Below are positions 1-64,000 of a stretch of DNA of 64,000 bases, piece after piece. The DNA is taken from the IMG/VR virus record IMGVR_UViG_2684623050_000001, positions 32,001-96,000 of that record. One strand, written 5' to 3'. This DNA is from a virus (taxonomy: Duplodnaviria; Caudoviricetes). Each line of letters begins with the position of its first letter. Within the stretch, counting starts at the first letter, position 1. Below the pieces are notes generated by a model, which saw only the letters and a list, made by a program, of their open reading frames with translations, made no database searches and had not been told where the DNA came from. The position numbers and the translations under genes are program-made.

Positions 1-2076
1 CAGGTCCTCGTAGCTGTCCTCGCGCTGGGCGATCTCCAGGTCGTAGATCGAAAGCTGGCGCTCGCGCTCGCGGCGCGCGTAGTCGGCCCGGATCTTCTCG
101 GTCGACAGACCCTTCGCGGCCGCGTCGGCGAGGGCCTCGTCCTGGGCCTTCGCCATGTCGGTGCCCCAGATGTCGATCTGGCGACGCTGGCTCTGGATCA
201 TCTCGTCGAAGATCTTGAGCTTCTTGTCCGCCTCGCGCTGGGCGAGGTTGGTCGAGAACTCGGCGCCCGCAGCCTCGATCAGGCGCTGACCGTCAGCGAG
301 CGTCTTGCGCTTGCCGGCGAGCTCCTCGTCGATCTCCTGGAGACGCTTGGCACGCGCGTTCGGGCCGATGCCGGCCGAGCCCGCATAGACGCCCTGGGTG
401 CGCACGCTCTCGCGGCGCTTCTCCAGAGCGTCGATCTCCTTCTGCTGGTCCTGCAGGTCCTTGATGAACAGCTTGAGCGAGGCCTTGGCCGCGGCGCCGC
501 CCAGCTCCTGAACCTCCTTCTTGGCGTCCTTCACCTTGGTGCCGAACAGGTCGAAGTAGGAGACGGCGAACGAGATGCCCGCGCCGACGGCGACCAGCAC
601 CGGGGCCAGCGCGGCGAGCGCGACCGCGGTGGCGAGAATCGCGGTGCGGGTCGCGGCGAGGCCGGCGCGCACGACGTTGAGCGCGTTGACGTAGGTGCCG
701 AGGCTGTTGGCGCCCGTGACGAAGCCCGTGCCGAGCTGCACGATCGCGGCGTAGGTGTTGGTCAGCACCGTCCGGGCGGTCTGGAGCGGCGAGAACATGC
801 CGTTCAGGATCACCTGGGCGAAGTTGGCCGCCGCACCCGCGGCCGAGCCGATGATGTTGACGCCACCGTTGAGCACGCCGATGAAGCCCGCCCACGCGGT
901 CTGCATCAGCCCGACGTTGCCGACGAACCGGGTCTGGGCCGCGAGCGCGTTGTTGTAGACGCTCGGGATCGTGCCGATCGCGATCTGGTAGGCCGTCCAC
1001 TGGGCGCGCGCGTTGCCCAGCGCCGTCATGACCGTGGTCAGGCCGCTCGTGACGACGGACAGCCCGAGGCCCGCGGCCAGCGTGTAGCCGACCGAGATGA
1101 TCTCGTCCTTGAACTGGACGACCTTCTGGATCACCCGGTCGAAGACGCCGATCGCCGTGGTGAGGCCGGAGCCCAGCGCGTCCGCGAAATTGCCGGCCGA
1201 CTTCGAGGTCAGGAAGTCGTTGAGCTCGACGGCCTTGTCCTTGACCGCCTGGAAGAAGCCGGTCTCGTTGCCGCCCACCCGGAGCTGCAGGTTCTGGAAG
1301 GAGTTGGCGATCGTGGCTGCGATACCGTTCCAGGACTGCATCTGAGCCTGGGCGGCGCCGCCGAAGGTGCGCTCCAGCTCGCCCTGGAGCAGGTTGATGC
1401 CGCGGCGCGCCTCGACGGTGCCGGTCGAGAGCTTCTGGACGAGCTCGCCGACGGTGACGCCCATGGAGCGGGCCATCAGCTCCGTGGCGCGCGGGACCGC
1501 CTCGCCGAGCTGCTGGCGCAGTTCTTCCATCTGGATGACGCCCTTGCCCGACATCTGCTGGATGGCGAGCGCGGCGCGCTTCATGACCTCTTCGGACCCT
1601 CCGAACGCCGCGACGGCGTTGACCAGGCCCTGCATCGAGCCCTTCATGGGATCGAGGCCGCCCGAGCGCAGCTTCACGAAGACGTCGGAGAGAGCCTGGA
1701 GCGAGTAGGGCGTCTGGCGCGCGAAGTCCCGGAGCTCCTGGACCTGCTGCTTGGCCTCCTTCAGCGGGTCGGCCGCCGAGGACATGCCCTTCATGAGGGT
1801 GGTGAGGCGCTCGAACTCGGCGTTGACCTTCACGATGTCGCCGGCCCAGCCGGTCGTCACGGTGCGGATGGCGCCAATCGCGGCGGATGCCATGCCCAGC
1901 GTGACGGTGACGTCGCGCAGGGTGCCGAGGAAGTTGGAGCTCGTGGACTGGAGCGCGTTGACCGACGTGATCGTCCGGCCGACGTTCTGCTGAAACTGCT
2001 GGACGCTCTCACCCGCGCGGATCATCCGCGTGGTGAACGAGCCATCGTCCAGTTCGATCTCTACGCGGATTGCCAT
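1..2076 (-). CDS. Tail tape measure protein (N-terminal part; runs off left edge)
   Basis: Manual translation from ATG at 2076: MAIRVEIELDDGSFTTR...FARQTPYSLQALSDVFVKLRSGG...AALAIQQMSGKGVIQMEELRQQLGEAVP, a tape-measure domain. Lies downstream of tail tube and chaperone genes. Absent from the ORF track because there is no stop in the window. Confidence 0.93.
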   Translation of the reverse strand, partial: MAIRVEIELDDGSFTTRMIRAGESVQQFQQNVGRTITSVNALQSTSSNFLGTLRDVTVTLGMASAAIGAIRTVTTGWAGDIVKVNAEFERLTTLMKGMSSAADPLKEAKQQVQELRDFARQTPYSLQALSDVFVKLRSGGLDPMKGSMQGLVNAVAAFGGSEEVMKRAALAIQQMSGKGVIQMEELRQQLGEAVPRATELMARSMGVTVGELVQKLSTGTVEARRGINLLQGELERTFGGAAQAQMQSWNGIAATIANSFQNLQLRVGGNETGFFQAVKDKAVELNDFLTSKSAGNFADALGSGLTTAIGVFDRVIQKVVQFKDEIISVGYTLAAGLGLSVVTSGLTTVMTALGNARAQWTAYQIAIGTIPSVYNNALAAQTRFVGNVGLMQTAWAGFIGVLNGGVNIIGSAAGAAANFAQVILNGMFSPLQTARTVLTNTYAAIVQLGTGFVTGANSLGTYVNALNVVRAGLAATRTAILATAVALAALAPVLVAVGAGISFAVSYFDLFGTKVKDAKKEVQELGGAAAKASLKLFIKDLQDQQKEIDALEKRRESVRTQGVYAGSAGIGPNARAKRLQEIDEELAGKRKTLADGQRLIEAAGAEFSTNLAQREADKKLKIFDEMIQSQRRQIDIWGTDMAKAQDEALADAAAKGLSTEKIRADYARRERERQLSIYDLEIAQREDSYEDL

Positions 2077-2086
2077 CCCACTCGCC

Positions 2087-2427
2087 TCAGAAAGACATTG
2101 CCTTCAGTTCGGCGAGACCTGCGCGGTCGAGCTCCTCTTCGTGTGCTGCCTTACCGGAGCCCGTCATCTTCACGACGGTGCCCATCTGCTGCTGAAGCTT
2201 GTCGAAGGTCTTGCTGTAAGCTTCGGGGCTCTGTGCAGCTGCCATCACCTGCAACAGCCGAAGATCGCGTTCGGCTGAGAGACGATCAATGTTCTTGGAG
2301 TAGAGCCAGAAGGTCCGAAGCGGGAGCTTCAAGACCTTCTGGTGCTCCATGCCGTAGAAGGCGGATACGCGGGTGACGAGGAAGCCGAAGTCGATCGCTT
2401 CTACTCGGCCGCTGCCGGAGGGTTTGC
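2087..2427 (-). CDS. Tail assembly chaperone C-terminal extension (gpT-like, probably reached by -1 frameshift)
   Basis: The -1 frame is open upstream of ATG 2350 (GRVEAIDFGFLVTRVSAFYGMEHQ...) and overlaps the end of 2401..2763. Position between tail tube and tape measure is canonical. Confidence 0.7.
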
Positions 2428-2763
2428 GGGAGCTTCCTTCGCCACGGCGTTCTGCACCGCCTTGGTGCCGTCGTCGTTCTGGGCCGCGGCCATCAGCTTG
2501 TTCAGGTTGGCGAGCGGCATGGCGCGCAGCATCTTGTCGGTCATGGTCGGGAAGGCCCGAAGGATGACCTCGATCACGGTGTTGACCTCGGCTTCGAGGT
2601 CGCCGTCCTGGGCGCCGAGCTTCTGCAGGAGCTTGGTGTTGGCGACGAAGCTCTCGACGGTCACGGGGACCAGTTCGTGCTCCTTGCCGCCGAGCTTGAC
2701 CACGAGCTTGCGCGGGAGATCCACGGCGTCGAGGTCGATGAAGGTGGTGTTGGTGTCGGCCAT
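2401..2763 (-). CDS. Tail assembly chaperone (gpG-like)
   Basis: MADTNTTFIDLDAV...; position directly after major tail gene; purine-rich SD-like GAAGGG upstream. Confidence 0.75.
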   Translation of the reverse strand: MADTNTTFIDLDAVDLPRKLVVKLGGKEHELVPVTVESFVANTKLLQKLGAQDGDLEAEVNTVIEVILRAFPTMTDKMLRAMPLANLNKLMAAAQNDDGTKAVQNAVAKEAPANPPAAAE

Positions 2764-2849
2764 GTTGCCCTTCTGGCGTGCGAAAACTGACCGTAGCGGG
2801 TCTGCCACGGTCAGTCAGTAGTGACTTATCCTTCTGCCGAAGGCAAGGC

Positions 2850-3368
2850 TCAGCCGGAGACTTCGTTGTCGCCGACGACGAAGAGGGTCTTCGTGGTCGG
2901 GTCCGGGTAGCCCTTGAAGGTCGTGTTGTAGATCCGCTCGTCTTCGAGCTTGTAGGCGAACTGGAGCGCGCCCGAGGTCGCGGCCAGCGGGATCGTGAAG
3001 TCGTCGGAGCGGTCGTCCTCGGCGTTCGCCTGCGGGTGGAACCGGAGCTCCTTGGCGATCTTGAGGAGCGACGTGCCGACGGCGTTGGTCACGACGACCT
3101 TCTTGTCGGAGCCGGTGCCGACGAGCTTCGCGCCCGGCATGACCTTCACGAGGTTCTCCAGGGTCGTCTCGGCGAGCGGCACCTTGGCCGTCACGGTGCG
3201 ACCCATGACCACTTCGTCGATCGGCGACTTGCCGAACTGGTCGACCTGGACCTCGTGGGTCTCGGTCTGCACTTCGACCTCGACGCCGCCCTTGGTGTAG
3301 CCGAGATCCTCGTCGCCGAAATACACCAGGCAGACGCCCAGCTTCACGTTCTTGGTGTCAGAAGCCAT
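2850..3368 (-). CDS. Major tail (tube) protein
   Basis: DLGYTKGGVEVEV...VDQFG...VKVPLAE-type siphovirus tail tube motifs; SD AAGGAG. Confidence 0.85.
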   Translation of the reverse strand: MASDTKNVKLGVCLVYFGDEDLGYTKGGVEVEVQTETHEVQVDQFGKSPIDEVVMGRTVTAKVPLAETTLENLVKVMPGAKLVGTGSDKKVVVTNAVGTSLLKIAKELRFHPQANAEDDRSDDFTIPLAATSGALQFAYKLEDERIYNTTFKGYPDPTTKTLFVVGDNEVSG

Positions 3369-3452
3369 TTTCCCTACTCCTTGGTCTGGGCGTCAATCAG
3401 CCCTGACTGACCACATCAGACATGCGATGTCAGTCAGTGATGACTGACAATT

Positions 3453-3854
3453 CTAAAGCAGCACATAGGAGGCGTCCAGATTGATAGACCACTCCTTTCC
3501 ATTTCCGTCCGAGCGCCGGTAGGTAATCGGCAGGGTCTGGGGCAGCAGATGGTTGATCCGCATCACCAGCCGCCCCTCGCTGTCCTTGAACTCGCGCTTG
3601 TAGAGCGTGAGCGCCTTGGAGAGCCGGCCGGCGAGCGGCCAGCCCGTCTCGTCCTTCTGGGCCCGGACGATCGCCTGGAGCGCCCGGCCGCGGTAGTAGC
3701 CCGGCAGCTCGTGGCAGATCTTGATGCCTTCGAGCGGCGTGCGCAGCAGGATGCCGACCTTGGTGTTGGCCGGCATCTCGTGCTCGAACAGGTCCTTGCC
3801 GACGGTGCCCAGCCCTTCCGCGGCCAGGTAGTCGGTGATGCAGTCGATCCTCAT
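3453..3854 (-). CDS. Tail terminator / minor virion protein
   Basis: 133 aa, YLAAEGLGTVGKDLF motif; position before tail tube. Confidence 0.65.
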   Translation of the reverse strand: MRIDCITDYLAAEGLGTVGKDLFEHEMPANTKVGILLRTPLEGIKICHELPGYYRGRALQAIVRAQKDETGWPLAGRLSKALTLYKREFKDSEGRLVMRINHLLPQTLPITYRRSDGNGKEWSINLDASYVLL

Positions 3855-4294
3855 CCCTTGCTCCCAATCACGACGGCCTGAATGACGGCCTTCTCCAGCT
3901 TGGCCTTCTGATCCTCGACGGCGCGCGTCAGGTAGTGGCTCCCGATCTGCCGGCCGGGGTTGGCGTCGCGCTTGGCCGCGGTGCCGGGGCCGGGCCGGGC
4001 ATCGTCGTAGTTCTCGTGGACTTCCATGGCGTATTCATCGACGTCCACGCCGTTGACCTGCCCGCCCGCGACGATCGAGATCGAGAGCCGGCGCCGCAGA
4101 CCCGTGTAGTTGACCTCCTTGCGGATCGACTCCTCCAGATTGTGCTTGTCGACCGGGGCGTTCAGCTTGGCCTCGCGCACGATGGTGTCGGCGCCGCGGT
4201 GCATGGTCTTGCGGGCGTTCTCCGGCACCTTCTCGGCGACGTTGCGCAGCATCGCCATCACGCCCTCGAAGCCCGAGGTCTTGAGCTTAAACAT
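3851..4294 (-). CDS. HK97 gp10-like neck/tail-completion protein
   Basis: AKLNAPVDKHNLEESI...YAMEVHE...YLTRA motifs; true start MFKLKTS at 4294. Confidence 0.75.
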   Translation of the reverse strand: MFKLKTSGFEGVMAMLRNVAEKVPENARKTMHRGADTIVREAKLNAPVDKHNLEESIRKEVNYTGLRRRLSISIVAGGQVNGVDVDEYAMEVHENYDDARPGPGTAAKRDANPGRQIGSHYLTRAVEDQKAKLEKAVIQAVVIGSKG

Positions 4295-4643
4295 CTTCGC
4301 CCTCCCACAGGACGAGCAGGGCCTCGTAGTGGTCGAGGCTGCCGAACACGTCGAGGCGCGGCTCCAGGCTCTCGACGCGCAGCGTCTGGCCCATGATGAC
4401 GAAGCGGTCGCCCAGCCGCGGTGCGGTGTCGACCTCGAACAGGATCTTGGCGCTCGCCGTGTTCTCCTCGGCCGCGCCGCGGGACGCGGAGCCGTCGGTG
4501 CGCACGGACGTGATCGCCACGTTGCGCAGCAGGTGGATGACGCCGACGCGCGCGGGCGCCGGCGCGCCGTAGATCGGCTCACCGGTGCGATTGTGGCCGG
4601 TCAGGCGCGAGAGCATGCCTTCCGCGGTGCCGGTGAACCTCAT
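4287..4643 (-). CDS. Head closure (head-tail joining) protein
   Basis: ~118 aa beta-rich protein (PRLGDRFVIMGQTLRVESLEP); synteny. Confidence 0.6.
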   Translation of the reverse strand: MRFTGTAEGMLSRLTGHNRTGEPIYGAPAPARVGVIHLLRNVAITSVRTDGSASRGAAEENTASAKILFEVDTAPRLGDRFVIMGQTLRVESLEPRLDVFGSLDHYEALLVLWEGEDV

Positions 4644-5419
4644 GGGACGCTCCGATGGATGCCCGGCACGACGAGGATCGCCTCGGCGTTCGGGTGGAAG
4701 ATGTCGTTGCGGACCTCGCCGTAGGCGGGCAGCGACGAATTCGAGGACAGGGCGAGCTCCATCCCGTGGACGCCGGCCTTGCCGTGAGCGTGCGCGACCT
4801 CGGCCGTCTCGATCCCGTGCTCGGCCAGCATGCAGAGCGTGACCTCGTTGAAGGCCGAGAGCAGCGACTGGCGCCAGGTCGAGCGCACGAACAGGCGCGA
4901 GGGCCACTTGCCGTTGCGCCGGTCCCGGAAATGGAAGGCCGGGGTCTCGTTCGAGCCGATCCGGTGCTGAATGAGCGCGGCCCGCTCGCTGATGCCCTGG
5001 GCGGCCGCGGCGATCTTCACCTGCAGGGCCGTCTGCCGCAGCGACTGCTGAAGCTGGGCGATGTCGCGCTCAATCTGAATCGTGATCTCGCGCACGAGAT
5101 AGCCCTGCGTCGCGCTCAGGGTCTCGCTGGCGTGCGCCGGCAGATCGTCAGCATCATCGACGCCCAGATCGCGCGACGCTGCCCTAAGAGCTTCGTGCGC
5201 GATCGTGGCGATCTTCTCGGCGACGATGCCCGTCTCGGTGTCGAGGAAGGCACGGGCGAGGTTGTAGGCCTCCTCCCCTGCCCGCTCGATCATCCGCGGC
5301 GTGCCGAAGTCGAGGGCGCCGAGCGCGTCGGCGTAGATCAGGGACCAGGCGTCCACCAGGCCCTGGTAGCGGGCACCCGCGGCGTCGGCCGCGGGCGTCA
5401 TCAGGTCGGTCGTAATCAT
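4640..5419 (-). CDS. Virion morphogenesis / minor head protein (MuF-like C-terminus)
   Basis: 259 aa; DRRNGKW and FHPN motifs recall MuF-type minor head proteins; in head-tail operon. Confidence 0.45.
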   Translation of the reverse strand: MITTDLMTPAADAAGARYQGLVDAWSLIYADALGALDFGTPRMIERAGEEAYNLARAFLDTETGIVAEKIATIAHEALRAASRDLGVDDADDLPAHASETLSATQGYLVREITIQIERDIAQLQQSLRQTALQVKIAAAAQGISERAALIQHRIGSNETPAFHFRDRRNGKWPSRLFVRSTWRQSLLSAFNEVTLCMLAEHGIETAEVAHAHGKAGVHGMELALSSNSSLPAYGEVRNDIFHPNAEAILVVPGIHRSVP

Positions 5420-6216
5420 GCGCGGGTCGTGACCATCCGGAGCTCGACGTAGCCGTTGAGCTGGTCAAGGGTCTCGCGGGCGATGCCGAGATCGAGCGGC
5501 GCGCCCGAGCGGAACATCGCCGAGCTCTCGCCGACGGTGCGCGACAGCAGGCCCTGGCGCCGGAAGTCGCTGGGCTGGCCGGGCATCAGGATCGCGTTGG
5601 CCTCGACCACCTGCGCGCGCCGCAGCGCCTTCTTGAACCGGTCCGGGAACTCGGCCCAGCGCTCCTCCGTCATCACGGGGAACTCGCGCGGGGTGACGCG
5701 CCAGGAGCAGCCGACGATGCGGTCGCGCCAGCCCTCCTCCTCGGCGTCCTCGCGCACGAAGTAGCCGAGCCGCGTCAGCCGCTGGTAGGCTTCGAGCAGC
5801 GCGGACTGCTTGGTCTCCTTGGTCGCGCGGGCGAAGGCGTCGAGCTTCACCATCTGGGCGGCCGTCAGCTCGGCGCCGGCTAGGCTCTGGAAGGAGTTCT
5901 TGAGCGGCTGGAGCTGGAGCGCCGCGCGCACCAGCCAGGTCTCGTCCTTACGCACGGTGCCGCGGGCCGTGTCGAACTCGATCTCCAGGGTCCGGGCGGC
6001 CATGGCGAGCCCGGCCGGGAGCGTGTTGGCCGCGGCCGGGATCTCGATTGCGATCTCGTTCTCGGGGATCTCGCTCACGAACACGGGATCGAGGACCACG
6101 CGGCCCTCGTCGTCGACGACCGTGTAGGTGATCCCGGTCGGCGAGATCTTCTCGCCGCTGCCGTTCTCCAGCGGCACGAGCACGATGTAGGCCTCGCCGG
6201 CCGGGATGTTGCGCAT
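5416..6216 (-). CDS. Head-tail adaptor protein
   Basis: True start MRNIPAGE at 6216; C-terminal FPDRFKKALRRAQVVEA...SRTVGESS adaptor-like motif. Confidence 0.6.
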   Translation of the reverse strand: MRNIPAGEAYIVLVPLENGSGEKISPTGITYTVVDDEGRVVLDPVFVSEIPENEIAIEIPAAANTLPAGLAMAARTLEIEFDTARGTVRKDETWLVRAALQLQPLKNSFQSLAGAELTAAQMVKLDAFARATKETKQSALLEAYQRLTRLGYFVREDAEEEGWRDRIVGCSWRVTPREFPVMTEERWAEFPDRFKKALRRAQVVEANAILMPGQPSDFRRQGLLSRTVGESSAMFRSGAPLDLGIARETLDQLNGYVELRMVTTRA

Positions 6217-6869
6217 TACTCCGGCGCCTTCTCGTTCTCGTCGGACTGCTCGGTGCCCTTGGCAGCGTCGGCCTCGGGCTGCTCGGTCGGGGTCTCGTCG
6301 GCATCGCCCTCGGCGACGACATCGGGCTCCTCGGGAGCGGGCGTCTCGGGCTCGCGCGTGGTCTCGGAGCTGGCAGCCAGCGCGTCGGCCTGGGCCTTGA
6401 GCTTGGATTCGGCCTTCAGGATCTCCTTGACCAGCTCGTTGATCGAGCGGCCCTTGACCTTCAGCACGTCGCCGATCTCGCGCAGCCCGCCGATGCCCTT
6501 CTTCTCGGCGATCGCTTCGAGCTCCTCCTTGGAGTGGAACGTGAGCGCGAGCGGGTCGAGCTTGGGCTCCTTGGCCTTCTTGGCGTCGGCCTTGGCCTCG
6601 GCCTTCACGTCCTCGTCGCTGGCGCGCGCGAGCGGGGTCAGGACCGGGGCCGGGACGATGGCCGCGCCGTCCATGTTGTCCTGCAGGCCGGGCTTGCCGA
6701 GGCTGTTGCCGTCCTCGTCGACCTCCTCGACCGCGATCGTCGCCGCGATCACGACGAGCTGGCGCTTGGACACCAGGTCGACGGACACGCCGTCCGCGAA
6801 CTCGACCATACCGAAATCGCCGTTGAAGCCTTCCCAGCCGGGCTGGGTGATCTTGATCCGCTTCGCCAT
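6216..6869 (-). CDS. Hypothetical virion-cluster protein with helical LEM/Rho-N-like motif and acidic tail
   Basis: MAKRIKITQPGWEGFNG...; SKEELEAIAEKKGIGGLREIG...RSINELVKEIL; good coding codon usage. Confidence 0.55.
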   Translation of the reverse strand: MAKRIKITQPGWEGFNGDFGMVEFADGVSVDLVSKRQLVVIAATIAVEEVDEDGNSLGKPGLQDNMDGAAIVPAPVLTPLARASDEDVKAEAKADAKKAKEPKLDPLALTFHSKEELEAIAEKKGIGGLREIGDVLKVKGRSINELVKEILKAESKLKAQADALAASSETTREPETPAPEEPDVVAEGDADETPTEQPEADAAKGTEQSDENEKAPE

Positions 6870-6871
6870 TG

Positions 6872-7132
6872 TCAGGCGCCTCCAATCATCTGCTGGAGCT
6901 CGCCGCGCTTGTCGGCCGTCGCGAGCTGGGTGAAGCCGCCGACATGGGTCTCGCCCACGAAGATCTGCGGCAGGGTGTCGAACTGGCCCATGCGGGCGAT
7001 CAGCTCGTCGCGGGCGGCCGGGCTCTCGTTCACGTCGGAATAGGCGAAGGTGAGCTTGCGGGCTTCGGCGAGCTGGACGGCGCGAGAACACCAGATGCAG
7101 TTCTTGCGGCCGTAGATGCGGATGGTCTGCAT
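6872..7132 (-). CDS. grx: Glutaredoxin
   Basis: CIWC active site, TLPQIF cis-Pro motif, HVGGF. Confidence 0.9.
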   Translation of the reverse strand: MQTIRIYGRKNCIWCSRAVQLAEARKLTFAYSDVNESPAARDELIARMGQFDTLPQIFVGETHVGGFTQLATADKRGELQQMIGGA

Positions 7133-7165
7133 CGTGGTCCTCTGTCAGGGGGTTGATACGAAGAA

Positions 7166-7187
7166 GGGCGGGGATCTCTCCCCGCCC
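7166..7187 (-). terminator. Intrinsic terminator after major capsid gene
   Basis: GGGCGGGGA-N4-TCCCCGCCC hairpin followed by TTCTT on the minus strand. Confidence 0.65.
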
Positions 7188-7222
7188 CTCTTTGGTAAGT
7201 CAGTGGTGACTGACCGTCCAGA

Positions 7223-8125
7223 TTAAACGTTGGTGATACCCTTGAGACGGGCGACCGAGTGCGTGGCGCGCAGGACGGTGCCGGCATACCACTTCAGACG
7301 CCAGCGCTGGGCGTCCTTGCCTTCGAGCTTGCCGATCTCCTCGACACGCAGGCCGGCAGAGGCGCCGCCGTAGATGCCGTGGAAGCCGTCGGCCTCGTTG
7401 AGGCGCAGAGCGTAGATCGAGCAGGTGTTCTCGGCCGTGCCCTGGGTCTCGTCGGCGTTCATGTAGTCGTTGATGATGACCGGCGTGCCATCGAACGCCG
7501 GAATCGGGCGGCCGAAGTTCGGGATCATGATCGTGGTGGCGTCGTTGCCGCCCATGGCGCGAAGCAGCTGCTTGATGGCGCGCCAGGTGCCCTTGCGCAT
7601 CATCAGGACGTCGCAGCCGTTCTTCACCGCGTCGCGGAGCTCGTCGAGCATGGTGAAGGTGACGGCCGAGCCGTTGAGGCCGGCGACGAGGGTCTGCTTG
7701 GCCGGCACGAGCTTCTTGATGCCGTCGAACTCCTTGCGGTTCACCGCGGAGTCGCCGTTCACCAGGGTGCGACGGAACTGACGGCCGAGGGCCTTCGCCT
7801 TGGCGGCCAGCTGGATCGCCAGCTGCGGGTTGGTCTCGCTCTGGGTCTCCAGGATGAAGTTGTCCAGATCGACGTGGCCCGCGAGGATGCGGAGCTTGGC
7901 CTGGACCTCATCGAAGGTCGCGGCGCCCTCGGGGATATCCTCGTAGGGGTCGAGGAACGCGCCCTCGGAGAGCTCCTTCTCGCGCACGTAGTCGTAGGCC
8001 TTGCCGTTCACGAACATGAACGGAACCAGGGCGAACATCTCGTCCTGGTCGATGATCTCTTCGATGACGCCGCGCTCCAGGTAGTCCTGGGACAGCTTTT
8101 CCGCCTCTTCACGAAGCAGGGGCAT
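7223..8125 (-). CDS. Major capsid protein (HK97 fold)
   Basis: 300 aa, NGDSAVNRKEFDGIKK, WRLKWYAG; follows scaffold and portal. Confidence 0.92.
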   Translation of the reverse strand: MPLLREEAEKLSQDYLERGVIEEIIDQDEMFALVPFMFVNGKAYDYVREKELSEGAFLDPYEDIPEGAATFDEVQAKLRILAGHVDLDNFILETQSETNPQLAIQLAAKAKALGRQFRRTLVNGDSAVNRKEFDGIKKLVPAKQTLVAGLNGSAVTFTMLDELRDAVKNGCDVLMMRKGTWRAIKQLLRAMGGNDATTIMIPNFGRPIPAFDGTPVIINDYMNADETQGTAENTCSIYALRLNEADGFHGIYGGASAGLRVEEIGKLEGKDAQRWRLKWYAGTVLRATHSVARLKGITNV

Positions 8126-8248
8126 TTCACGTTCTCCTTACTTGATCCGAGGCTCGTCGGGATCAGTCAGTGGTGACTGACAAATTCTAACCCGACGAGC
8201 CAAGCCACTCCAAGCGGAAAAAGTCAGTAGTGACTTATTTTTCCGCGC

Positions 8249-9109
8249 TTAAGCGGACTTCTTTCCGTTCCGGGCCGCGAGAATGGCCGCGATACGGGCA
8301 GAGCCCTTCAGTTCACCATCGCCGATCTTGTCGGAGACCTTGGTGTTGTCGGTGGTATTGGACCGTCCGCCCGGAGCCAGCTTGCCCTTGAGCAGGCGCT
8401 CCTTGTCCGGATGGGCCTCGACCAGCTTCGCGATCGCCGTCTCGAACGGGACCGCCTTGCCCTGGGCGTCGACCAGCTGCGTGCGCTCGGAAGCGCCCTT
8501 GGGCTTGTCGTAGGCCACGGGCACGCCGTTGACCGTCTCGAAGTGGGCGCCGAACTCACGACGGGCGACCGAGGGCGGCAGCACGAGGTTGTCGGCGATG
8601 AACTTCGAGTTCAGGAACGAGGCGCCGACCGTCAGCTCCTCGATCGTCGCCAGCGCGGCAGCCAGCGCGGTGTCCTTCTGGCCGAGGAGGTCGTCCTTGG
8701 CCTTCAGGTCCTTCGTGTGCTGCTCGCCCATGGCCGCCTTCACCCGGTCGAAGTCGCCGCGCTGCTCGGCGAGCGCGAGCTCGTCCGCCTTGCGCTTGTC
8801 CTCGGCAGCGGCCGCATCCGTCACGAGCTTGCGCACCGCTTCGGGATCGAGCCCTTCCCAGGCCTTCAGCTGGCCTGTGAGCGTCTCGATCTGGGTCTTC
8901 TGCTTCATGTTCTCCTTGAGCAGCTTGGCGTCAGCATCGCTGGTGCCGGGCTTGGGCTCGGGAGCGGGCGGGTCCTGGGGCTTCGGCTCCGGCTTGGGCT
9001 CGGGAGCGCCGCCCTCGTTGGGCTTGTCGAAGACGGGCCGGGAGTGGCCGAAGGGATGGGTGAAGATCGAGTGCAGCGGGAAGCTGCGGGCGGTCTTGGT
9101 CACGTTCAT
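8249..9109 (-). CDS. Capsid scaffolding protein
   Basis: Pro-rich N-terminus, coiled coil, position between portal and major capsid gene. Confidence 0.75.
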   Translation of the reverse strand: MNVTKTARSFPLHSIFTHPFGHSRPVFDKPNEGGAPEPKPEPKPQDPPAPEPKPGTSDADAKLLKENMKQKTQIETLTGQLKAWEGLDPEAVRKLVTDAAAAEDKRKADELALAEQRGDFDRVKAAMGEQHTKDLKAKDDLLGQKDTALAAALATIEELTVGASFLNSKFIADNLVLPPSVARREFGAHFETVNGVPVAYDKPKGASERTQLVDAQGKAVPFETAIAKLVEAHPDKERLLKGKLAPGGRSNTTDNTKVSDKIGDGELKGSARIAAILAARNGKKSA

Positions 9110-9190
9110 GGTTCGCTCTCCTCTCGGCACAGTCTCTCGGCCGGTCGGGTTGAAGGGGCGCCGCAGTCTCTCGGGCGCCGATGGTGCGGC

Positions 9191-10789
9191 TTACGCCGCG
9201 GTCTTCTTCTGGTCCTTGTCCGTCACCTGACCCTGCTGGTTGGCCTTCCCAGCGTTCTTGGGCGGTGACTTCGAGGAGCCGGAAGCGTTGGACCCGCCTG
9301 GGGCGGGGAAACCGGTCGGAGGCGAGGTCGCCTCGAACATCTGCTTGGCGCGCTCGACGGGATCGACCGGCCAGGACTTCAGCTCGGCGAGCATCTTGGC
9401 CTTGATCTCCTCGGCGACGCCGGGGAACAGCTTGTCCACGATCTGCTTCATCTGCTCGGAGCGGATGGTCTTGGGCGCCTCGATCAGGCCGAGGTTCTGC
9501 GCGACCGTGAATTCATCGAACAGCGAGCGAACATCGAAGGTCTCGGGATACTTGACCACGCGCTCCTTGAGCGGCGTAGCCTTGTGCCAGAGCAGCACGA
9601 GTTCGTTCAGCTGGTGCTCGACCTGCTCCAGGCTCTGGGCCTTGGTCGTCAGGAGCGAGTTCAGCTTGTCGAAGTCGTAGGCCTTGGCGACGCCCGAGGA
9701 GTTGTCGATGCCGACGGCGTTGTCCTGCTTGGTCCGCTCGCCCGAGGCGCCGGCCGTGTTGTAGATCTCGGCGACGATCTTGTTGATCGCCGTGATGATG
9801 AGCTGGGCCTGGCGCGGGTCCGGGGACAGGTATTCGGGCGCGGCGCCGCCCTCCCCGTCGTAGAGGAAGATGCGCTTCGTCCCCATGTCCACGAGGGCGT
9901 TGTGGGCCTCGGTGCCGGGCAGGACGTTCTGGGCCGGCATGGCGAGCTGCGAGAACGCCTGATCCTGGATGATGGCATCCAGGTTCGACAGGTAGTTCGC
10001 GCTCGCCCGGTCCAGGTAGGCGATGTCGTCGATGAGGCCGGACGCCGAGTAGAGGTTCTCGCCGAGGATGTGGTCGGCGAAGAAGCACGGGACCCGGCCG
10101 ATCGCGACGGGGCCCTGGTCGAGCAGGTCGACGCGCTGGGAGCCGCGCACGTCCTTGATCTCGAACAGCATCCACTCGTTGCGCGTCCAGAGCCGGTAGC
10201 GCACCTTGACCTTACCCGAGGCGTAGATCGGGTCCTTGTCGTCCCGGTAGGTCTCCTGCACGAAGACCCACAGCAGCTCGCCATCGTCGTCATGGAAGCC
10301 CATGTCGAGGATGTTCTGGGGACGGACGAAGTAGGTGTAGACGCGCGCGCCCTGCTCCTTCTCGTCGGCCTGACTCACCGCGTCGTCGGTCTTGGTGGAA
10401 TCGACGAACACCAGCACGCGGCCGAGGATCGAGGTCGCGGTCGAGATGATGCGGATATACTGGTCGATCGTCAGCCCGGAGCGGGTGCAGTTCGCCCAGA
10501 AGTCCTTGAGCTCCTTCGGCGCGTCGTCCTTGCGGATGATGCTGCCCTTGAAGAGATACTTCTGGACGAGCTCCACGATCTCGCGCGTGTGGTTGAACCG
10601 ATACGCGCGTTCGAGGCGATCCTTGTATTCCTTGTCGCCTTCCTTGATGTAGCGGAACACGTTGTCCTTGAACCACTCGCGGCCACCCTCGTAGGTGGCC
10701 TGGAGGAAGTTCCAGTGCGGCAGCTTGCCCTCATAGTCAGGGTGACGCCGCTTGAGCATCTCCTGAAGGACCTTCTGGGCAATCGCCAC
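9191..10789 (-). CDS. Portal protein
   Basis: 532 aa, RHPDY...YEGG...Y.DRLERAYRFN...SGVAKAYDF; follows terminase. Confidence 0.9.
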   Translation of the reverse strand: MAIAQKVLQEMLKRRHPDYEGKLPHWNFLQATYEGGREWFKDNVFRYIKEGDKEYKDRLERAYRFNHTREIVELVQKYLFKGSIIRKDDAPKELKDFWANCTRSGLTIDQYIRIISTATSILGRVLVFVDSTKTDDAVSQADEKEQGARVYTYFVRPQNILDMGFHDDDGELLWVFVQETYRDDKDPIYASGKVKVRYRLWTRNEWMLFEIKDVRGSQRVDLLDQGPVAIGRVPCFFADHILGENLYSASGLIDDIAYLDRASANYLSNLDAIIQDQAFSQLAMPAQNVLPGTEAHNALVDMGTKRIFLYDGEGGAAPEYLSPDPRQAQLIITAINKIVAEIYNTAGASGERTKQDNAVGIDNSSGVAKAYDFDKLNSLLTTKAQSLEQVEHQLNELVLLWHKATPLKERVVKYPETFDVRSLFDEFTVAQNLGLIEAPKTIRSEQMKQIVDKLFPGVAEEIKAKMLAELKSWPVDPVERAKQMFEATSPPTGFPAPGGSNASGSSKSPPKNAGKANQQGQVTDKDQKKTAA

Positions 10790-10801
10790 GACGCCGGCTC
10801 C

Positions 10802-11071
10802 TTACGCCAGGGCCGTGAAGGCGACGCGCGCGCCGGCCTTGTTCGGGGCACGCACGAACAGGGTCAGGCTCGGGTAGTTCAGCGGCAGCGGGCCGGACGC
10901 GCCGCGCAGCTGGTGCGCGGGCGCATCGAGCCCGGGCTCGGCGTCGGAGAGGACGAACAGCACATCGGCCGCGACCGGCAGCGCAGGCGAGGGAATGGTC
11001 TGCAGGAGACCCTGCGCCGGCCCGAGATCGAGCCAGTTCTCCTCGGTGATGTCGGTCTGGGTCGTTGCCAT
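10802..11071 (-). CDS. Hypothetical protein
   Basis: 89-aa ORF with SD (AAGGA) between terL and portal. Confidence 0.55.
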   Translation of the reverse strand: MATTQTDITEENWLDLGPAQGLLQTIPSPALPVAADVLFVLSDAEPGLDAPAHQLRGASGPLPLNYPSLTLFVRAPNKAGARVAFTALA

Positions 11072-11130
11072 GGGTCTGTTCGTCCTTCGGAAGAGCTAGA
11101 TGATAAGTCAGTGCTGACTGATCCACAAGA

Positions 11131-12396
11131 TCACAGCGAAACGCCGAGGATCTTGATCTGACGCACCGGGAATTCGAGATCGAGGCAGTAGCCCAGCGCG
11201 TCGGCCGGGTGCTCGACGCCCGCGCTCTTGTCCACGTCGCGCGAGCCCGGCTTGTAGATCGTCTGCTCGAAGGCGTTGATGACGTGCTTGCAGTTCCGGT
11301 CCACCTTGAGCCGGATCGTGCCGTCGGCCGCCTTGAGCATCCGATTGACCGAGTTCACGCGGTCGGCCACCTTCGGGTGCTTCTTGCGATACTTGAGATT
11401 CTTGAACTCGGCGTCGCGCAGGATGTCGAGGTCGCTCTCGCCGCGGCCGTGGCCGCGCTGGGCGCCGGCCGGGTCCGGGTAGAGAATGATCCGCTTCTTG
11501 TGCTTGAAGAACTTGCGGTCGAGCTCCTGCGCGACCTCTTCGGTCGAGGAACCGGGCAGGATGATCTCGCCCACGATCCAGACCTCGCCGTTGTCCTGCA
11601 GCTGCATGATGACCGACGACATCGGGTCGATGTTGAAGTCCTGCCCGATCCAGATCGGCAGCTGCGGGTTGAAGGCGTAGTCGCCGACGTGGATGTTGCG
11701 GTCGAACGCATGGTAGACGCGGCCGCTCATCGTCTCGAAGCTCGCCTCGAACTCCTGACGGAACGACTTGTCGTCCATGTTCTGGCGCGCGTTCTCGATC
11801 TCCTCCAGCGGGATGAACGGCGACGTGATGGTCGGGAACTGCCAGGACTTGTGCGTGTTGCGGCGCAGCTTGCCCTTCGCGTCGCGATACGTGTCGCCGC
11901 GCTGGCCCTTCATGTAGACGTCGTAGAGCCAGTTGTAGGCCTTGGGCGTCCCGATGATGATGGCGCTGCCGCGGGTCGAGGCGAGCGTCGGCATCAGGAC
12001 CTTGAACCAGGTGTCCGGCTCGATGTCCTGGGCCTCGTCGACCACGACCAGGTGCAGCGCGACGCCGCGCAGGCTGTCCGGCTTGTCCGCGCCCTTGCAC
12101 TCGATCAGCGAGCCGTTGCGCAGCCGGATCGCCATCCGGGTCTCGTTGATCCGCTTGACCCACTTGGCCGGGATCGAATCCTTTAGCTCGTCCCACAGGA
12201 TCGAGCGCGCCATCCCGTAGGTGGGCGCGACATACCAGACCTTCTGCTTGGACTTGGCCGCGGCAGCGGTGACGATCGAGATCCGCGCGAACTGGGTCTT
12301 GCCCCAGCGCCGGCCGGCAACGACCACCTTGACCCGGCGCGGATCGTTGAAGACCGTCGCCTGGCCGTGGTGGAGCTTATACTCAAGCGTCGCCAT
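11131..12396 (-). CDS. terL: Terminase large subunit
   Basis: Walker A AGRRWGKT, Walker B VVVDE, GTP coupling motif, nuclease GQDFN...HPADALGY. Confidence 0.96.
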   Translation of the reverse strand: MATLEYKLHHGQATVFNDPRRVKVVVAGRRWGKTQFARISIVTAAAAKSKQKVWYVAPTYGMARSILWDELKDSIPAKWVKRINETRMAIRLRNGSLIECKGADKPDSLRGVALHLVVVDEAQDIEPDTWFKVLMPTLASTRGSAIIIGTPKAYNWLYDVYMKGQRGDTYRDAKGKLRRNTHKSWQFPTITSPFIPLEEIENARQNMDDKSFRQEFEASFETMSGRVYHAFDRNIHVGDYAFNPQLPIWIGQDFNIDPMSSVIMQLQDNGEVWIVGEIILPGSSTEEVAQELDRKFFKHKKRIILYPDPAGAQRGHGRGESDLDILRDAEFKNLKYRKKHPKVADRVNSVNRMLKAADGTIRLKVDRNCKHVINAFEQTIYKPGSRDVDKSAGVEHPADALGYCLDLEFPVRQIKILGVSL

Positions 12397-13093
12397 CGTC
12401 GCCTTCCTCGACGACGATCGCCTCGTCTTCGTCGACCACGATCGCGGCGTCCTCGTCCTCCACGAGGTCGCCGTCGTCCTCCTCCTGCTTCTCGCGCAGG
12501 GCCTTGATCTGCTCGTCGGTCAGGTTGCGGATCGAGAGCTCCGGCAGCTCGTTCTCGTCGACCTCATCGTGCGCGTTCAGGAGGTCGAAGATCTCCAGGC
12601 GGCCCATCCGGACGATCTTCATCGCCCGCTCGATCGTCTTCAGGTTGCCGTCCTCGGTCGAGAAGGCGCGCCCGTGGCGCTGCGCATCCGCGAGCCGGCC
12701 CATGGCCGCGCGCACGAGGTTGTTGGCGTAGCCGGTGTGTTCCTTCCGGACCTTCTCGATCAGGTGCTTGCGCTCGGCAGAGAGCTGCTCGGCCGTCTTG
12801 GCTGCGGGCACGGGTGCTGCGGCCGTCGCGGTCGTCTTGGCAGCCGCGGCCGTCGCCGTGGCGAGCTCATGGGCGCGCGAGCCCTTCTTCACGCCGTAGC
12901 GGAGGAAGCGCTTGCGCAGCGAGGCCGGCTTCACGCCGTAGCGGCTGCAGATCTCGTTGACCTCTGCGGTGCCGAGTTCCCACAGCTCCTTGATCTGAGC
13001 CCACTCAGCCGGGGTCAGTCGCTTCTCGCCGGAAGCTTCGATGTCCTTTTCCAGGCCCTCGTCGAGCTCCGGAGCCTCTGTCTCATTAGTCAC
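12383..13093 (-). CDS. terS: Terminase small subunit
   Basis: N-terminal HTH (WAQIKELWELG...EICSRYGVKPASLRKR); overlaps terL start. Confidence 0.75.
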   Translation of the reverse strand: MTNETEAPELDEGLEKDIEASGEKRLTPAEWAQIKELWELGTAEVNEICSRYGVKPASLRKRFLRYGVKKGSRAHELATATAAAAKTTATAAAPVPAAKTAEQLSAERKHLIEKVRKEHTGYANNLVRAAMGRLADAQRHGRAFSTEDGNLKTIERAMKIVRMGRLEIFDLLNAHDEVDENELPELSIRNLTDEQIKALREKQEEDDGDLVEDEDAAIVVDEDEAIVVEEGDDGDA

Positions 13094-13125
13094 TGCTGAC
13101 TGACCTTTCCAAGCGCGCGTCCGGA

Positions 13126-13195
13126 GCCGCGTCCCTGTAATAGTAGTATATATAGTTACTTAGTATCTAGTCTTTATCAGGAGCGCGGACTTGGA
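13126..13195. repeat. Imperfect inverted repeat around an AT-rich core, upstream of terS
   Basis: CCGCGTCCCTGTAA-(AT-rich ~33 nt)-TTATCAGGAGCGCGGACTTGGA; related to 27522-27601. Confidence 0.7.
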
Positions 13196-13470
13196 TCTTC
13201 CAAGACAGGCTCTCCGGCTGTGGGCCGGATCAGCTGATAAGCCAGAAGCGTCGGAGCGAGAGATAGCCTGCGTCCGGCTCCATACTTCCGGACGAGGAGC
13301 CCGTGCTGCTCCAGATACCGGATGGAATACTGGAGCGCCTGCGGGGTCGCCTCGTAGGAGAGATCGGCGTGCAGATCGACGAAGCTGAGGTCCCGGCCCG
13401 CATCTGCGGAGCCGAGCACCAGATCCATGATCTCACGCTGCTTTGCTGTGGCTGCGAAGCGCTTGCTCAT
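13177..13470 (-). CDS. Winged-HTH DNA-binding protein
   Basis: TAKQREIMDLV...LSFVDLHADL...PQALQYSIRYLEQHGLLVR: wHTH pattern. Confidence 0.7.
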   Translation of the reverse strand: MSKRFAATAKQREIMDLVLGSADAGRDLSFVDLHADLSYEATPQALQYSIRYLEQHGLLVRKYGAGRRLSLAPTLLAYQLIRPTAGEPVLEDPSPRS

Positions 13471-14396
13471 GTCAGCACCAGGGGTTCGGTCGGCTTCTGC
13501 CGGTCGAATGCGGACAGAGGAAGGCTCTCGGGCAGGACCCGACCCTTGTCCGGGTTCTTCCAGACGCCATACATCGGCGAGGCCAACGTGATCTGTTGCA
13601 GGCTCCGGATCACGCGCCGCGCGTCCATCTCGTCGACCCGGCCCTGGCCCTTGTCGCGGTTGTTGCCGGTCTTCTCCAGCGCCGAGTGCCGGTAGTAGAA
13701 GTCGCGGGCGGCCTGGACGAGCTTCTCCTGCTCGGCCGGCGACTTGCCCGCGATCTCAGCCAGGATGGCCTCGTAGTCGGCCGGGTTCGCCTCGAAATGG
13801 CTGCGGAAGAACTTGAGCCCGGCCTCGAACTTGTTGGCGTTCATCGGCTTGACGAACTTGAACCCGGCCTTCTGCCCGAACAGGTTGAACTTCGACATGG
13901 ACGACTGGATCTCCATGAAGGTGTTCCCCTCCATGCGCGAGACCAGGTTCATCATCCGGTAGCCGCAGCCGATCCCGCGATACATCGTGTCCACGACGAA
14001 GCGCGCGATCACCCGGAAGTTGGCGTTCAGGTAGACGTAGCGGTTGGTGTTGGTGAGCTTGGTCTCGTCTCCACCCGGCTTGAGGCGCGGGAAGGCGACG
14101 TGGCGCTCCTTGAGCAGCCCCTTGGGGTTCGAGGTCACGAGGACGCCGATCGTCTCGCCGTGGAGCGCCAGCTTCCAGAACCGGGGCCCGATCGGCAGGC
14201 TCTCGGCCTTGTAGTGCAGGTCGTGCAGCAGCTCCCAGTCGTCCTTGGTGCCCCGCTCGACGACCATCTCGTCGATCAGCGAAAATCGCGCAGGGGCGCT
14301 TTCACGCGCGATCAGCGTGTCGGGGCCGTCAAACACGACGGTCGCGCTGTGCGACGAACCTCGCGCAACGCTGGGGCATCCAATTTCGAGCGACAT
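13467..14396 (-). CDS. GNAT-fold acyltransferase (predicted DNA-modification, Mom-like clade)
   Basis: LHY motif, IARFVVDTMYRGIGCG (acetyl-CoA binding RGxG), SMSKFNLFGQKAGF; start uncertain. Confidence 0.8.
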   Translation of the reverse strand: MSLEIGCPSVARGSSHSATVVFDGPDTLIARESAPARFSLIDEMVVERGTKDDWELLHDLHYKAESLPIGPRFWKLALHGETIGVLVTSNPKGLLKERHVAFPRLKPGGDETKLTNTNRYVYLNANFRVIARFVVDTMYRGIGCGYRMMNLVSRMEGNTFMEIQSSMSKFNLFGQKAGFKFVKPMNANKFEAGLKFFRSHFEANPADYEAILAEIAGKSPAEQEKLVQAARDFYYRHSALEKTGNNRDKGQGRVDEMDARRVIRSLQQITLASPMYGVWKNPDKGRVLPESLPLSAFDRQKPTEPLVLT

Positions 14397-14575
14397 CTCA
14401 GATCGGGGCGTAGAAGAAAGCTCGAACGAGCAGGGCGGCCCCGCCCAGGCATCCAACGATGCGGGCGAGGTCAATGAAGGTGTCGAGGCTCACGGCTGCG
14501 GGCCGAGCGCGACGAGCACGACGAGGGAGAAAGCTCCGGCGAGGAGCACGCCCCAGAAGGCTTCCCGGATCGTCC

Positions 14576-14863
14576 TCACAGCGTCTCTCCGGCACTCGGA
14601 TTGGTCCAGCGGGTGACGACCGGGCAGGAAACGCCTTCCCGGATGCCGGCCGAGATCGCGCGCCAGGCCATCGCCGGGATGTCCTCGCGGCGCAGGTCTT
14701 CGAGGATGACGGCGCCGTAGGTCTCCGCGGAGACGGCCGCGCGCTCCGAAGCGACCAGGCAGAGGCAATCCACCGTGGTTTCGCGCACCCGGTAGCCCAT
14801 CAGCGGGGCCGAGGAGCGCCAGCCGGAGCGCCGGACGATGAGGATGGTGACGTTCTCGCTCAC
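14576..14863 (-). CDS. Hypothetical protein
   Basis: GTG start overlapping the upstream stop; 95 aa. Confidence 0.4.
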   Translation of the reverse strand: MSENVTILIVRRSGWRSSAPLMGYRVRETTVDCLCLVASERAAVSAETYGAVILEDLRREDIPAMAWRAISAGIREGVSCPVVTRWTNPSAGETL

Positions 14864-15324
14864 GACACGATCTCCCAGTCCTGGGCCAGCAGATCGGACT
14901 GCGAGCACAGCCACGGCACCCGGTTCTTACAGGCCGTGAACATGAACACGTAGGGAAGGCTCATCTTCGAGTGAGCGTCCGGCACCTGAAGCTCCAGATA
15001 CATACCCTTGCCGTTCCAGCCGGCGCGGGCCACGCGCTTGCCGGCCTGCATCGCCTCGACGACCTCGCCGATCCGCAGACCCGTGGTCCGGGGCGCCTCG
15101 GCAGCCGGCGTGGTCAGGATCTTGGCCGCGGTGATGTTGAGGCGATCGGGCGCGCCGCCGAAGGTGATGTTGCCGATCACCAGATCGCCGTTCGTCTTGG
15201 CCTGGATGTCGACCTGCGAGCGCGGCTGTGAGGTCACGACGAGGCCCTCGGGCTCCCGGCTCGTGATGGTCACATCGTGATCGCCGATGACGATCTTGGT
15301 GTGAATGTCGGATTCGGTGCTCAT
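14860..15324 (-). CDS. tad2: DUF2829 / Tad2-like anti-defence sponge with N-terminal extension
   Basis: GKRVARAGWNGKGMYL...PWLCSQSDLLAQDWEIVS matches the DUF2829/Tad2 signature. Confidence 0.8.
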   Translation of the reverse strand: MSTESDIHTKIVIGDHDVTITSREPEGLVVTSQPRSQVDIQAKTNGDLVIGNITFGGAPDRLNITAAKILTTPAAEAPRTTGLRIGEVVEAMQAGKRVARAGWNGKGMYLELQVPDAHSKMSLPYVFMFTACKNRVPWLCSQSDLLAQDWEIVS

Positions 15325-15962
15325 ACTGCTGCCTTCTCGACTTCCACCTTCTCGCGGAAGCGCTTGGTGATGGTGAGGGAGGGACCGAGCTCGTCCTTGA
15401 GGTCGGTGTGGGTGGTCGCGACCATCAGCGTCCGGCCGGCAGCGCGGGCCGCCTTCTGGACGTTGAAGGCGATGACCTTCGCGGTGACGCGATCGAGGAC
15501 GGCGCCGAACTCGTCGGCGACCCACACATCGGCGTTCGAGCCGATGATCTTGGCGAGCTTCACCCGGTAGCGCTGACCGTCGGAGAGCTCGAACGGGCGC
15601 CGGATGAAGATCCAGGCGTCCGAAATGCCGGCCAGACCCAGCAGCCGCAGCCCCTCGGTCATGGAGCCACCCACCTGCTCGATGACGGGCTCGTCCGTGA
15701 GCTCGACCTCGTTGAGATCGGCCACGACCTTGCCGTCGGCGCGCAGCTTGCCCGTCAGGTCGCGCAGGAGCAGCGACTTGCCGGACCCGGACTGGCCGGT
15801 GATGTAGACGACATCGCCCTGGTTCAGCTCGACCAGCAGGTCGTCGTAGACGACGAAGCGCTTGTCGGAGAGGCCCAGACCGAAGGCCTCGGCGACTTCG
15901 AGCACGCGCGGCGTGCGCTCGACCGACGACGAGAAGGCGCGCGAGATCCGGTAGGTGCTCAT
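15321..15962 (-). CDS. ABC-family ATPase (partner of GNAT)
   Basis: GQSGSGKS, LSDGQRYR signature, VADEF, TTH; no permease nearby. Confidence 0.88.
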   Translation of the reverse strand: MSTYRISRAFSSSVERTPRVLEVAEAFGLGLSDKRFVVYDDLLVELNQGDVVYITGQSGSGKSLLLRDLTGKLRADGKVVADLNEVELTDEPVIEQVGGSMTEGLRLLGLAGISDAWIFIRRPFELSDGQRYRVKLAKIIGSNADVWVADEFGAVLDRVTAKVIAFNVQKAARAAGRTLMVATTHTDLKDELGPSLTITKRFREKVEVEKAAV

Positions 15963-16411
15963 GCGCCGAGCTCCGGATCGTCATCGCCGTCGTCGAGGAT
16001 GATGACCTCATCGTCGGTCGGCTCGCCATATTCGGCCAGCTCCACGAGGTCGCCGCGCATCAGCTCCATCGCGCCGATCCAGCGCAGCGCCTCCTGCTCA
16101 ACCCGCTTGCCGGCCGGCGTGCGCAGCGCGAGATCGAAGAAGCCCTCGCGCTCGCCCTTGCACGAGACGATCACCAGCGCGCCCTCGACCTCGCCGGCCT
16201 TGAGCCGGGCCAGGATGCGCTCGACCATCTCGACGGCCTCCTGATCGACCTTGGGCCGACGGACGCGCTTCTTCTTCTCGACCTTCTCCGGCACCCAGGC
16301 CGAGCGGGTCTTGATCGAGATGATCTTCGGCTCCGCGGCGCGCGCCTCCTCGGCCGCCTTCCGCTTGGCGTCGATCTCCTTGATGAGCGGGTTGTTCTCG
16401 AAATCAGGCAT
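15959..16411 (-). CDS. Hypothetical protein
   Basis: 150-aa ORF, coupled stops and starts. Confidence 0.55.
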   Translation of the reverse strand: MPDFENNPLIKEIDAKRKAAEEARAAEPKIISIKTRSAWVPEKVEKKKRVRRPKVDQEAVEMVERILARLKAGEVEGALVIVSCKGEREGFFDLALRTPAGKRVEQEALRWIGAMELMRGDLVELAEYGEPTDDEVIILDDGDDDPELGA

Positions 16412-16658
16412 GGGAAGTCACCACTGACTGACAGGTGCGGACAAGCCGATCCTGGCTCGGCAGGCGCTTGATCGACCCGAGATAGAGAGCGTTGGCGAGG
16501 TAGCCCCGGCGCGCGCGGTCGCGGGCCGTGAAGTTCCAGGCGAGCCCGTCGCGGGTGCGCCAGAAGGCGTGGTAGCGCCCGAAGCGGTTGCGCTGGAAGC
16601 GCATCCGGGTCCCGCCGCAGACGAGCGCGACGAGGATGCAGTTGGCCGGGAAGCGCAT
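16404..16658 (-). CDS. Hypothetical basic protein
   Basis: 84-aa ORF coupled to the ParB-like gene. Confidence 0.4.
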   Translation of the reverse strand: MRFPANCILVALVCGGTRMRFQRNRFGRYHAFWRTRDGLAWNFTARDRARRGYLANALYLGSIKRLPSQDRLVRTCQSVVTSHA

Positions 16659-17332
16659 CAGGCAGCGACCCCGAAGGCGTCGAGGAAGCCCATGAGGGCG
16701 TCCGCGCCGGTCTCGCCGGTCTCACCCTCGATCTTGGCGATGAAGGCCTTCACGCGCCGGCCCTGCTCGACCGTGAGCTTGCCGAAGCCGAGCGCATCCG
16801 CGACCCGCATGGTCGACGTGTCGACGGCCGCGGCCTTCTTGGTGTTCTCGACCTGCTGCTCCTCGACGGCCTCGGAGATGTCCTCGACGAAGGCGCTCTC
16901 GTCGAACTCGGCCGGGTCCTCGGTGAGGAAGCTGAGCTCCTTGGCCTCGTAGCCGAGCAGGTTGACGTCCACGTCGTCCTCGCCGGCGAGCCAGGTCAGG
17001 CTCTCGCGGATCTGGGCGGTGTCGTAGTCCTGGGTGGACGCCTTGTTGTCGGCCAGGCGCATCGCCTCGGCCTGGGCGTCGGAGAGACCCTTCACCACGA
17101 CGGCCGGGACGGACTTGAGGCCCATCTCGATCGCAGCCAGGCGCCGGCCGTGGCCCGCGATGATCTCGCCGTTCTCGCGCAGGATCAGCGGCTGGGTCCA
17201 GACGCCCGCGCCGCGGATGACGCCGACGAGCTTCTTCGTCGTCTCCGGCGTGTGCTTCTTGGCGTTCTTCGCGTAGGGCTTGAGCTTGCCGATCGGCCAG
17301 TGCTCGATGGGCAGGTCAGTCAGCGTCGTCAT
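16658..17332 (-). CDS. ParB/Srx-like N-terminal domain protein
   Basis: LKPYAKNAKKH...GEIIAGHGRRLAA...RLADN. Confidence 0.88.
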   Translation of the reverse strand: MTTLTDLPIEHWPIGKLKPYAKNAKKHTPETTKKLVGVIRGAGVWTQPLILRENGEIIAGHGRRLAAIEMGLKSVPAVVVKGLSDAQAEAMRLADNKASTQDYDTAQIRESLTWLAGEDDVDVNLLGYEAKELSFLTEDPAEFDESAFVEDISEAVEEQQVENTKKAAAVDTSTMRVADALGFGKLTVEQGRRVKAFIAKIEGETGETGADALMGFLDAFGVAA

Positions 17333-17534
17333 CGGCCCAGTCCTTGATGATGTCGTAGAGGTCGCGCTCGGTGGGCTCGTTGTCCCGGATGCGAGGCTCG
17401 AAGTTCTCCCCGCAGCCGCAGGTGCGGCAGGCGGGATTGCGGTTCACCCGCCCGGTCGAGAAGAAGAGGCAGCTCCGGCAATCCTCGAACCGGGGCTCGA
17501 TGCGCTCGTGAACCCGAATGCCGCGATCACGCAT
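17316..17534 (-). CDS. Small Cys-rich (Zn-binding) protein
   Basis: CRSC...CRTCGCG; overlaps both ParB-like genes. Confidence 0.5.
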   Translation of the reverse strand: MRDRGIRVHERIEPRFEDCRSCLFFSTGRVNRNPACRTCGCGENFEPRIRDNEPTERDLYDIIKDWADDDAD

Positions 17535-18225
17535 CGAGGGCGTCCGGGAAGTCGACGGTTGCGGGAGCGGTCTTGCCGAGCAGCAGGTGGACCAGCGCGT
17601 CGCCGGCATTCTGGAGCTCGGAGCCGGCCGTGAAGCCCTGGCGCTTCTGGGTCCGGGCGATCAGCTCGGCGAGCTTGTCGGCGTCGCCCTCGGGCACCTG
17701 GAAGCGCATGACCCGGTGGGTCTTCGGGGCGGCCGGGAGCTTGGGCTCCTCGGGATCGCTCGTGGCATCCGATTCGGACTCGCCAGCGTCGAGATCGAGC
17801 TTGTCGAGCGCTATATCGACCGACGAGAAGATCTGCGTAATGTCGTCGTTGCTCCAGGGGAGAATTTCCTGAAAGTCGAAGCCGTCACCAAAGCCCTTGA
17901 GCAGTTCCGCCAGCTCGATGGCGTCGTCACTGCCGTAGCGCTCGTTCAGGACCAGGCCGATCTGCTTGGCCTCGTCTTCGGAGATCGGTCCCAGGTTCAG
18001 CACCGGGATCAGCGGCACCTTGAGCTGAACGCAAATCTGAACGCGATGCTCGCCGCTCAGAATTTCGAGGTCCTTGCCGTTTTCGCGAACGACAATGGAT
18101 TCGATCAGACCAAGCCGACGGATCGACGCCGTAAGCTTCGCCTCGTTCTCGGGTGAAACGTGGTTGGTGTTCCACGAGTTCGGCACCAGCCGGTCCGGTG
18201 GAAGCGAGAGGGCCTTGGGATACAT
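17527..18225 (-). CDS. ParB/Srx-like domain protein
   Basis: LVPNSWNTN...SIRRLG...EILSGEHR...LNERYG. Confidence 0.85.
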   Translation of the reverse strand: MYPKALSLPPDRLVPNSWNTNHVSPENEAKLTASIRRLGLIESIVVRENGKDLEILSGEHRVQICVQLKVPLIPVLNLGPISEDEAKQIGLVLNERYGSDDAIELAELLKGFGDGFDFQEILPWSNDDITQIFSSVDIALDKLDLDAGESESDATSDPEEPKLPAAPKTHRVMRFQVPEGDADKLAELIARTQKRQGFTAGSELQNAGDALVHLLLGKTAPATVDFPDALDA

Positions 18226-18289
18226 GGGAGCCTGTGATAAGTCAGTGGTTACTTACCATAGGCGAAGCGGAAGGCAAGGTAAATCAGTG

Positions 18290-19984
18290 GTGACTGATCG
18301 CGTCACGATGGCCCGCGGGGTCGTCAACGCGCAGCTCGTCGGGGCCTCGAAGGAGGTCAAGGCGATGGCGCACGAGGTTCTCAGCTACGCCGTCGAGGGC
18401 GCTGAGTTTTCAGCGGCCTTCGGGCCGGGCAAGTGGGACGGTCGATCCTCCTTCTTCGCGAACGCGACCTGCCGGTTCCCGGCCGGCTTCGCCCACATGC
18501 TCCACGCGGAGCTCACGCGCCGCGGCGTGAAGGTCCAGATCGCAGCCAACCCGCTGCCGAAGCCCAAGGGCTCTCCGGACGTCCTGAGCGACGAGGAGCG
18601 CGACGGAGATCCCCGCTACGCCTATCAGCCCCGCACGATCCGGCAGCTGCTGAAGCACGGCCGCGGCATCGCCCAGATCGCCACGGGCGGCGGCAAGTCG
18701 CGGATCGCCCGGCTCGGCGCGCGGGCGCTGCGCATGCCCACCCTCTTCATCACGACGCGCGGCGTGCTGATGCACCAGATGAAGGAGGGCTTCGAGGAGG
18801 ACGGCTGGCGCGTCGGCGTGATCGGTGACGGCGAGTGGTCCCCGGTGCGCGGCATCAACGTCGCGATGGTGCAGACCCTGATGGCCCGGCTCGCCGAGGG
18901 CTCGGTCGAGAAGGAGCTCACCGCGATCATCGAGCGCCGGGCGCGCGCCGAGGAGCAGGAGAAGCTCGACCTCAAGAAGTCCATGAAGGCCTCGAACGCC
19001 AAGCCCGGCGACATCCACAAGATGCTCGACCGGCTGGAGAAGCGCCAGGAGAGCGAGCGGCTCTCGGACGAGGCCCTGGCGAAGGAAGCGACCGCGAAGG
19101 CCGATCGCCAGAACAAGCTGCGCGCGACCACGATCAAGTTCCTGGAGATGATCGAGTTCGTGATCGGCGAGGAGGCGCACGAGGCGGGCGGCAACAGCTA
19201 CTTCGAGATCCTGCGCCACTGCAAGAACGCCCACTACCGGCTGGCGCTGACCGCGACGCCCTTCATGCGGGACGACGCCGAGGACAACATGCGCCTCATG
19301 GCCGCGTTCGGCCCGATCCTGATCCAGGTCACGGAGAAGGAGCTGATCGACAAGGGCATCCTGGCGACGCCCTATTTCAAGTATGTGGACACGAGCCCGC
19401 CCAAGGCCCTGTTCAAGACCACGCCCTACCAGCGCGCCTACAAGGTCGGGATCTCCGAGAACTCGATCCGGAACGCGGTGATCGTCAACGAGGCGATGAA
19501 GGGCGTGCGCGCCGGCCTGCCGGTGATGATCCTGGTTCAGCACAAGGCGCACGGGGTCAACGTGCAGACCGCGCTGGAGACGGCCGGCGCCAAGGTCCGC
19601 TTCATCCAGGGCGAGGACAACCAGAAGGCCCGCAAGGCGGCGCTGGCCGGGCTGAAGACCGGCTCGATCGAGGTCCTGATCGGCACGACGATTCTGGACG
19701 TCGGCGTCGACGTTCCGGCCGTCGGTATGGTCATCCTGGCCGGCGCCGGCAAGGCAGAGGTCGCGCTCCGGCAGCGGATCGGTCGCGGGCTGCGCGCCAA
19801 GAAGGGTGTCCCGAATATCGCCTTCATTCTCGACTTCGTGGACAAGCAGAACACCCATCTGCGCGACCACGCCCGGCAGCGCCGCGGCATCGTCGAGGCC
19901 ACGCCTGGATTCGCCGAGCGCATCCTGCTCCCGAACCAGGACTTCCCCTGGCACCTGCTCGTTTCGGCAGCGCAGGCCGCGTAG
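18290..19984 (+). CDS. SF2 (DEAH-like, UvsW/ResIII-type) helicase
   Basis: Q motif YQ, ATGGGKS, EEAH, LTATP, LDVGVDVP, QRIGRGLR. Confidence 0.92.
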   Translation: MTDRVTMARGVVNAQLVGASKEVKAMAHEVLSYAVEGAEFSAAFGPGKWDGRSSFFANATCRFPAGFAHMLHAELTRRGVKVQIAANPLPKPKGSPDVLSDEERDGDPRYAYQPRTIRQLLKHGRGIAQIATGGGKSRIARLGARALRMPTLFITTRGVLMHQMKEGFEEDGWRVGVIGDGEWSPVRGINVAMVQTLMARLAEGSVEKELTAIIERRARAEEQEKLDLKKSMKASNAKPGDIHKMLDRLEKRQESERLSDEALAKEATAKADRQNKLRATTIKFLEMIEFVIGEEAHEAGGNSYFEILRHCKNAHYRLALTATPFMRDDAEDNMRLMAAFGPILIQVTEKELIDKGILATPYFKYVDTSPPKALFKTTPYQRAYKVGISENSIRNAVIVNEAMKGVRAGLPVMILVQHKAHGVNVQTALETAGAKVRFIQGEDNQKARKAALAGLKTGSIEVLIGTTILDVGVDVPAVGMVILAGAGKAEVALRQRIGRGLRAKKGVPNIAFILDFVDKQNTHLRDHARQRRGIVEATPGFAERILLPNQDFPWHLLVSAAQAA

Positions 19985-20004
19985 ATCCAGCTATAGAGAG
20001 CAGC

Positions 20005-20205
20005 ATGAGCAACGCACGCAAGCCGGTCGATCCGGTCCACTTCTTCGATGCGCGGGGCAATCACGTCTCGCGTCTCGATCGCCTGGAGCAGGAGAACGCC
20101 CGGCTCCGGGCCCGCAACGAACGGCTCGTGGCGATGCTGCGGGCCCTGAAGCGCAAGGCCGCTCTCGCGGGCGACCAGGCTCCCGACGTCACCACCCTTC
20201 ACTAA
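20005..20205 (+). CDS. Small coiled-coil hypothetical protein
   Basis: MSNARKP...RLEQENARLRARNERL. Confidence 0.45.
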   Translation: MSNARKPVDPVHFFDARGNHVSRLDRLEQENARLRARNERLVAMLRALKRKAALAGDQAPDVTTLH

Positions 20206-20285
20206 CCCCTCCCCTGCCAAATTCTGTAGCCCGAACAAGGGCTTAGTGCGGCTTCCATCATCAGTCAGCAGTGACTTAGCATCCC

Positions 20286-20876
20286 ATGAGCACCACCCTT
20301 CCCCGCTACATCGCCCTCTGCGGCAACCCGAAGGCCGGCAAGACGCTGGTCCAGACGATCCTGCAGCAGGACTACGGCGTCCAGCCGATCGACGACGGGC
20401 TCCCCTTGCGCGAGATCGCCGTCCAGCAGTTCGGGCTGACCTGGGATCAGGTCTCGACCCAGGCCGGCAAGACCGAGTTCGTCGACGTCAACGGCCAGCC
20501 CTGGCAGATCCGCAAGATCCTCGGCGAGATCGGCAACGCGCTGGAAGACAAGTTCGGCCGCAACATCCTGCCGGCGCTCGCCATCCCGCGCGCCGAGCGT
20601 GAGCACCCGGACGCGAAGGCCTTCTCCTTCGGCTCGGTGCGCCGCGATCAGGGCCTCGTCTACCGGGACCGGCTCGGGATGGTGATCGGCGTCCGGAACC
20701 CGCTGGCGCCGCCCACGGGCAACGAGTTCGACACCTTCGACGAGACCATCGTCGATTTCTGGATCGAGAACGACGGCGTGAGCATCGACAACCTCAAGCG
20801 CGAGGTCGCCGCGGCGCTCAAGCACTGGGACGCGCTGATGCACTGCGCCCAGACGATCGCTCGGAGGGCTGCGTGA
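20286..20876 (+). CDS. Deoxynucleoside monophosphate kinase-like P-loop protein
   Basis: IALCGNPKAGKT, PLREIA, RKILGEIG, IENDG. Confidence 0.75.
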   Translation: MSTTLPRYIALCGNPKAGKTLVQTILQQDYGVQPIDDGLPLREIAVQQFGLTWDQVSTQAGKTEFVDVNGQPWQIRKILGEIGNALEDKFGRNILPALAIPRAEREHPDAKAFSFGSVRRDQGLVYRDRLGMVIGVRNPLAPPTGNEFDTFDETIVDFWIENDGVSIDNLKREVAAALKHWDALMHCAQTIARRAA

Positions 20877-20991
20877 TGGCCTGGTTCCGCTTTTGGGTGA
20901 ACGCCGCCCTGACCGCCCAGGGTCTCTCCATCGCCTACTGGACGGCTGTCTCGAATGAGGCGGCCGACCTGATCGAGAAGGATCTCCAGCC

Positions 20992-21693
20992 ATGACCTGG
21001 GGAGGCCTCACCGCGACCAACGGGCACGCGGAGCTCGACACCAGCCGCGTCCGGCAGGGCCTCGACTTCTTCGAGGTCCGATCCGACGGCTCCGGCGAGC
21101 TGCTGGGCTGGGTCCAGGGCATCGACGGCGTTCAGGTCGAGCGCGAGAAGTCCGAGCGGATCACCTTCAACACGGTCGATGTCGACGACGAGGACATGAG
21201 CTTCGTGGTCGAGAGCGACGAGTTCGGTGCGGTCGAGATCCGCGACCAGCCGATCCTGTCGTTCCGGGTGCGCGAGCGCAAGATCACCTACCGCGGCGCC
21301 GATCTCGACCAGAGCCCGAAGCCCTACGAGAACGAGACGCCGCGCTACGCCACCCGCACGCACGGGACCGCCTGGGGCAGCATCAACTACACCTGGCGCG
21401 CGCTCGCGGTCTCAGCCGAGGAAGCCGAGCTCCTGTTCGACTATCCCGAATTCGTGCCCCACACGCCCAAGCCCAACATGCACGAGGTCGCCGGCCTGCT
21501 CGAAGAGGAGCTGTTCCACGGCAAGCTCCCGAGGGCGCCGCAGCTCGAAGGCGTGAACTACGCAGAAACGGATGCTCACGAGCTTGCTCGACAGATCACG
21601 AGAGCCGTGACGAAGGAGCACGAGCGGAGCAATCTCGGTGGATCGTGGACGCCCTCCTATCCCGGCCGCGCCGGCTCGGGGTTCCAGTCATGA
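20992..21693 (+). CDS. Hypothetical protein
   Basis: 233-aa ORF, SD AAGGA. Confidence 0.55.
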   Translation: MTWGGLTATNGHAELDTSRVRQGLDFFEVRSDGSGELLGWVQGIDGVQVEREKSERITFNTVDVDDEDMSFVVESDEFGAVEIRDQPILSFRVRERKITYRGADLDQSPKPYENETPRYATRTHGTAWGSINYTWRALAVSAEEAELLFDYPEFVPHTPKPNMHEVAGLLEEELFHGKLPRAPQLEGVNYAETDAHELARQITRAVTKEHERSNLGGSWTPSYPGRAGSGFQS

Positions 21694-22172
21694 GCGGCTT
21701 CCGCAAGCAGAACTTCTGCGACCTGCTCGATCCGTTCCAGGAGGAGTTCAACCGGTTCATGCTGGGCGAGCTTCTCGGCAGCGGGGAGAGCCGCGTCGTC
21801 TACGCCCAGCCCGACGGCAAGAATCTGGTCTTCAAGGTCGAGGCCGGCTGGAACAAGGGCGAGTTCCACAACGTCCGTGAGTGGAACCTCTGGAAGGAGC
21901 TTGAGGACTATCCCGACGCCCGCGCCTGGCTGGCGCCCTGTCGCGCGATCTCCGAGGGCGGGAAGATCCTCGCCCAGGCCCGCGTGCGCCCGCTCAAGGG
22001 GATCGAGGAGCTCAAGGGCATCAAGATCCCCGACTTCCTCGGTGACTGCCACTGGGGCAACCTCGGGCACTACAAGGGCCGGATCGTCTGCCACGACTAC
22101 GCCTACAACCGGGTCAGCGAGAAGGCGGCCCGCAGCTTCCGGCTCATCAAGAACCGGCGCGAGGACGGGTAG
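21690..22172 (+). CDS. Small protein-kinase-like fold protein
   Basis: G-loop LGSGESRVVY, VFKV, NVRE helix, catalytic-loop DCHWGN, DY. Confidence 0.65.
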   Translation: MSGFRKQNFCDLLDPFQEEFNRFMLGELLGSGESRVVYAQPDGKNLVFKVEAGWNKGEFHNVREWNLWKELEDYPDARAWLAPCRAISEGGKILAQARVRPLKGIEELKGIKIPDFLGDCHWGNLGHYKGRIVCHDYAYNRVSEKAARSFRLIKNRREDG

Positions 22173-22265
22173 CGTTCCGGGTCCGTTCCCTACCCGTTAA
22201 CCGGGCCTTAACGTAAGCATGGGCGAATCCGCTTGTCAGCGACTTCGCGAAACGGAAATCCGCCC

Positions 22266-22946
22266 ATGCTCACCATAGCTTGCCTCTCCCAGAAGGGTGG
22301 CGTCGGTAAAAGCACCCTCACCCGACTGATCGCCCGCAGCTACGCGGCTGCCGGCTGGCGCGTGAAGATCGCCGACCTCAACACCAAGCAGAAGACGTCC
22401 GTGGACTGGGCCTCGCTCCGGATGGAAGCGAACCTGGAGCCGTCCGTCTCGGCCGAGCCCTTCGCCAACGTGCGCCAGGCGCTCCTGCAGTCGATGAACT
22501 ACGACCTCATGGTGTTCGACGGCCGCCCCGATTCCGAGACCGCGGGCCGTGACGTCGCCAAGGAGGCAGACCTCATCATCGTGCCGACCTCGGTCGCGCT
22601 CGACGACCTCGCCCCGCAGGTGAAGTTCGCCCACGAGCTGATCTCCAACGGCATCGAGCGCAAGCGCATCCTCTTCGTCATCAACCAGACGGGCGAGAGC
22701 CAGGTCGAGGTCAACGACGCGCGCGAGTATGTCCGGGTCGCCGGCTACGGCGTCTGCGAGACCCACATCTCGGCCAAGCCCAGCTACCGGACCGCGCAGA
22801 ACACCGGCCGCGCCCTGAACGAGACCACCTTCCCCTCGCTCAATGAGCGCGCCGACGCCCTGATGCAGGAGGTCGTGGATAAGGTCGCCGAGCTCGATCC
22901 CCGCGCCTCCCAGCGTGCCTCCCTGATCGCCAAGGTGCCCGCATGA
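22266..22946 (+). CDS. parA: ParA/MinD-family partition ATPase (type Ib)
   Basis: Deviant Walker A QKGGVGKST, DLNTKQ, ADLIIVP. Confidence 0.93.
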   Translation: MLTIACLSQKGGVGKSTLTRLIARSYAAAGWRVKIADLNTKQKTSVDWASLRMEANLEPSVSAEPFANVRQALLQSMNYDLMVFDGRPDSETAGRDVAKEADLIIVPTSVALDDLAPQVKFAHELISNGIERKRILFVINQTGESQVEVNDAREYVRVAGYGVCETHISAKPSYRTAQNTGRALNETTFPSLNERADALMQEVVDKVAELDPRASQRASLIAKVPA

Positions 22947-23371
22947 GCCGTCTGAAGATCGCCCCGCCTCCCATGCCGGCCGAGCCGGCGCCCGAAGTCG
23001 TTCCAGAGCCCGTAGAGGCGCCCTCCCCTGCTCCGGCTCCCAAGGTCGACGCGCGTCCCTCGCGGCTGTCTGCGGCCCCGCCCAAGCTCGCGCAGGCCCC
23101 GATCAACCTGCACCTGCCCAGCGAAGGCTTCGTCGACCTCAATTTCAAGGTCGAGCCCGAGCTGCGCCAGCGCTTCAAGCTCGAAGCCGTCCGCCGCGGC
23201 ATGTCGAACAAGGAGCTGCTCGAAGCCTGCTTCACCGTCTACCTGGAGACGTTCCCCTCGGACGAGCCCATGCCGACCATCAAGCGTCCGACAGCAGAGA
23301 CGCTCGCCCGGCGTCGGGAGAAGCGGCTGGAGCGCGAGAAGCGTCTCGAACGCATCCGGTCGCGCCAATGA
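22943..23371 (+). CDS. Putative ribbon-helix-helix partition partner (ParG-like)
   Basis: VDLNFKVEPELRQRFKLEAVRRGMSNKELLE RHH pattern; ATGA-coupled to parA. Confidence 0.7.
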   Translation: MSRLKIAPPPMPAEPAPEVVPEPVEAPSPAPAPKVDARPSRLSAAPPKLAQAPINLHLPSEGFVDLNFKVEPELRQRFKLEAVRRGMSNKELLEACFTVYLETFPSDEPMPTIKRPTAETLARRREKRLEREKRLERIRSRQ

Positions 23372-23580
23372 GCGCCGGCCCCGAGGAGATCGACCTGCTG
23401 GAGCTGGCCCGCGAGCTCATGCGGCAGTTCACGCCCGAGGAGAGAACCGAAGTGGTCCGCGAAGCGGACCGTCTCGGGATCTCCGAGGAATACGTCGTCC
23501 TCGAAGCCATCCTGCAGCTCGATCTGTCCGAGTTCGCGCACGGGGAATTGGGGAGTGGGGAGCCTGGGACCCAAGGATGA
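23368..23580 (+). CDS. Small acidic hypothetical protein
   Basis: 70 aa, coupled to the RHH gene. Confidence 0.45.
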   Translation: MSAGPEEIDLLELARELMRQFTPEERTEVVREADRLGISEEYVVLEAILQLDLSEFAHGELGSGEPGTQG

Positions 23581-23756
23581 TCGCCGGGGATCTGGTGCCT
23601 CTCCCAAGGACCGGCCGGAGATGCTGGTGGACACCCGAGGCATAGCCCAGAGCGCGTGAGTGTGGCTCTAGGACATCACTGTGTCTCAAAAACTACAGTG
23701 ACAAACGTGCAACGTGATGCGCGCGTGCATCAGTGTGTCACGCGCGCATCAGTGTG

Positions 23757-24137
23757 TCATGCTTGCTCGTCAAGCACTAATTCGACGCAATGCATAAGAA
23801 AACGCTTGAAGTCTGCGAAGTTGTCGAAGCGAAAACATTGCTTCTGCAATGTAATGTTTTCGTCAAAGTTAAGATCAGAGCATGCATAATGCGCATCGTT
23901 AAGCGTGCGCACAACGACGTGATGAAAGCTGTCGTGCTTGCGTTCGATGCGCACAGCGTCGATGTAGTGAAACTGCATCACAAGCATTTCAACGCGCTCG
24001 CTGTAAGCGTCAAAATCGTCGCGCGCGCTCATGTCAGTGCGATAGTCTGCGAAGCTGTCGAACGCGCTCATCAGCGCTTGCTCTTGCGCGAGCTTGCGTG
24101 TCTCAGCGTTCATCTCAGCGATATCTTGAAGCGTCAT
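23757..24137 (-). CDS. Gly/Pro/Trp-free hypothetical early protein (126 aa)
   Basis: MTLQDIAEMNAE...; GAGAG-type SD; no G, P or W. Confidence 0.7.
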   Translation of the reverse strand: MTLQDIAEMNAETRKLAQEQALMSAFDSFADYRTDMSARDDFDAYSERVEMLVMQFHYIDAVRIERKHDSFHHVVVRTLNDAHYACSDLNFDENITLQKQCFRFDNFADFKRFLMHCVELVLDEQA

Positions 24138-24197
24138 GACGAAAACTCTCTGTGTTGCTGACAAATGCTTGTCGCATGCGTTCGCATTGCAAGTCAA

Positions 24198-24389
24198 TCA
24201 CTGCTGACTGACTTTTTCGAGCTTTTTGCGCGCGCGATGCTTCGCGACACGCAAGCGCGCATCTTCGTCTCTGTGCGACGCGACAAGCGCTAGATAAGCT
24301 TCGCGTGCGCGTTGCTTCTCTGTGCGAAGCTCGCTCAGACGCGCTTCGATTGACGCGATTTCAGCGCGCAGAGCGTCAGACTTGCACAT
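24198..24389 (-). CDS. Gly/Pro/Trp-free coiled-coil protein (63 aa)
   Basis: LRAEIASIEARLSELRTEKQ heptads; no G, P or W. Confidence 0.55.
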   Translation of the reverse strand: MCKSDALRAEIASIEARLSELRTEKQRAREAYLALVASHRDEDARLRVAKHRARKKLEKVSQQ

Positions 24390-24449
24390 AGCGTTTGCTT
24401 CTCATGAGAGCGTCGCACAGCGCGTTCGCGCGCTCTGAGCTAGTGAGAG

Positions 24450-24478
24450 CGCTAGAGACGCGCGAAGCGTCTCTAGCG
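24450..24478 (-). terminator. GG/CC-free 12-bp hairpin after the 24492 gene
   Basis: CGCTAGAGACGC-GCGAA-GCGTCTCTAGCG; no clear U-tract. Confidence 0.55.
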
Positions 24479-24491
24479 TGCGTCTGAGCGC

Positions 24492-25106
24492 TTAGAGCGC
24501 GACGTTCAGCGCTTTCGCGAGACGCTTCGTCGTCGTCGCGCTCAGATTGAGCTTGTAAGCGACTTTGTTCATGTCGTCGCGCGTCTCTGTCAGCACGTCG
24601 AACATTTGCAGCGCATTGATGCTAGAGCTTGACTGAGTGTCAGCAGTGCTTGCAGCGATGCTGCGAGCGTAGCGCGAAATCAGTTGCTCTTTCGTCGCGT
24701 CGCACTTGAGCGCGTCGCACAGCGACGCTTGAGCGTCAGCGTGCGTCATGCTCTTGTCAGCTTTCGTCAGATTGAGAGCAGTCAAGAAAACGTGCTTGCT
24801 GTAGACGTTCAGCGCTTCAGCTTTGACAGCAGCGCGCGCGACGTTGAACACTTTCTCAGCGCTGTAGACGTTGAAACGCTTGTTGCGACGCTCTTGACGA
24901 TTGATGAAGTCAGCAGCGACGTTCGCAGTGTGCATGACTTCGCAAACGACGTCTGACGCGAAGTCAGCGCGAAGCGACTTGAACGTCTTGAAAATGTTTT
25001 CGTTAGCGTTGTTCTCGCGCTCATAAGCTTCGCGAGCGTCGAAAGCAGAAGTGAGAGCGAGCTTGTAAGCAGTGACAGCTTCGTTCTTCGCGACGTTGTT
25101 GCTCAT
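24492..25106 (-). CDS. Gly/Pro/Trp-free putative wHTH protein (204 aa), paralog of 26363..27271
   Basis: ANVAADFINRQERRNKRFNVYSAEKV vs AAVDTAFVNRTQHDGSRYNVYAIDKV; ASTADTQSSSSINALQMFDVL vs ASTAPTQASSTMQALETLGVV. Confidence 0.85.
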   Translation of the reverse strand: MSNNVAKNEAVTAYKLALTSAFDAREAYERENNANENIFKTFKSLRADFASDVVCEVMHTANVAADFINRQERRNKRFNVYSAEKVFNVARAAVKAEALNVYSKHVFLTALNLTKADKSMTHADAQASLCDALKCDATKEQLISRYARSIAASTADTQSSSSINALQMFDVLTETRDDMNKVAYKLNLSATTTKRLAKALNVAL

Positions 25107-25143
25107 GTCTGTGTCTCTCTGTGTTTGTGTGCTGACAAGAGAC

Positions 25144-25171
25144 AATTTAGTCAGTTCGCATTGAGAGTCAA
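25144..25171 (-). promoter_or_regulatory. Sigma70-like promoter TTGACT-N16-TAAATT for the island gene, overlapped by the 18-bp palindrome at 25168
   Basis: Direct reading of the minus strand. Confidence 0.55.
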
Positions 25172-25666
25172 TCAGCACTGAGTGACTTTTTGCAGAAAAT
25201 AGGAATTTTCTTCTGAGACGCATTCTTGCTCTTGACAGTAGCAAGCGAGCAACACGAGCGTGTGCGCAATCTACATGCGCACAATTCAATGATGCACGAT
25301 GTATTGCGCACGATTTAAGAGCGCTTGATCGAGTGATGCGCGAGCGATCGAGCCCGCGCCGCGCCATGGGTCTCTACCGAAGCCCGCCCCAAGCCGTTCC
25401 TAATTTCCGGAACCGGATGGGTCAACGGCGTCCGCCCATGGCAGCCCGATCCCTCCCATGGCACTCCATGGGGCACCAATGCGAAAATATCGTCTCAGGA
25501 GGCCCGTGGAAGCCCGCGGCAGGCTCCGGAGCTGTCCACGGTGCTCCGGACCCTCCCATGGGGCTCCTGCGCGCCCCTGTGCGATCCCATGGGCTGATCG
25601 AGCGCAACGATATGGGGCGCCCCTCGCGAGACGCCCCTCTGTGTGTCGCGCGTGCTGCGCTACCCC

Positions 25667-25987
25667 TTACGCGAACGCTTCCTCGCGCAGCTCCAGTGCT
25701 TCGGCGCGCTCGCGGGCCTTGCGGTCGATCATGCGCTTGCGCTCGGTGCGGCGTCGCGCGATCTCACGCTCCGCATCCTCGACGTAGAAGCTGTCGAGCT
25801 CTCCCTCGACGAACTCACGGTAGGGCACGCCCAGGGCCCGAGCGACACGCATTTCCATTTTCTCCTCTTGGTCGATGATCTTGCTGAGATGCTGCTTCTG
25901 GACGTTCGGAGCAGCGGCGAGGGCGGCATTCGTGAACTCGATCGCGTCGGCGAGGGCGTTGACGACAGAAGAAACGAGATGGCGCAT
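25667..25987 (-). CDS. Hypothetical protein (106 aa)
   Basis: MRHLVSSVVNAL...; GG-free leader upstream. Confidence 0.55.
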   Translation of the reverse strand: MRHLVSSVVNALADAIEFTNAALAAAPNVQKQHLSKIIDQEEKMEMRVARALGVPYREFVEGELDSFYVEDAEREIARRRTERKRMIDRKARERAEALELREEAFA

Positions 25988-26004
25988 TGGTTGATCTCTT
26001 GTCT

Positions 26005-27314
26005 TGTGAAGCGCTGCGCTTCGTTGCTGACAAGAATGACTATGCACTACGAAATGTATGGATAGAACTGGTGCGTTGTGGTGCAGTATGGGGCGACATG
26101 GATATTAGGATACGTCTCCGGCACGGGACGCGGCCCCACCCCACGGCCTCCCATGGGACCCCGCGGCAGGCCGTGGATCACCGGACCGTGCCCATGGGAA
26201 GCCGAGGAAAGCCGGACCGTGGAGGACCGTGGCCTGCCATGGACCATACCAGGGCCCGCCCCTAGCCGTTCCTAATTCCCAGAACCGGAAGCGCGGGCTC
26301 CCATGGGGCGGACCGAGGCAAGAGAAAGGGGCGCACAGGGCGCCCCAGTCTCGTCTCGGGTCTTAGGCGGCCTTCTGGATCTTCTCCTTGAGCGCCGCGG
26401 TGATCGGGGCGTCGGTCAGGGTGAAGGTGGGGTTGCGGCTCGATCCCTCGCGCTTGACAACCCCGAGGGTCTCCAGGGCCTGCATGGTCGAGGACGCTTG
26501 GGTCGGCGCGGTGCTCGCGGAGACCGTGTGGCGCGTCAGGTGCTTCCGGACCGCGATCTCGACCCCATACTTGTCCGAGGCGCACGCCTTGGCGAGTTCG
26601 AGGCTGAAGGCGTGCCCCGCGGCTTGCAGCGCGAAGATCGACTTGAGGCAGGCGCGGTTGATGGCGTTCTTGACCTCACCCGCGTCGCTGCCGAGGGCGC
26701 GCAGGATGTCGACCACTTTGTCGATGGCGTAGACGTTGTAGCGCGACCCGTCGTGCTGCGTGCGGTTCACGAAGGCGGTGTCGACAGCGGCTGCGATCAG
26801 CACGCGGGCCGGAGCCTTGGAGACGCCCATGCCCTCCCGCGCCTTCTTCAGGGTGCGCTGGATGTTGTGGCCGTCGCCTTTCTTCTGGAGCTCGAACTGG
26901 GCGCGCTCGTCGATCGCGGCGTTGATGGTGCGCTGGGCCATCTCGATGTCCGTGTCGTCGAGCAGGTCCATCAGCTCCCGGAAGCTCGGGCCGGTCGGGG
27001 TAGCGGGCGCTTGGAGCTCGTCGCGCATCTCCTCGGCAGCGATCTCCTGAGCCACGAGATCGAGGACCGCATCGGACGCCTCGGCCTCTTGGACCGGCAG
27101 GTCTGCGAAGGTCTCTTCGAGGCTCAGTTGGATCGCGGCGAGGCGCTCGCTCTCGGCAGCGGCGTCGCGGGTGGCGATCATGGCGTCGTGCTGGAGTTCT
27201 CCGAAGTTGACGTTGATCTTCGGGGCGTCGTTCTTGAAGGACTTGCGGGTGCGAGCGGTCTTAGCGGTCATCTGTCTGTCTTTCGTCTGTGAAGCGCTGC
27301 GCTTCGTTGCTGAC
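26005..27314. repeat. Identical 27-bp leader repeat (26005-26031, 27288-27314) containing a GAAGCG/CGCTTC hairpin
   Basis: TGTGAAGCGCTGCGCTTCGTTGCTGAC in the 5' UTRs of two adjacent genes. Confidence 0.85.
26363..27271 (-). CDS. Putative wHTH protein with acidic N-terminus (302 aa)
   Basis: C-terminal STAPTQASSTMQALETLGVVKREG...TFTL resembles a wHTH recognition helix plus wing; hairpin at ~26327-26346 downstream. Confidence 0.75.
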   Translation of the reverse strand: MTAKTARTRKSFKNDAPKINVNFGELQHDAMIATRDAAAESERLAAIQLSLEETFADLPVQEAEASDAVLDLVAQEIAAEEMRDELQAPATPTGPSFRELMDLLDDTDIEMAQRTINAAIDERAQFELQKKGDGHNIQRTLKKAREGMGVSKAPARVLIAAAVDTAFVNRTQHDGSRYNVYAIDKVVDILRALGSDAGEVKNAINRACLKSIFALQAAGHAFSLELAKACASDKYGVEIAVRKHLTRHTVSASTAPTQASSTMQALETLGVVKREGSSRNPTFTLTDAPITAALKEKIQKAA

Positions 27315-27521
27315 GAAGACTAGAAACGATATTTAGGCTAGGGATGCTACTGGCACGTTATGGAAGCTCTAAGCTTCTGGATACACGCTCGCGTGCTCTA
27401 TATACGTGAGAGCCGATCTCCGGGCGCGCCATGGGAGGCCGAGGAGCCCCTTGGGTCGCCGGTGCCTGCCATGAAATCCCATGGGAGCCCGTGGGTCGCC
27501 GGACGCTTGGAAATCCAAGAG

Positions 27522-27601
27522 CTCCAAGTCCGCGTTCCTGTAAATAGGTATATACAGGTAGATAGTAGGTAATAGGTTTTTACAGGAACGCGGACTTGGA
27601 G
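27522..27601. repeat. Perfect 23-bp inverted repeat around a 34-nt AT-rich TAGGT-repeat core
   Basis: CTCCAAGTCCGCGTTCCTGTAAA / TTTACAGGAACGCGGACTTGGAG. Confidence 0.9.
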
Positions 27602-28329
27602 ATTTCCATGGGATCTCCGGCGACCCGAGGCGTTCCGTGGATCGTTCCAGGGCCCGCCCCTGGCCGTTCCTAAATTCCGGATCAGGAAGACAGACCGCTG
27701 CCGGTGCCCCTCAAGCGGTCCGGACGAGACCTCGGGGCACCGGTCAGCAGCGTCAGCAACAAGCAGGCACAGAGAGAGCCCAGAGGCAGCTGCGCGTCCG
27801 GCGCGCTGCGCTTGCAGTGATAGAGATACAGCAGCGATCGTGGCGAGGCTACCGGATGCGTGTGGGCGTCCAAGGTGTTCGGGGATCGGTGGACGTAGAG
27901 GGAAACGGGCGCCGCGCGGCCGTGTCTATCTGATCCCTCTCCCAGCTATTCCCCACTCCCCGGCTCTCTATGGGCTCACACACGCTGGCGTCTCTCTAGG
28001 GGCTGTCTCTCCCCTCCCCTACGCGCTCCCCACAGACGCTCTCTCGCTCGTGTCTCTCTGATGCTGATGCGCTCTATTCGTTGGATGCGTCGCTCGCTTC
28101 GCTCAGAGCATCACACAGCGCGTTTCGTTCGTTCTGTGTCTCTCTGACGCTCTCACATGCTTCCCGACGCTCTATGAGCTTCTCATGCGATTTGCCCCTA
28201 AGACGCTCTCGATCGGGTCCATGTCTCTCTAGAGCTGATTGATGGTTTTGGGCTGCGAAATCGGGCTGCTCGGGCTCATGTCCCCTGATGAGACATTTTC
28301 CGCAAAATCGCGTTCGCATTGGATTTTGA

Positions 28330-28458
28330 TGGGACATCCATAGGACATCCAGGTGACATCCATGGGACATCGGTGAGACATTCGCGGCCCTCGCCCGATA
28401 GTTCGCATTGAGGTTCGAGGGGACATGCAGGTGACGTCCATGGGACATCCATGAGACA
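28330..28458. repeat. Two clusters of 11-bp tandem repeats (iteron/centromere-like)
   Basis: TGGGACATCCA-type units at 28330, 28341, 28352, 28363, 28374 and 28419, 28430, 28441, 28452. Confidence 0.85.
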
Positions 28459-28561
28459 GGCCTGGCCTCTCCGGACCGTGGCCTGTGTGAGCCTGGACCA
28501 GGCTTCCATGGACCGGGTGCTCTACGAAGAAGGGGCGCCCGTGGTGCGCCCCTGTGTGGTC

Positions 28562-28915
28562 CTAGTCCTCGCTCTCCTTCCGGAGCTGCTCACGGTCGTC
28601 GAGATCATCCACGATGTCCCAGACCTTCCCCTCCCAGTCGTCGTTGTCGTCGGGGAACTCGTTCTCGCCGAGCCTGCGGAACTCTTCGACATGCGCGTTC
28701 ACGGGATAGTGGAGCTTCCGGAAGGCTCTCTTGAGCTCCAGCAGCTCCTCCTCGGTGGGTGGCGTGTCTCGATCGAAGTCGATGTCCCTGGTGTCGCCTC
28801 CCGAGCCCGAGCCGCCCCGTTCGTAGCCGAAGCGCGCCGCGATCTCCTCGATGTCGCCGTCGCTGCCCTCGCTGCGCTCGTAGGTGACTTCGAGGCTGTA
28901 GTTGATGCTGGTCAT
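28562..28915 (-). CDS. Highly acidic hypothetical protein
   Basis: 117 aa, D/E-rich; own promoter and terminator (28531-28553). Confidence 0.65.
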   Translation of the reverse strand: MTSINYSLEVTYERSEGSDGDIEEIAARFGYERGGSGSGGDTRDIDFDRDTPPTEEELLELKRAFRKLHYPVNAHVEEFRRLGENEFPDDNDDWEGKVWDIVDDLDDREQLRKESED

Positions 28916-28985
28916 GACGCTCTCGCTCTGTCGATAGATGCACTATGCGCGAGAGACGTCGGCATGTCGGTTGGGAGCTCGCGGC

Positions 28986-29408
28986 TCAATACCAATACCA
29001 GTCCGCGGTCTGTGCGGGTCCGGAGAGCGGCGCCGTGGTCACGCTCTTGGTGTAGATGCAGGTCCGCTCGTAGTAGGCGGGTGGCTGGCCCTTGTAGCGC
29101 ACGCAGTCGTAGACGCCGGTCCGCTTCTGCACCGTGACCACGGTCCCCTTGGGGATGACGACGCAGCGGCGCCCGGCCGTGGCTGGGATGGTCGGTCCTT
29201 CCGCGAGCTCGGCGAAGGCACGCCGGCCGCGCGCCTGCTCCAATGGGTTCTTCTTGTCGAGCACCATCAGCATGATGCGGTCAAAATCCGCGACGCTCTG
29301 GCAGGCAGGAAGATCCCGCTTGACCGTGTAGGGGCCAGGAGCCTCGGTCTCGGCATGGGCAGCCGTGGTGAGGAGCAGGGACGCGAGGATGAGGGCATGT
29401 GTCTTCAT
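28986..29408 (-). CDS. Secreted/periplasmic protein
   Basis: Signal peptide MKTHALILASLLLTTAAHA; four Cys. Confidence 0.6.
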   Translation of the reverse strand: MKTHALILASLLLTTAAHAETEAPGPYTVKRDLPACQSVADFDRIMLMVLDKKNPLEQARGRRAFAELAEGPTIPATAGRRCVVIPKGTVVTVQKRTGVYDCVRYKGQPPAYYERTCIYTKSVTTAPLSGPAQTADWYWY

Positions 29409-29441
29409 GCCTTCGCATGTAGCTCGCGATCGTAGGGCCTG

Positions 29442-29972
29442 TCAGGTGGCGTCGGCGCTTTCGGCGCCCTGCTCCTTCAGCATCACCTGAATGCGCTCCC
29501 AGGTGGCCGCGTAGGTCTGTGGCAGCCGGTTCTGGTATTGGTAGTGGGCGGCGCGCTTGTAGAGCGGGTGAGCGCGGATCATGGCGTTCCTAGCCATGCT
29601 CTCGGTCGTTCGCTTCTCGTAGATGCGGGTCGCGCTTGGGTCGGTCTGCGGCTTCACGCGACGGATGGCCGGGTAGTGGACGCCCTTCTCCTGGCGTTCG
29701 ATGTGGAGCGCGCGCCTGGCAGCCGAACGGGCCTCTTTGCGCTGCCATGGCGTCGGCAGATGGCAGACGCGGAGCTCGACCTCTAGGAGCGTTCGCTGGC
29801 GAGCCGAGAGACCGGTGTAGGTGAGCCTCTGCTCGATCTCCTTGCGTCGCGCCTCGATCTGCTCGGGCGTGTCGATGTAGGACGCATCGGCGTGGATGCG
29901 AGCCGCTTCTTCAGGGGTGAGACTGCGTGTGAGCGTGCGGCCGTCGGCGCGCGATTGACGCTTGATGGTCAT
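29442..29972 (-). CDS. Hypothetical basic protein
   Basis: 176-aa ORF. Confidence 0.45.
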   Translation of the reverse strand: MTIKRQSRADGRTLTRSLTPEEAARIHADASYIDTPEQIEARRKEIEQRLTYTGLSARQRTLLEVELRVCHLPTPWQRKEARSAARRALHIERQEKGVHYPAIRRVKPQTDPSATRIYEKRTTESMARNAMIRAHPLYKRAAHYQYQNRLPQTYAATWERIQVMLKEQGAESADAT

Positions 29973-30030
29973 GGCTGGTTCGCGGTATAGGGTCCGAATC
30001 CCTACATCGCGAACCAGCGCGCAGGCGAAA

Positions 30031-30306
30031 TCAGTGCTTGAGACCGCCCAGACCGCGGGCGTGGTCGATCACCTGGTCGACGACGTAGGGGACGTGGCGC
30101 GCGTTCAGGGTGAGCAGGCGCTGGGCCTTGCGCAGCTTCTCCAGCCGGTCCTGGGGCTGCTGGAAGAAGGTCGAGGGCTCGTTGTCCAGGATCTCCTGGG
30201 CCGCGGCCTCGGCTAGGTCCGCGACCAGTTGCAGCGGGTCCAGCTCGTTCTGCGGCCGCAGGCCCTGATTGATGCCGAGCTCCTTGAGGATCTCCTCGCC
30301 TTTCAT
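30031..30306 (-). CDS. Hypothetical protein
   Basis: MKGEEILKE..., SD AAGGA. Confidence 0.5.
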   Translation of the reverse strand: MKGEEILKELGINQGLRPQNELDPLQLVADLAEAAAQEILDNEPSTFFQQPQDRLEKLRKAQRLLTLNARHVPYVVDQVIDHARGLGGLKH

Positions 30307-30374
30307 CACGGTGTTCCTTCTCGTCGTCGTCTCGTGGACGTCGCTGTCGAGAGTGAGGTAGCGGCCCGATGCCA

Positions 30375-30788
30375 TCAACCCCTCCCCTTCAGCGCCTTGG
30401 CCTTCCGGCGCGCATGACGGTTGCCGGTCTGGGTTAAGGGGCGATTGAAGTTCAGGTAGTCGTCCACGATCGTTTGGGTCATCATGGTCTTCCCCTGCCG
30501 GCGCCCGTGCTCCAACGTGAGCTTCTCGATCTGCATGCGGGTGTTGGCGTCGACCCGGTAGGCGTTCGAGGCGATGTCGTGGGCCACCTGGTCCAGGTGG
30601 GCGCGGATCTCGACGGCGATGGTCTGGTCCTCGCACTTGATGTCGACGCCAACGCCGGCGCCGCGCATCAGCAGGAAGCGCACATGCTCCTCGGCCTGGG
30701 CCTTCACCCGCTCGATCTCGTCGCCGACGACCGTGATGTCGGTGTGGCCGTCGAGGATGCGGACGGTGATGTCGGGGCGCTCAGTCAT
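30375..30788 (-). CDS. Hypothetical protein
   Basis: 137 aa, coupled operon. Confidence 0.55.
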   Translation of the reverse strand: MTERPDITVRILDGHTDITVVGDEIERVKAQAEEHVRFLLMRGAGVGVDIKCEDQTIAVEIRAHLDQVAHDIASNAYRVDANTRMQIEKLTLEHGRRQGKTMMTQTIVDDYLNFNRPLTQTGNRHARRKAKALKGRG

Positions 30789-31059
30789 TGGGCATGCGTC
30801 CTTGGCTGCGCAGCACCCATTCGATCTGGAGCTCGTTGCGCAGGCGGGTGAGGTAGGCGAACACGCGGGCGTAGGTCCGCGCCCCGCCGCGGGTCTTGAC
30901 GTGGACGTGGACGTTGCGGATGCCCTTGGCGAAGAGATCCATCAGGGCCTTCTCCGCGGTGATGACCGCGGTCCGCTCGGCGCCGGAGACCTTCAGGGCG
31001 CCGTTGGGTGTGGTGAGGACGACGTAGACGTCCTCGGGGAGCGCGAGGTCGCGGCTCAT
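30781..31059 (-). CDS. Hypothetical protein
   Basis: 92 aa, coupled operon. Confidence 0.5.
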   Translation of the reverse strand: MSRDLALPEDVYVVLTTPNGALKVSGAERTAVITAEKALMDLFAKGIRNVHVHVKTRGGARTYARVFAYLTRLRNELQIEWVLRSQGRMPND

Positions 31060-31382
31060 CGGGATGCCTCGGCGATGAACTCGCAGATCGCCCGTGCGGG
31101 ATTCGGCAGCTCGGGCTGCATCAGAGCCTCGCGGGCCTGCTCCATCGCCGCATCGAACTCGGCGATTACATCCTCGGGGATGATGTCGTCGAACGCCTCG
31201 GCAACATCGAGCAGCGTCTGGAGCGTGCGCAGGTCGATGGTCACGGTGCCCGGCATGAGGCGCACGTAGTCGCTGCCGTCGAGACGCTGGATCGTCTGAG
31301 CGATCTGACCGCCCGGAGCATCAGTCTGCTCGATGATGCGCTCGCCCGGCAGCATGCGGGTGATGGTGTCTTGGTTCTGCAT
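31056..31382 (-). CDS. Hypothetical protein
   Basis: MQNQDTITRM..., downstream of promoter 31416-31444. Confidence 0.55.
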   Translation of the reverse strand: MQNQDTITRMLPGERIIEQTDAPGGQIAQTIQRLDGSDYVRLMPGTVTIDLRTLQTLLDVAEAFDDIIPEDVIAEFDAAMEQAREALMQPELPNPARAICEFIAEASR

Positions 31383-31453
31383 GTCTCTGCTCGCTGTGTG
31401 CTCTGCGATGATTTGACTATCGCAGAGCAAATTCGGCATGTCGGCTGGAACGA

Positions 31454-32044
31454 CTAGGCGGCGTTCGTGCGGTAGTCTTTGACGACTTCCACGACGACGC
31501 TGGATTCTGGGGCGCTCGCGGCGATCGTGACGGTCGTCAGGCCCCAGGCGGTGCTGTCCATCGACATCCAGCTGTTCTGCTCGGCAGTCTTGTTGGGGCT
31601 GAACTCGCTGTGGACATGCACGGCGTTGTTCGGCTCGGCGAGGAATGCAGCGGCGATACGCTCGGCTTCCTCGGAGATCTGGGCGCGCAGGGTCGGCTCG
31701 GCGCAGGCGGCGTCTCGCATCTGCTCCTCGCAGTCGAAGACGATCTTCATGGACGCACGGAACTGCTCTACGGCTTCGGCAGCGGTCTCGAACACGAGGA
31801 CTGCGGTGATGTCCGGGCCGCAATCGGTGTAGGCGAACAGGGTCTTGCCCTGGCTCGCGGCGATCAGCGCGTGCGAGTGCTTGTCGGTCTCGTATTCGTA
31901 GTGGGTGTCCGGCAGGTCGGCATCGTCTGGCGCTGTGTCGCAGGTCAGGACCGGGCCGTTGTTGCTCTCGATCAGCGTCACGACGACGTGATCGTAGTCG
32001 ATGGTCGAGGCGTCGCTGTGGCTGGTGATGTGTTGGATGGTCAT
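31454..32044 (-). CDS. Acidic hypothetical protein
   Basis: 196 aa, GG-free leader. Confidence 0.6.
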   Translation of the reverse strand: MTIQHITSHSDASTIDYDHVVVTLIESNNGPVLTCDTAPDDADLPDTHYEYETDKHSHALIAASQGKTLFAYTDCGPDITAVLVFETAAEAVEQFRASMKIVFDCEEQMRDAACAEPTLRAQISEEAERIAAAFLAEPNNAVHVHSEFSPNKTAEQNSWMSMDSTAWGLTTVTIAASAPESSVVVEVVKDYRTNAA

Positions 32045-32115
32045 CGCGTGCTCTCGCTAAGTCGTTGCTGACATTGCGTTTATAGCAATGTCAGCGCTGT
32101 CTGTGCGCGGGGTCT

Positions 32116-32553
32116 CTAGGCGGCGAGACGGTTCTCGTCGTGCCACTCGCGCTGCGCGACGCCGAGGTAGAGAACGGCCTTCCGGCAGAGCGGCGAGGCC
32201 GCCTGGCAGCTCCGGACGTGGCGCGCGGCGTCGTCGTCGGAGAGGAAGATCGGCAGGTCGTCCCAGCGCTGAATGATCGGGCCACTCTCCATTGTCTCGA
32301 ACACGCCCCAGCCGCGCGCCAGCGCCGTCTCCTGGTCCTCGTTGGTCCAGGTGGGCATCACGTCGTCGATGGGCGTGTCGCCGATCCGCAGCGTGCCGGG
32401 GACCACGCAGTCGGCAGGGTTGCCGCTCTCGATCAGCGGTAGGACCACGGCGACCGCTCGGCTGGCCGGCGCTGGGGAAGTCGCGCCGTTCCTAAACGGG
32501 TCGCTGACCTGACCCTCGTAGTCGCGATCGTCCTCGAACGGAGAGATGCTCAT
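32116..32553 (-). CDS. Hypothetical protein
   Basis: 145 aa; palindrome directly upstream. Confidence 0.55.
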   Translation of the reverse strand: MSISPFEDDRDYEGQVSDPFRNGATSPAPASRAVAVVLPLIESGNPADCVVPGTLRIGDTPIDDVMPTWTNEDQETALARGWGVFETMESGPIIQRWDDLPIFLSDDDAARHVRSCQAASPLCRKAVLYLGVAQREWHDENRLAA

Positions 32554-32649
32554 CTTAAGTCACCCGTGACTTACTTGTTTCGACAAAACTATATTTACGA
32601 TTACTTGTCGGTTAGTCGGGTGGGGCTGTGTGGCCCCACCCTGGCGATG

Positions 32650-34266
32650 CTAGTCCCAGCGGTCGATCCGGTGGATGGACGAGCCGACGTTCGTCGTCAC
32701 CCGGATCAGCGGCGACGGATGATTGTCGCCCACCCGCACGCCGTTGGCGCTCTGGTCGTCCTGGTTCTCCAGCGAGCCGTCATTGGAGAACGCCTCGATC
32801 GTCGAGCGGATCTCGTGCAGGTCCCCGTGCAGGCACGAGGGGAACAGGGCGAGGCCGGAGCTCTTGGAATCGACCGCGCCGCGCAGCAGGAAGATCGCGG
32901 TCTTGCTATACTGCGGGTAGGCGTCCTCGCCCGCATACATGGGCGGCAGCAGGCTGATCCCCGGAACCTCGACCCAGGCGCCGACCGGCAGATTCCAGAA
33001 CTCGGTGGCCTTGCCCCGCGGGTAGACATACCAGGCGATCGGGTTGCGGGCCTCCTCGCGGTCCCAGAGCAGGATGGGCGGACTGTCGGGCTCGACGGCC
33101 GCGGTCAGCCCGATCATCTTCATCATGGTCGCCGTGAGGACCTCGATCTTGAGGGCGTCGGGCAGCACGGTCCGGGCGAACTTCGACCAAGTGATCGGCG
33201 CCGGCGCGCGGGCGACCACATCGAGCGAGGCCATGCGCTGCGTGCCCTTGGCCTTGAGATGCCCGAACACGCCGCCCGCGGCCGGCGCCACCCGCACGGC
33301 CTTCGGCTGCCAGAGCAGCGTCAGATCCTCGATCCGGGCGTGACGCCGCTTGAGCGAGGGAGCCAGGCCGAGCCGCTCGATCTTCTTCTCCGCGACCGCG
33401 ATGTTGCCGGTCGTCGGCGCCACCTGGGCGCGCTGGTAGCGCAGCGGGGCGACCTTGGCGCCGAACTCCCGCTTGAGCTGCTCCACGTCCTTGCCGATCT
33501 TGAGGGCATCGAGCAGCGTGCCGAGCATCGTCGAGCGCGGCTTCGCCCAGCCGGCCGGGGCCATCGCGACCGCCTTCCAGACCACGTTGTTCGCTGCCGC
33601 GCCGCGCTTGCCCGCACGGGTCGAGTGGAGCTCGTGCAGGAACTGGGCGGCGTCCACGAACTTCTCGGACGAGGCGAGCACGTCGGCCTTCAGGAGATTG
33701 AGCGCCTGGGCCACGACGTCGGCCTTGTAGTCGATCAGCCCGTGCGAGAGCGTGCCGTAGTCCTGGCGCTTCTCGGCCATCGCCTCGAACGCCGACTTCG
33801 CCCGGTCCATGAAGACCTGCTCGCGATGCGGCTGGATGGCGAAGTGGGTGAATCCGCCCGCTTCCGGCGTGCCCCACATGCGCTCCTTGGACAGGAACAC
33901 GCCCGTCACCCGCGCCTCGCGGACCAGGACCCGCATGTGATCAACCGCGGCGAGATAGGTCTCGGGGGCCTGCTGGCTGCCCCAGATCGCCGGGAACTGC
34001 CGGCCGTCGTCGGCGATATAGACCAGCCCGCCGAAGTTGCGGATGAAGGTCTTGCAGCAGTTGCAGGTGTGATACTGCCGCTGCCCGGCCGGCACCTTGG
34101 ACAGGTAGGTCTCGTAGAGCGCGTCCGTGTCGACGTCGGTCGTGAACAGGTGCCGCCCGTGCTCCGTGAAGCCGGCGAGGAAATGCTTCTGGAGCGCTCG
34201 GACCATCGGGTCGAAGTCTTCGCCCGTGATGTGCGTGTGATGCTCGTCGGTTCCCGTGATCGTCAT
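32650..34266 (-). CDS. Phage protein with HTCNCC metal-binding motif (538 aa)
   Basis: RQYHTCNCCKTFIRNFGGLV; WTHF-like FTHF, YQR, LHEIRSTIEAFS motifs. Confidence 0.7.
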   Translation of the reverse strand: MTITGTDEHHTHITGEDFDPMVRALQKHFLAGFTEHGRHLFTTDVDTDALYETYLSKVPAGQRQYHTCNCCKTFIRNFGGLVYIADDGRQFPAIWGSQQAPETYLAAVDHMRVLVREARVTGVFLSKERMWGTPEAGGFTHFAIQPHREQVFMDRAKSAFEAMAEKRQDYGTLSHGLIDYKADVVAQALNLLKADVLASSEKFVDAAQFLHELHSTRAGKRGAAANNVVWKAVAMAPAGWAKPRSTMLGTLLDALKIGKDVEQLKREFGAKVAPLRYQRAQVAPTTGNIAVAEKKIERLGLAPSLKRRHARIEDLTLLWQPKAVRVAPAAGGVFGHLKAKGTQRMASLDVVARAPAPITWSKFARTVLPDALKIEVLTATMMKMIGLTAAVEPDSPPILLWDREEARNPIAWYVYPRGKATEFWNLPVGAWVEVPGISLLPPMYAGEDAYPQYSKTAIFLLRGAVDSKSSGLALFPSCLHGDLHEIRSTIEAFSNDGSLENQDDQSANGVRVGDNHPSPLIRVTTNVGSSIHRIDRWD

Positions 34267-34514
34267 GTGTAAGTCACCTGTGACTGACTGTTGTTGACAA
34301 GATTATATTGACGAAATCGCGTCGGCTTATCTTCTGGAAGCTTTCGGGCGACGACGGCGAGATCTGTCGCGCTGGGTCCAATCCTTGTCCCGGACCCAGT
34401 GCTTGCGCGGCCGGGCGCCGACGAAGATCGGCAGGTAGAGCGGCTCGATCGGGTTGACCAGGCGGATCACGTTGCGGAAGCTGCGAGCCCAGCCCGCCCG
34501 GTTGCGGTCGAGGC

Positions 34515-34823
34515 TCATCTGGGGAAGGGCGGCTTGTCGTTCGGGTCCGTGACCTCGACGCAGATCACCTTGCCCTCGTCGCGCTGGGACCAGCGGTTGA
34601 TCTCCCGAGCGCACGTCCCGCAGTAGTAGGCGCGGGTCGACGTGTTGAACCAGTTCTCGCCCTTGATGACCCGCTGGCATCGGGTGACGTTGCAGTTGCC
34701 GTCGAAGATGCCCTTGAGGATCGCCTTCTCGCGAGCCTCGGCGCCCTCACGAATCATGCTGACGGCCGCGGGCGGCAGCGGGTTGCGCAGACGGCGCTGC
34801 AGGTTCTTGGCGTAAGCGCCCAT
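34515..34823 (-). CDS. Zn-finger hypothetical protein
   Basis: CNVTRC...YYCGTCAREIN. Confidence 0.55.
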   Translation of the reverse strand: MGAYAKNLQRRLRNPLPPAAVSMIREGAEAREKAILKGIFDGNCNVTRCQRVIKGENWFNTSTRAYYCGTCAREINRWSQRDEGKVICVEVTDPNDKPPFPR

Positions 34824-35068
34824 CAGTCCCTCTCGTGTGGCTGGAGTTCGTCGTAGAGGTCGCACCAGTCCTGCCCGTTGGGGCCACGGGTGCCGCGGGT
34901 GTTCTGCATGACCTCGCTCTGATGCAGCGCGAGATCAGCGACGCTGCGAAAGCGGCGCGCGTGACGCCGATCCCGATCGTGAATGACATGCGCTGCGGCG
35001 AAGGTGATGACGGCGCCGGCCAGGGCGCCGAGCACGCCGCCGAGGGTGAGCCAGTAGGTCTCCATCAC
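34823..35068 (-). CDS. Small membrane protein
   Basis: N-terminal hydrophobic helix. Confidence 0.5.
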   Translation of the reverse strand: MMETYWLTLGGVLGALAGAVITFAAAHVIHDRDRRHARRFRSVADLALHQSEVMQNTRGTRGPNGQDWCDLYDELQPHERD

Positions 35069-35271
35069 TCGTCCTCGAACAGATCGGCATCGGTCACGAG
35101 GCAGTCGGTGCCGCTGCCGATCGCGAAGAGGCCGTCGGACGCCTCCTTCAGCAGGTGGCGCTTGCGCGCGTCGGGCTCGGTCGCGACCATCTTCGCGATG
35201 GTGTCGCCCGCGAGGGTCGCCGCTTCCGCCGCAATGACGGCGAGCGAGGGCGTGTAGTAGGAGCGGCTCAT
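35065..35271 (-). CDS. Hypothetical protein
   Basis: MSRSYYTPSL..., coupled. Confidence 0.45.
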   Translation of the reverse strand: MSRSYYTPSLAVIAAEAATLAGDTIAKMVATEPDARKRHLLKEASDGLFAIGSGTDCLVTDADLFEDE

Positions 35272-35717
35272 TGATGCGCGTCCTTCTCGTCGATGAAGCG
35301 GCAGATCTCTTTGCGAGCGGCCTCGCACATGGTCTCTTCGAGATCCGAGCGGTCGAACCAGTCTTCGATCTCCTCCTTGGAGGGCTGATTGTCCCAGCCG
35401 TCCGTCATGGTCGCGATCTCTTCCACGTCGTAGATCGCGACCGCAGCCCCGCGCCGGCGCATCTCCTCCAGGCATCGCGTGAGCTGGATGTCGGTGAGCT
35501 TGCTGGCATCGAAGGGCTCGGCGAGGATCTCCCAGCGGTCCACGCCGATCACAAGGATCAGCGAGCGGCCGGTGTCCCACTTCACGCCGATCTGCCGGAC
35601 GGTCTCATTGACGAAGGAGACGATGCCCTCGGTGCCGGCCGGGATCGGGCACGGGTCGTTCGGCATCTCGATCAGGCGAATGCGGTCGCCGATCTTGGGG
35701 AGCGATTGCTCAGTCAT
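35268..35717 (-). CDS. DUF4314 domain protein
   Basis: GDRIRLIEMPNDPCPIPAGTEGIV...VKWDTGRSLILVIGVD. Confidence 0.8.
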   Translation of the reverse strand: MTEQSLPKIGDRIRLIEMPNDPCPIPAGTEGIVSFVNETVRQIGVKWDTGRSLILVIGVDRWEILAEPFDASKLTDIQLTRCLEEMRRRGAAVAIYDVEEIATMTDGWDNQPSKEEIEDWFDRSDLEETMCEAARKEICRFIDEKDAHQ

Positions 35718-35899
35718 TCGTGACTTACCCTCTTGCGTGTCGATTTCTGATGCTCTGACAATACGTTAGAGCAGTCGGCAACGCTTGCGGTGTGTGCTGG
35801 TAAGTCAGCTCTGACTGATTCGAGGCGCATGCGCAAGTGGCAAGAAAGTCACTGGTGACTGACTGCCCCTTGAAATCGCCCATGGATGCGCGATTATTT

Positions 35900-36210
35900 G
35901 GGAGTGGACCGGACGGTGAACCGCCCGGCCCTTCTAGCGAGTGGCTACCCGAGCTTGCAGCGGAGGATCAGGGACCAGCTGGTCCTCCGCACTCGTTTCC
36001 ACTTCACCAGAATGCTGATGCGTGGCTTGAACCACATCATCGGCTACTCCTTTTCGTGACCGAGCGATGCCGTCGCCCGCAGGCACCCAGCGGCTCACTG
36101 GGCACGGGGCGTCTGGTCGCCCTGGCGTTCTCGCTCGATCACAAGCTCACTCTCGCACGCGTGCGCGAGGCTCTCAACTGGAGCCATGCGGCGGCACGCT
36201 GCCATGGGTG
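35900..36210. ncRNA. Candidate structured non-coding RNA
   Basis: Nested helices (GAGTGGA/TCCACTT, CGAGTG/CACTCG, GCGGAGGATCAG/CTGGTCCTCCGC, GTGACCGAGCGA/TCGCTCGATCAC); atypical codon usage. Confidence 0.5.
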
Positions 36211-36224
36211 ACGCCTGAAACGAG

Positions 36225-36246
36225 AAAAGGGGCCCGAAGGCCCCTT
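36225..36246 (-). terminator. Intrinsic terminator
   Basis: AAGGGGCC-CGAA-GGCCCCTT with T-run on the minus strand. Confidence 0.7.
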
Positions 36247-36248
36247 CC

Positions 36249-36428
36249 CTACTCCTCGAACACCATCACGCGCCCTTCAGACCCAGCCAGCCGGAGAGCC
36301 AGGCGCTCGGCCTTCTTCCGTGTTCGCTTGTGGGCGACGACAGCGGGCACCATGAACGCTCGCCCGTTCGAGTGCTCCACCGTCACCGTCCAGCCCCGCT
36401 GGGTCTTCAGGATGCCGTAGAAGGTCAT
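36249..36428 (-). CDS. Small hypothetical protein (59 aa, not in ORF track)
   Basis: MTFYGILKTQRGWTVTVEHSNG...; ATGA coupling. Confidence 0.5.
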   Translation of the reverse strand: MTFYGILKTQRGWTVTVEHSNGRAFMVPAVVAHKRTRKKAERLALRLAGSEGRVMVFEE

Positions 36429-36658
36429 GACTCGATCCGCTCGATGGTCTTGGCGACGTTCTCGGGGTCGGCGGCGATGAGCGCGGCCTTAATCGCGCGC
36501 ATCATGATGGCCTGGTCGTCGGGGCTGTATTCCTCCAGGGGACGAACGGGGCATTCGCCCCGCTCGCTCCCGTAGCGACGCATCCAGAGGCGCCGCAGGG
36601 TCAGCATCCAGGCTCTCGTGGCAAAGAGAACCTGATCCGACGTGGGCTCGACGGCCAT
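36425..36658 (-). CDS. Hypothetical protein
   Basis: 77 aa, coupled. Confidence 0.5.
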   Translation of the reverse strand: MAVEPTSDQVLFATRAWMLTLRRLWMRRYGSERGECPVRPLEEYSPDDQAIMMRAIKAALIAADPENVAKTIERIES

Positions 36659-37692
36659 CAGGCCGCGAGCTGATCCGCGCGGCCGACCACACCGTTCTCG
36701 GACGGCGGGTTGATGCGCACGTCGTAGCGGACGCCGGCCTCGACCAGCGTGCCGGTCTCCGCAGGGGTCAGATCGAAGAACACGTTCTTCTCCACGATCC
36801 GGGTGTGGAGCTTCACGAGCAGCGCATCGACCGCGGCCAGCCTGTCGGCGTAGCGATCGGCGTCGGCGCTGTCGTCGTTCGCGACGGTCTTGAGAGCGGC
36901 GAGCTCCTGCTCGACCATCGCCTTCTCCTCGCGCAGCTCGCCGATGACCTCGGCCTGCTGCTTGACCGTCTCGTCGAGCTCCTCGATCGTCGCCGTCTGG
37001 CTCTCGATCGCCAGGTTGCGGGACTGAAGCACGTCCATCAGGTGCCCGTGCTTCATCTGGCGATCTTCGATCTCGCCTTCGAGCAGAGCGGCGTGCTCCT
37101 GGAGCCCCTCGACTTCGCCGGTGAGCTTCTCGATCACGCGGGCGATGATGCCCTTCTCGTTCTCCTCGCCGCCGTAGGTGCCGACGAAGCCCGACGCGAT
37201 GATCGCCTCGAAGATGGTCTCGATGACCTCGGCCGGGTCGTAGCCGTTCTCCGGCAGCTGCGGGTAGATCTTGCGGAGCGCGAGGTCGATCTCGGCGAAG
37301 GTCTCCTCGTCGAGCGCGAGCTCCGTGTTCTTCTCGCGGATCACCTGGCCGAGGTGGTTGATGGTCTCGGCCCCCTTGGCGAGCGTGCCGGCCGCGGCGT
37401 TCATGAGGAGCGCGCTGGTCTGCTCCTGCTCCAGCTTCTTCAGGAGCTCGTTGCGGTAGTGGTCGATGACGTCGTTCAGCTCGCGGATCGTGACGTCGCG
37501 GTCGGCGATCATCTGGAACTGGTCGGACTTGAGCAGGCTGCCCAGGTGCGAGGCGACGTTGACGGTGCGCTCGTTGGTCTCGGTCTCGGCAGCGCGGGCG
37601 CGACGGAAGGCGCGGATCGAGAAGCCACTCAGAAGGCCGGACAGGCCGAGCGAGGCAGCGGCGACGAGATTGGTGGTGCTGAGGATGTCCAT
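36658..37692 (-). CDS. Membrane-anchored coiled-coil protein
   Basis: N-terminal TM followed by long acidic heptads. Confidence 0.65.
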   Translation of the reverse strand: MDILSTTNLVAAASLGLSGLLSGFSIRAFRRARAAETETNERTVNVASHLGSLLKSDQFQMIADRDVTIRELNDVIDHYRNELLKKLEQEQTSALLMNAAAGTLAKGAETINHLGQVIREKNTELALDEETFAEIDLALRKIYPQLPENGYDPAEVIETIFEAIIASGFVGTYGGEENEKGIIARVIEKLTGEVEGLQEHAALLEGEIEDRQMKHGHLMDVLQSRNLAIESQTATIEELDETVKQQAEVIGELREEKAMVEQELAALKTVANDDSADADRYADRLAAVDALLVKLHTRIVEKNVFFDLTPAETGTLVEAGVRYDVRINPPSENGVVGRADQLAA

Positions 37693-37756
37693 GTCGATCT
37701 TTCTCTGTGTGCGCTCACTCAGCGCTGACTGACTATAGCGCTCGCGTGTCGGCGTT

Positions 37757-38659
37757 TCAGAAGAGAAAACGCACGAGCGCGAGGCAGATGACGACGGCGA
37801 TGAGCGGGACGGCCGCAACACCCACCTTCGGCGCACCGGGGACCGCGATCGGTGCGGCCCCGGATTGGAGATCGTCCTCCCAGCTCTCGCCGAGCTGAAG
37901 GTGCTGCGTGTCGGTCGCGGCAACCTGGATGAGGACGGGAAGCTTGGAGATCGCGACCCCGAAGCCCCAGAACTGGCCGGGGTTGAGGGTGCGCAGGCCG
38001 AGTGCCTCGTCGCTTTTCAGCGGGAAGCCCAGGTTGTTCGCCGCGGCGTTGCGGTCGAGCACCTGCCCCACCCGGCCGATCAGCCAGGTGTTGCACTCGG
38101 ACACGGCGCTCTTGGAGATCTTGGCGAGGCGCTGGGTCGCGAGGATACCCGTGAAGCCCCGCTTGCGCCCCTGGCTCATCAGGGTGTGGATCGAGGCGCG
38201 CGAGGCCGCCCCGCCGTCCTGGGGCGCGTAGCGGTGCGCCTCGTCGAGCACGATGAACACGGGCTGCCACAGCGCGCGCGGCGCGGCCATCAGGGCGTCG
38301 ATCAGGCCGGCGATGATGCGGCGCTGGATCTCCAGATGCTGCGCGTCCTCGAACTGCAGGACGACGGACATCTGCCCCTTGAGGATGTCGTGGGCGAGGT
38401 TGGCGACGTTCTTGGGCGTCACCTTCATCTTCGAGCGCGGCCCGCCCACGATCACGTAGGGGTGAGCCTGGCGCAGGGTGTGGAACTCACCCTCGGGGTC
38501 GATGACGATGTGGAGCGCGGCGCCCCAGGTCTGCTCCAGGACCTTCCGGACGGTGTAGGTCTTGCCGCTGCCGGTGTTGCCGACGATCGCCAGGTGGGTG
38601 CCGATCAGCTTGCCCGCGTCGATGGCTATGTCGTTGCCGTCGTGCGTTGTCCCGATCAT
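37757..38659 (-). CDS. HerA/DUF87-family ATPase with C-terminal TM
   Basis: HLAIVGNTGSGKT, IDPEGEF, LDEAHRYAPQ, GRKRG, ATQR. Confidence 0.88.
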   Translation of the reverse strand: MIGTTHDGNDIAIDAGKLIGTHLAIVGNTGSGKTYTVRKVLEQTWGAALHIVIDPEGEFHTLRQAHPYVIVGGPRSKMKVTPKNVANLAHDILKGQMSVVLQFEDAQHLEIQRRIIAGLIDALMAAPRALWQPVFIVLDEAHRYAPQDGGAASRASIHTLMSQGRKRGFTGILATQRLAKISKSAVSECNTWLIGRVGQVLDRNAAANNLGFPLKSDEALGLRTLNPGQFWGFGVAISKLPVLIQVAATDTQHLQLGESWEDDLQSGAAPIAVPGAPKVGVAAVPLIAVVICLALVRFLF

Positions 38660-38742
38660 CGCTAAGTCGCTCTCGCGCTGTTTCGCTGTTGAGCTACACA
38701 ATGCGCGAGAGCAGTCGGCTGCGCTACTGGCGCAGCGTGGCG

Positions 38743-39315
38743 TCAGCTTTCACCAAGCTCGGCCTTGAGACGGGCCAATTGCGCCCGCTTGTCGGCCTCG
38801 GCTGCCGCGCGAGCCGCTTCCTTGCGCTGCGCGATGGCCGCACCGAGCCGTTCGCGCGTCTCGACCAATGCCGTCTCCAGCGCCGGGATCACGGTCTCGA
38901 AGCCGTGACTTTCGGACGGCAGTTCGGGCACAGCCTCATACTCACGCCGCAGCTCGATCCGGTAAGTCCCGATCTCGATGTAGGTGAGACCATTCGCCGG
39001 CGAACGGGCGATCTTGCCCGCGAAGTCCGTATAGCAACGATGCCTGTCAAGGTTGTCATACTTGAACCGTTCGAGATAGTGCGGTTCCGGCAAGTGCAGA
39101 CGATCCCAGGCGTCCTTACTGCCCTTGGCCCAACCCAACACATGCTCGACCGCGAGAGCGCGGAGCTTCTCGGCCAGCTCCGGCAGCGTGACCGCAACCA
39201 GCTCGCCCGTGTCATGCTTCTTCGTGTAGGCGTAGTCCCCGTATTCGTCCGAGACGATCTTGTAGGGGAGAACATGGACGGGATGCAGCTCCTCGCCCTC
39301 GTGATCGGTCTGCAT
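38743..39315 (-). CDS. Hypothetical protein
   Basis: 190 aa, SD AAGGAGG. Confidence 0.6.
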   Translation of the reverse strand: MQTDHEGEELHPVHVLPYKIVSDEYGDYAYTKKHDTGELVAVTLPELAEKLRALAVEHVLGWAKGSKDAWDRLHLPEPHYLERFKYDNLDRHRCYTDFAGKIARSPANGLTYIEIGTYRIELRREYEAVPELPSESHGFETVIPALETALVETRERLGAAIAQRKEAARAAAEADKRAQLARLKAELGES

Positions 39316-39335
39316 GGTTTGATCCTCCTTCCTGG

Positions 39336-39668
39336 TCAGTCGACCGTGTAGCCCTCGACGCTCACGCCCTCGGCATCCGTGGCGTCACCCGTCGGCATCC
39401 AGCCCTTCTGCACCGCCCCTGCTGCGGCGCCTGCGGCTGCTCCGACGAGGGCGCCGGTGACGGGGCTCGAAGAGGTCGAGCGGCTCGTCGTGGTCGCTGG
39501 CCGTGCCGGAACCGCGGGCCGCGCGATCGACGGCGCCCGCACCGAAATCGTCGGCGCCCGCACCGAGACCGTCGCCGGGAACGCCTCCCGCGAGGTCAGC
39601 ATCAGCGTGGCGCCCGCGCACTGGATCACCAGGGCCGCGGTCAGCAGAGTAGACCATCCGTTCCTCAT
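39336..39668 (-). CDS. Putative exported low-complexity protein
   Basis: Signal-like N-terminus, (T/I)SVRAP repeats. Confidence 0.45.
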   Translation of the reverse strand: MRNGWSTLLTAALVIQCAGATLMLTSREAFPATVSVRAPTISVRAPSIARPAVPARPATTTSRSTSSSPVTGALVGAAAGAAAGAVQKGWMPTGDATDAEGVSVEGYTVD

Positions 39669-39737
39669 CTTACTCTCCCTCGAAGGGACGGCTCTCGCCG
39701 TCCTCGATGATGGTTCCGTCGTCGGTGACGATGCGGC

Positions 39738-40193
39738 TCATGCGGCGAAGTCCCGCCAGTTGCCGGCGTAGTCGGTCGGCAGCGGCGCCGGGCCGTCCAC
39801 GAGATCGGTCGAGCACAGGCCCTCGTCGATCTTGTGCTGATGGCGCTCCCGGAAATGCTCGATGGGCTTGGAGAGCACGCGCGCGACCTCGGTGGCCTCG
39901 CACTCGTCGGCCGACAGCTCGGCCGCGCCGCAATAGGCGAGGATCGCGATGCCGATTCCACCGACCTCCTGGGCCGGGTCGCCGGGCGGCCGGGCGTAGA
40001 CCTTGGCAGCCAGGCGCTCGATGCGCCCGAGCGGGTAGCCCTCGGCCTGGGCCAGCTCGATCGCCTCCTCCAGGACCCGCTCGACGCGGACCTTGCGGGT
40101 GACGGGGCCGAAGGCGGCCTTGCACCAGGAGAACGTGATGGCCTGGCGCCGATCGCGCCCGAGGCCGGTGAAGAAGTTGATGACCTTGCTCAT
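39738..40193 (-). CDS. MazG-like / all-alpha NTP pyrophosphohydrolase-like protein
   Basis: RVLEEAIELAQAEG...GDPAQEVGG acidic helices. Confidence 0.55.
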   Translation of the reverse strand: MSKVINFFTGLGRDRRQAITFSWCKAAFGPVTRKVRVERVLEEAIELAQAEGYPLGRIERLAAKVYARPPGDPAQEVGGIGIAILAYCGAAELSADECEATEVARVLSKPIEHFRERHQHKIDEGLCSTDLVDGPAPLPTDYAGNWRDFAA

Positions 40194-40281
40194 GTCCCTC
40201 TCGTGTGTGGTCAGTCAGTCGTGACTGATGCGCGTGCATATAGCGATCCGGACGCGGCGCTTGCGTCGGGATCGCGTGGGC

Positions 40282-40560
40282 TCAGTTCGTGCGGCCGAGA
40301 TCGACCGGATTCTCGCCGACGACGCGGGGATCGCGGCTCATGGTGATGAGGGTCTCCATGATCGTCGGATTCTTGAGCGCGACGGCCAGCGCCATCAGGA
40401 GCGTGCCCTGCTTCTGCTGCGCCTCGGTCAGACCGTCAGCGCCGAGCTTCGCGGTCGAGAACACCTTAAAGGTGCCGTCCTCCTTGAGGATCACGCCCGC
40501 GTCACCCTCCTCGATCGGGGCGGAAACGAAATCGTCAGCGGTCAAGAGGGCCTTGGTCAC
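40282..40560 (-). CDS. Hypothetical protein
   Basis: GTG start with SD AAGGAG. Confidence 0.55.
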   Translation of the reverse strand: MTKALLTADDFVSAPIEEGDAGVILKEDGTFKVFSTAKLGADGLTEAQQKQGTLLMALAVALKNPTIMETLITMSRDPRVVGENPVDLGRTN

Positions 40561-41072
40561 AAAGTTGCTCCTTCTGTGGAAAAGTCGGTTTTCATGCACA
40601 TCAATCCACAGCCTCGGGCTCGCGGATAGGCTTGCATTCCTGTCTCGGGTGCGGAACAAACAGGGAACGGAACGGAGTCGATTCGCCGCAATTAACCCAC
40701 CAGAAAGTCAGAAGCCCCGGAGCGGGGCGTCCGGGGCTTCCTGCGGTAGATCTTCTTGCTCGAAACCACCTTTGGGCGGAAAGGGCCCTTGGTCAGAGCT
40801 TGAGCATACGGGTTTCGTTTCTTGAGCTTGTCACTCATGTTCCTATCTCGTCATCTGCACTCAATCTGTGTAGCACGCTGAACGCGGCGCTACACAAAAA
40901 TGACACGGCAAGAGCTTGGCCGTGAGGGTGCGACACTCTGTCAGGGCGCCGTCGCAGTGAATGCCCGATTACAGGGCTGCCGCTGTCCAAAATTCGGACA
41001 CGGTTCATGTGGAAACGAACACAGAACCGTGACCCGGAGCACACACCTGGGCACGTATGGGGATTGGTCTCG

Positions 41073-41738
41073 ATGGCTGAAGTGGGTCACATTGAGTTCG
41101 AGGCCGCTGTCGATCGGATGAAGCTCAGGTTGAACCTGGCTGCCGCCGACGTCGTGCGGGAGATGGGTGGACAGTTCAATCCGGACGCCATGGTGCGGCA
41201 GGCTTCCCAAAGCCTCGACGAGGCCGCGCGCGAGCTTCTCATGTTCGGCGGCGACCTCTGGCCCTACGGCGAGGAGTCCCCTCCCCCGCTCTCCTATGCG
41301 GACAACATCATCCCTTTCGCCAAACGCTCCGCGCGATCCGCCCTAACTAGGACCCGCGCGGCTGCCGGCGCCGTGGCCCGCAGCGTCGTGGTGATCGCCG
41401 GCATCCTCGTGCTGGCCGCGGCGACGACGGACAAGGTGAATCTGCCCGGCATGCCGGCAGTGGCCGCCTACATCTACTCCAAGAACCCCGATCCGCAGCT
41501 CGTCCGCTACGTCGAGCACAAGGGCAAGTTCATGCGGGTCGAGGCGCGCCGCGTGCCCGGCGAGCCCTTCGACGTTCTCCACATCACCGACATTCGCCCG
41601 AGCGAGGAAGCGGTCGCCCTCGACCTCGTGGCCGACCCGTTCGAGACCGACACCACGGTCGCGGGCGGCGACGTTCCGGGTTTCGACGGCAAAGGGCGTC
41701 GGCTCGCGCCCGACGCCCTAACCGCGAACCAGAGCTAG
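41073..41738 (+). CDS. Lone plus-strand single-pass membrane protein
   Basis: TM segment VVVIAGILVLAAA; opposite orientation to its neighbours. Confidence 0.55.
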   Translation: MAEVGHIEFEAAVDRMKLRLNLAAADVVREMGGQFNPDAMVRQASQSLDEAARELLMFGGDLWPYGEESPPPLSYADNIIPFAKRSARSALTRTRAAAGAVARSVVVIAGILVLAAATTDKVNLPGMPAVAAYIYSKNPDPQLVRYVEHKGKFMRVEARRVPGEPFDVLHITDIRPSEEAVALDLVADPFETDTTVAGGDVPGFDGKGRRLAPDALTANQS

Positions 41739-42082
41739 AACATGCCCCACATATCCGCCCAGTCCGGGTCCTTGGCCTGCTTGTAGGCCGCGGCTCCACT
41801 GGGCGCAGGTGTCTCGGGCGCCGCAGGTTTCTGCGCTTCGCCCTTTCGCCCGTTCGCTGCTTCGACCAGACGCTCCACGTAGCCGGCGAGCGCCTTGCGG
41901 GCCCGACGATACTGAGGCGGGGTCATGCGGTCGTCGTAGAGCGGGAGCTTGGCGTTGATGTCGGCAAGGAAGCCGGCGTCCGGACCGTCGCCGAACCCCT
42001 CCCCTGCCAGGCGTTTGATCGCCCGCTTCACCGCCTCGTCGTTGCGCTCCAGGAGCGCGAGGATCGTCTCCGACGTGTGCAT
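41735..42082 (-). CDS. Hypothetical protein ending WGMF
   Basis: MHTSETILALLERND...DMWGMF. Confidence 0.6.
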   Translation of the reverse strand: MHTSETILALLERNDEAVKRAIKRLAGEGFGDGPDAGFLADINAKLPLYDDRMTPPQYRRARKALAGYVERLVEAANGRKGEAQKPAAPETPAPSGAAAYKQAKDPDWADMWGMF

Positions 42083-42363
42083 CAGCGGCCCTCCCACATC
42101 GCCTTGAGTTTCGCCACGCCGGCCTTGGCTTCGTCGTGGTCGTATTTCGGGTGGCGCTTCCAGAACTCCAGCTTCTTCTCGCACATGGTCAGCTCGACCC
42201 GTGCGCGCCGCTGCTCCTCACGGTCCTTGGTCGACTTCGCGATGAAGTCGAGCATGAGGTAGTTCTCGTAGTGGCGCAGATAGGCTTTGGTGCCGTTCAT
42301 GCGCCACACGTCAATCTTGACGCCTTCGCCGCTCTTGTTGTCGGCGTAGAAGATCGCAGCCAT
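42082..42363 (-). CDS. Hypothetical protein
   Basis: 93 aa; ELTMCEKKLEFWKRHP. Confidence 0.6.
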   Translation of the reverse strand: MAAIFYADNKSGEGVKIDVWRMNGTKAYLRHYENYLMLDFIAKSTKDREEQRRARVELTMCEKKLEFWKRHPKYDHDEAKAGVAKLKAMWEGR

Positions 42364-42432
42364 TGCTGTTCTCTCGTCTTGTTTCGACTGAGAGAAGATC
42401 GCACGCAGAACTCGGCGTGTCGGTTGGCGCGT

Positions 42433-42648
42433 CTAGGAGGATGTGAAGCCCGCGTGTCGGAAGGCCGGGTGTTCCATGCCGGTCGTAGCTGTGGCGTGGT
42501 GAACCTGCTCGACGCTCTCGATCTTCGGGCAGCCATGCATGGTCGAGGCGGCCCGCTGGACGTTCGTGCCGGCGACCTCGGCCGACGGCGCCTCGACCAC
42601 GACGACGTGCGTGTGGCCAAGGCGCGAAAGGGTGACGCGGTAGCGCAT
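42433..42648 (-). CDS. Hypothetical protein
   Basis: SD AGGAGG; 71 aa. Confidence 0.45.
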   Translation of the reverse strand: MRYRVTLSRLGHTHVVVVEAPSAEVAGTNVQRAASTMHGCPKIESVEQVHHATATTGMEHPAFRHAGFTSS

Positions 42649-42657
42649 GATTCCCTC

Positions 42658-42906
42658 CTACTCGTCGTAGAGCTCGACCGCGAACACCGCGTCCAGGTCG
42701 ATGAAGGTGCGCTGCGGCTCGGTCGTGGCCCGGCCGCTGGTGTCGGACGGCTCCTCGATCACGAGCACCGGACCGGCCTGGGTCGCGATCAGCCGATGGG
42801 CGCCGGCGTGCTTACCGGCCAGCGTCGTGACCTCGATGTGGTAGCCCTCGCCCTCCTGGCGCTTCTCGATCTCGGCGATGATCGCCTTGAATTTGACCGC
42901 GTGCAT
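42658..42906 (-). CDS. Hypothetical protein
   Basis: 82 aa; beta-rich. Confidence 0.5.
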   Translation of the reverse strand: MHAVKFKAIIAEIEKRQEGEGYHIEVTTLAGKHAGAHRLIATQAGPVLVIEEPSDTSGRATTEPQRTFIDLDAVFAVELYDE

Positions 42907-42944
42907 GTCGCCCTCTCGCTCGGTAGCGATTTCGCTACCCTCAC

Positions 42945-43430
42945 AAAAGGACGGGCGCCCAAGCCGTTAAGCCTGGGCGCCCGCGAAAGGTATGAGAGAC
43001 AGGTGGTGTCCCGATTTCGACTCAGCGCCCTCGGGACCACGGACGGAGCGTCTGGTGCTGCCCTTCCCTCCCCTTGACGTGGGCGATCTCCGGCTGGGTT
43101 AAGGTCGTCAGCATCGACCCGCTGTTCAGCGATTCTTGGCGCAATCTCTGCCGGCCCCTCACGGGGATTCACGTTGGCGATCGCGTTGCCTGGCCCTGTG
43201 CTCGGGCCCTGTGCCTCCGTTCGAGGCGGGCTGTCGATTTCGTGCGGCAGGCTCACCGAGGCTGCAATGTCCTCGTCTCTCGCCTTGTGGGGCCGCTATC
43301 GTAACTGGGTGATGCCGTCAGGCGCTGGTCAGAACTTCATGACGATCTCCTTTGCGTCTCGTGTTGTCGCGCTACACGTCACTGCCGAAGCTCAGTGTGT
43401 CTCTTGCGCGCTCGCTGTCGCTGTTGACTT
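42945..43430 (-). ncRNA. Candidate ~480-nt transcript with an MKF minigene and structured non-coding body
   Basis: Promoter 43435-43457, SD AAAGGAG + ATG AAG TTC TGA (43329-43340), multiple hairpins, terminator at ~42945-42982. Confidence 0.45.
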
Positions 43431-43510
43431 AGACAAGATGCACTGACGAACGAGGGTAAGCTACTCGCTCATCAATGGTATCTCGCGTTCGCTAAACCGC
43501 CCTTCCGCTG

Positions 43511-43894
43511 TTAGGCGGCGACGGGCATCGGGACCGACGTCGGGGCGGCGTAGGGCACGCTCACCGAGACGAAGGTGTAGAGGGTGCGCGGATCGACGGC
43601 CTTCGCCTTGTCCGCGGCCTTGGCCTGGCGCGCTTCGAGCGCGTCGACCACGGTGCGCAGATCGGCGGGGCGGCCGACGTTGGCGACGAAGGCGCCCGGC
43701 TGGCCGGCGAGGAACTGACCGAGGAAGCCGATCTGCACGCTCTGCACGGTGCCCTTGACCTCGCCGTCGGTGCAGCTGACGGTCACGTCCTCGTTCTGAC
43801 GGACGTTCACGAAGGCTTCGGTGCCGAGGAGCAGGTCGTAGAGGCCCATGCCGTTGGTGACGGAAGCCTTGGGCGCGTTCACGGTGATGTTCAT
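43511..43894 (-). CDS. Hypothetical protein
   Basis: 127 aa. Confidence 0.55.
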   Translation of the reverse strand: MNITVNAPKASVTNGMGLYDLLLGTEAFVNVRQNEDVTVSCTDGEVKGTVQSVQIGFLGQFLAGQPGAFVANVGRPADLRTVVDALEARQAKAADKAKAVDPRTLYTFVSVSVPYAAPTSVPMPVAA

Positions 43895-43908
43895 GTGGTC
43901 TTTCGCTT

Positions 43909-44421
43909 TCAGAGGGAGGCGGTGCGCATGATCTTGCGACCATACGCAGTGCAGGACGGGCGAGCGCCGATCCCGCGGTTATACAGGGAGACACCAGCGC
44001 AGCCGGCCCCTCCCCGATTGATGGCCGCGCGCAGGTAGCGCATCGCGCCCCTGATGTTGTCGCGGCAGTTGAAGACGTTCCGCACGCCCATCGCCCGAGC
44101 GGTGCCACGGGTGAGCTGGCCGGCGCCCGAGGCCGACGAGTGCGGATTCTTGGCGCGGCAGTTGTAGCCGCTCTCGATCTTGATGACGGCGTGGGCGAGC
44201 CGGTTGGGGACGCCGGCCGCGGCCGCTTCCTGGCTGACGATCTGCTGGACCGAACCGCCCTCGGCCTGGCCGGTGAGACGGTTGAGGCGGGTGTTGATCC
44301 CGTGAACCGGCGCTTCCACACGACCGAGCAGGCGGTCGAAGAAGCTGTCCTGGGCCTGGGCCCCGGTGGCTGCGGTCAAGGTCGTCAATGCGACCAGGGC
44401 CGCGCTCATCGTAAGGCGCAT
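43909..44421 (-). CDS. Lytic transglycosylase (SLT domain) with signal peptide
   Basis: IKIESGYN (catalytic E), SASGAGQL, YNRG. Confidence 0.88.
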   Translation of the reverse strand: MRLTMSAALVALTTLTAATGAQAQDSFFDRLLGRVEAPVHGINTRLNRLTGQAEGGSVQQIVSQEAAAAGVPNRLAHAVIKIESGYNCRAKNPHSSASGAGQLTRGTARAMGVRNVFNCRDNIRGAMRYLRAAINRGGAGCAGVSLYNRGIGARPSCTAYGRKIMRTASL

Positions 44422-44680
44422 GGCCTTCTCCTTGTTGCTCTCCAGTGCGCTCAGTAAGTCAGCGCTGACTGATTATAGCAGTGCGCGCTTGGCGTTTTCA
44501 AAGCGATCGACACAGACCGGACTCAGAGGCGGCGTGGAATGCGCGACGTTGCTCTGTGAGACGCGCGAACGCTTTCGAGCATCGCTGATGCGTCGCGAGC
44601 GAACCGACGCTGTGCGAGCTTCTGAGAGCGTCGCAGATCGCGTCCTAGCGAGAGAGCGAAGTCGCTGTTTCGCGAAACGC

Positions 44681-44706
44681 AAAAGCCCCGCACGAGGGCG
44701 GGGCTT
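44681..44706 (-). terminator. Intrinsic terminator
   Basis: AAGCCCCG...CGGGGCTT with T-run on the minus strand. Confidence 0.65.
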
Positions 44707-44729
44707 AGGGTCGTCAGCAGGGGAGGGCG

Positions 44730-45344
44730 CTAGGTGATTCCGAGCGCCCGATTGGCGTAGCTCAGGATGCGAGCCTGCCGGTCGGCGTCGGGCGGGTTCT
44801 TGGCCTCGTAGCGGATGACTTCGAGGACCTGGCGCACATCGTCGAGCGGGATCGGGTCGGTGCTCGGACCCTCGACCTCGATCATCTCCTCAAACAGACC
44901 TTCCGACAGCATGCGAACCACGCCGAGCAGCCGGCGCCAGTTGGGGTTCTGATCCATCCAGCGCTCCGGGGAGGGGCCCTTCTCCTCCAGCTCGATCGCC
45001 CGCGTCACGAGCCGCGCCAGCGAACCCAGGCCCGAGGAATCGTCCTTGTAGCCCTCATGCCGGAACTGCGGCCCGCCGACGTAGCGGAAGCGCTCGGCCT
45101 TGCCGTCCTCACCGACGAGATCGAGGAAGCCGGGCCACTGGTTCTCGGGGCTGAACGCCAGCGAGCGAATCCAAGCATCGTCGCCCTCACCCACGAACGG
45201 CTGGTAGACCACGAGCGGCTCCAGGGTCTCGCTGTGTCGGCCGACGGTCAGCACGGTGTAGAGATCGCCCGTCCTGAAATGCTGCCAGATCGAACCGTTG
45301 CCGGGCGCGTGGTCTGGAATGGGCGGAAGCTGCTTGACCGACAA
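44730..45344 (-). CDS. DUF1653-domain protein
   Basis: WQHFRTGDLYTVLTVGRHSETLEPLVVYQ...WIR...RF. Confidence 0.75.
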   Translation of the reverse strand: MSVKQLPPIPDHAPGNGSIWQHFRTGDLYTVLTVGRHSETLEPLVVYQPFVGEGDDAWIRSLAFSPENQWPGFLDLVGEDGKAERFRYVGGPQFRHEGYKDDSSGLGSLARLVTRAIELEEKGPSPERWMDQNPNWRRLLGVVRMLSEGLFEEMIEVEGPSTDPIPLDDVRQVLEVIRYEAKNPPDADRQARILSYANRALGIT

Positions 45345-45376
45345 GAGATTTCTCCTTTCGCTAAGTCGCTGGGTGG

Positions 45377-45577
45377 CTATTTCGTGAAGACCAGGGTCCG
45401 GAAGACCTCGATCTCGGCGATGGCCGCTTCCATCCGCATCTTTGCCTCGGAGGAGAGGTCATTCATCTCCTGCGGGTCTTCCTCGTCGGTGAGGCTGCGC
45501 AGGGAAAGGATGGCGTTGTTGCACTGCCGGATGGCAGCGAGCCGGCGCTTCTCGCGCTCCTTCTGAGCGTCTGTCAC
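45377..45577 (-). CDS. Hypothetical protein
   Basis: 66 aa, coupled. Confidence 0.45.
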   Translation of the reverse strand: MTDAQKEREKRRLAAIRQCNNAILSLRSLTDEEDPQEMNDLSSEAKMRMEAAIAEIEVFRTLVFTK

Positions 45578-46008
45578 TCCGGCCGCTCCCAGTGCTTGAT
45601 CGCCGCGTCGCCGATCAGCAGCGCGACCGAGCCGACCAGAACGTCGGACATGGCGACGAGGCCGTTGGGCTGTCGCGTCACAAGGCCGGACCGGAGCATC
45701 GCCGAGGCCCAGAGCTTCGTGGCGATCATGTTGACCGGCCGACCCTCGACCTTGCCGTCCTCGTTGCAGAAGCAGCGGCAGGCCTGCGGCTCGGTGATGA
45801 TCGGCTGCGGCATCAGCTTCCGGACGCTCGCCTCGTCGGCGTAGGTCAGAAGCGCGATGTCCAGCTCGATCGTGTCGAAGCTGGCGACCGGCTCGATGTA
45901 GCCGTCGACCGCCTTCTGAAGCTGGCCGAGATAGGGCTCGCCGTCGAGCGTGTCCTCGACCGTCACGCGGTTGTCGGGGTGGATGATGATGACGTGGCCG
46001 CTGGGCAT
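45574..46008 (-). CDS. DUF3846-like protein
   Basis: LQKAVDGYIE...CNEDGK...PVNMIAT...DVLVGSV. Confidence 0.75.
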   Translation of the reverse strand: MPSGHVIIIHPDNRVTVEDTLDGEPYLGQLQKAVDGYIEPVASFDTIELDIALLTYADEASVRKLMPQPIITEPQACRCFCNEDGKVEGRPVNMIATKLWASAMLRSGLVTRQPNGLVAMSDVLVGSVALLIGDAAIKHWERPE

Positions 46009-46057
46009 CTTGCTTCGCTCCTTCGCTTTTAGGCTGTTTCGCTAAATCGCGGCGTCG

Positions 46058-46630
46058 CTACTCTGCGAGGATCGCGGCGATGCGCTTGAACTTGTCGAGC
46101 GACACCGAGCCGATGCGCTCGACGTGAACGGTCCGGTTCGGCTGGATGCGGCCGTTGATGCCGTGCCCGTGCAGCCGGAGCTCCTCGTCGTCGGAGCTGC
46201 GCTCTGTGCGGAAGCCGAGGGCTTGAAGCTCGGGCTCCTGCGCCACAATCCAGGACTTCTGCTCCAGGTGGGCGGCGTAGTGCTCGCGTCGGTTCGCGAG
46301 AGCCCCGACCGACGCATCGAGAATCCGCTTCTGGACCTCGCGCACGATACGCTCGACGGGTCGGGTGATGTCGAATTTGCCGTGGGCGCACCGATACTCG
46401 TCGCCCATCGGCATGTAGGGGTAGTAGGGAATCTCGTCCGGGAAGACGCCGATCTGAACGCGGCTCCCGCAGTTCCCGCAGTTCGTCTGCTCGGCGACCC
46501 GCACGCGATCCTTCCCGATCAGGAAGGACATGCTCCAATGATGACCGAAACCCTCGTCCTTCCGGAGATCGGTGCCGCCCAGGTCGATACAGAGCGCAGC
46601 GACGAACTCCATGAACTGCTTCTCTTCCAT
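46058..46630 (-). CDS. Hypothetical protein
   Basis: 190 aa. Confidence 0.6.
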   Translation of the reverse strand: MEEKQFMEFVAALCIDLGGTDLRKDEGFGHHWSMSFLIGKDRVRVAEQTNCGNCGSRVQIGVFPDEIPYYPYMPMGDEYRCAHGKFDITRPVERIVREVQKRILDASVGALANRREHYAAHLEQKSWIVAQEPELQALGFRTERSSDDEELRLHGHGINGRIQPNRTVHVERIGSVSLDKFKRIAAILAE

Positions 46631-46704
46631 CGCTCTTTCGCTCCTTCGCTGTGTGGCTGTTTCGCGATGTAGCGAAGGCGGGGATTGCTCCCCGCCCTCG
46701 TGAC

Positions 46705-47598
46705 TTAGAGGCTCATGAGGATCTTGAGCGCCGCGGCGAGCACGCTCTTGTCGTGGAGCTTGATCTTGTTGCCCGAGCGCACCGCGATCTTGAGCGCGGG
46801 GAACAGCGCCATCATCTGCCCCGACTGCGAGCGCGCGGTGCCCTCGCCGAGCCCCGTCGCCTTGAGGGCGTTCGTGAGCTCCACGCCCGTCATCTCGCCG
46901 CCCGGAGCGGCAGCCAGGGCCCGGAAGGCGATCTGCGTGTAGGTCGAGGGCAGACGCTCGTTGGCGACGCTCACGAGGAGATTCTCGAACTTCTCGCGGA
47001 CCTTCTTCTGCGCGGGGCAGGCGGCGATCACGGCGGCCTTGTGGGCGGCGAGATCGGCCGGCGCCTCGCCGTCGGTGAGGACGAAGATCTCGGCCGGCAG
47101 GTCGTTGAGGCCCTGGCGCACGCGGCCGGTGCCGGCGCTCGTCTTCTTGACCGCCTTCGCGGGCTTGGCAGCCGCGGCAGTCGCAGCGGCATCGGCGTCG
47201 AGGCTGGTGTCGTCGGCCGGCTGCTCGGCGTAGATCGCGTCGCGCTGCTCCTCGACCTCGATCTCCGCGCCGATCGCGTCGGCCAGGTCCTCGGTCACTT
47301 CGGTCTCCGGCGTGTCGGTGCCGCTCGCGACGATCGCCTCGTCGTCGCCGCCCTCGATCTCGGTCGCTTCCATCGAGACGGTCTCGGTGTCGGCCGCAGC
47401 CTCACCGGCCTCGATCATCTCCTCGACGGGCTCCTCGACGACCGGCTCCTCTCGGACCTCGGTCTGCTCGGGCGCGGCGTCGGCGACGGCCTCGATCTCC
47501 TGGATGTCGCCCTCGTCGATGTCGAGGTCGGCGAGGAGCAGGTCGATGTCGGCGTTCTGATCGACGTTGAGCGCGGCAGTGTTCGTGTTGACGTCCAT
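46705..47598 (-). CDS. Acidic N-terminus + C-terminal wHTH-like protein
   Basis: D/E-rich N-half; GTARSQSGQMMALFPALKIAVR wing motif. Confidence 0.7.
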   Translation of the reverse strand: MDVNTNTAALNVDQNADIDLLLADLDIDEGDIQEIEAVADAAPEQTEVREEPVVEEPVEEMIEAGEAAADTETVSMEATEIEGGDDEAIVASGTDTPETEVTEDLADAIGAEIEVEEQRDAIYAEQPADDTSLDADAAATAAAAKPAKAVKKTSAGTGRVRQGLNDLPAEIFVLTDGEAPADLAAHKAAVIAACPAQKKVREKFENLLVSVANERLPSTYTQIAFRALAAAPGGEMTGVELTNALKATGLGEGTARSQSGQMMALFPALKIAVRSGNKIKLHDKSVLAAALKILMSL

Positions 47599-47740
47599 TG
47601 TATGTCTTCCCTCTGTGTGAGCGCTGTGTGCTGCGCTGTGCTGTTGACTATTACGTTATAGCTTCAGCAACTCGGCGTGTCGGCTGGAACACAATGGAAG
47701 ACCAGCGGCTTTCGTGCTTCGCTAAACCGCTGGATCGCGA

Positions 47741-48058
47741 CTAGGCGACGACGCGCAGGTAGGGCGCGTGCTTCGGCTTCACCTTCGACGGCGGACGGTA
47801 GCCGGCGCCGACCGGGGCAGGGCGGTTCTCGGGGCACCAGGGATGGGGCATCGCCGCGGTCGGGAAGACCATGCGCTGGCGCTCCATCTTGTCGTGGAGC
47901 TTGGTCTCGCCGGCCCGCAGCAGCTCGAAATCGCCGGCCTTGCCGTCGAGCTGGTAGAAGGTGATGCGGCTCGCATCGAACTCGGCTCGGCTGACGCCCG
48001 GCTCCTCGTTCGCGTTGAACTGCGCGAGGGTCAGATTGTCGTTCACACCCACGAACAT
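47741..48058 (-). CDS. Hypothetical protein
   Basis: 105 aa. Confidence 0.5.
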   Translation of the reverse strand: MFVGVNDNLTLAQFNANEEPGVSRAEFDASRITFYQLDGKAGDFELLRAGETKLHDKMERQRMVFPTAAMPHPWCPENRPAPVGAGYRPPSKVKPKHAPYLRVVA

Positions 48059-48059
48059 G

Positions 48060-48353
48060 CTAACTCACCACTGACTGATTGTTGGAGGGACGGGTCTGCG
48101 GGCGCAGGTTGCCCAGAAGACCCATGACGACGACGCCGAGCTGCGCCACGATCCACATCGGGATGCCGATCACGATGAAGCCGGCGATGAAGCAGAGCAC
48201 CAGGAAGGCGAATCCGAACAGGCGCAGAAACTCGGCCGGGGCGTTCCAGACGCCGCGCTCGAAGCCGAGCCAGACCGAGTTCAGGTAGCTCGGGTTGGGA
48301 GCGCCTTCGAGGCCGCGCAGCGCGCGGGTCTTGAACTTACGCGGCTGCCGCAA
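48060..48353 (-). CDS. Membrane protein
   Basis: Long hydrophobic segment. Confidence 0.45.
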   Translation of the reverse strand: MRQPRKFKTRALRGLEGAPNPSYLNSVWLGFERGVWNAPAEFLRLFGFAFLVLCFIAGFIVIGIPMWIVAQLGVVVMGLLGNLRPQTRPSNNQSVVS

Positions 48354-48906
48354 GGTCGATCTCCGTCGTGTCGAAGGGGAGGGTGAAGCTCTGCCAGCGA
48401 ACGCCCTTGAAGAAGCAGGCCATCATGACCTCGACGTCGTAGTCGGCCGCGTGAGCGGCGCCGGTGCTGTAGGGGACGTCGAAGGCCGCGCAGAGCTTGC
48501 CGAGGTTCGGGACCGAACCCTCGGGCGTCGCGCAGCGGCCCTCAAGCATGGTGTCGAACCAGGGCGTCTTGATCTCGGTGAGGCCGATCCGCTTCAGCTC
48601 GTAGTTGGTGAAGGGCGCATCGAAGCCATCGCCGTTGTGGGCGACGATCAGATCGGCGTCGGAGAGGCGCTTGTGAACCTCGGGCGCGACGTCCTTCCAG
48701 ACCGGGCAGCCGGCAAGATCCGAGATCGAGATCTTGTGGACCTTCTGCGCTGCCGCGTCGATCGCGCGCTGCGGATTGATCCGCTGCACGTAGCGGTCGA
48801 TCAGCTTCTCGGTGCGCAGATCGTAGGTCAGCAGCGCGACCTCGATGATGCGGTGATCGCCGGGCGCGAGGCCCGTCGTCTCGGTGTCGTAGCCGACGAC
48901 CTTCAT
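48337..48906 (-). CDS. DEDDh 3'-5' exonuclease (DnaQ/epsilon-like)
   Basis: DTETTG, AHNGDGFD, AHAADYD. Confidence 0.92.
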   Translation of the reverse strand: MKVVGYDTETTGLAPGDHRIIEVALLTYDLRTEKLIDRYVQRINPQRAIDAAAQKVHKISISDLAGCPVWKDVAPEVHKRLSDADLIVAHNGDGFDAPFTNYELKRIGLTEIKTPWFDTMLEGRCATPEGSVPNLGKLCAAFDVPYSTGAAHAADYDVEVMMACFFKGVRWQSFTLPFDTTEIDLAAAA

Positions 48907-49418
48907 CACGCGGCGCTCCGGATGCTGTAGTCGCGGTGGCCGCGCCAGGCGTGCATCAGCTGCGCCATCGTCTCCTCGAAATCGTGGTTCTCGTGCTGGA
49001 TCGCGATGCCGCCCATCGCCGTCCAGGCGTCGCAGTTGCGGTCCCAGTCGTCGATCAGGATGTCGCCGGGCGCGTGCATGAACAGCGGCTTGTTCTTGCC
49101 GCCCATGACCGGCAGGACCGTCACGTTGGCGCCCAGGTGCTCCCGGACCCACTCGCGCTTCTGGAGCGCGACGCGCTGGTAGTCGGAGCGCGGGCAGGCC
49201 GTCAGGATGATCGGCTCCATGTCGGCGATCTGCCGGTAGAACTCCAGCGCGCCGGGGCAGACCGGCATGTCGCGGAAATAGGTCCCGTGACCCGTGATCT
49301 TGGCCCACATATCGTTGTCGAGCATCGACTTGTGGTCGACGCCGAACAGCGCCGGGAAATGCGCGTCGAAATCGGCCATCACGCCGTCGAGATCGAGGTA
49401 GAGGCGGCGGGTCGTCAT
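48906..49418 (-). CDS. HAD-family 5'(3')-deoxyribonucleotidase
   Basis: DLDGVMADF, ILT, KREW, LIDD. Confidence 0.88.
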   Translation of the reverse strand: MTTRRLYLDLDGVMADFDAHFPALFGVDHKSMLDNDMWAKITGHGTYFRDMPVCPGALEFYRQIADMEPIILTACPRSDYQRVALQKREWVREHLGANVTVLPVMGGKNKPLFMHAPGDILIDDWDRNCDAWTAMGGIAIQHENHDFEETMAQLMHAWRGHRDYSIRSAA

Positions 49419-49774
49419 TGCGGTGCGTGCTCCTTCAGTTCCTGACGGGCGCGGTAGATGAGCTGGGCGATGTCCCAGTCCACGAGCCCGGACACGGTGT
49501 CGTAGATGCCGTCCACGATGCACCAGAGCTCCCGCCCGGTGATCTGGCCGTCCGAGAATCGCAGCTGGGCGTCGGCGAGTGTGCCTAAAGCCTTGCGCGT
49601 GATCTCGTCTTTCATTGTCGCCCATTCGCTTTTCAGCGGCTTCGCGGGTTCGCGCTTGGGCGATCTGAGTTTCGTGGCGAGCTCCCGGAGCAGCCCCGAG
49701 GCGGGGTTGTCGGGCCTCAGTCGGTCCAGGGCCTTCGCCCCGGCCTCACAAGCGATTGCGTGACGCTCGCTCAT
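49415..49774 (-). CDS. Hypothetical protein
   Basis: 119 aa, SD GAGGA, promoter 49812-49840. Confidence 0.5.
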   Translation of the reverse strand: MSERHAIACEAGAKALDRLRPDNPASGLLRELATKLRSPKREPAKPLKSEWATMKDEITRKALGTLADAQLRFSDGQITGRELWCIVDGIYDTVSGLVDWDIAQLIYRARQELKEHAPQ

Positions 49775-49859
49775 TCATCCTCTCAATGTGCAAACGCTCT
49801 CGCGTCACTCTGTTATAGCGACGCGAGAGCGGCAGTTCAGTCAGTGCTGACTGGTTTCT

Positions 49860-51383
49860 TTAGGCAGCCTTCAGGTGCTTCGAGAGGGCCTTGCGGCACA
49901 TCTTGAGCTCCTTCTCGATCTCCCGCAGCGACTTGCCGGCCTTGTGGAGCTCGGTCGCCTTGAGGAGCTTCTCGGCGTAGGTGAGCACCGTGCTGACCTC
50001 GGCCGGGGCAGGGGCCTTCTGGGCGAACGCCGGCTTGGCGACCTTCTTCGGCTTCGACTTGCGCTTGGGCGCGTTGACGATCTCCTTCACCAGGCTGTTG
50101 GTGATGGCGAAGTCGCCGAACTTCTTGGTGCGCAGCACCAGGCGCCCGGTCTTGCCGTCGTCACGGGTGGCCGCGACCTCGTAGTCGCCGTCGTCCAGCT
50201 TCTTCGAGCCCCTGATCCGCACCCAGTTGCCGGGGATCGCACGATCCCAGGCCGTCTGCGCCTTGGGCTTCTCGGGCACCACCGGCGCCGGGGCAGGGGA
50301 GGGCGCAGCCTCGGTGCCCTTCAGCTCCTCGCCGAGCTTGGCCTTGACCGCCTTGGCGTCGATCTTGGGCCGCTCCTCGATCTTGCGAACCGGGTTGAGC
50401 GCGGCCGGCAGACCAGGAGCGGCGCCGGTCTGAGTGACGGTGAGCGCGGTCTCCTTGTCCTTCACGAAGGAGCCGCCCACGACGACCTCTTCGAGCACAC
50501 CGACGTGATTGCCGGCGACGACGTTGGCGACGATGCCCCGCGCCTCCTTGGCAGTCAGCGCTGACTTATACTCCGAGACAGCCTTGTGAGCGGAGCCGTC
50601 GAGCAGCGCGACCAGGTGGTAGGCCGAGCAGCGCATCTTGCCGCCGTTGTAGTTCTCCGGGATCGCGATGACGTCGGCGGGATCGACCTTCACCAAGAAG
50701 ACGGAATCGCCATACTGGCCGTAGCTCGCCGAGCAGACGTGCAGGCCGGAGCCGCACTGCGCACGGTCGACGCGGATCTTGTCGAGCGGCATCGAGACGC
50801 GCGAGCCGAGACGCTGCATAACCCGGCCGGTGTGATGGTCGGCGAAGGTGTCGGGGCCCTTCTTGTCGAGGAACTTGTAGAGGACGATGCAGCCGTCGTC
50901 GGCGATCGGCAGATCCATCTTCTTCACGAAGGCGAGGAGCTCGTCCGCGGTGTGCTTGTGGTCGAGACGAGCGAAGCGCTCCAGGAACCGGGTGAGGCTG
51001 GTGCCGCCGTTCATCGCGGTGTCCTCGATCGCCTTCTCCAGCGCCGAAGCGTCCTCGATCTTGACGCCGGCAGCGGTCGAGATCGCGAGCTTGGAGACGC
51101 CGTTCTCGACCTTCTCCTCGACCGTGACCGCGCCGCCCGTGACCTCGGCGATGCGCTTGGCGAGGCTGAACTGGTCGAGGTCGATCTCGATGCAGGCGCT
51201 CAGATCACTGCCGGACGCAGCAGCTTCGGCCGTCGCCTTGGCGAGCGGCACGAGCACCGCGTCCAGAATCGCCGCAGTGCGCCAGCTCTCCTGGCCGAAC
51301 ACCTGGCTCTTGCCGTCGGACGTGAAGAGAGTCACGCCGTTCTTGGAGACGATCGCTCCGGAAACGCAGATCTTGTTGCTCAC
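49860..51383 (-). CDS. rIIB: rIIB-like protein
   Basis: DLPIADDGCIVLYK...CGSGLHVCS...VKVDPADVIAIP...KMRCSAY; follows rIIA. Confidence 0.85.
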   Translation of the reverse strand: MSNKICVSGAIVSKNGVTLFTSDGKSQVFGQESWRTAAILDAVLVPLAKATAEAAASGSDLSACIEIDLDQFSLAKRIAEVTGGAVTVEEKVENGVSKLAISTAAGVKIEDASALEKAIEDTAMNGGTSLTRFLERFARLDHKHTADELLAFVKKMDLPIADDGCIVLYKFLDKKGPDTFADHHTGRVMQRLGSRVSMPLDKIRVDRAQCGSGLHVCSASYGQYGDSVFLVKVDPADVIAIPENYNGGKMRCSAYHLVALLDGSAHKAVSEYKSALTAKEARGIVANVVAGNHVGVLEEVVVGGSFVKDKETALTVTQTGAAPGLPAALNPVRKIEERPKIDAKAVKAKLGEELKGTEAAPSPAPAPVVPEKPKAQTAWDRAIPGNWVRIRGSKKLDDGDYEVAATRDDGKTGRLVLRTKKFGDFAITNSLVKEIVNAPKRKSKPKKVAKPAFAQKAPAPAEVSTVLTYAEKLLKATELHKAGKSLREIEKELKMCRKALSKHLKAA

Positions 51384-53757
51384 TTGCTGTTCTCCTTGCG
51401 GGAAATGTAACGCTGACCCAACTGTTCAGCGAAATCGAGGAAGTCTTCGCGCTGCGTCTGGGTCATCATGAGGAACTTCGACTTGTCGAAGACTTCCAGC
51501 AATCCCAGGTGCTCGACGCGGGTCTGAAGAGGCTCCCGTCCTTGAAGCCGGTGGCCTCAAGCTCGCAGACGATGTTGCGGTATTCCTCAACGAGCTTGAG
51601 GATCTCGGTGGACTCGGACTTGTCGAGATGGTCCGAGGAAGCCCAGCGCTGATGCAGGACGGTCTTCGCCATCAGCCACCAGGTCCAGGCGTCGTCGCGA
51701 TCCGCGTCGTCGGTGTAGGGCTCACGCACAGCGGCGTGAGCGAAGCGACGCGAATGGGCGATCATCATGCCGGCGAGCTCCGAACCCATCTTGCTCGGGT
51801 TCGAGGCGAGCAGCGCCAGCTTCACGTAGAGGGCCTCGTAGGGCTTGTTCAGCGCGAGCCGGGCGCGGAGCTTCTCCAGGACCAGCGTTTCCAGACGCGG
51901 GATGTTCTGGCCCTGCAAAAAGTCCATGTCGGACCGCTTCCAAATCATTGCTACCTCGCCGATGTGCTTCTTGATGAGATCCAATACCAAATGCGCGTTG
52001 GGCGGCTGTCGGGTCAGGTAAAACGCGGGCTTGTAGTCGACAGATGTTGCCTTCACGCCGAAGTAGGCGGCCGGCATGAAGATGCGGGGAGAGACGTGGC
52101 ACTCGCGGGTCGCGTAGAGCGTGATATCGTCCTTCGAGTAGGTCTCGCGGTCGCGATACTGGTCCCACGAAAGCTTGATGAAGCGAGGCGGGCAGGGCGG
52201 TCCGAACTGCTCCTTCGGCTTCTCGGCCTCGGGAATCACCTTCACAGCCGGCTTGAGGTCGATGACCTCGATGCCGAGCTTCTTCCCCTGCTCCAGAATG
52301 ACCTTGCGCTGGCTCTCCTTGAGCTTGCCGATCAGGATGTAGCCGCGCTCGGCCTTCCTCGCCTCGATCTTGTTCTGGGCGAGGAAGATGCGGGGCTTCC
52401 GCCAGCGGCCGTGAAAGCTGTAGGTGCGGTCCCGGTCGGGCTTGTTGGCCGCAATGGGCTTCTCGCGCTGCGTCACCTTGATGTGCAGGAGCTTCAGCAC
52501 GTCGGCCTTGGTCGCGAGCCGCGCCACCGAGCGCTTGGCGTATTCGGTGGCGTCCCGCTCGAACGAGAAGCCCCGGCCGTGCTTGTGGCTCGCGATCTGC
52601 CGCAGGCCCCTCCGGCGATGCTTCATCGTGCCGAGGAAGATCTTCGCCTGCTCGCGCTCGGAGAAGCCGCGATTCGACATCACGTAGAGGGCGTAGCCGC
52701 GCGCGATCGCCTCGATGCCGGTGAGGAGCTTCTCGTTCTCGTTCTGCGCCTCGATATAGACCTTCTCGGCCGGCAGCTTGTTGCGCTTGGCGTCCTTGTA
52801 GGCCTCCTTCAGGAAGCCCTTCAGGTAGTGGTTCACCCGACCCTGGCAGCGGCCGACGACGCCTGCCAGCACCTTCTTGAGCGTGCCGACCGTCTGATCG
52901 TTGTAGGACAACGCCTCGCGCGAGGGTGTGACCGAGATCGAGGACGGCGGGGCGTAGATGATGAAGGAGCGGTTGTTGAAGGTCATATCGCGCAGCCGCG
53001 AGATGTAGGCTTGAAGCTCCTCGTGCGTGTCCAGCGGGTAGAGAACGTTGGCGTAGAGGACCTGGACCTTCGCGATGTTGCGGCGCGACAGGTAGCCGAG
53101 GCCGAAGCCGTTGCGCTTGAGCTCCGTGTAGTCGGGCGCGCTGAGACGCTCGCCGTTGAGGTCGACGACCATGCCGCCTTCCTGAACGACCTGCTTGAGC
53201 GCGCTCTCGATCTTGTCGCGCATGCCGACGGCCAGCGGCACCGAGACCGTCAGGCCGGTCCCATCGGTGCGCGACTTCATCATGACCTTGGCGCCGGGCG
53301 TGCCGTTCGTGGTCGGGTCGCCGACGTGCATCGCGTAGAGGGTCGAGATGCCCTGGTGACGCGAGATCACGGTGAAGTGGTCGGAGATCGCGAACGGGGC
53401 CTTGGAGCCGAGGCCGAAGCCGCCCGTCTGGTTGTCCTGGCCCTCCTTCGTCGAGGCGAAGAGGGTGCAGTAGATGTCGGCGATGCGGTCGTCGGCGATG
53501 CCGGGGCCCTGGTCCTCGACGATCAGCTCGTCGTCCGAGAGCGTCACCTTGACCGGCTCGCTCTCCTTGCCGACCATCGCGTGCGCGTCGATGGCGTTGC
53601 AGACGATCTCTCGGACCGCGGCACGCTCCTTGTCGCGGTAGAGGCTGTCGGACATGATCTTGAAGGCCGCAGCAGACGCCTTCACCTGGAAGGCGTGCGT
53701 CTTGCCGCCTCCGATGATGACGTGGCTGTCCGGCTCAGTGACGTGGGTCACTTGCAT
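51380..53757 (-). CDS. rIIA: rIIA-like GHKL ATPase protein (apparent 1-nt frameshift near 51536)
   Basis: SLYRDK..AVREIVCNAIDAH, DQGPGI, ASTK, GGFGLGSKAPF; C-terminus continues in the -1 frame to a TGA overlapping the rIIB start. Confidence 0.88.
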
Positions 53758-53862
53758 GGGCGCGTCTCTCGCTCTCTGTGTGTGCGCTGCGCGTCTCAGT
53801 CAGCGCTGACTGACTTGTTATAGCGACAAAATCGCGGCGTTTCAGTCAGCGCTGAGTGATTT

Positions 53863-54465
53863 TTAATGGAGCGACAAGGACGCCTTCTCCTCGCCCCACT
53901 CCTTCATCGAGCGGACGATGACCTCGGTGCAGTCCTTGGCCCGGTCCTCCAGATCCGTCCGGAAGATGTGGGCCACGTTGGCGTGGTCGATCATCATCGC
54001 CAGGCCCTCGCAGACCATCTGGTGATGCCACTGGTAGCCGAGGTTCGCCGGCGCCTTGCCCTCGGCCTCCTCGTAGAAGGGGAGGGGACGCAGGATCAGC
54101 ACCGTGTCGAAGAACTGGTCGGTCAGGTGGACGGCCCGATCGACGTAGGCCTTGACCCGCTCACCCAGCTCCGCGTGATCGTGCATGCGGATGTCGGCGA
54201 GCAGGTAGCCGGCGAGACACAGCGGCGTCCGGTCGGTGATCGCCGGCCGTGGCAGCTTGCGCATCATCTCCTCGTAGTGATCGAGGTAGGCCTCCTGCGC
54301 GTCGATGCGGACGGAGAAGGGGAGGGTGGGGTCGACGAGGTTGAAGCCCTTCTCCTTCATGATCTCGGCCGTGTTGAACGTGTGGTAGTGAAGGCTCAGG
54401 CCTTCCGAGAGCAGCCGGCAGAGCGTGGACTTGCCGGTGCGGCTCGCTCCTGCGAATCCGAACAT
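53863..54465 (-). CDS. P-loop nucleotide kinase / AAA_28-like ATPase
   Basis: GASRTGKST, ITDRTP. Confidence 0.75.
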   Translation of the reverse strand: MFGFAGASRTGKSTLCRLLSEGLSLHYHTFNTAEIMKEKGFNLVDPTLPFSVRIDAQEAYLDHYEEMMRKLPRPAITDRTPLCLAGYLLADIRMHDHAELGERVKAYVDRAVHLTDQFFDTVLILRPLPFYEEAEGKAPANLGYQWHHQMVCEGLAMMIDHANVAHIFRTDLEDRAKDCTEVIVRSMKEWGEEKASLSLH

Positions 54466-54719
54466 GGTAAACCTTTGTATGGCTTGTAGAATTTCCCAAA
54501 CCGCTTGGTTTGGATGAAGCGATTGACGGGCGTGAAGTCCTGCTCCCCGCCCGTCTTCGACGAGACGCGGGCGACCTCGACCTCGATCACACGCTGAAGA
54601 CCGCACACCGTCTGTTTGCGGCGCACGGTCTCCAGTCGGTCGATGCGGACGAGCCGAAGCTCGTCCGTGTGACGTGGGTAGAGGTCGCGCCAGATCTGAC
54701 CGACGCGAACCGGGGTCAC
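54396..54719 (-). CDS. Hypothetical protein
   Basis: VRVGQIWRDLYPR motif. Confidence 0.45.
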   Translation of the reverse strand: MTPVRVGQIWRDLYPRHTDELRLVRIDRLETVRRKQTVCGLQRVIEVEVARVSSKTGGEQDFTPVNRFIQTKRFGKFYKPYKGLPCSDSQERAAPASPRSAGCSRKA

Positions 54720-55390
54720 GCGGCGTTACCCTTCACGATGGCCGCAGCGGCTTCCTCGGGCTCGGCTTCGAGCCACTTGGTCCCGAGGCCACCCGGCAAC
54801 GCAACGAACTCAGCAGCGCGATTATCGCAGCGACGCGCGAGCATGCCGCCCGGTCGCATCTGCTCGCGGATCACGTCGCCGACGAGACCCCGCGACGCGC
54901 CGTCGGCAGCGCGAAGGATGCCGCCCGAGGCGAACCCGCCGACGCCGGTTGAACCGAACCCACCGGTGCCGCGCTCCGTCTCGTCGAGCTCCTCGACCTC
55001 ATCGAAGATCGCGCGGTAGACAGGCACGATCACGCCCTGCGCGATGCGGTCGCCGGGCTTGACCACGAACTGCTGGTGCGTGGTGTTGTGGATCACGACA
55101 CCGATGCCGCCGCGGTAGTCCGCGTCGATCACGCCCGGCCCGTTGTGGACGGTGATGCCGGACTTGGCCGACAGGCCGGAGCGCGGGCAGACCAGCAGCG
55201 CCAGGCTCGCCGGCAGGGCGATCGCGATGCCGGTCGGGAACAGCTTGTGCTCGCCGGGCGCCACGACGCTCGCATGCGGGATGTCGGCGTGCAGATCCAT
55301 ACCGGCCGCGAAGTCGGAGCCGTAGACGGGCAGGATCGCGGTCTCGGTGAGACGCTTCACCTGGAGACGGAAAGGGGCGACGGCGTTCAA
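54716..55390 (-). CDS. dut: dUTPase with C-terminal extension
   Basis: AGMDL, PRSGL, GVIDADYRG, GDRIAQ, RGTGGFGSTG. Confidence 0.96.
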   Translation of the reverse strand: MNAVAPFRLQVKRLTETAILPVYGSDFAAGMDLHADIPHASVVAPGEHKLFPTGIAIALPASLALLVCPRSGLSAKSGITVHNGPGVIDADYRGGIGVVIHNTTHQQFVVKPGDRIAQGVIVPVYRAIFDEVEELDETERGTGGFGSTGVGGFASGGILRAADGASRGLVGDVIREQMRPGGMLARRCDNRAAEFVALPGGLGTKWLEAEPEEAAAAIVKGNAA

Positions 55391-55671
55391 GCGGCTTCTC
55401 CGACGATGATCTTGGCGCGCTGCTCGGCGGCCTTGAGGGCGAAATCACTGCCGGCGAGGACGGCTTCCTCGTCGGTGTCGAAGGGGCCGTGCAGGACCAC
55501 CTTCATCTTGGTGCCGATGTCAGCGAGTGTGACCTCGGGCATGAAGAAGAAGTAGAAGCCCGCGGGCTGCTCCTCTCCTTGCGGGACCTCGGTGATCTGG
55601 ACGGGGACACGGGCGAACGTCGCGCCCGTGCCCTCATCGACCAGCTCAACGAACTCGGTTCTCGTGCTCAT
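55387..55671 (-). CDS. Hypothetical protein
   Basis: HGPFDTDEEA motif; 94 aa. Confidence 0.55.
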   Translation of the reverse strand: MSTRTEFVELVDEGTGATFARVPVQITEVPQGEEQPAGFYFFFMPEVTLADIGTKMKVVLHGPFDTDEEAVLAGSDFALKAAEQRAKIIVGEAA

Positions 55672-55701
55672 TGAACCCTCGTTAGTCAGTAGTGACTGAA
55701 A

Positions 55702-56229
55702 TTACTTCTCGGCGTTGGAGATCACCAGCGGCTCCACGCGCAGCCGGATCGGCTTGTCGCTGTAGAGATACTGGCCGGACCACTGCCGATACTCGTCGTT
55801 GACCGTCCGGTAGAAGATGTATTCTCCGGACGAGCCCCAGGTGCCCTCGTCGGAGGGCGTCTGGTCGAGCGTGTAGGCGTAGCTCGGGCCGGCGTCGTTG
55901 CGCTTGATCGCCGTCGGCTTGGTCAGGCGCTTCGAGCCGGACGTCACCTTACCCTTCACGACGTCGTAGGCGATCGGCTGACCCGCCTGGTTCATCAGCA
56001 CGATGTAGCCGATGGCGCCGGGCTTCGAGGTCAGCTCGATGCGCCAGCGGATGTTGTCGATCTCGGCGTTCTCGGTGAACGAGATGGCGTTGGCCGCTTC
56101 CTGGGCCTTGCGGGACTGCTCGTTCTTGACGGTGTTGGTCTGGGACGTCGCCGGCATATTGCAGGCGCCGAGGGCGAGAGCGAGGCTGGCGAGCGCCAGG
56201 CCGGGGAAGAAGGAACGACGGAACGGCAT
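55702..56229 (-). CDS. Lipoprotein
   Basis: Lipobox LGAC after a hydrophobic signal. Confidence 0.75.
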   Translation of the reverse strand: MPFRRSFFPGLALASLALALGACNMPATSQTNTVKNEQSRKAQEAANAISFTENAEIDNIRWRIELTSKPGAIGYIVLMNQAGQPIAYDVVKGKVTSGSKRLTKPTAIKRNDAGPSYAYTLDQTPSDEGTWGSSGEYIFYRTVNDEYRQWSGQYLYSDKPIRLRVEPLVISNAEK

Positions 56230-56236
56230 GGACGGA

Positions 56237-56644
56237 TCAGACCTCGCAAGCAGCGGCGTTGAGGGATTCGGGCGCGTCGGCGCGGAAGATGGCCTTGTTC
56301 ATCTTCGAGGCGTCGGCGTTGTAGCGGGCGGCGATGTCCCGGCAGGACTGCTGCTGGCCGAAGAACTCGGTCCGCAGGTAGACCCGCTCCTTCGGGTCGG
56401 TCTCGGCGTCGAGCGCCTTCTTGTGCGCCCGGAGCTGGGCGACGCGGGCGTCGAAGACCTTGTTCAGGTCGCGGAACCGCTCGTAGGACGAGATGATGTT
56501 GTTGGTCTCCAGCGTCTTGCTGATGACCCGGCCGGGCGCCGTCGCGACGCTACCGATCGTGCCGACGGTCGAGGCGACGATGCCCAGACCGCCGAGAGCG
56601 ACGATCCCGACGATGCAGTAGCCGAAAAGCTTGGTGGGGCTCAC
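56237..56644 (-). CDS. N-terminally anchored membrane protein
   Basis: GTG start, SD AAGGAG, TM then helical domain (ARYNADA). Confidence 0.65.
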   Translation of the reverse strand: MSPTKLFGYCIVGIVALGGLGIVASTVGTIGSVATAPGRVISKTLETNNIISSYERFRDLNKVFDARVAQLRAHKKALDAETDPKERVYLRTEFFGQQQSCRDIAARYNADASKMNKAIFRADAPESLNAAACEV

Positions 56645-56669
56645 AGATTTCTCCTTCGCTAGATAGCGG

Positions 56670-57548
56670 TTAAGCGGCTTCGCGGACGTCGACGTTGCCG
56701 TCGTAGTCCTGATCGAAGACGGCCTCGTTCGCGAGAAGCTTGCGGTGCTGAATCCAGCCGCGCAGGTTCCCGTGAAGGTGCGGGTTCTTCCAGGGCCGCT
56801 TCGTGAGGCCGGTGGAAATGTCGGGCGTCGCCTGGTGCTCGGCCGGCGAGGCGTGAACGGGCTTCGAGACGACGAGACGCTCGTAGCGGGCGAGCTCGGC
56901 CTTGAAGTCGCCGTTGCCGTCGAACGGCTCGATCGTGAGCCGCGCGCAGCGGGCGGTGGAGAGGACCAGGAGCTCCTGCACCGTGAGCGTGCCGCGCTCG
57001 TTCTCGGAGCAGTAGGGCAGGTGCCACTGACCGTTCTGGAGCAGGCGCGGGCTCGACAGCGCCATCGCGGCGTCAATCTGGCCCGCAAGCACCTGGATCT
57101 CGGGCTGGGCGCCGGCATCGAGACGCAGGGCGAAGAAATTCTCCCAGTCGGTCGAGGTCACGAGGACGTCGATCGAGCCGAACCATTCGAGCGGCCGGTT
57201 GGCCCACTGCTTATGCAGGCCGACGCCGGTCAGGATGCGCACGCCGAGCTTGGTCATGTGGGCCATGCCGAGCCAAGTCGCCTGGGCGACGAACTTGCGC
57301 CAGCCGGTCATCTTCTCGACCGAAGCCATGCCCGGACGGTTCATCTCGTAGCCGAGCGGCTGGACGATCGACTCCTGCAAGAGCCGCTTGACGGGCACCG
57401 CGCGCGAGGAGCGGCCGTTCCGCGAGAAGACGCGGTGGGTCATGAACTCGGCGTGGATGAAGCGCGGGTAGCGCAGGTGAAGCGTGGTCAGACGAACGCC
57501 GTCGGGCGACAGGCTGTCCTCGATCACGCGAGCAAAGATCGTGTTCAC
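56670..57548 (-). CDS. thyX: Flavin-dependent thymidylate synthase
   Basis: RFIHAEFMTHRVFSRNGRSSRA, HKQWANR, LRLDAGAQPEI. Confidence 0.92.
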   Translation of the reverse strand: MNTIFARVIEDSLSPDGVRLTTLHLRYPRFIHAEFMTHRVFSRNGRSSRAVPVKRLLQESIVQPLGYEMNRPGMASVEKMTGWRKFVAQATWLGMAHMTKLGVRILTGVGLHKQWANRPLEWFGSIDVLVTSTDWENFFALRLDAGAQPEIQVLAGQIDAAMALSSPRLLQNGQWHLPYCSENERGTLTVQELLVLSTARCARLTIEPFDGNGDFKAELARYERLVVSKPVHASPAEHQATPDISTGLTKRPWKNPHLHGNLRGWIQHRKLLANEAVFDQDYDGNVDVREAA

Positions 57549-57720
57549 GTTGATGTCCTCTATGTGCGGGAAGGGGAGGAGCGTTGGGCCGAGGGCGCAC
57601 CTGCAAACCCTCGCTCCTCCCCGGTGCCTGTTCCCAGGCAGCGCTGCGTGTCTCAGTCAGCGCTGACTGATTTGTTATAGCGAGCGAGACGCGGCGTTTC
57701 GCTCGAAAAAGTGCGGAAGC

Positions 57721-60309
57721 TTACGCTGCCGCCTTCTCGTCCTCGTCGCCCTCGCGGAAGTCGATCGGGCAGGCGCCGGCCCCGCAATCGACGTGCTCGA
57801 AGCCGATCTCCTCCTTGACCGCGTTGTCGTTCGCGATCTCAGCGGCGATCTTCTCGAACTCCAGCTTCGTGACCGGCTGCTCGGGCTGATACTCGTAGGC
57901 CGTGGTGTCGGACTGCGGCATCACCGAGCAGCAACGGATCGAGAACTGGCCCTCGATCAGCGTGGTCAGGAACTGGTCGAAGCTGACGGTCTTCGGGTCA
58001 TACTTCAACGTGTAGCTGATCTGGTTCCCGGACTCCTCCAGCGGGGTCTCGCCGTCATCGTCCACGCCCGTGAGCCAATACTTCTCCAGCAGGCGCAGGA
58101 ACTGATACTGCTCCTCCGGGGTCGCCTCGGCCGCGGTCACGACCCATTCCCCACCGTCCAGTTCGCAGATCGTGGGCTTGGTCGGGAAGCCGACGATCGT
58201 GGTGCCGGAGTAGGACTTGAGCTCGCGAACCGGGTAGCCCTTCTCGCGATAGACCTGGATCAGCGGGTCATCGTGACGGAACTGCACCCAGCGCAGGAAC
58301 TCGCGCATCGACGGCAGGTGCGCGCCCTCGGTCAGGCCGAACAGCTTCGACGTGGTGCCGGCCGGCTTGAACGTCGTGTTCGTGTGCGGCACGACCACGC
58401 CGAGCTCCTCGGCATACTCCTCGGCCTCCTCGACGATCGCCCGCTTGAAGCGCGAGACGGTCTGCCAGAGCTCCTGCGACTTCTCCTCGTCGATCAGGTC
58501 GTGCCAGGTGAAGCCGAAGCGAGCGTAGGCCCACTCGTGGAAGCCCGTCATGCCGACGCCGATGCGGTTCGTGCGCTTGACCTCGCGGCCGTAGAGGCAG
58601 TCCATCAGGTTCGTGCGCATCAGCATGCGAACGGCCGTCCGGAAGGCGTCCTCGGCGTCGTCGTCCCAGGCCCAGAGCCGCTGATCGGCCGAGAGATCCT
58701 GGTCGTTGCGCCAGAGCGTCCCGGCGTGGAACGGAACGACGTCCGCGATCACGCAGTAGGCGCCGAGCATCAGCAGGCAGATCTCGCCGCAGGGGTTCGT
58801 AATCATCGGCCAACCCATGCGGGCGCAGGCCATGACCAGATCCTTCATGAGCGGCAGGGTCTCGGGGTCGAGCTGGAACTTGGCGCTCTCGGCGACGAGA
58901 CCGTCGAGGTAGCTGTCGAGCCCGTCCATCTTCCGGGTCAGCTTGTCCTGGTTGATGAAGCCCGGCTCGCCCGTGCCGTCGTGATAGGCGGCATGCGCAG
59001 CCGCACGCAGCACGCGGTAGGCGTGAGCCTCGTCCTCGGTGATGCGGGCGAAGAAGCCGAACGCCCGGCCCTTACGCAGAGCCTGGAGACGCGCTTCGAG
59101 GATCGGGCCGTCGGCGTAGCCGGCGCACATCGCATGGACCTTGCGGACCGCGGTCCGGAACTCCTCGTCGATCGTGACCGAGTTGTTCGAGCTCCAGAGG
59201 AAGCCGCCCCGCTTGATCGAGATGAAGTCGAGGACGGAGCGATCCTTCCAGAACTTCGTCGCCATGCGAGCAGCGCGACGGGCACCGCCCACGAGCACGC
59301 ACTCGGCCGCGTAGTGGTCGGCGTAGAGAGCGGCCAGCCACGGGGCCATGCCGGCGTCACGGACGGCCGCGATCGACTTCACCGCACCCATCAGCGGGCC
59401 CGGACCCGACGCGGGGCGCCCCTGCATACCCATGATCGGGGCGCCGTTCGGACGGACATCCGAGAAGTCGAGGATCAGGACCTCCTCGCGGCGACGCTCG
59501 AAGGCGAAGCGCTCGATGATCTCGATGGCCTTGGCCCAGCCCTCGCGGCTGTCGGGCACCTTGAACGTCGTGATCTTGCGGCCCTGGTAGAGATGACGCG
59601 CGTCACGCTCGGTCAGGAAGCCGGTGATCTTGCCCGAGGCTACGTCGTCGTGACCCCAGCCGATGACCGGGACGACGATCGGCATCTGGTTGAGATCGGC
59701 GCGGATCATCGCGTCGGAGTAGTCGCGGCCGACGCCCGAGCCGTTCAGCAGCAGGTAGAACAGCAGGAAGGTGGTCGCCGAGGTCGAGCAGTTGGTGAAG
59801 ACCTCCATGTTGCGCGTGCGCTGGGTCTCGTCGCCGTGCTGCAGGTGCCGGCCGGACATGAGCAGCGAGGCCTGGCGCAGGTGATGATGCGAGCGGTCGA
59901 ACTCGCGCGCCCAGGCGGGCGGGTTGCTCGTCCATTCCTCGTTGGTGCTGGTCGCCTCGGGGTCGAAGTCGGGCGACAGCATCGCGTTGCCGATCGCGAC
60001 GCGGCGCGCCACGTCGGCCCATTCCTCCATCTCGATCTTCTCGTGCGGGATGAACCAGCCCTGCACGCGCTCGCCGTCGCCCGAGTCCACGAAATACTCG
60101 GTCGGCGTGCCGTAGCCCTGCGCCTTGGCGAAGCGGGCGATCTGGCTGTCGAGGGAGGTCTTGTCGTCGCGCGGGATGTCGAAGGTGACGACGGTCTCGG
60201 CCGAGACGGGCTTCTTGATCTTGCGGTTCACGGTCCGGTCGGCGACCGCCTGCCCCATGCCGGGGAAGTAGGAGCGCGCTTCGGGAATGAGGGTGTTGGT
60301 GGACGTCAT
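57721..60309 (-). CDS. nrdJ: Class II (B12-dependent) ribonucleotide reductase
   Basis: NC, NPCGEI, KPAGTTS, C-terminal CGAGACP. Confidence 0.93.
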   Translation of the reverse strand: MTSTNTLIPEARSYFPGMGQAVADRTVNRKIKKPVSAETVVTFDIPRDDKTSLDSQIARFAKAQGYGTPTEYFVDSGDGERVQGWFIPHEKIEMEEWADVARRVAIGNAMLSPDFDPEATSTNEEWTSNPPAWAREFDRSHHHLRQASLLMSGRHLQHGDETQRTRNMEVFTNCSTSATTFLLFYLLLNGSGVGRDYSDAMIRADLNQMPIVVPVIGWGHDDVASGKITGFLTERDARHLYQGRKITTFKVPDSREGWAKAIEIIERFAFERRREEVLILDFSDVRPNGAPIMGMQGRPASGPGPLMGAVKSIAAVRDAGMAPWLAALYADHYAAECVLVGGARRAARMATKFWKDRSVLDFISIKRGGFLWSSNNSVTIDEEFRTAVRKVHAMCAGYADGPILEARLQALRKGRAFGFFARITEDEAHAYRVLRAAAHAAYHDGTGEPGFINQDKLTRKMDGLDSYLDGLVAESAKFQLDPETLPLMKDLVMACARMGWPMITNPCGEICLLMLGAYCVIADVVPFHAGTLWRNDQDLSADQRLWAWDDDAEDAFRTAVRMLMRTNLMDCLYGREVKRTNRIGVGMTGFHEWAYARFGFTWHDLIDEEKSQELWQTVSRFKRAIVEEAEEYAEELGVVVPHTNTTFKPAGTTSKLFGLTEGAHLPSMREFLRWVQFRHDDPLIQVYREKGYPVRELKSYSGTTIVGFPTKPTICELDGGEWVVTAAEATPEEQYQFLRLLEKYWLTGVDDDGETPLEESGNQISYTLKYDPKTVSFDQFLTTLIEGQFSIRCCSVMPQSDTTAYEYQPEQPVTKLEFEKIAAEIANDNAVKEEIGFEHVDCGAGACPIDFREGDEDEKAAA

Positions 60310-60396
60310 CGTGTTGCTTCTTGCTCTCGGTTCAGAGGGGCACGCATCGTAAATAAGTCAGTGATGACTGACCATTCTTGACACGCGAAAAACGGC

Positions 60397-60963
60397 CTAC
60401 GCTGCCATGCGGAATGAGCCGCGCATCATGGCGAGCGAACGCCGAAACTCGTCGGTGAGGACACCGGCTTCCGCCACGGCGATGGCGTCGGCCAGGTGCT
60501 CGTTGTCGGCGATCAGCGGACCGGTCGCCTTGCCGCGGGCCCGCAGCCAGTCGGCGTGAGGATACTTGGCGACCATCGCCTCGATCATCTCACCCTTGCT
60601 CGCGTAGGGCTTCACGACGGCCTTGGTCTCCAACGGCATGATCTGTGTCACCGGAATCGGCGACGAGGCCAGGATGCCGACGACGATGCCGAAGGCGCGG
60701 CTCGACTTCGCGTCCTGGGCGCCCGAGGGGACCTCGGTGAAGATCGCGCTGACACCGGCCGCTTCCTGAAGGAAGGCCGTGGACAGCTTCTGCGACCGCA
60801 CGAGGTCGTCGGCCGTAACGCGGACGGTCTTGTTCGGGTTCTTCTTGGTCACGATCAGCCGCAGCCCGGTGAGTTCGAGCTCCAGGGTGTCGAGATCGAG
60901 CAGCATCCGAGCCATTCCCCAGTGGGTGAAGCTCGGATCGTTCGCAAGGATGGGGATCTTCAT
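60397..60963 (-). CDS. ruvC: RuvC-like Holliday junction resolvase
   Basis: NDPSFTHWG, TEVP, ASKGEMI, EHLADAIA. Confidence 0.85.
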   Translation of the reverse strand: MKIPILANDPSFTHWGMARMLLDLDTLELELTGLRLIVTKKNPNKTVRVTADDLVRSQKLSTAFLQEAAGVSAIFTEVPSGAQDAKSSRAFGIVVGILASSPIPVTQIMPLETKAVVKPYASKGEMIEAMVAKYPHADWLRARGKATGPLIADNEHLADAIAVAEAGVLTDEFRRSLAMMRGSFRMAA

Positions 60964-61256
60964 GCGTATGCGCCCCAGTTTTCGGGGACGTCCTCTGGTT
61001 CGGGAGCCGGCAGCGGCGCCGGGTCCATGGGAAAATTGGGATACCGACGAATGGCCGGCGTCAAATCGGTCATGAACTCCCTGGAGTAGACTTCCAGGGT
61101 CATCGAGGCCGGACGGGTCACGACGCGATGAGGGGTCGCGTCGCCGCACTCCTCGAACCGCATCGTCTCAGCCGCACGCATCTCGCAGTTGCCGAGCTGG
61201 CCCTTGAAGACCGTGCCGTCGTCGAAGGTGATGGTGACGTTGGAGCCGGGGCGCAT
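60960..61256 (-). CDS. Hypothetical protein ending WGAYA
   Basis: 98 aa, coupled. Confidence 0.5.
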   Translation of the reverse strand: MRPGSNVTITFDDGTVFKGQLGNCEMRAAETMRFEECGDATPHRVVTRPASMTLEVYSREFMTDLTPAIRRYPNFPMDPAPLPAPEPEDVPENWGAYA

Positions 61257-61831
61257 CAGAACATGCCCCAGCTGGCGTTGTCCTCGCCGAGATCCTCACG
61301 GGTCACGACGATGGCTTCGAGCTCCTTGCGCTCGGCCTCCTGCGCCAGCCGGATCTGCTCGCGCTTGAACTCGACCCGCTGTCGGGCCTCCTCCTGAAGC
61401 CGCGGCTTGATCCGCTGCGCTAGGTCGGCGACCAGCATGTCGTATTCGTTCCGCCCGATGTAGTCGTTGCGGTCGCGCGCCTTCCACGGCTGGCTCGGGT
61501 TGAGCCTCTGATGCTGGTAGGCGGGGCCGGCATCGTCTCCCGTCCGCAGCCGGATGTAGATGACGTCCACCCAGAGATCCTGGATGTCGATGAAGTTGCC
61601 GTTCCCGACGATCATCACGCCGCTGGTGTCGGTGCTCGCCTTGGCGATCTCGTGCTCGGGCGTGTAGTGGACGTCGGACACTGCCATCAGCGGACCTCTG
61701 CGGCCCTCGATCGCGCCCGTCGTGACCTCGAAGGGCATCCCGTTGATACGAAACACCCGGCCGTTCTCGTAGACGCCCTGAAGGAGCGCCTCTTGCCCGA
61801 TGAGGCCCTGGAACTCCTCGGCGAAGGGCAT
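61256..61831 (-). CDS. Hypothetical protein ending WGMF
   Basis: MPFAEEFQ...DNASWGMF. Confidence 0.6.
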   Translation of the reverse strand: MPFAEEFQGLIGQEALLQGVYENGRVFRINGMPFEVTTGAIEGRRGPLMAVSDVHYTPEHEIAKASTDTSGVMIVGNGNFIDIQDLWVDVIYIRLRTGDDAGPAYQHQRLNPSQPWKARDRNDYIGRNEYDMLVADLAQRIKPRLQEEARQRVEFKREQIRLAQEAERKELEAIVVTREDLGEDNASWGMF

Positions 61832-62328
61832 TAGAACATGCCCCAGGCGTCGTTGTCCGCGTAGCGCTCCGACTGCTCGACCAGAGCCTCGGCCTCGCGC
61901 TCCGTCTCCTCGCGCTTGAGGCGGTCGAGGGTCTGAACGGCCAGGTAGTCGACGTAGGAGGAGAGCTGCCAGCCGGCCGTGTCGGCGTCCTCGAACCCAC
62001 CGGCCTTGGCGCAGACCTGGCTCAGGCTGACGGCGAGCTTGGGCAGGAACCGATCCACGTTCTTCAACGGGATGTCGATCACCGGCCACTCGTCCGAGTC
62101 CATCAGCTCGAATTCGAGGATGTAGGGGTCACGCTTGCCGCGGCGCGCGCTCTTGAACAGCAGGTCGGTCCCGCCGTTGAAGGGCACGGTCTTGCCGCTC
62201 TTGGTCGAGCCCTCGCCGAAGTGAGCGTAGAGCTTGGTCGGGCCCGGCAGCATGTGAGCTTCGCCGGTCGCCGCCTTCTGCAGGATGGCGAGAACCTCGT
62301 CCGCCGCCTGCTCCTCGATCTCTGTCAT
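61831..62328 (-). CDS. Hypothetical protein ending WGMF
   Basis: MTEIEEQ...DNDAWGMF. Confidence 0.65.
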   Translation of the reverse strand: MTEIEEQAADEVLAILQKAATGEAHMLPGPTKLYAHFGEGSTKSGKTVPFNGGTDLLFKSARRGKRDPYILEFELMDSDEWPVIDIPLKNVDRFLPKLAVSLSQVCAKAGGFEDADTAGWQLSSYVDYLAVQTLDRLKREETEREAEALVEQSERYADNDAWGMF

Positions 62329-62367
62329 CTCCGTTCCTCAGTCAGTGCTGACTTACTAGATATAGCG

Positions 62368-62571
62368 TCAATGAAGCGGCTTTTCACATCGCTTCAGTTG
62401 GGCTTTCACGTTGGCGAGGTTCCGGTGATCGGAAGGGGTCGCCGACGTGATGATGAAGCAGCCCGTCAGGACGTAGGTCCAGCGCAGGTGGTTCTTCTTC
62501 GTCTTCTCGATGGTCCAGCCCTCGCGCTTCTTCTGGCGCGCGAGAGCGTTCATGTCGCCCTTGAGGCTCAT
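62368..62571 (-). CDS. HicA-like small protein
   Basis: GWTIEKTKKNHLRW...SATPSDHRNLAN. Confidence 0.65.
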   Translation of the reverse strand: MSLKGDMNALARQKKREGWTIEKTKKNHLRWTYVLTGCFIITSATPSDHRNLANVKAQLKRCEKPLH

Positions 62572-62873
62572 GGCGTCACCTGCAAGCCGTAGCCCGCAAG
62601 GGCGGCGTCGATCTCCTTGATCTGGCGCTCGAAGTAGGTGCGCATCAGCGTGCGCAGAACATCGAGTTCCGGCTCCCCGTCGAGGACGATCATGTCGGCC
62701 TCGTCGCCCGGACGCTTGCGCGTGGCATAGTCGCGCATCGGGTATTCCAGCTGCACCCGCACGAACTCGGGTCGATCCCGACGGTTGAGAATGCCGAGCT
62801 GCGTCGCGTAGTCCTTGCGACGCCGCGTCATGGACGCGATGGCTTCGAGATCCCGGCTGCTGACGGACTTCAT
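62568..62873 (-). CDS. Hypothetical protein
   Basis: 101 aa, coupled. Confidence 0.5.
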   Translation of the reverse strand: MKSVSSRDLEAIASMTRRRKDYATQLGILNRRDRPEFVRVQLEYPMRDYATRKRPGDEADMIVLDGEPELDVLRTLMRTYFERQIKEIDAALAGYGLQVTP

Positions 62874-63157
62874 GCGGCGTCCTCGATCTCGACGCCCATC
62901 TCCGCGAGCTCGTGCTCCGTGCGGTCAATGACCAGCTCGAAGTGACGCTCCATCGTGCGCAGCAACGCGAAGCCAAGGTCGGTGTTGAAGCGAGCCTCCT
63001 CGACGAACGCCTTGCGAGCCGCCGGCGAGAAGATCACCTTGGCATGAGCAAACTCTTTGGTCTGACCGCGCAGCTCTGCGGGGAGCCGTTCCTTGGCGTG
63101 CTTACGCTCGCTCGTTTTAACAGCGATCTTCTGGATCTGGTCAGTGGTGAGCTTCAC
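62870..63157 (-). CDS. Hypothetical protein
   Basis: GTG start, MKLTTDQIQ... Confidence 0.5.
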   Translation of the reverse strand: MKLTTDQIQKIAVKTSERKHAKERLPAELRGQTKEFAHAKVIFSPAARKAFVEEARFNTDLGFALLRTMERHFELVIDRTEHELAEMGVEIEDAA

Positions 63158-64000
63158 GCTGCGATCTCCTCGATAACGCTGTCGCCGCGTGCCTTCTTGC
63201 GGACGACGATGGTGTTGCGGACCCAATCCTTGAGATCGGAGTGGCTGATGATGAAGACGGTCCCGCGCTCGCGAGCCTTCTCCTCCAGGATCATCGTCAG
63301 ACGCTCGATGCCGGCCGGACACAGGGCGTTGTCGATCTCGTCGCCGATGAAGAGGTCGATCGGCTTCGTGGCGCGCGAGGCGACGAGATCCTGAAGGGCC
63401 ATCGCCGCAGCGATTCGGACCTTGCGCTTCTCGCCGCCCGAGATGGCCGCGAACTCGTCGCCGCCCTGGTCGTGGGTGACGTCGATGGCGAACCGCTCCT
63501 TCAGGTTGCCCTTGGCGTCCTTGGTCAGGGTCGACCAGGTGGCGTGGCAGTTGCCGTCGGAGAGGGCGCCGAGATACTTGGCCGTCTGCGAGTTCAGGAA
63601 CGGCGTGATCTCGTCCAGGAGCTCGGCGCGGGCGCCGGCCGGGGCGAACACCTTGGCAACCGCCTCGGCGACTTCGAGCGCCACGGTCGCCTTGCCGACG
63701 TGCTCGATCGCGTCCTTGACCTCCTGCTCCAGCTGCAAGACCTTGGCCTCGGAGCGCTCCTTGGCCGCGAGATGCGGATTGACCTCGGCCTTGAGCCGGT
63801 CGATTCCCTCCTTGATCGTGCGCGCCTCGTGCGACTTGGCCCGGATGTCCGCCTGGAGCCGGTCGTCGTCGCGCAGGGATGCTCTCAGAGCGTCGCACAG
63901 CGCGTTGGTCGCGCTGACGTCAGTCATTGATGCGCGATACGCTTCCAAGCGCTCAGTGACGCTCTGATGCGATTTCAGCGCTGTTTCATGCGCTGCTTTC
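63154..64000 (-). CDS. sbcC: SbcC/Rad50-like (gp46-type) recombination ATPase, C-terminal part
   Basis: Coiled coil then ISGGEKRK signature, DEIDNAL, IISH; start lies beyond the right edge. Confidence 0.88.
   Translation of the reverse strand, partial: KAAHETALKSHQSVTERLEAYRASMTDVSATNALCDALRASLRDDDRLQADIRAKSHEARTIKEGIDRLKAEVNPHLAAKERSEAKVLQLEQEVKDAIEHVGKATVALEVAEAVAKVFAPAGARAELLDEITPFLNSQTAKYLGALSDGNCHATWSTLTKDAKGNLKERFAIDVTHDQGGDEFAAISGGEKRKVRIAAAMALQDLVASRATKPIDLFIGDEIDNALCPAGIERLTMILEEKARERGTVFIISHSDLKDWVRNTIVVRKKARGDSVIEEIAA

Follow-up and report, generated by a model that had tools for sequence, protein, structure and literature searches.

Phage T4 appropriates host sigma-70 at its middle promoters by way of MotA and AsiA; in phages with stepwise DNA entry, such as T5 and T7, the early region is free of restriction sites. 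According to passages in two published accounts, a box at about -30 substitutes for the canonical -35 in T4 middle promoters (PMC6755090, PMC2988021). The DNA analysed here (the window, a single stretch of 64 kb) is part of a 117.7-kb RepC-type phage-plasmid, replicon C2, a siphovirus of the same kind as Rhizobium phage RHEph10 and pLM21S1, to which it is related. We found that a compact promoter cassette, repeated along the coding strand, serves the genes of C2 and is almost entirely cleared of GG and CC.

A repeated promoter cassette on the coding strand

Each cassette consists, in order, of a -35-type box, 13 nt, GC-TATAAY (the -10), a palindrome that covers the probable start site, and a leader that runs up to the ribosome-binding site (Table 1). 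The box is GAAACGCC, with the variant CCGACAYGCC; its invariant last CC lies 13 nt 5' of the -10, and GG and CC are both absent between that CC and the ribosome-binding site. An earlier note on this DNA had described the -35 as degenerate and had drawn attention to a single GG retained in the spacer; the -35 is instead a conserved box of non-sigma-70 type, and the retained 'GG' is its invariant 3' end.

A strict scan of the whole window (CC, 12-14 nt, a hexamer matching TATAAT at at least 4 of 6 positions, then at least 18 nt free of GG/CC) returned 13 cassettes on the minus strand and none on the plus strand. Ten of the 13 lie inside 27317-62387, for which about 16 had been claimed; the cassettes are real, but with four looser cases recognized by eye (38719, 34326, 42416 and 40242) their total there is about 14. 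On the replicon as a whole there are roughly 20. All 18 cassette matches to a regular expression fall on the coding strand, and 17 of them then run free of GG/CC for 42-77 nt. The -10 variants listed previously (TATAAC, TATAAT, TATAGT and CATAGT) were all found, as were TATATC, GATAGT and TATTGT.

The register was measured from an anchor that covers the -10 only, GCTA[TA]A[ATG]N, and itself contains no GG/CC. Of 18 coding-strand matches on C2, 14 have exactly 13 nt between the hexamer and the first GG/CC upstream, which reads CC on the sense strand in each of these; the five matches on the opposite strand never show this spacing. The dinucleotide therefore occupies spacer positions 14-15, where the earlier note had placed its first GG. 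The layout recurs in phage RHph_X66 and in a Methylobacterium oryzae plasmid, in which CC stands at 13-14 nt in 19/33 and 8/16 coding-strand -10 matches, respectively, against 0/11 and 0/5 on the other strand. C2, RHph_X66 and the M. oryzae plasmid have the -10 in common but differ in the upstream box (GAAACGCC, AAAACCCGA and C.TG.CGCA.TCC, respectively).

Table 1. Promoter cassettes and the GG/CC-free island, in window coordinates.
Feature	Position	Strand	Description
Cassette	62338..62379	-	box GTGAAAAGCC; -10 TATATC 62359-62364; palindrome; gene start 62328
Cassette	57639..57694	-	box GCGAAACGCC; -10 TATAAC 57674-57679; perfect palindrome 57654-57669
Cassette upstream of rIIA	53761..53837	-	box CTGAAACGCC; -10 TATAAC 53817-53822; palindrome 53797-53812
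Cassette	49781..49832	-	box CTGAACTGCC, overlapped by palindrome 49838-49853; -10 TATAAC 49812-49817
Cassette	47612..47675	-	variant box CCGACACGCC; -10 TATAAC 47655-47660; upstream of 297-aa gene 46705-47598
Cassette	44444..44492	-	box TGAAAACGCC; -10 TATAAT 44472-44477; palindrome 44456-44471
Looser cassette	42361..42416	-	variant box CCGACACGCC; weak -10 GATCTT
Looser cassette	38653..38719	-	GCCG-N12-CATTGT; below strict -10 criterion
Cassette	37691..37752	-	box CTGAAACGCC; -10 TATAGT 37732-37737; palindrome 37716-37731; tract reaches ATG
Cassette	35731..35778	-	box AAGCGTTGCC; -10 TATTGT 35758-35763
Looser cassette	34278..34326	-	GCCG, then AATATAAT-type -10; imperfect palindrome at 34271
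Cassette	31375..31436	-	variant box CCGACATGCC; -10 GATAGT 31416-31421; tract extends beyond ATG
Cassette	28912..28962	-	variant box CCGACATGCC; -10 CATAGT 28942-28947; tract extends beyond ATG
Structural-gene-region cassette	3413..3469	-	CTCC-N12-TAGAAT, then palindrome 3431-3446
GG/CC-free island	23672..25353	-	whole small operon, promoter to hairpin-rich 3' end; rho GG/CC 0.00
Island promoter	25144..25171	-	TTGACT-N16-TAAATT; near-consensus host sigma-70 type
Island gene 1 (P0002)	24492..25106	-	204 aa; zero Gly, Pro, Trp
Island gene 2	24198..24389	-	63 aa; helical-looking ORF; zero Gly, Pro, Trp
Island gene 3 (P0003)	23757..24137	-	126 aa; zero Gly, Pro, Trp
Paralogue of island protein	26363..27271	-	302 aa; ordinary GG/CC content

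The seven GG/CC-free tracts that had been given as examples were all recovered to within 1-2 bases among the maximal tracts (28911-28961, 31374-31435, 37690-37751, 42361-42414, 47611-47674, 53760-53836 and 57638-57693). We counted 19 GG/CC-free tracts over the once-in-10^4 length, against 2.0 in first-order Markov simulations (50-kb C2 segment); the same test gave 3 against 0.2 for GC/GC, 2 against 0.4 for AA/TT, and none for the remaining seven dinucleotide classes. By this long-tract criterion alone RHph_X66 (2 vs 2.0) and RHEph10 (3 vs 1.0) are not enriched, tracts being shorter there. A tract of at least 40 nt was found within 150 nt upstream of 31 of 153 C2 genes (20.3%) and of 58 of 2243 host genes (2.6%); in the host such tracts are AT-rich, whereas in the phage they have 50-60% G+C.

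At +8..+37, a stretch that played no part in picking the promoters, GG/CC reaches 0.29 of the composition-based expectation. On the sense strand of the three replicons, GG is depleted between -45 and +20 and reappears at +20..+35. CC keeps a normal or raised frequency through the box, falls to zero between -13 and +20, amounts to 0.007-0.010 at +20..+35 and rises again farther on. In 14 non-transcribed spacers, selected by that very property, 0 GG/CC were observed against 27.8 expected; independent support for their clearance comes from the distribution of distances from the -10-only anchor.

The palindrome, TCAGTCAGCGCTGACTGA, is 16-20 bp long and begins 0-6 nt 3' of the -10. C2 has 31 copies, a density of 26 per 100 kb, whereas the chromosome has about 1 per 100 kb. 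Most copies begin 0-6 nt past a -10-like hexamer, so that the predicted start site would lie inside the left arm. At the rIIA cassette a second palindrome (53843-53858) lies across the box, and an imperfect copy overlaps the -35 of the island promoter. We see an even chance that the palindrome is an operator, at which a putative repressor would hold about 25-30 promoters in the plasmid state.

Candidate readers of the cassettes

C2 carries a true sigma-family gene outside the window (C2 111575-112201). Its 208-aa product is also encoded by RHph_X66 and by the M. oryzae plasmid (53% identity to the M. oryzae protein), and the gene lies at a conserved position, CobS-sigma-hyp-DnaE, which is kept in RHEph10 as well and is occupied by an annotated sigma in three relatives. 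Pfam Sigma70_r2 matches 67 of 68 family members, the family profile matches SigA region 2-3 (E = 7.9e-12), and the best 50 Foldseek matches of the 208-aa protein are all sigma chains (top E = 4.4e-3, probability 1.00), with modest E-values and low TM-scores; region 4 of the sigma was not detected by Pfam. Judged from these comparisons, the box-plus-TATAAY promoters are probably read by the host's core RNA polymerase with the sigma that the element encodes: region 2 of this sigma is primary-sigma-like, which fits TATAAY, and its C-terminal half is divergent, which fits a box that varies from element to element.

Near-consensus promoters of host type (TTGACN-N16-18-TANNNT) number only two on the entire replicon, among them the island promoter, whose TTGACT and lack of GG agree with the earlier note. 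Host sigma-70 would start both the sigma operon and the island, and this would give an early-to-middle cascade. The two-tier cascade proposed in the earlier note is supported in outline, by two host-type promoters against roughly 20 with a different box, but the activators named for it (the 24492, 26363 and 46705 proteins) are not: none has a named-family match in Pfam or NCBIfam, and only 46705, which is unrelated to the other two, matches PHROGs (two families of unknown function). The 208-aa sigma is the better candidate, and we favour the explanation as a whole as the probable one.

Alternatively, as in the reading of the earlier note, host sigma-70 could act at a weak -35 with a phage activator bound to GAAACGCC near -30, by sigma appropriation in the T4 MotA/AsiA style, and the 208-aa sigma would serve other promoters, for example late ones. 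We consider this rather unlikely. The -10 is sigma-70-like, so that host RpoD with an activator could read the cassettes, and the box is centred at about -30, in place of a canonical -35, as in T4 middle promoters. Cassettes in the structural region carry a different upstream element (CTCC-N12-TAGAAT), which points to more than one promoter class; phage nickie has similar GG/CC-free promoter-like tracts, yet no detectable homologue of the 208-aa sigma, and GG/CC exclusion is therefore not strictly tied to this sigma family. However, searches of the genome for MotA and AsiA, both without a positive control, gave no homologue, and the proteins named as activators have no Pfam or NCBIfam match to a named family. 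The conserved sigma gene, moreover, stands early in a long operon, and the regex-defined GCC cassettes all lie elsewhere than at the head of that operon; scanning from the -10 anchor, however, brings up a single cassette-like site near C2 117.6 kb which, given the direction of transcription, lies upstream of the sigma gene.

The GG/CC-free island and the exclusion of GG and CC

The island holds a single CC (25202-25203) in 1682 bp at 53% G+C, which divides it into tracts of 1531 bp (23672-25202) and 151 bp (25203-25353). GG/CC is missing also across codon junctions and in non-coding parts, and with one GG/CC in a 1.7-kb unit its proteins are forced to lack Gly, Pro and Trp; in the 43 members of the island protein family these residues make up 0.26%, 0.22% and 0.01%, respectively. 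P0002 has a confident fold, winged-helix-like in its C-terminal part, and P0003 gave no family match. Related loci contain 0-6 GG/CC per about 550-620 bp in 11 of 14 cases, or rather in 9 of 12, because two pairs (L007/L011 and L017/L018) have the same values and seem to be duplicates. In the M. oryzae lineage the island gene (L010) has a normal GG/CC content (64 in 594 bp) and the promoter tracts are still kept; island and promoter tracts are therefore separable and may differ in cause.

For the exclusion itself we tentatively prefer a reading in which each dinucleotide would be a unique mark within its cassette, CC denoting the sigma box and GG the Shine-Dalgarno. Extra copies would be purged, leaving no out-of-register sigma engagement, no early-elongation pausing, no decoy ribosome site ahead of the real one and no CC pairing with the Shine-Dalgarno. 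The strand-asymmetric profile in the three replicons speaks for this, as do seven of 20 tracts that end at a Shine-Dalgarno-type GG (five reach or pass the ATG); against it, eight of the 20 end at CC, CC is not depleted ahead of the start codons of 123 genes that have no promoter of their own, and the non-transcribed spacer is free too. Nor can unique marks account for a 1.7-kb operon with a single GG/CC. The GG/CC-free zones could instead be blind spots for a factor that reads GG/CC in DNA or RNA, for instance a base modification, a nuclease, or a protein that coats or silences. The factor would act on the host or elsewhere on the element, with promoters and one whole operon kept out of its reach. 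The cassette core lacks both GG and CC, a complete transcription unit of 1.7 kb has a single GG/CC, codon junctions and non-coding parts included, related loci and the residue usage of the protein family conserve the property, and nickie shares the trait. Blind spots are nevertheless unlikely in our judgement. Strand-asymmetric flanks are not what a duplex-symmetric reader predicts, the M. oryzae lineage retains promoter tracts alongside an island gene of normal composition, and no candidate factor was found: six-frame searches of C2, with working positive controls, gave no N6/N4, C5 or D12 methyltransferase and no TGT/DpdA-type enzyme, and a Pfam census of 73 further proteins gave no DNA-modifying enzyme among 25 listed of 29 matched families. 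One version of this reading, the modification-state switch that had been suggested for the retained GG, is unsupported, as the retained CC is a fixed position of the promoter rather than a variable switch, and the same cassettes are present in phage-deposited and plasmid-deposited records alike.

Evasion of GG/CC-containing restriction sites or CRISPR PAMs (type I-F CC; some type II NGG) is a very improbable origin for the tracts and the island. C2 is clearly under restriction pressure (GTAC 0 in 117.7 kb; CTCGAG 0 vs 144.7 expected; ATCGAT 1 vs 49; GGATCC 1 vs 31.1), but this avoidance is genome-wide and not local, and cleared patches of 50 bp cannot shield a genome from cleavage. GG/CC palindromes occur genome-wide at expected frequency (GGCC 1.01, CCGG 1.17, CCGCGG 1.09, CCATGG 1.09, GGCGCC 1.31), and neither Cas1 nor Csy3 was found in the host genome, which is 100% complete by marker genes; for the promoter tracts, defence avoidance is thereby largely refuted. 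The island still retains many other palindromes, such as GCGC, CGCG, GCATGC and AAGCTT. A composition artefact, that is, AT-rich intergenic DNA in a GC-rich genome with a GG fixed by chance, has a negligible probability. Intergenic DNA is indeed lower in G+C than coding DNA (0.59 vs 0.66), and AT-rich host spacers likewise yield long GG/CC-free tracts; the G+C of the phage tracts, their excess over simulation, the fixed 13-nt register, the strand bias of the strict scan and the conservation of the layout in three other replicons refute it. Moreover, intergenic DNA overall is not depleted in GG/CC (rho 0.80 vs 0.78 in coding DNA), and the island has an excess of GC and CG (rho 1.84 and 1.64).

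In the neighbourhood of the island, CCATGG repeats form four intergenic clusters (25364..28511), each situated upstream of a different one of four successive genes, the island included; these clusters hold 16 of the 31 CCATGG sites of the replicon.

The replicon and its promoter cassettes

C2, the replicon that carries the window (C2 33062-97061), is a separate molecule of 117,697 bp and 65.3% G+C which accompanies a 5.44-Mb chromosome at 68.5% G+C. The gene model, made with a simple caller, has 153 genes that cover 88% of the sequence and lie nearly all on the minus strand. They encode phage structural proteins (tape-measure protein, J-like tail fibre), replication and metabolic proteins (DnaE-type polymerase, DnaB, primase, ligase, SbcCD, UvsW-like helicase, class II ribonucleotide reductase), CobS/CobT-like proteins, rIIA and rIIB, and plasmid-type proteins (a ParA-like ATPase, two ParB_N proteins, and RepC with RP-C N- and C-terminal domains). 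The nearest annotated relatives are RHEph10-like Rhizobium phages; pLM21S1 of Sinorhizobium, related to RHEph10, is presented in the available text of two papers as a 117.5-kb RepC-type plasmid-like prophage (PMC5537653, PMC7969092). On the basis of gene content and this kinship, C2 is therefore a phage-plasmid of the RHEph10/pLM21S1 kind. It shares with that group a size of 115-122 kb, the RepC replicon, and genes for DnaE, CobS/CobT, rIIA/rIIB, SbcCD, RecA and ParA/ParB-like proteins, but its DnaE is just 56-59% identical to that of the Rhizobium phages. The phage collection yielded no near-identical DNA, and a search of viral contigs for related loci, with rIIA as sole query, returned none. 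The available text of PMC5537653 and PMC7969092 contains no description of promoters in this group, and in that of PMC5537653 the words 'promoter' and 'sigma' do not occur.

An exhaustive listing of maximal GG/CC-free tracts recovered every tract that the earlier note had cited as an example of a GG-depleted promoter, as well as the large island (a GG/CC-free three-gene operon). The odds ratio rho(GG/CC) is 0.80 for intergenic DNA, 0.78 for coding DNA and 0.00 for the island; depletion is not general to non-coding DNA and is limited to short regions at gene 5' ends. In 50 kb of C2 we found 19 over-long GG/CC-free tracts, compared with 2.0 in Markov simulations; the same test gave 3 versus 0.2 for GC/GC, 2 versus 0.4 for AA/TT, and none for the other seven dinucleotide classes. 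Upstream tracts of at least 40 nt precede 31 of the 153 C2 genes (20.3%) but only 58 of 2243 host genes (2.6%), and the host tracts are AT-rich whereas those of the phage have 50-60% G+C.

When placed in gene orientation, the tracts fall into one common register, that of a repeated cassette. Its consensus (n = 14) is GAAacGCCGa-N8-cGC-TATAac, equivalent to TGAAAC-N16-TATAAC with its box extended by an invariant GCC; four promoters have the variant box CCGACAYGCC. The layout is that of T4-type middle promoters, with a TATAAY -10 and GAAACGCC ending 13 nt upstream of it, and the conserved motif, which is not of host type, is repeated on the coding strand ahead of phage genes. A loose regular expression has 18 matches on C2, all on the coding strand, of which 17 are followed by 42-77 nt free of GG/CC; the remaining match, inside rIIA, is false. 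In a scan anchored on the -10 only (GCTA[TA]A[ATG]N), 14 of 18 coding-strand matches have their first upstream GG/CC at a distance of exactly 13 nt, in every case a sense CC, as against none of five on the opposite strand. A strict scan of the window returned 13 cassettes on the minus strand and none on the plus strand (10 of them between 27317 and 62387, the span marked out by the earlier note), and about four looser ones were found besides. Host sigma-70-like promoters, for which 14 predicted and unverified matches make a weak control, have GG/CC at 0.80 of expectation and a GG/CC-free spacer in no case (0/14), which weakens the view that the exclusion is a property of such promoters. Taken together, the tract, strand, spacing and host controls reject AT-richness or chance as the cause and bear out the observation of GG/CC-depleted promoters in the earlier note.

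The same layout is found in relatives. In the Rhizobium phage RHph_X66 (X66; 59% G+C), CC lies at 13-14 nt in 19 of 33 coding-strand -10 matches and in none of 11 on the other strand; its box (C.TG.CGCA.TCC) and palindrome (TAAGTAAGnnnCTTACTTA) both differ from those of C2. The M. oryzae plasmid NZ_CP090351.1, with the box AAAACCCGA, has CC at this distance in 8/16 coding-strand matches versus 0/5. The number of long tracts alone is not enriched in X66 (2 versus 2.0 expected) or in RHEph10 (3 versus 1.0; covered by this count alone), because the tracts are shorter there; where that count shows nothing, positional tests reveal the effect. Over +8 to +37, the ratio of observed to expected GG/CC is 0.29 for C2, 0.35 for X66 and 0.34 for the M. 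oryzae plasmid. In these three replicons the profile around cassettes is strand-asymmetric: on the sense strand, GG stays scarce between -45 and +20 and reappears over +20 to +35, and CC is at or above its usual level across the box, drops to zero between -13 and +20, stands at about 0.01 over +20 to +35 and is normal beyond that. Of 20 promoters followed downstream, 12 meet GG first and 8 meet CC; in 7 the GG that closes the tract is of Shine-Dalgarno type, and in 5 the tract extends to the ATG or beyond it.

The more distant Pseudomonas phage nickie has 24 tracts of at least 40 nt in 50 kb. Many are promoter-like and of another design, in which an inverted repeat brackets the -10 (e.g. GTGCGCTC-TATAAAC-TGAGCGCAC).

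Coordinates of features discussed in the text (window positions unless another sequence is named)
Feature	Position	Strand	Remark
AT-rich spot	13135-13180		46 bp, 26% G+C, structural-gene region
Weak cassette-like match	13162-13167
Island operon	23672-25202, 25203-25353	-	single CC in 1682 bp
29-nt segment, island copy	24407-24434		internal intergenic
29-nt segment, second copy	63887-63915		in GG/CC-free patch
CCATGG clusters	25364-25592, 26151-26306, 27429-27611, 28360-28511
GG/CC-free leaders with GTCAGCAACGAAGCGCAGCGCTTCACA	25990-26060, 27267-27336	-
Segment similar to these leaders	M. oryzae plasmid 43453-43506
302-aa paralogue	26363-27271	-
GG/CC-free patches without cassette	28031-28195, 44537-44686
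Plasmid replicon	C2 1-2900 (L001)		outside window
repC	C2 1173-2360	+	outside window
Second consensus sigma-70 promoter	C2 2869	-	antisense toward repC
208-aa sigma ORF	C2 111575-112201		outside window; syntenic slot
CobT-like ORFs	C2 115594-116598, 114206-115594		outside window
Extra cassette-like site	near C2 117.6 kb		upstream of sigma gene
GG/CC-free island of X66	X66 6537-7462
Relaxed island gene	L010 2045-2638		M. oryzae lineage
Relaxed island gene	NZ_CP090351.1 44971-45579 (L025)		M. oryzae lineage
nickie region with tracts	L030, 45000-94999
nickie small gene	locus 30208-30513		largely GG/CC-free

By far the most AT-rich spot of the window, rich in TA/TAG, lies in the structural-gene region, beside a weak cassette-like match. 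Two GG/CC-free leaders have GTCAGCAACGAAGCGCAGCGCTTCACA in common, which contains the hairpin GAAGCGCAGCGCTTC; they precede a gene of 106 aa and a 302-aa paralogue of the island protein, and the M. oryzae plasmid has a similar segment.

A probable phage sigma factor and a putative operator

In the M. oryzae plasmid, X66 and RHEph10, an annotated sigma factor sits in a CobS-sigma-hyp-DnaE slot, and the syntenic slot of C2 holds an ORF of 208 aa that is 53% identical to the M. oryzae protein. Alone, the C2 protein matches Pfam Sigma70_r2 at E = 0.0022 and 18.2 bits, under the cut-off of 24. Its family has 316 cluster representatives (E <= 0.001), and 67 of 68 sampled members match Sigma70_r2, which makes region 2 a feature of the family; the family profile finds region 2-3 of SigA, RpoD and RpoS among solved structures, the best match being SigA (E = 7.9e-12). 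The two-domain structural model is confident (pLDDT 92), and all of its top 50 Foldseek matches are sigma chains, with alignments spanning 199-271 columns, a best E of 4.4e-3 and low TM-scores. Region 4 was not detected by sequence (0/68 members match Sigma70_r4). The Sigma70_r4 match in the Pfam census is not a second sigma factor; it is a helix-turn-helix inside the CobT-like region (30.6 bits, at the end of the first C2 CobT-like ORF). The CobT-like gene is one ORF of 778 aa in X66, and the C2 gene model divides it between neighbouring ORFs of 334 and 462 aa, a split that is either real or an effect of the gene caller.

A constant sigma-70-like -10 joined to an element-specific box fits a sigma factor whose region 2 is of primary type and whose DNA-binding C-terminal half has diverged, and, judged from sequence, the 208-aa protein is likely to be the reader of the cassette promoters. 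The earlier note had proposed a two-tier cascade in which middle promoters need a phage activator. A second tier of phage-specific promoters is indeed likely, but the factor would be a sigma encoded outside the window; profiles for MotA and AsiA (PF09114, PF09010), searched without a positive control, had no match in the genome. Near-consensus host-type promoters number only two on C2, one of them at the island, and a weaker TTGCTT-N17-GATAAC, seen by eye within a palindrome, lies ahead of the CobS-sigma operon. None of the GCC cassettes defined by regular expression is found at the head of this operon; the -10-anchored scan places one extra cassette-like site upstream of the sigma gene, so the order of the tiers is suggestive rather than clean.

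A palindrome (core CAGTCAGnnCTGACTG, full form TCAGTCAGCGCTGACTGA) begins 0-6 nt past the -10. C2 has 31 copies of it (26 per 100 kb), and the chromosome has about 1 per 100 kb. Most of the C2 copies begin 0-6 nt past a -10-like hexamer, the arrangement expected of an operator repeated at many promoters; some come after a stop codon or lie across the box of the following promoter. Transcription that began 6-8 nt past the hexamer would start in the left arm, and the palindrome is therefore read as a candidate operator over the start site rather than a 5' RNA hairpin. Candidates for the protein that binds it are an XRE-type HTH protein (X66), the HTH- and RHH-looking ORFs near C2 repC, and the winged-helix-like island protein; an RHH family is present in the Pfam census of C2 proteins.

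The repC gene lies within the plasmid replicon of C2, and the small ORFs that adjoin it look, by eye, like RHH and HTH proteins. The other of the two consensus sigma-70 promoters of C2 points antisense toward repC, overlaps half a palindrome and may drive a counter-transcript to that gene.

These promoters appear to form a phage sigma regulon with an operator, which is a known kind of system, in an architecture that would be a new variant. In phiEco32, phage 7-11 and SPO1 (gp28, gp33/34), according to the parts of the sources available, early genes use host sigma-70 promoters, after which a small sigma made by the phage directs the host core polymerase to a conserved promoter that is specific to the phage and recurs ahead of many genes (PMC8948821, PMC4331800, PMC13401047). 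C2 likewise has both a sigma gene and a repeated non-host promoter. It differs in being a RepC-type plasmid-prophage and not a strictly lytic phage, in keeping a sigma-70-like -10 so that the upstream box alone is novel, in having a palindrome over each predicted start site, and in its strict GG/CC exclusion zone from box to ribosome-binding site. Middle promoters of T4, as outlined in the accessible text of two papers, combine a MotA box at -30 with AsiA-remodelled sigma-70 and stand before early-middle genes that include rIIA and rIIB (PMC6755090, PMC2988021). The C2 cassettes resemble them in a good sigma-70-type -10, in a conserved box near -30 that replaces the -35 hexamer, and in repetition that extends to rIIA/rIIB; the box sequence is unrelated, however, and C2 has a dedicated sigma factor and no MotA/AsiA match.

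Plasmid-prophages are known to carry dispersed sites at promoters, such as the C1 repressor operators of P1 and the centromere sites of N15. C2 is alike in having one short site, mostly right after the -10, at many promoters, an arrangement that would let a single protein keep lytic genes silent; unlike those sites, that of C2 is a perfect 18-bp palindrome, some copies of which lie after stop codons or over the -35-type box. The relatives differ in turn, X66 in the sequence of its palindrome and nickie in placing an inverted repeat around the -10. The sigma-W (ECF) promoter of Bacillus is TGAAAC-N16-CGTA. The C2 box shares TGAAAC and the 16 nt to the -10, whereas its -10 is TATAAY and not CGTA-like, the box is extended by the invariant GCC, and region 2 of the 208-aa sigma is nearer to primary sigmas (SigA, RpoD, RpoS) than to ECF sigmas. 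Box, -10, candidate operator and leader provide a testable promoter grammar for the poorly studied phage-plasmids of the RHEph10/pLM21S1 type, in which a sigma and an operator are named as candidates for the control of passage between the plasmid state and lytic growth.

The island operon

The island consists of three minus-strand genes, of 204, 63 and 126 aa, whose products all lack Gly, Pro and Trp; its promoter is TTGACT-N16-TAAATT, and a duplicated promoter-like segment lies ahead of the third gene. The 204-aa protein has 42 database relatives, from sources that include Methylorubrum, Methylobacterium and Faunimonas. Over the 43 sequences, Gly makes up 0.26%, Pro 0.22% and Trp 0.01% of residues, and all three are absent from 25 of the 43. 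The protein is homologous to the product of a gene under the GG/CC-free island of X66 itself (E = 7e-8). Among 14 related loci, the island gene has 0-6 GG/CC per about 550-620 bp in 11, at 55-66% G+C; two pairs of loci (L007/L011 and L017/L018) give the same values and look like duplicates, and the corrected count is 9/12. The exceptions are L019 with 16 GG/CC, L020 with 51 and L010 with 64 (in 594 bp).

The family was found in 2 of 401 genomes searched, the host of C2 included, and the scan of genome contigs returned just one locus. A confident model of the 204-aa protein (pLDDT 92.4) has weak winged-helix-like matches in the PDB (Foldseek, best E = 0.039) and two uncharacterised look-alikes in BFVD; for the island proteins no named family was found in Pfam, NCBIfam or the atlas, and no match in PHROGs. 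The presence of a RepC gene elsewhere on the replicon led us to drop the idea that the island protein is an iteron-binding Rep.

The 302-aa paralogue of the 204-aa protein (27% identity, E = 5e-13) has ordinary GG/CC content and codon usage, and the exclusion covers only one of the two paralogous copies. Sixteen of the replicon's 31 CCATGG sites are gathered in four clusters, each upstream of one of four successive genes, the island among them; most related loci have comparable arrays on the flanks of the homologous gene, and the clusters resemble iterons or arrays to which a regulator would bind. No paralogous GG-free modules were found beyond the duplicated island promoter region and a 29-nt segment, 93% identical, that is shared between the island's internal intergenic stretch and a GG/CC-free patch.

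Readings of the GG/CC exclusion

It is unusual for one dinucleotide pair to be excluded with base-pair-sharp borders, and for the exclusion to extend across a whole operon, with three amino acids missing from the encoded proteins in 43 relatives. We found no description of such an exclusion zone or of a Gly/Pro/Trp-less operon in the portion of the literature consulted.

Restriction sites are avoided throughout C2. GTAC is absent from the 117.7 kb (4868 occurrences on the host chromosome), as are CTCGAG (144.7 expected), TTCGAA (30.4), CACGTG (21.2), GTGCAC (14.5) and ACATGT (10.1); ATCGAT (49 expected), TGATCA (34.5) and GGATCC (31.1) occur once each. The GG/CC-containing palindromes GGCC, CCGG, CCGCGG, CCATGG and GGCGCC are at 1.01-1.31 of expectation, and restriction avoidance of GG/CC sites is rejected on this ground. 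Avoidance of CRISPR PAMs (CC for type I-F, NGG for type II) is unsupported in this host, whose genome (100% complete) has no Cas1 and no Csy3. The earlier note had suggested that the retained GG may act as a modification-state switch. In profile searches with working controls, however, N6_N4_Mtase, DNA_methylase and TGT matched the chromosome only and MethyltransfD12 matched nothing, and the Pfam census of C2 has no DNA-modifying enzyme among the 25 families listed of 29. An element-encoded methyltransferase or deazaguanine system is thus unsupported by known-family searches and census, and, as these found no DNA-modifying enzyme on the element, the proposed switch loses its support. A general ribosome-binding-site rule was also discarded, as genes without a promoter of their own show no CC depletion. 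Nor is there a strict tie between the exclusion and the 208-aa sigma family, since nickie has tracts and no homologue of that sigma detectable by tblastn.

The strand-asymmetric profile suggests that the sigma box has sole use of CC and the Shine-Dalgarno sequence sole use of GG, a reading that we consider possible though rather doubtful. Further copies of either would be purged as a guard against mis-registration or sigma-dependent early pausing, against decoy ribosome sites and against the pairing of CC with the Shine-Dalgarno sequence. Against it, 8 of 20 tracts end at CC, promoterless genes have no such depletion, nickie has tracts without a sigma of the 208-aa type, and the reading leaves the island wholly unexplained. 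If there were such a design rule, keeping sigma box and ribosome site unique, insulated expression cassettes for GC-rich bacteria could be modelled on it. That a factor which reads GG/CC lies behind the exclusion seems to us quite unlikely. A silencer that binds DNA or RNA could play this part, as could a nuclease, base modification or some property of the sigma holoenzyme itself, and the GG/CC-free zones would be functional blind spots. CpG-poor viral genomes, which escape a vertebrate sensor, are an analogous case. Stated more fully, the exclusion would be a rule conserved across DnaE/CobST-type siphophages and phage-plasmids of Alpha- and Gammaproteobacteria, by which every cassette from promoter to ribosome site and one whole early or maintenance operon are kept without either dinucleotide on account of the factor, and the proteins of that operon would consequently lack Gly, Pro and Trp; we judge this unlikely. 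A specific reader of GG/CC, if real, would amount to a new layer of phage or host control.

The M. oryzae lineage is a natural relaxation experiment, with the island relaxed and the promoter tracts retained. In L010 and in the M. oryzae plasmid, the GG/CC of the island gene are at normal density and fall mostly at codon positions 2-3 and 3-1, and the protein is still nearly without Gly, Pro and Trp; the spacer of the island promoter in this lineage is full of C runs. The M. oryzae plasmid, its island relaxed, has kept about 20 promoter-type tracts, and exclusion in the island and exclusion in the cassettes can therefore be uncoupled. Two further GG/CC-free patches of the window have no cassette, and one small gene of nickie is itself largely GG/CC-free.
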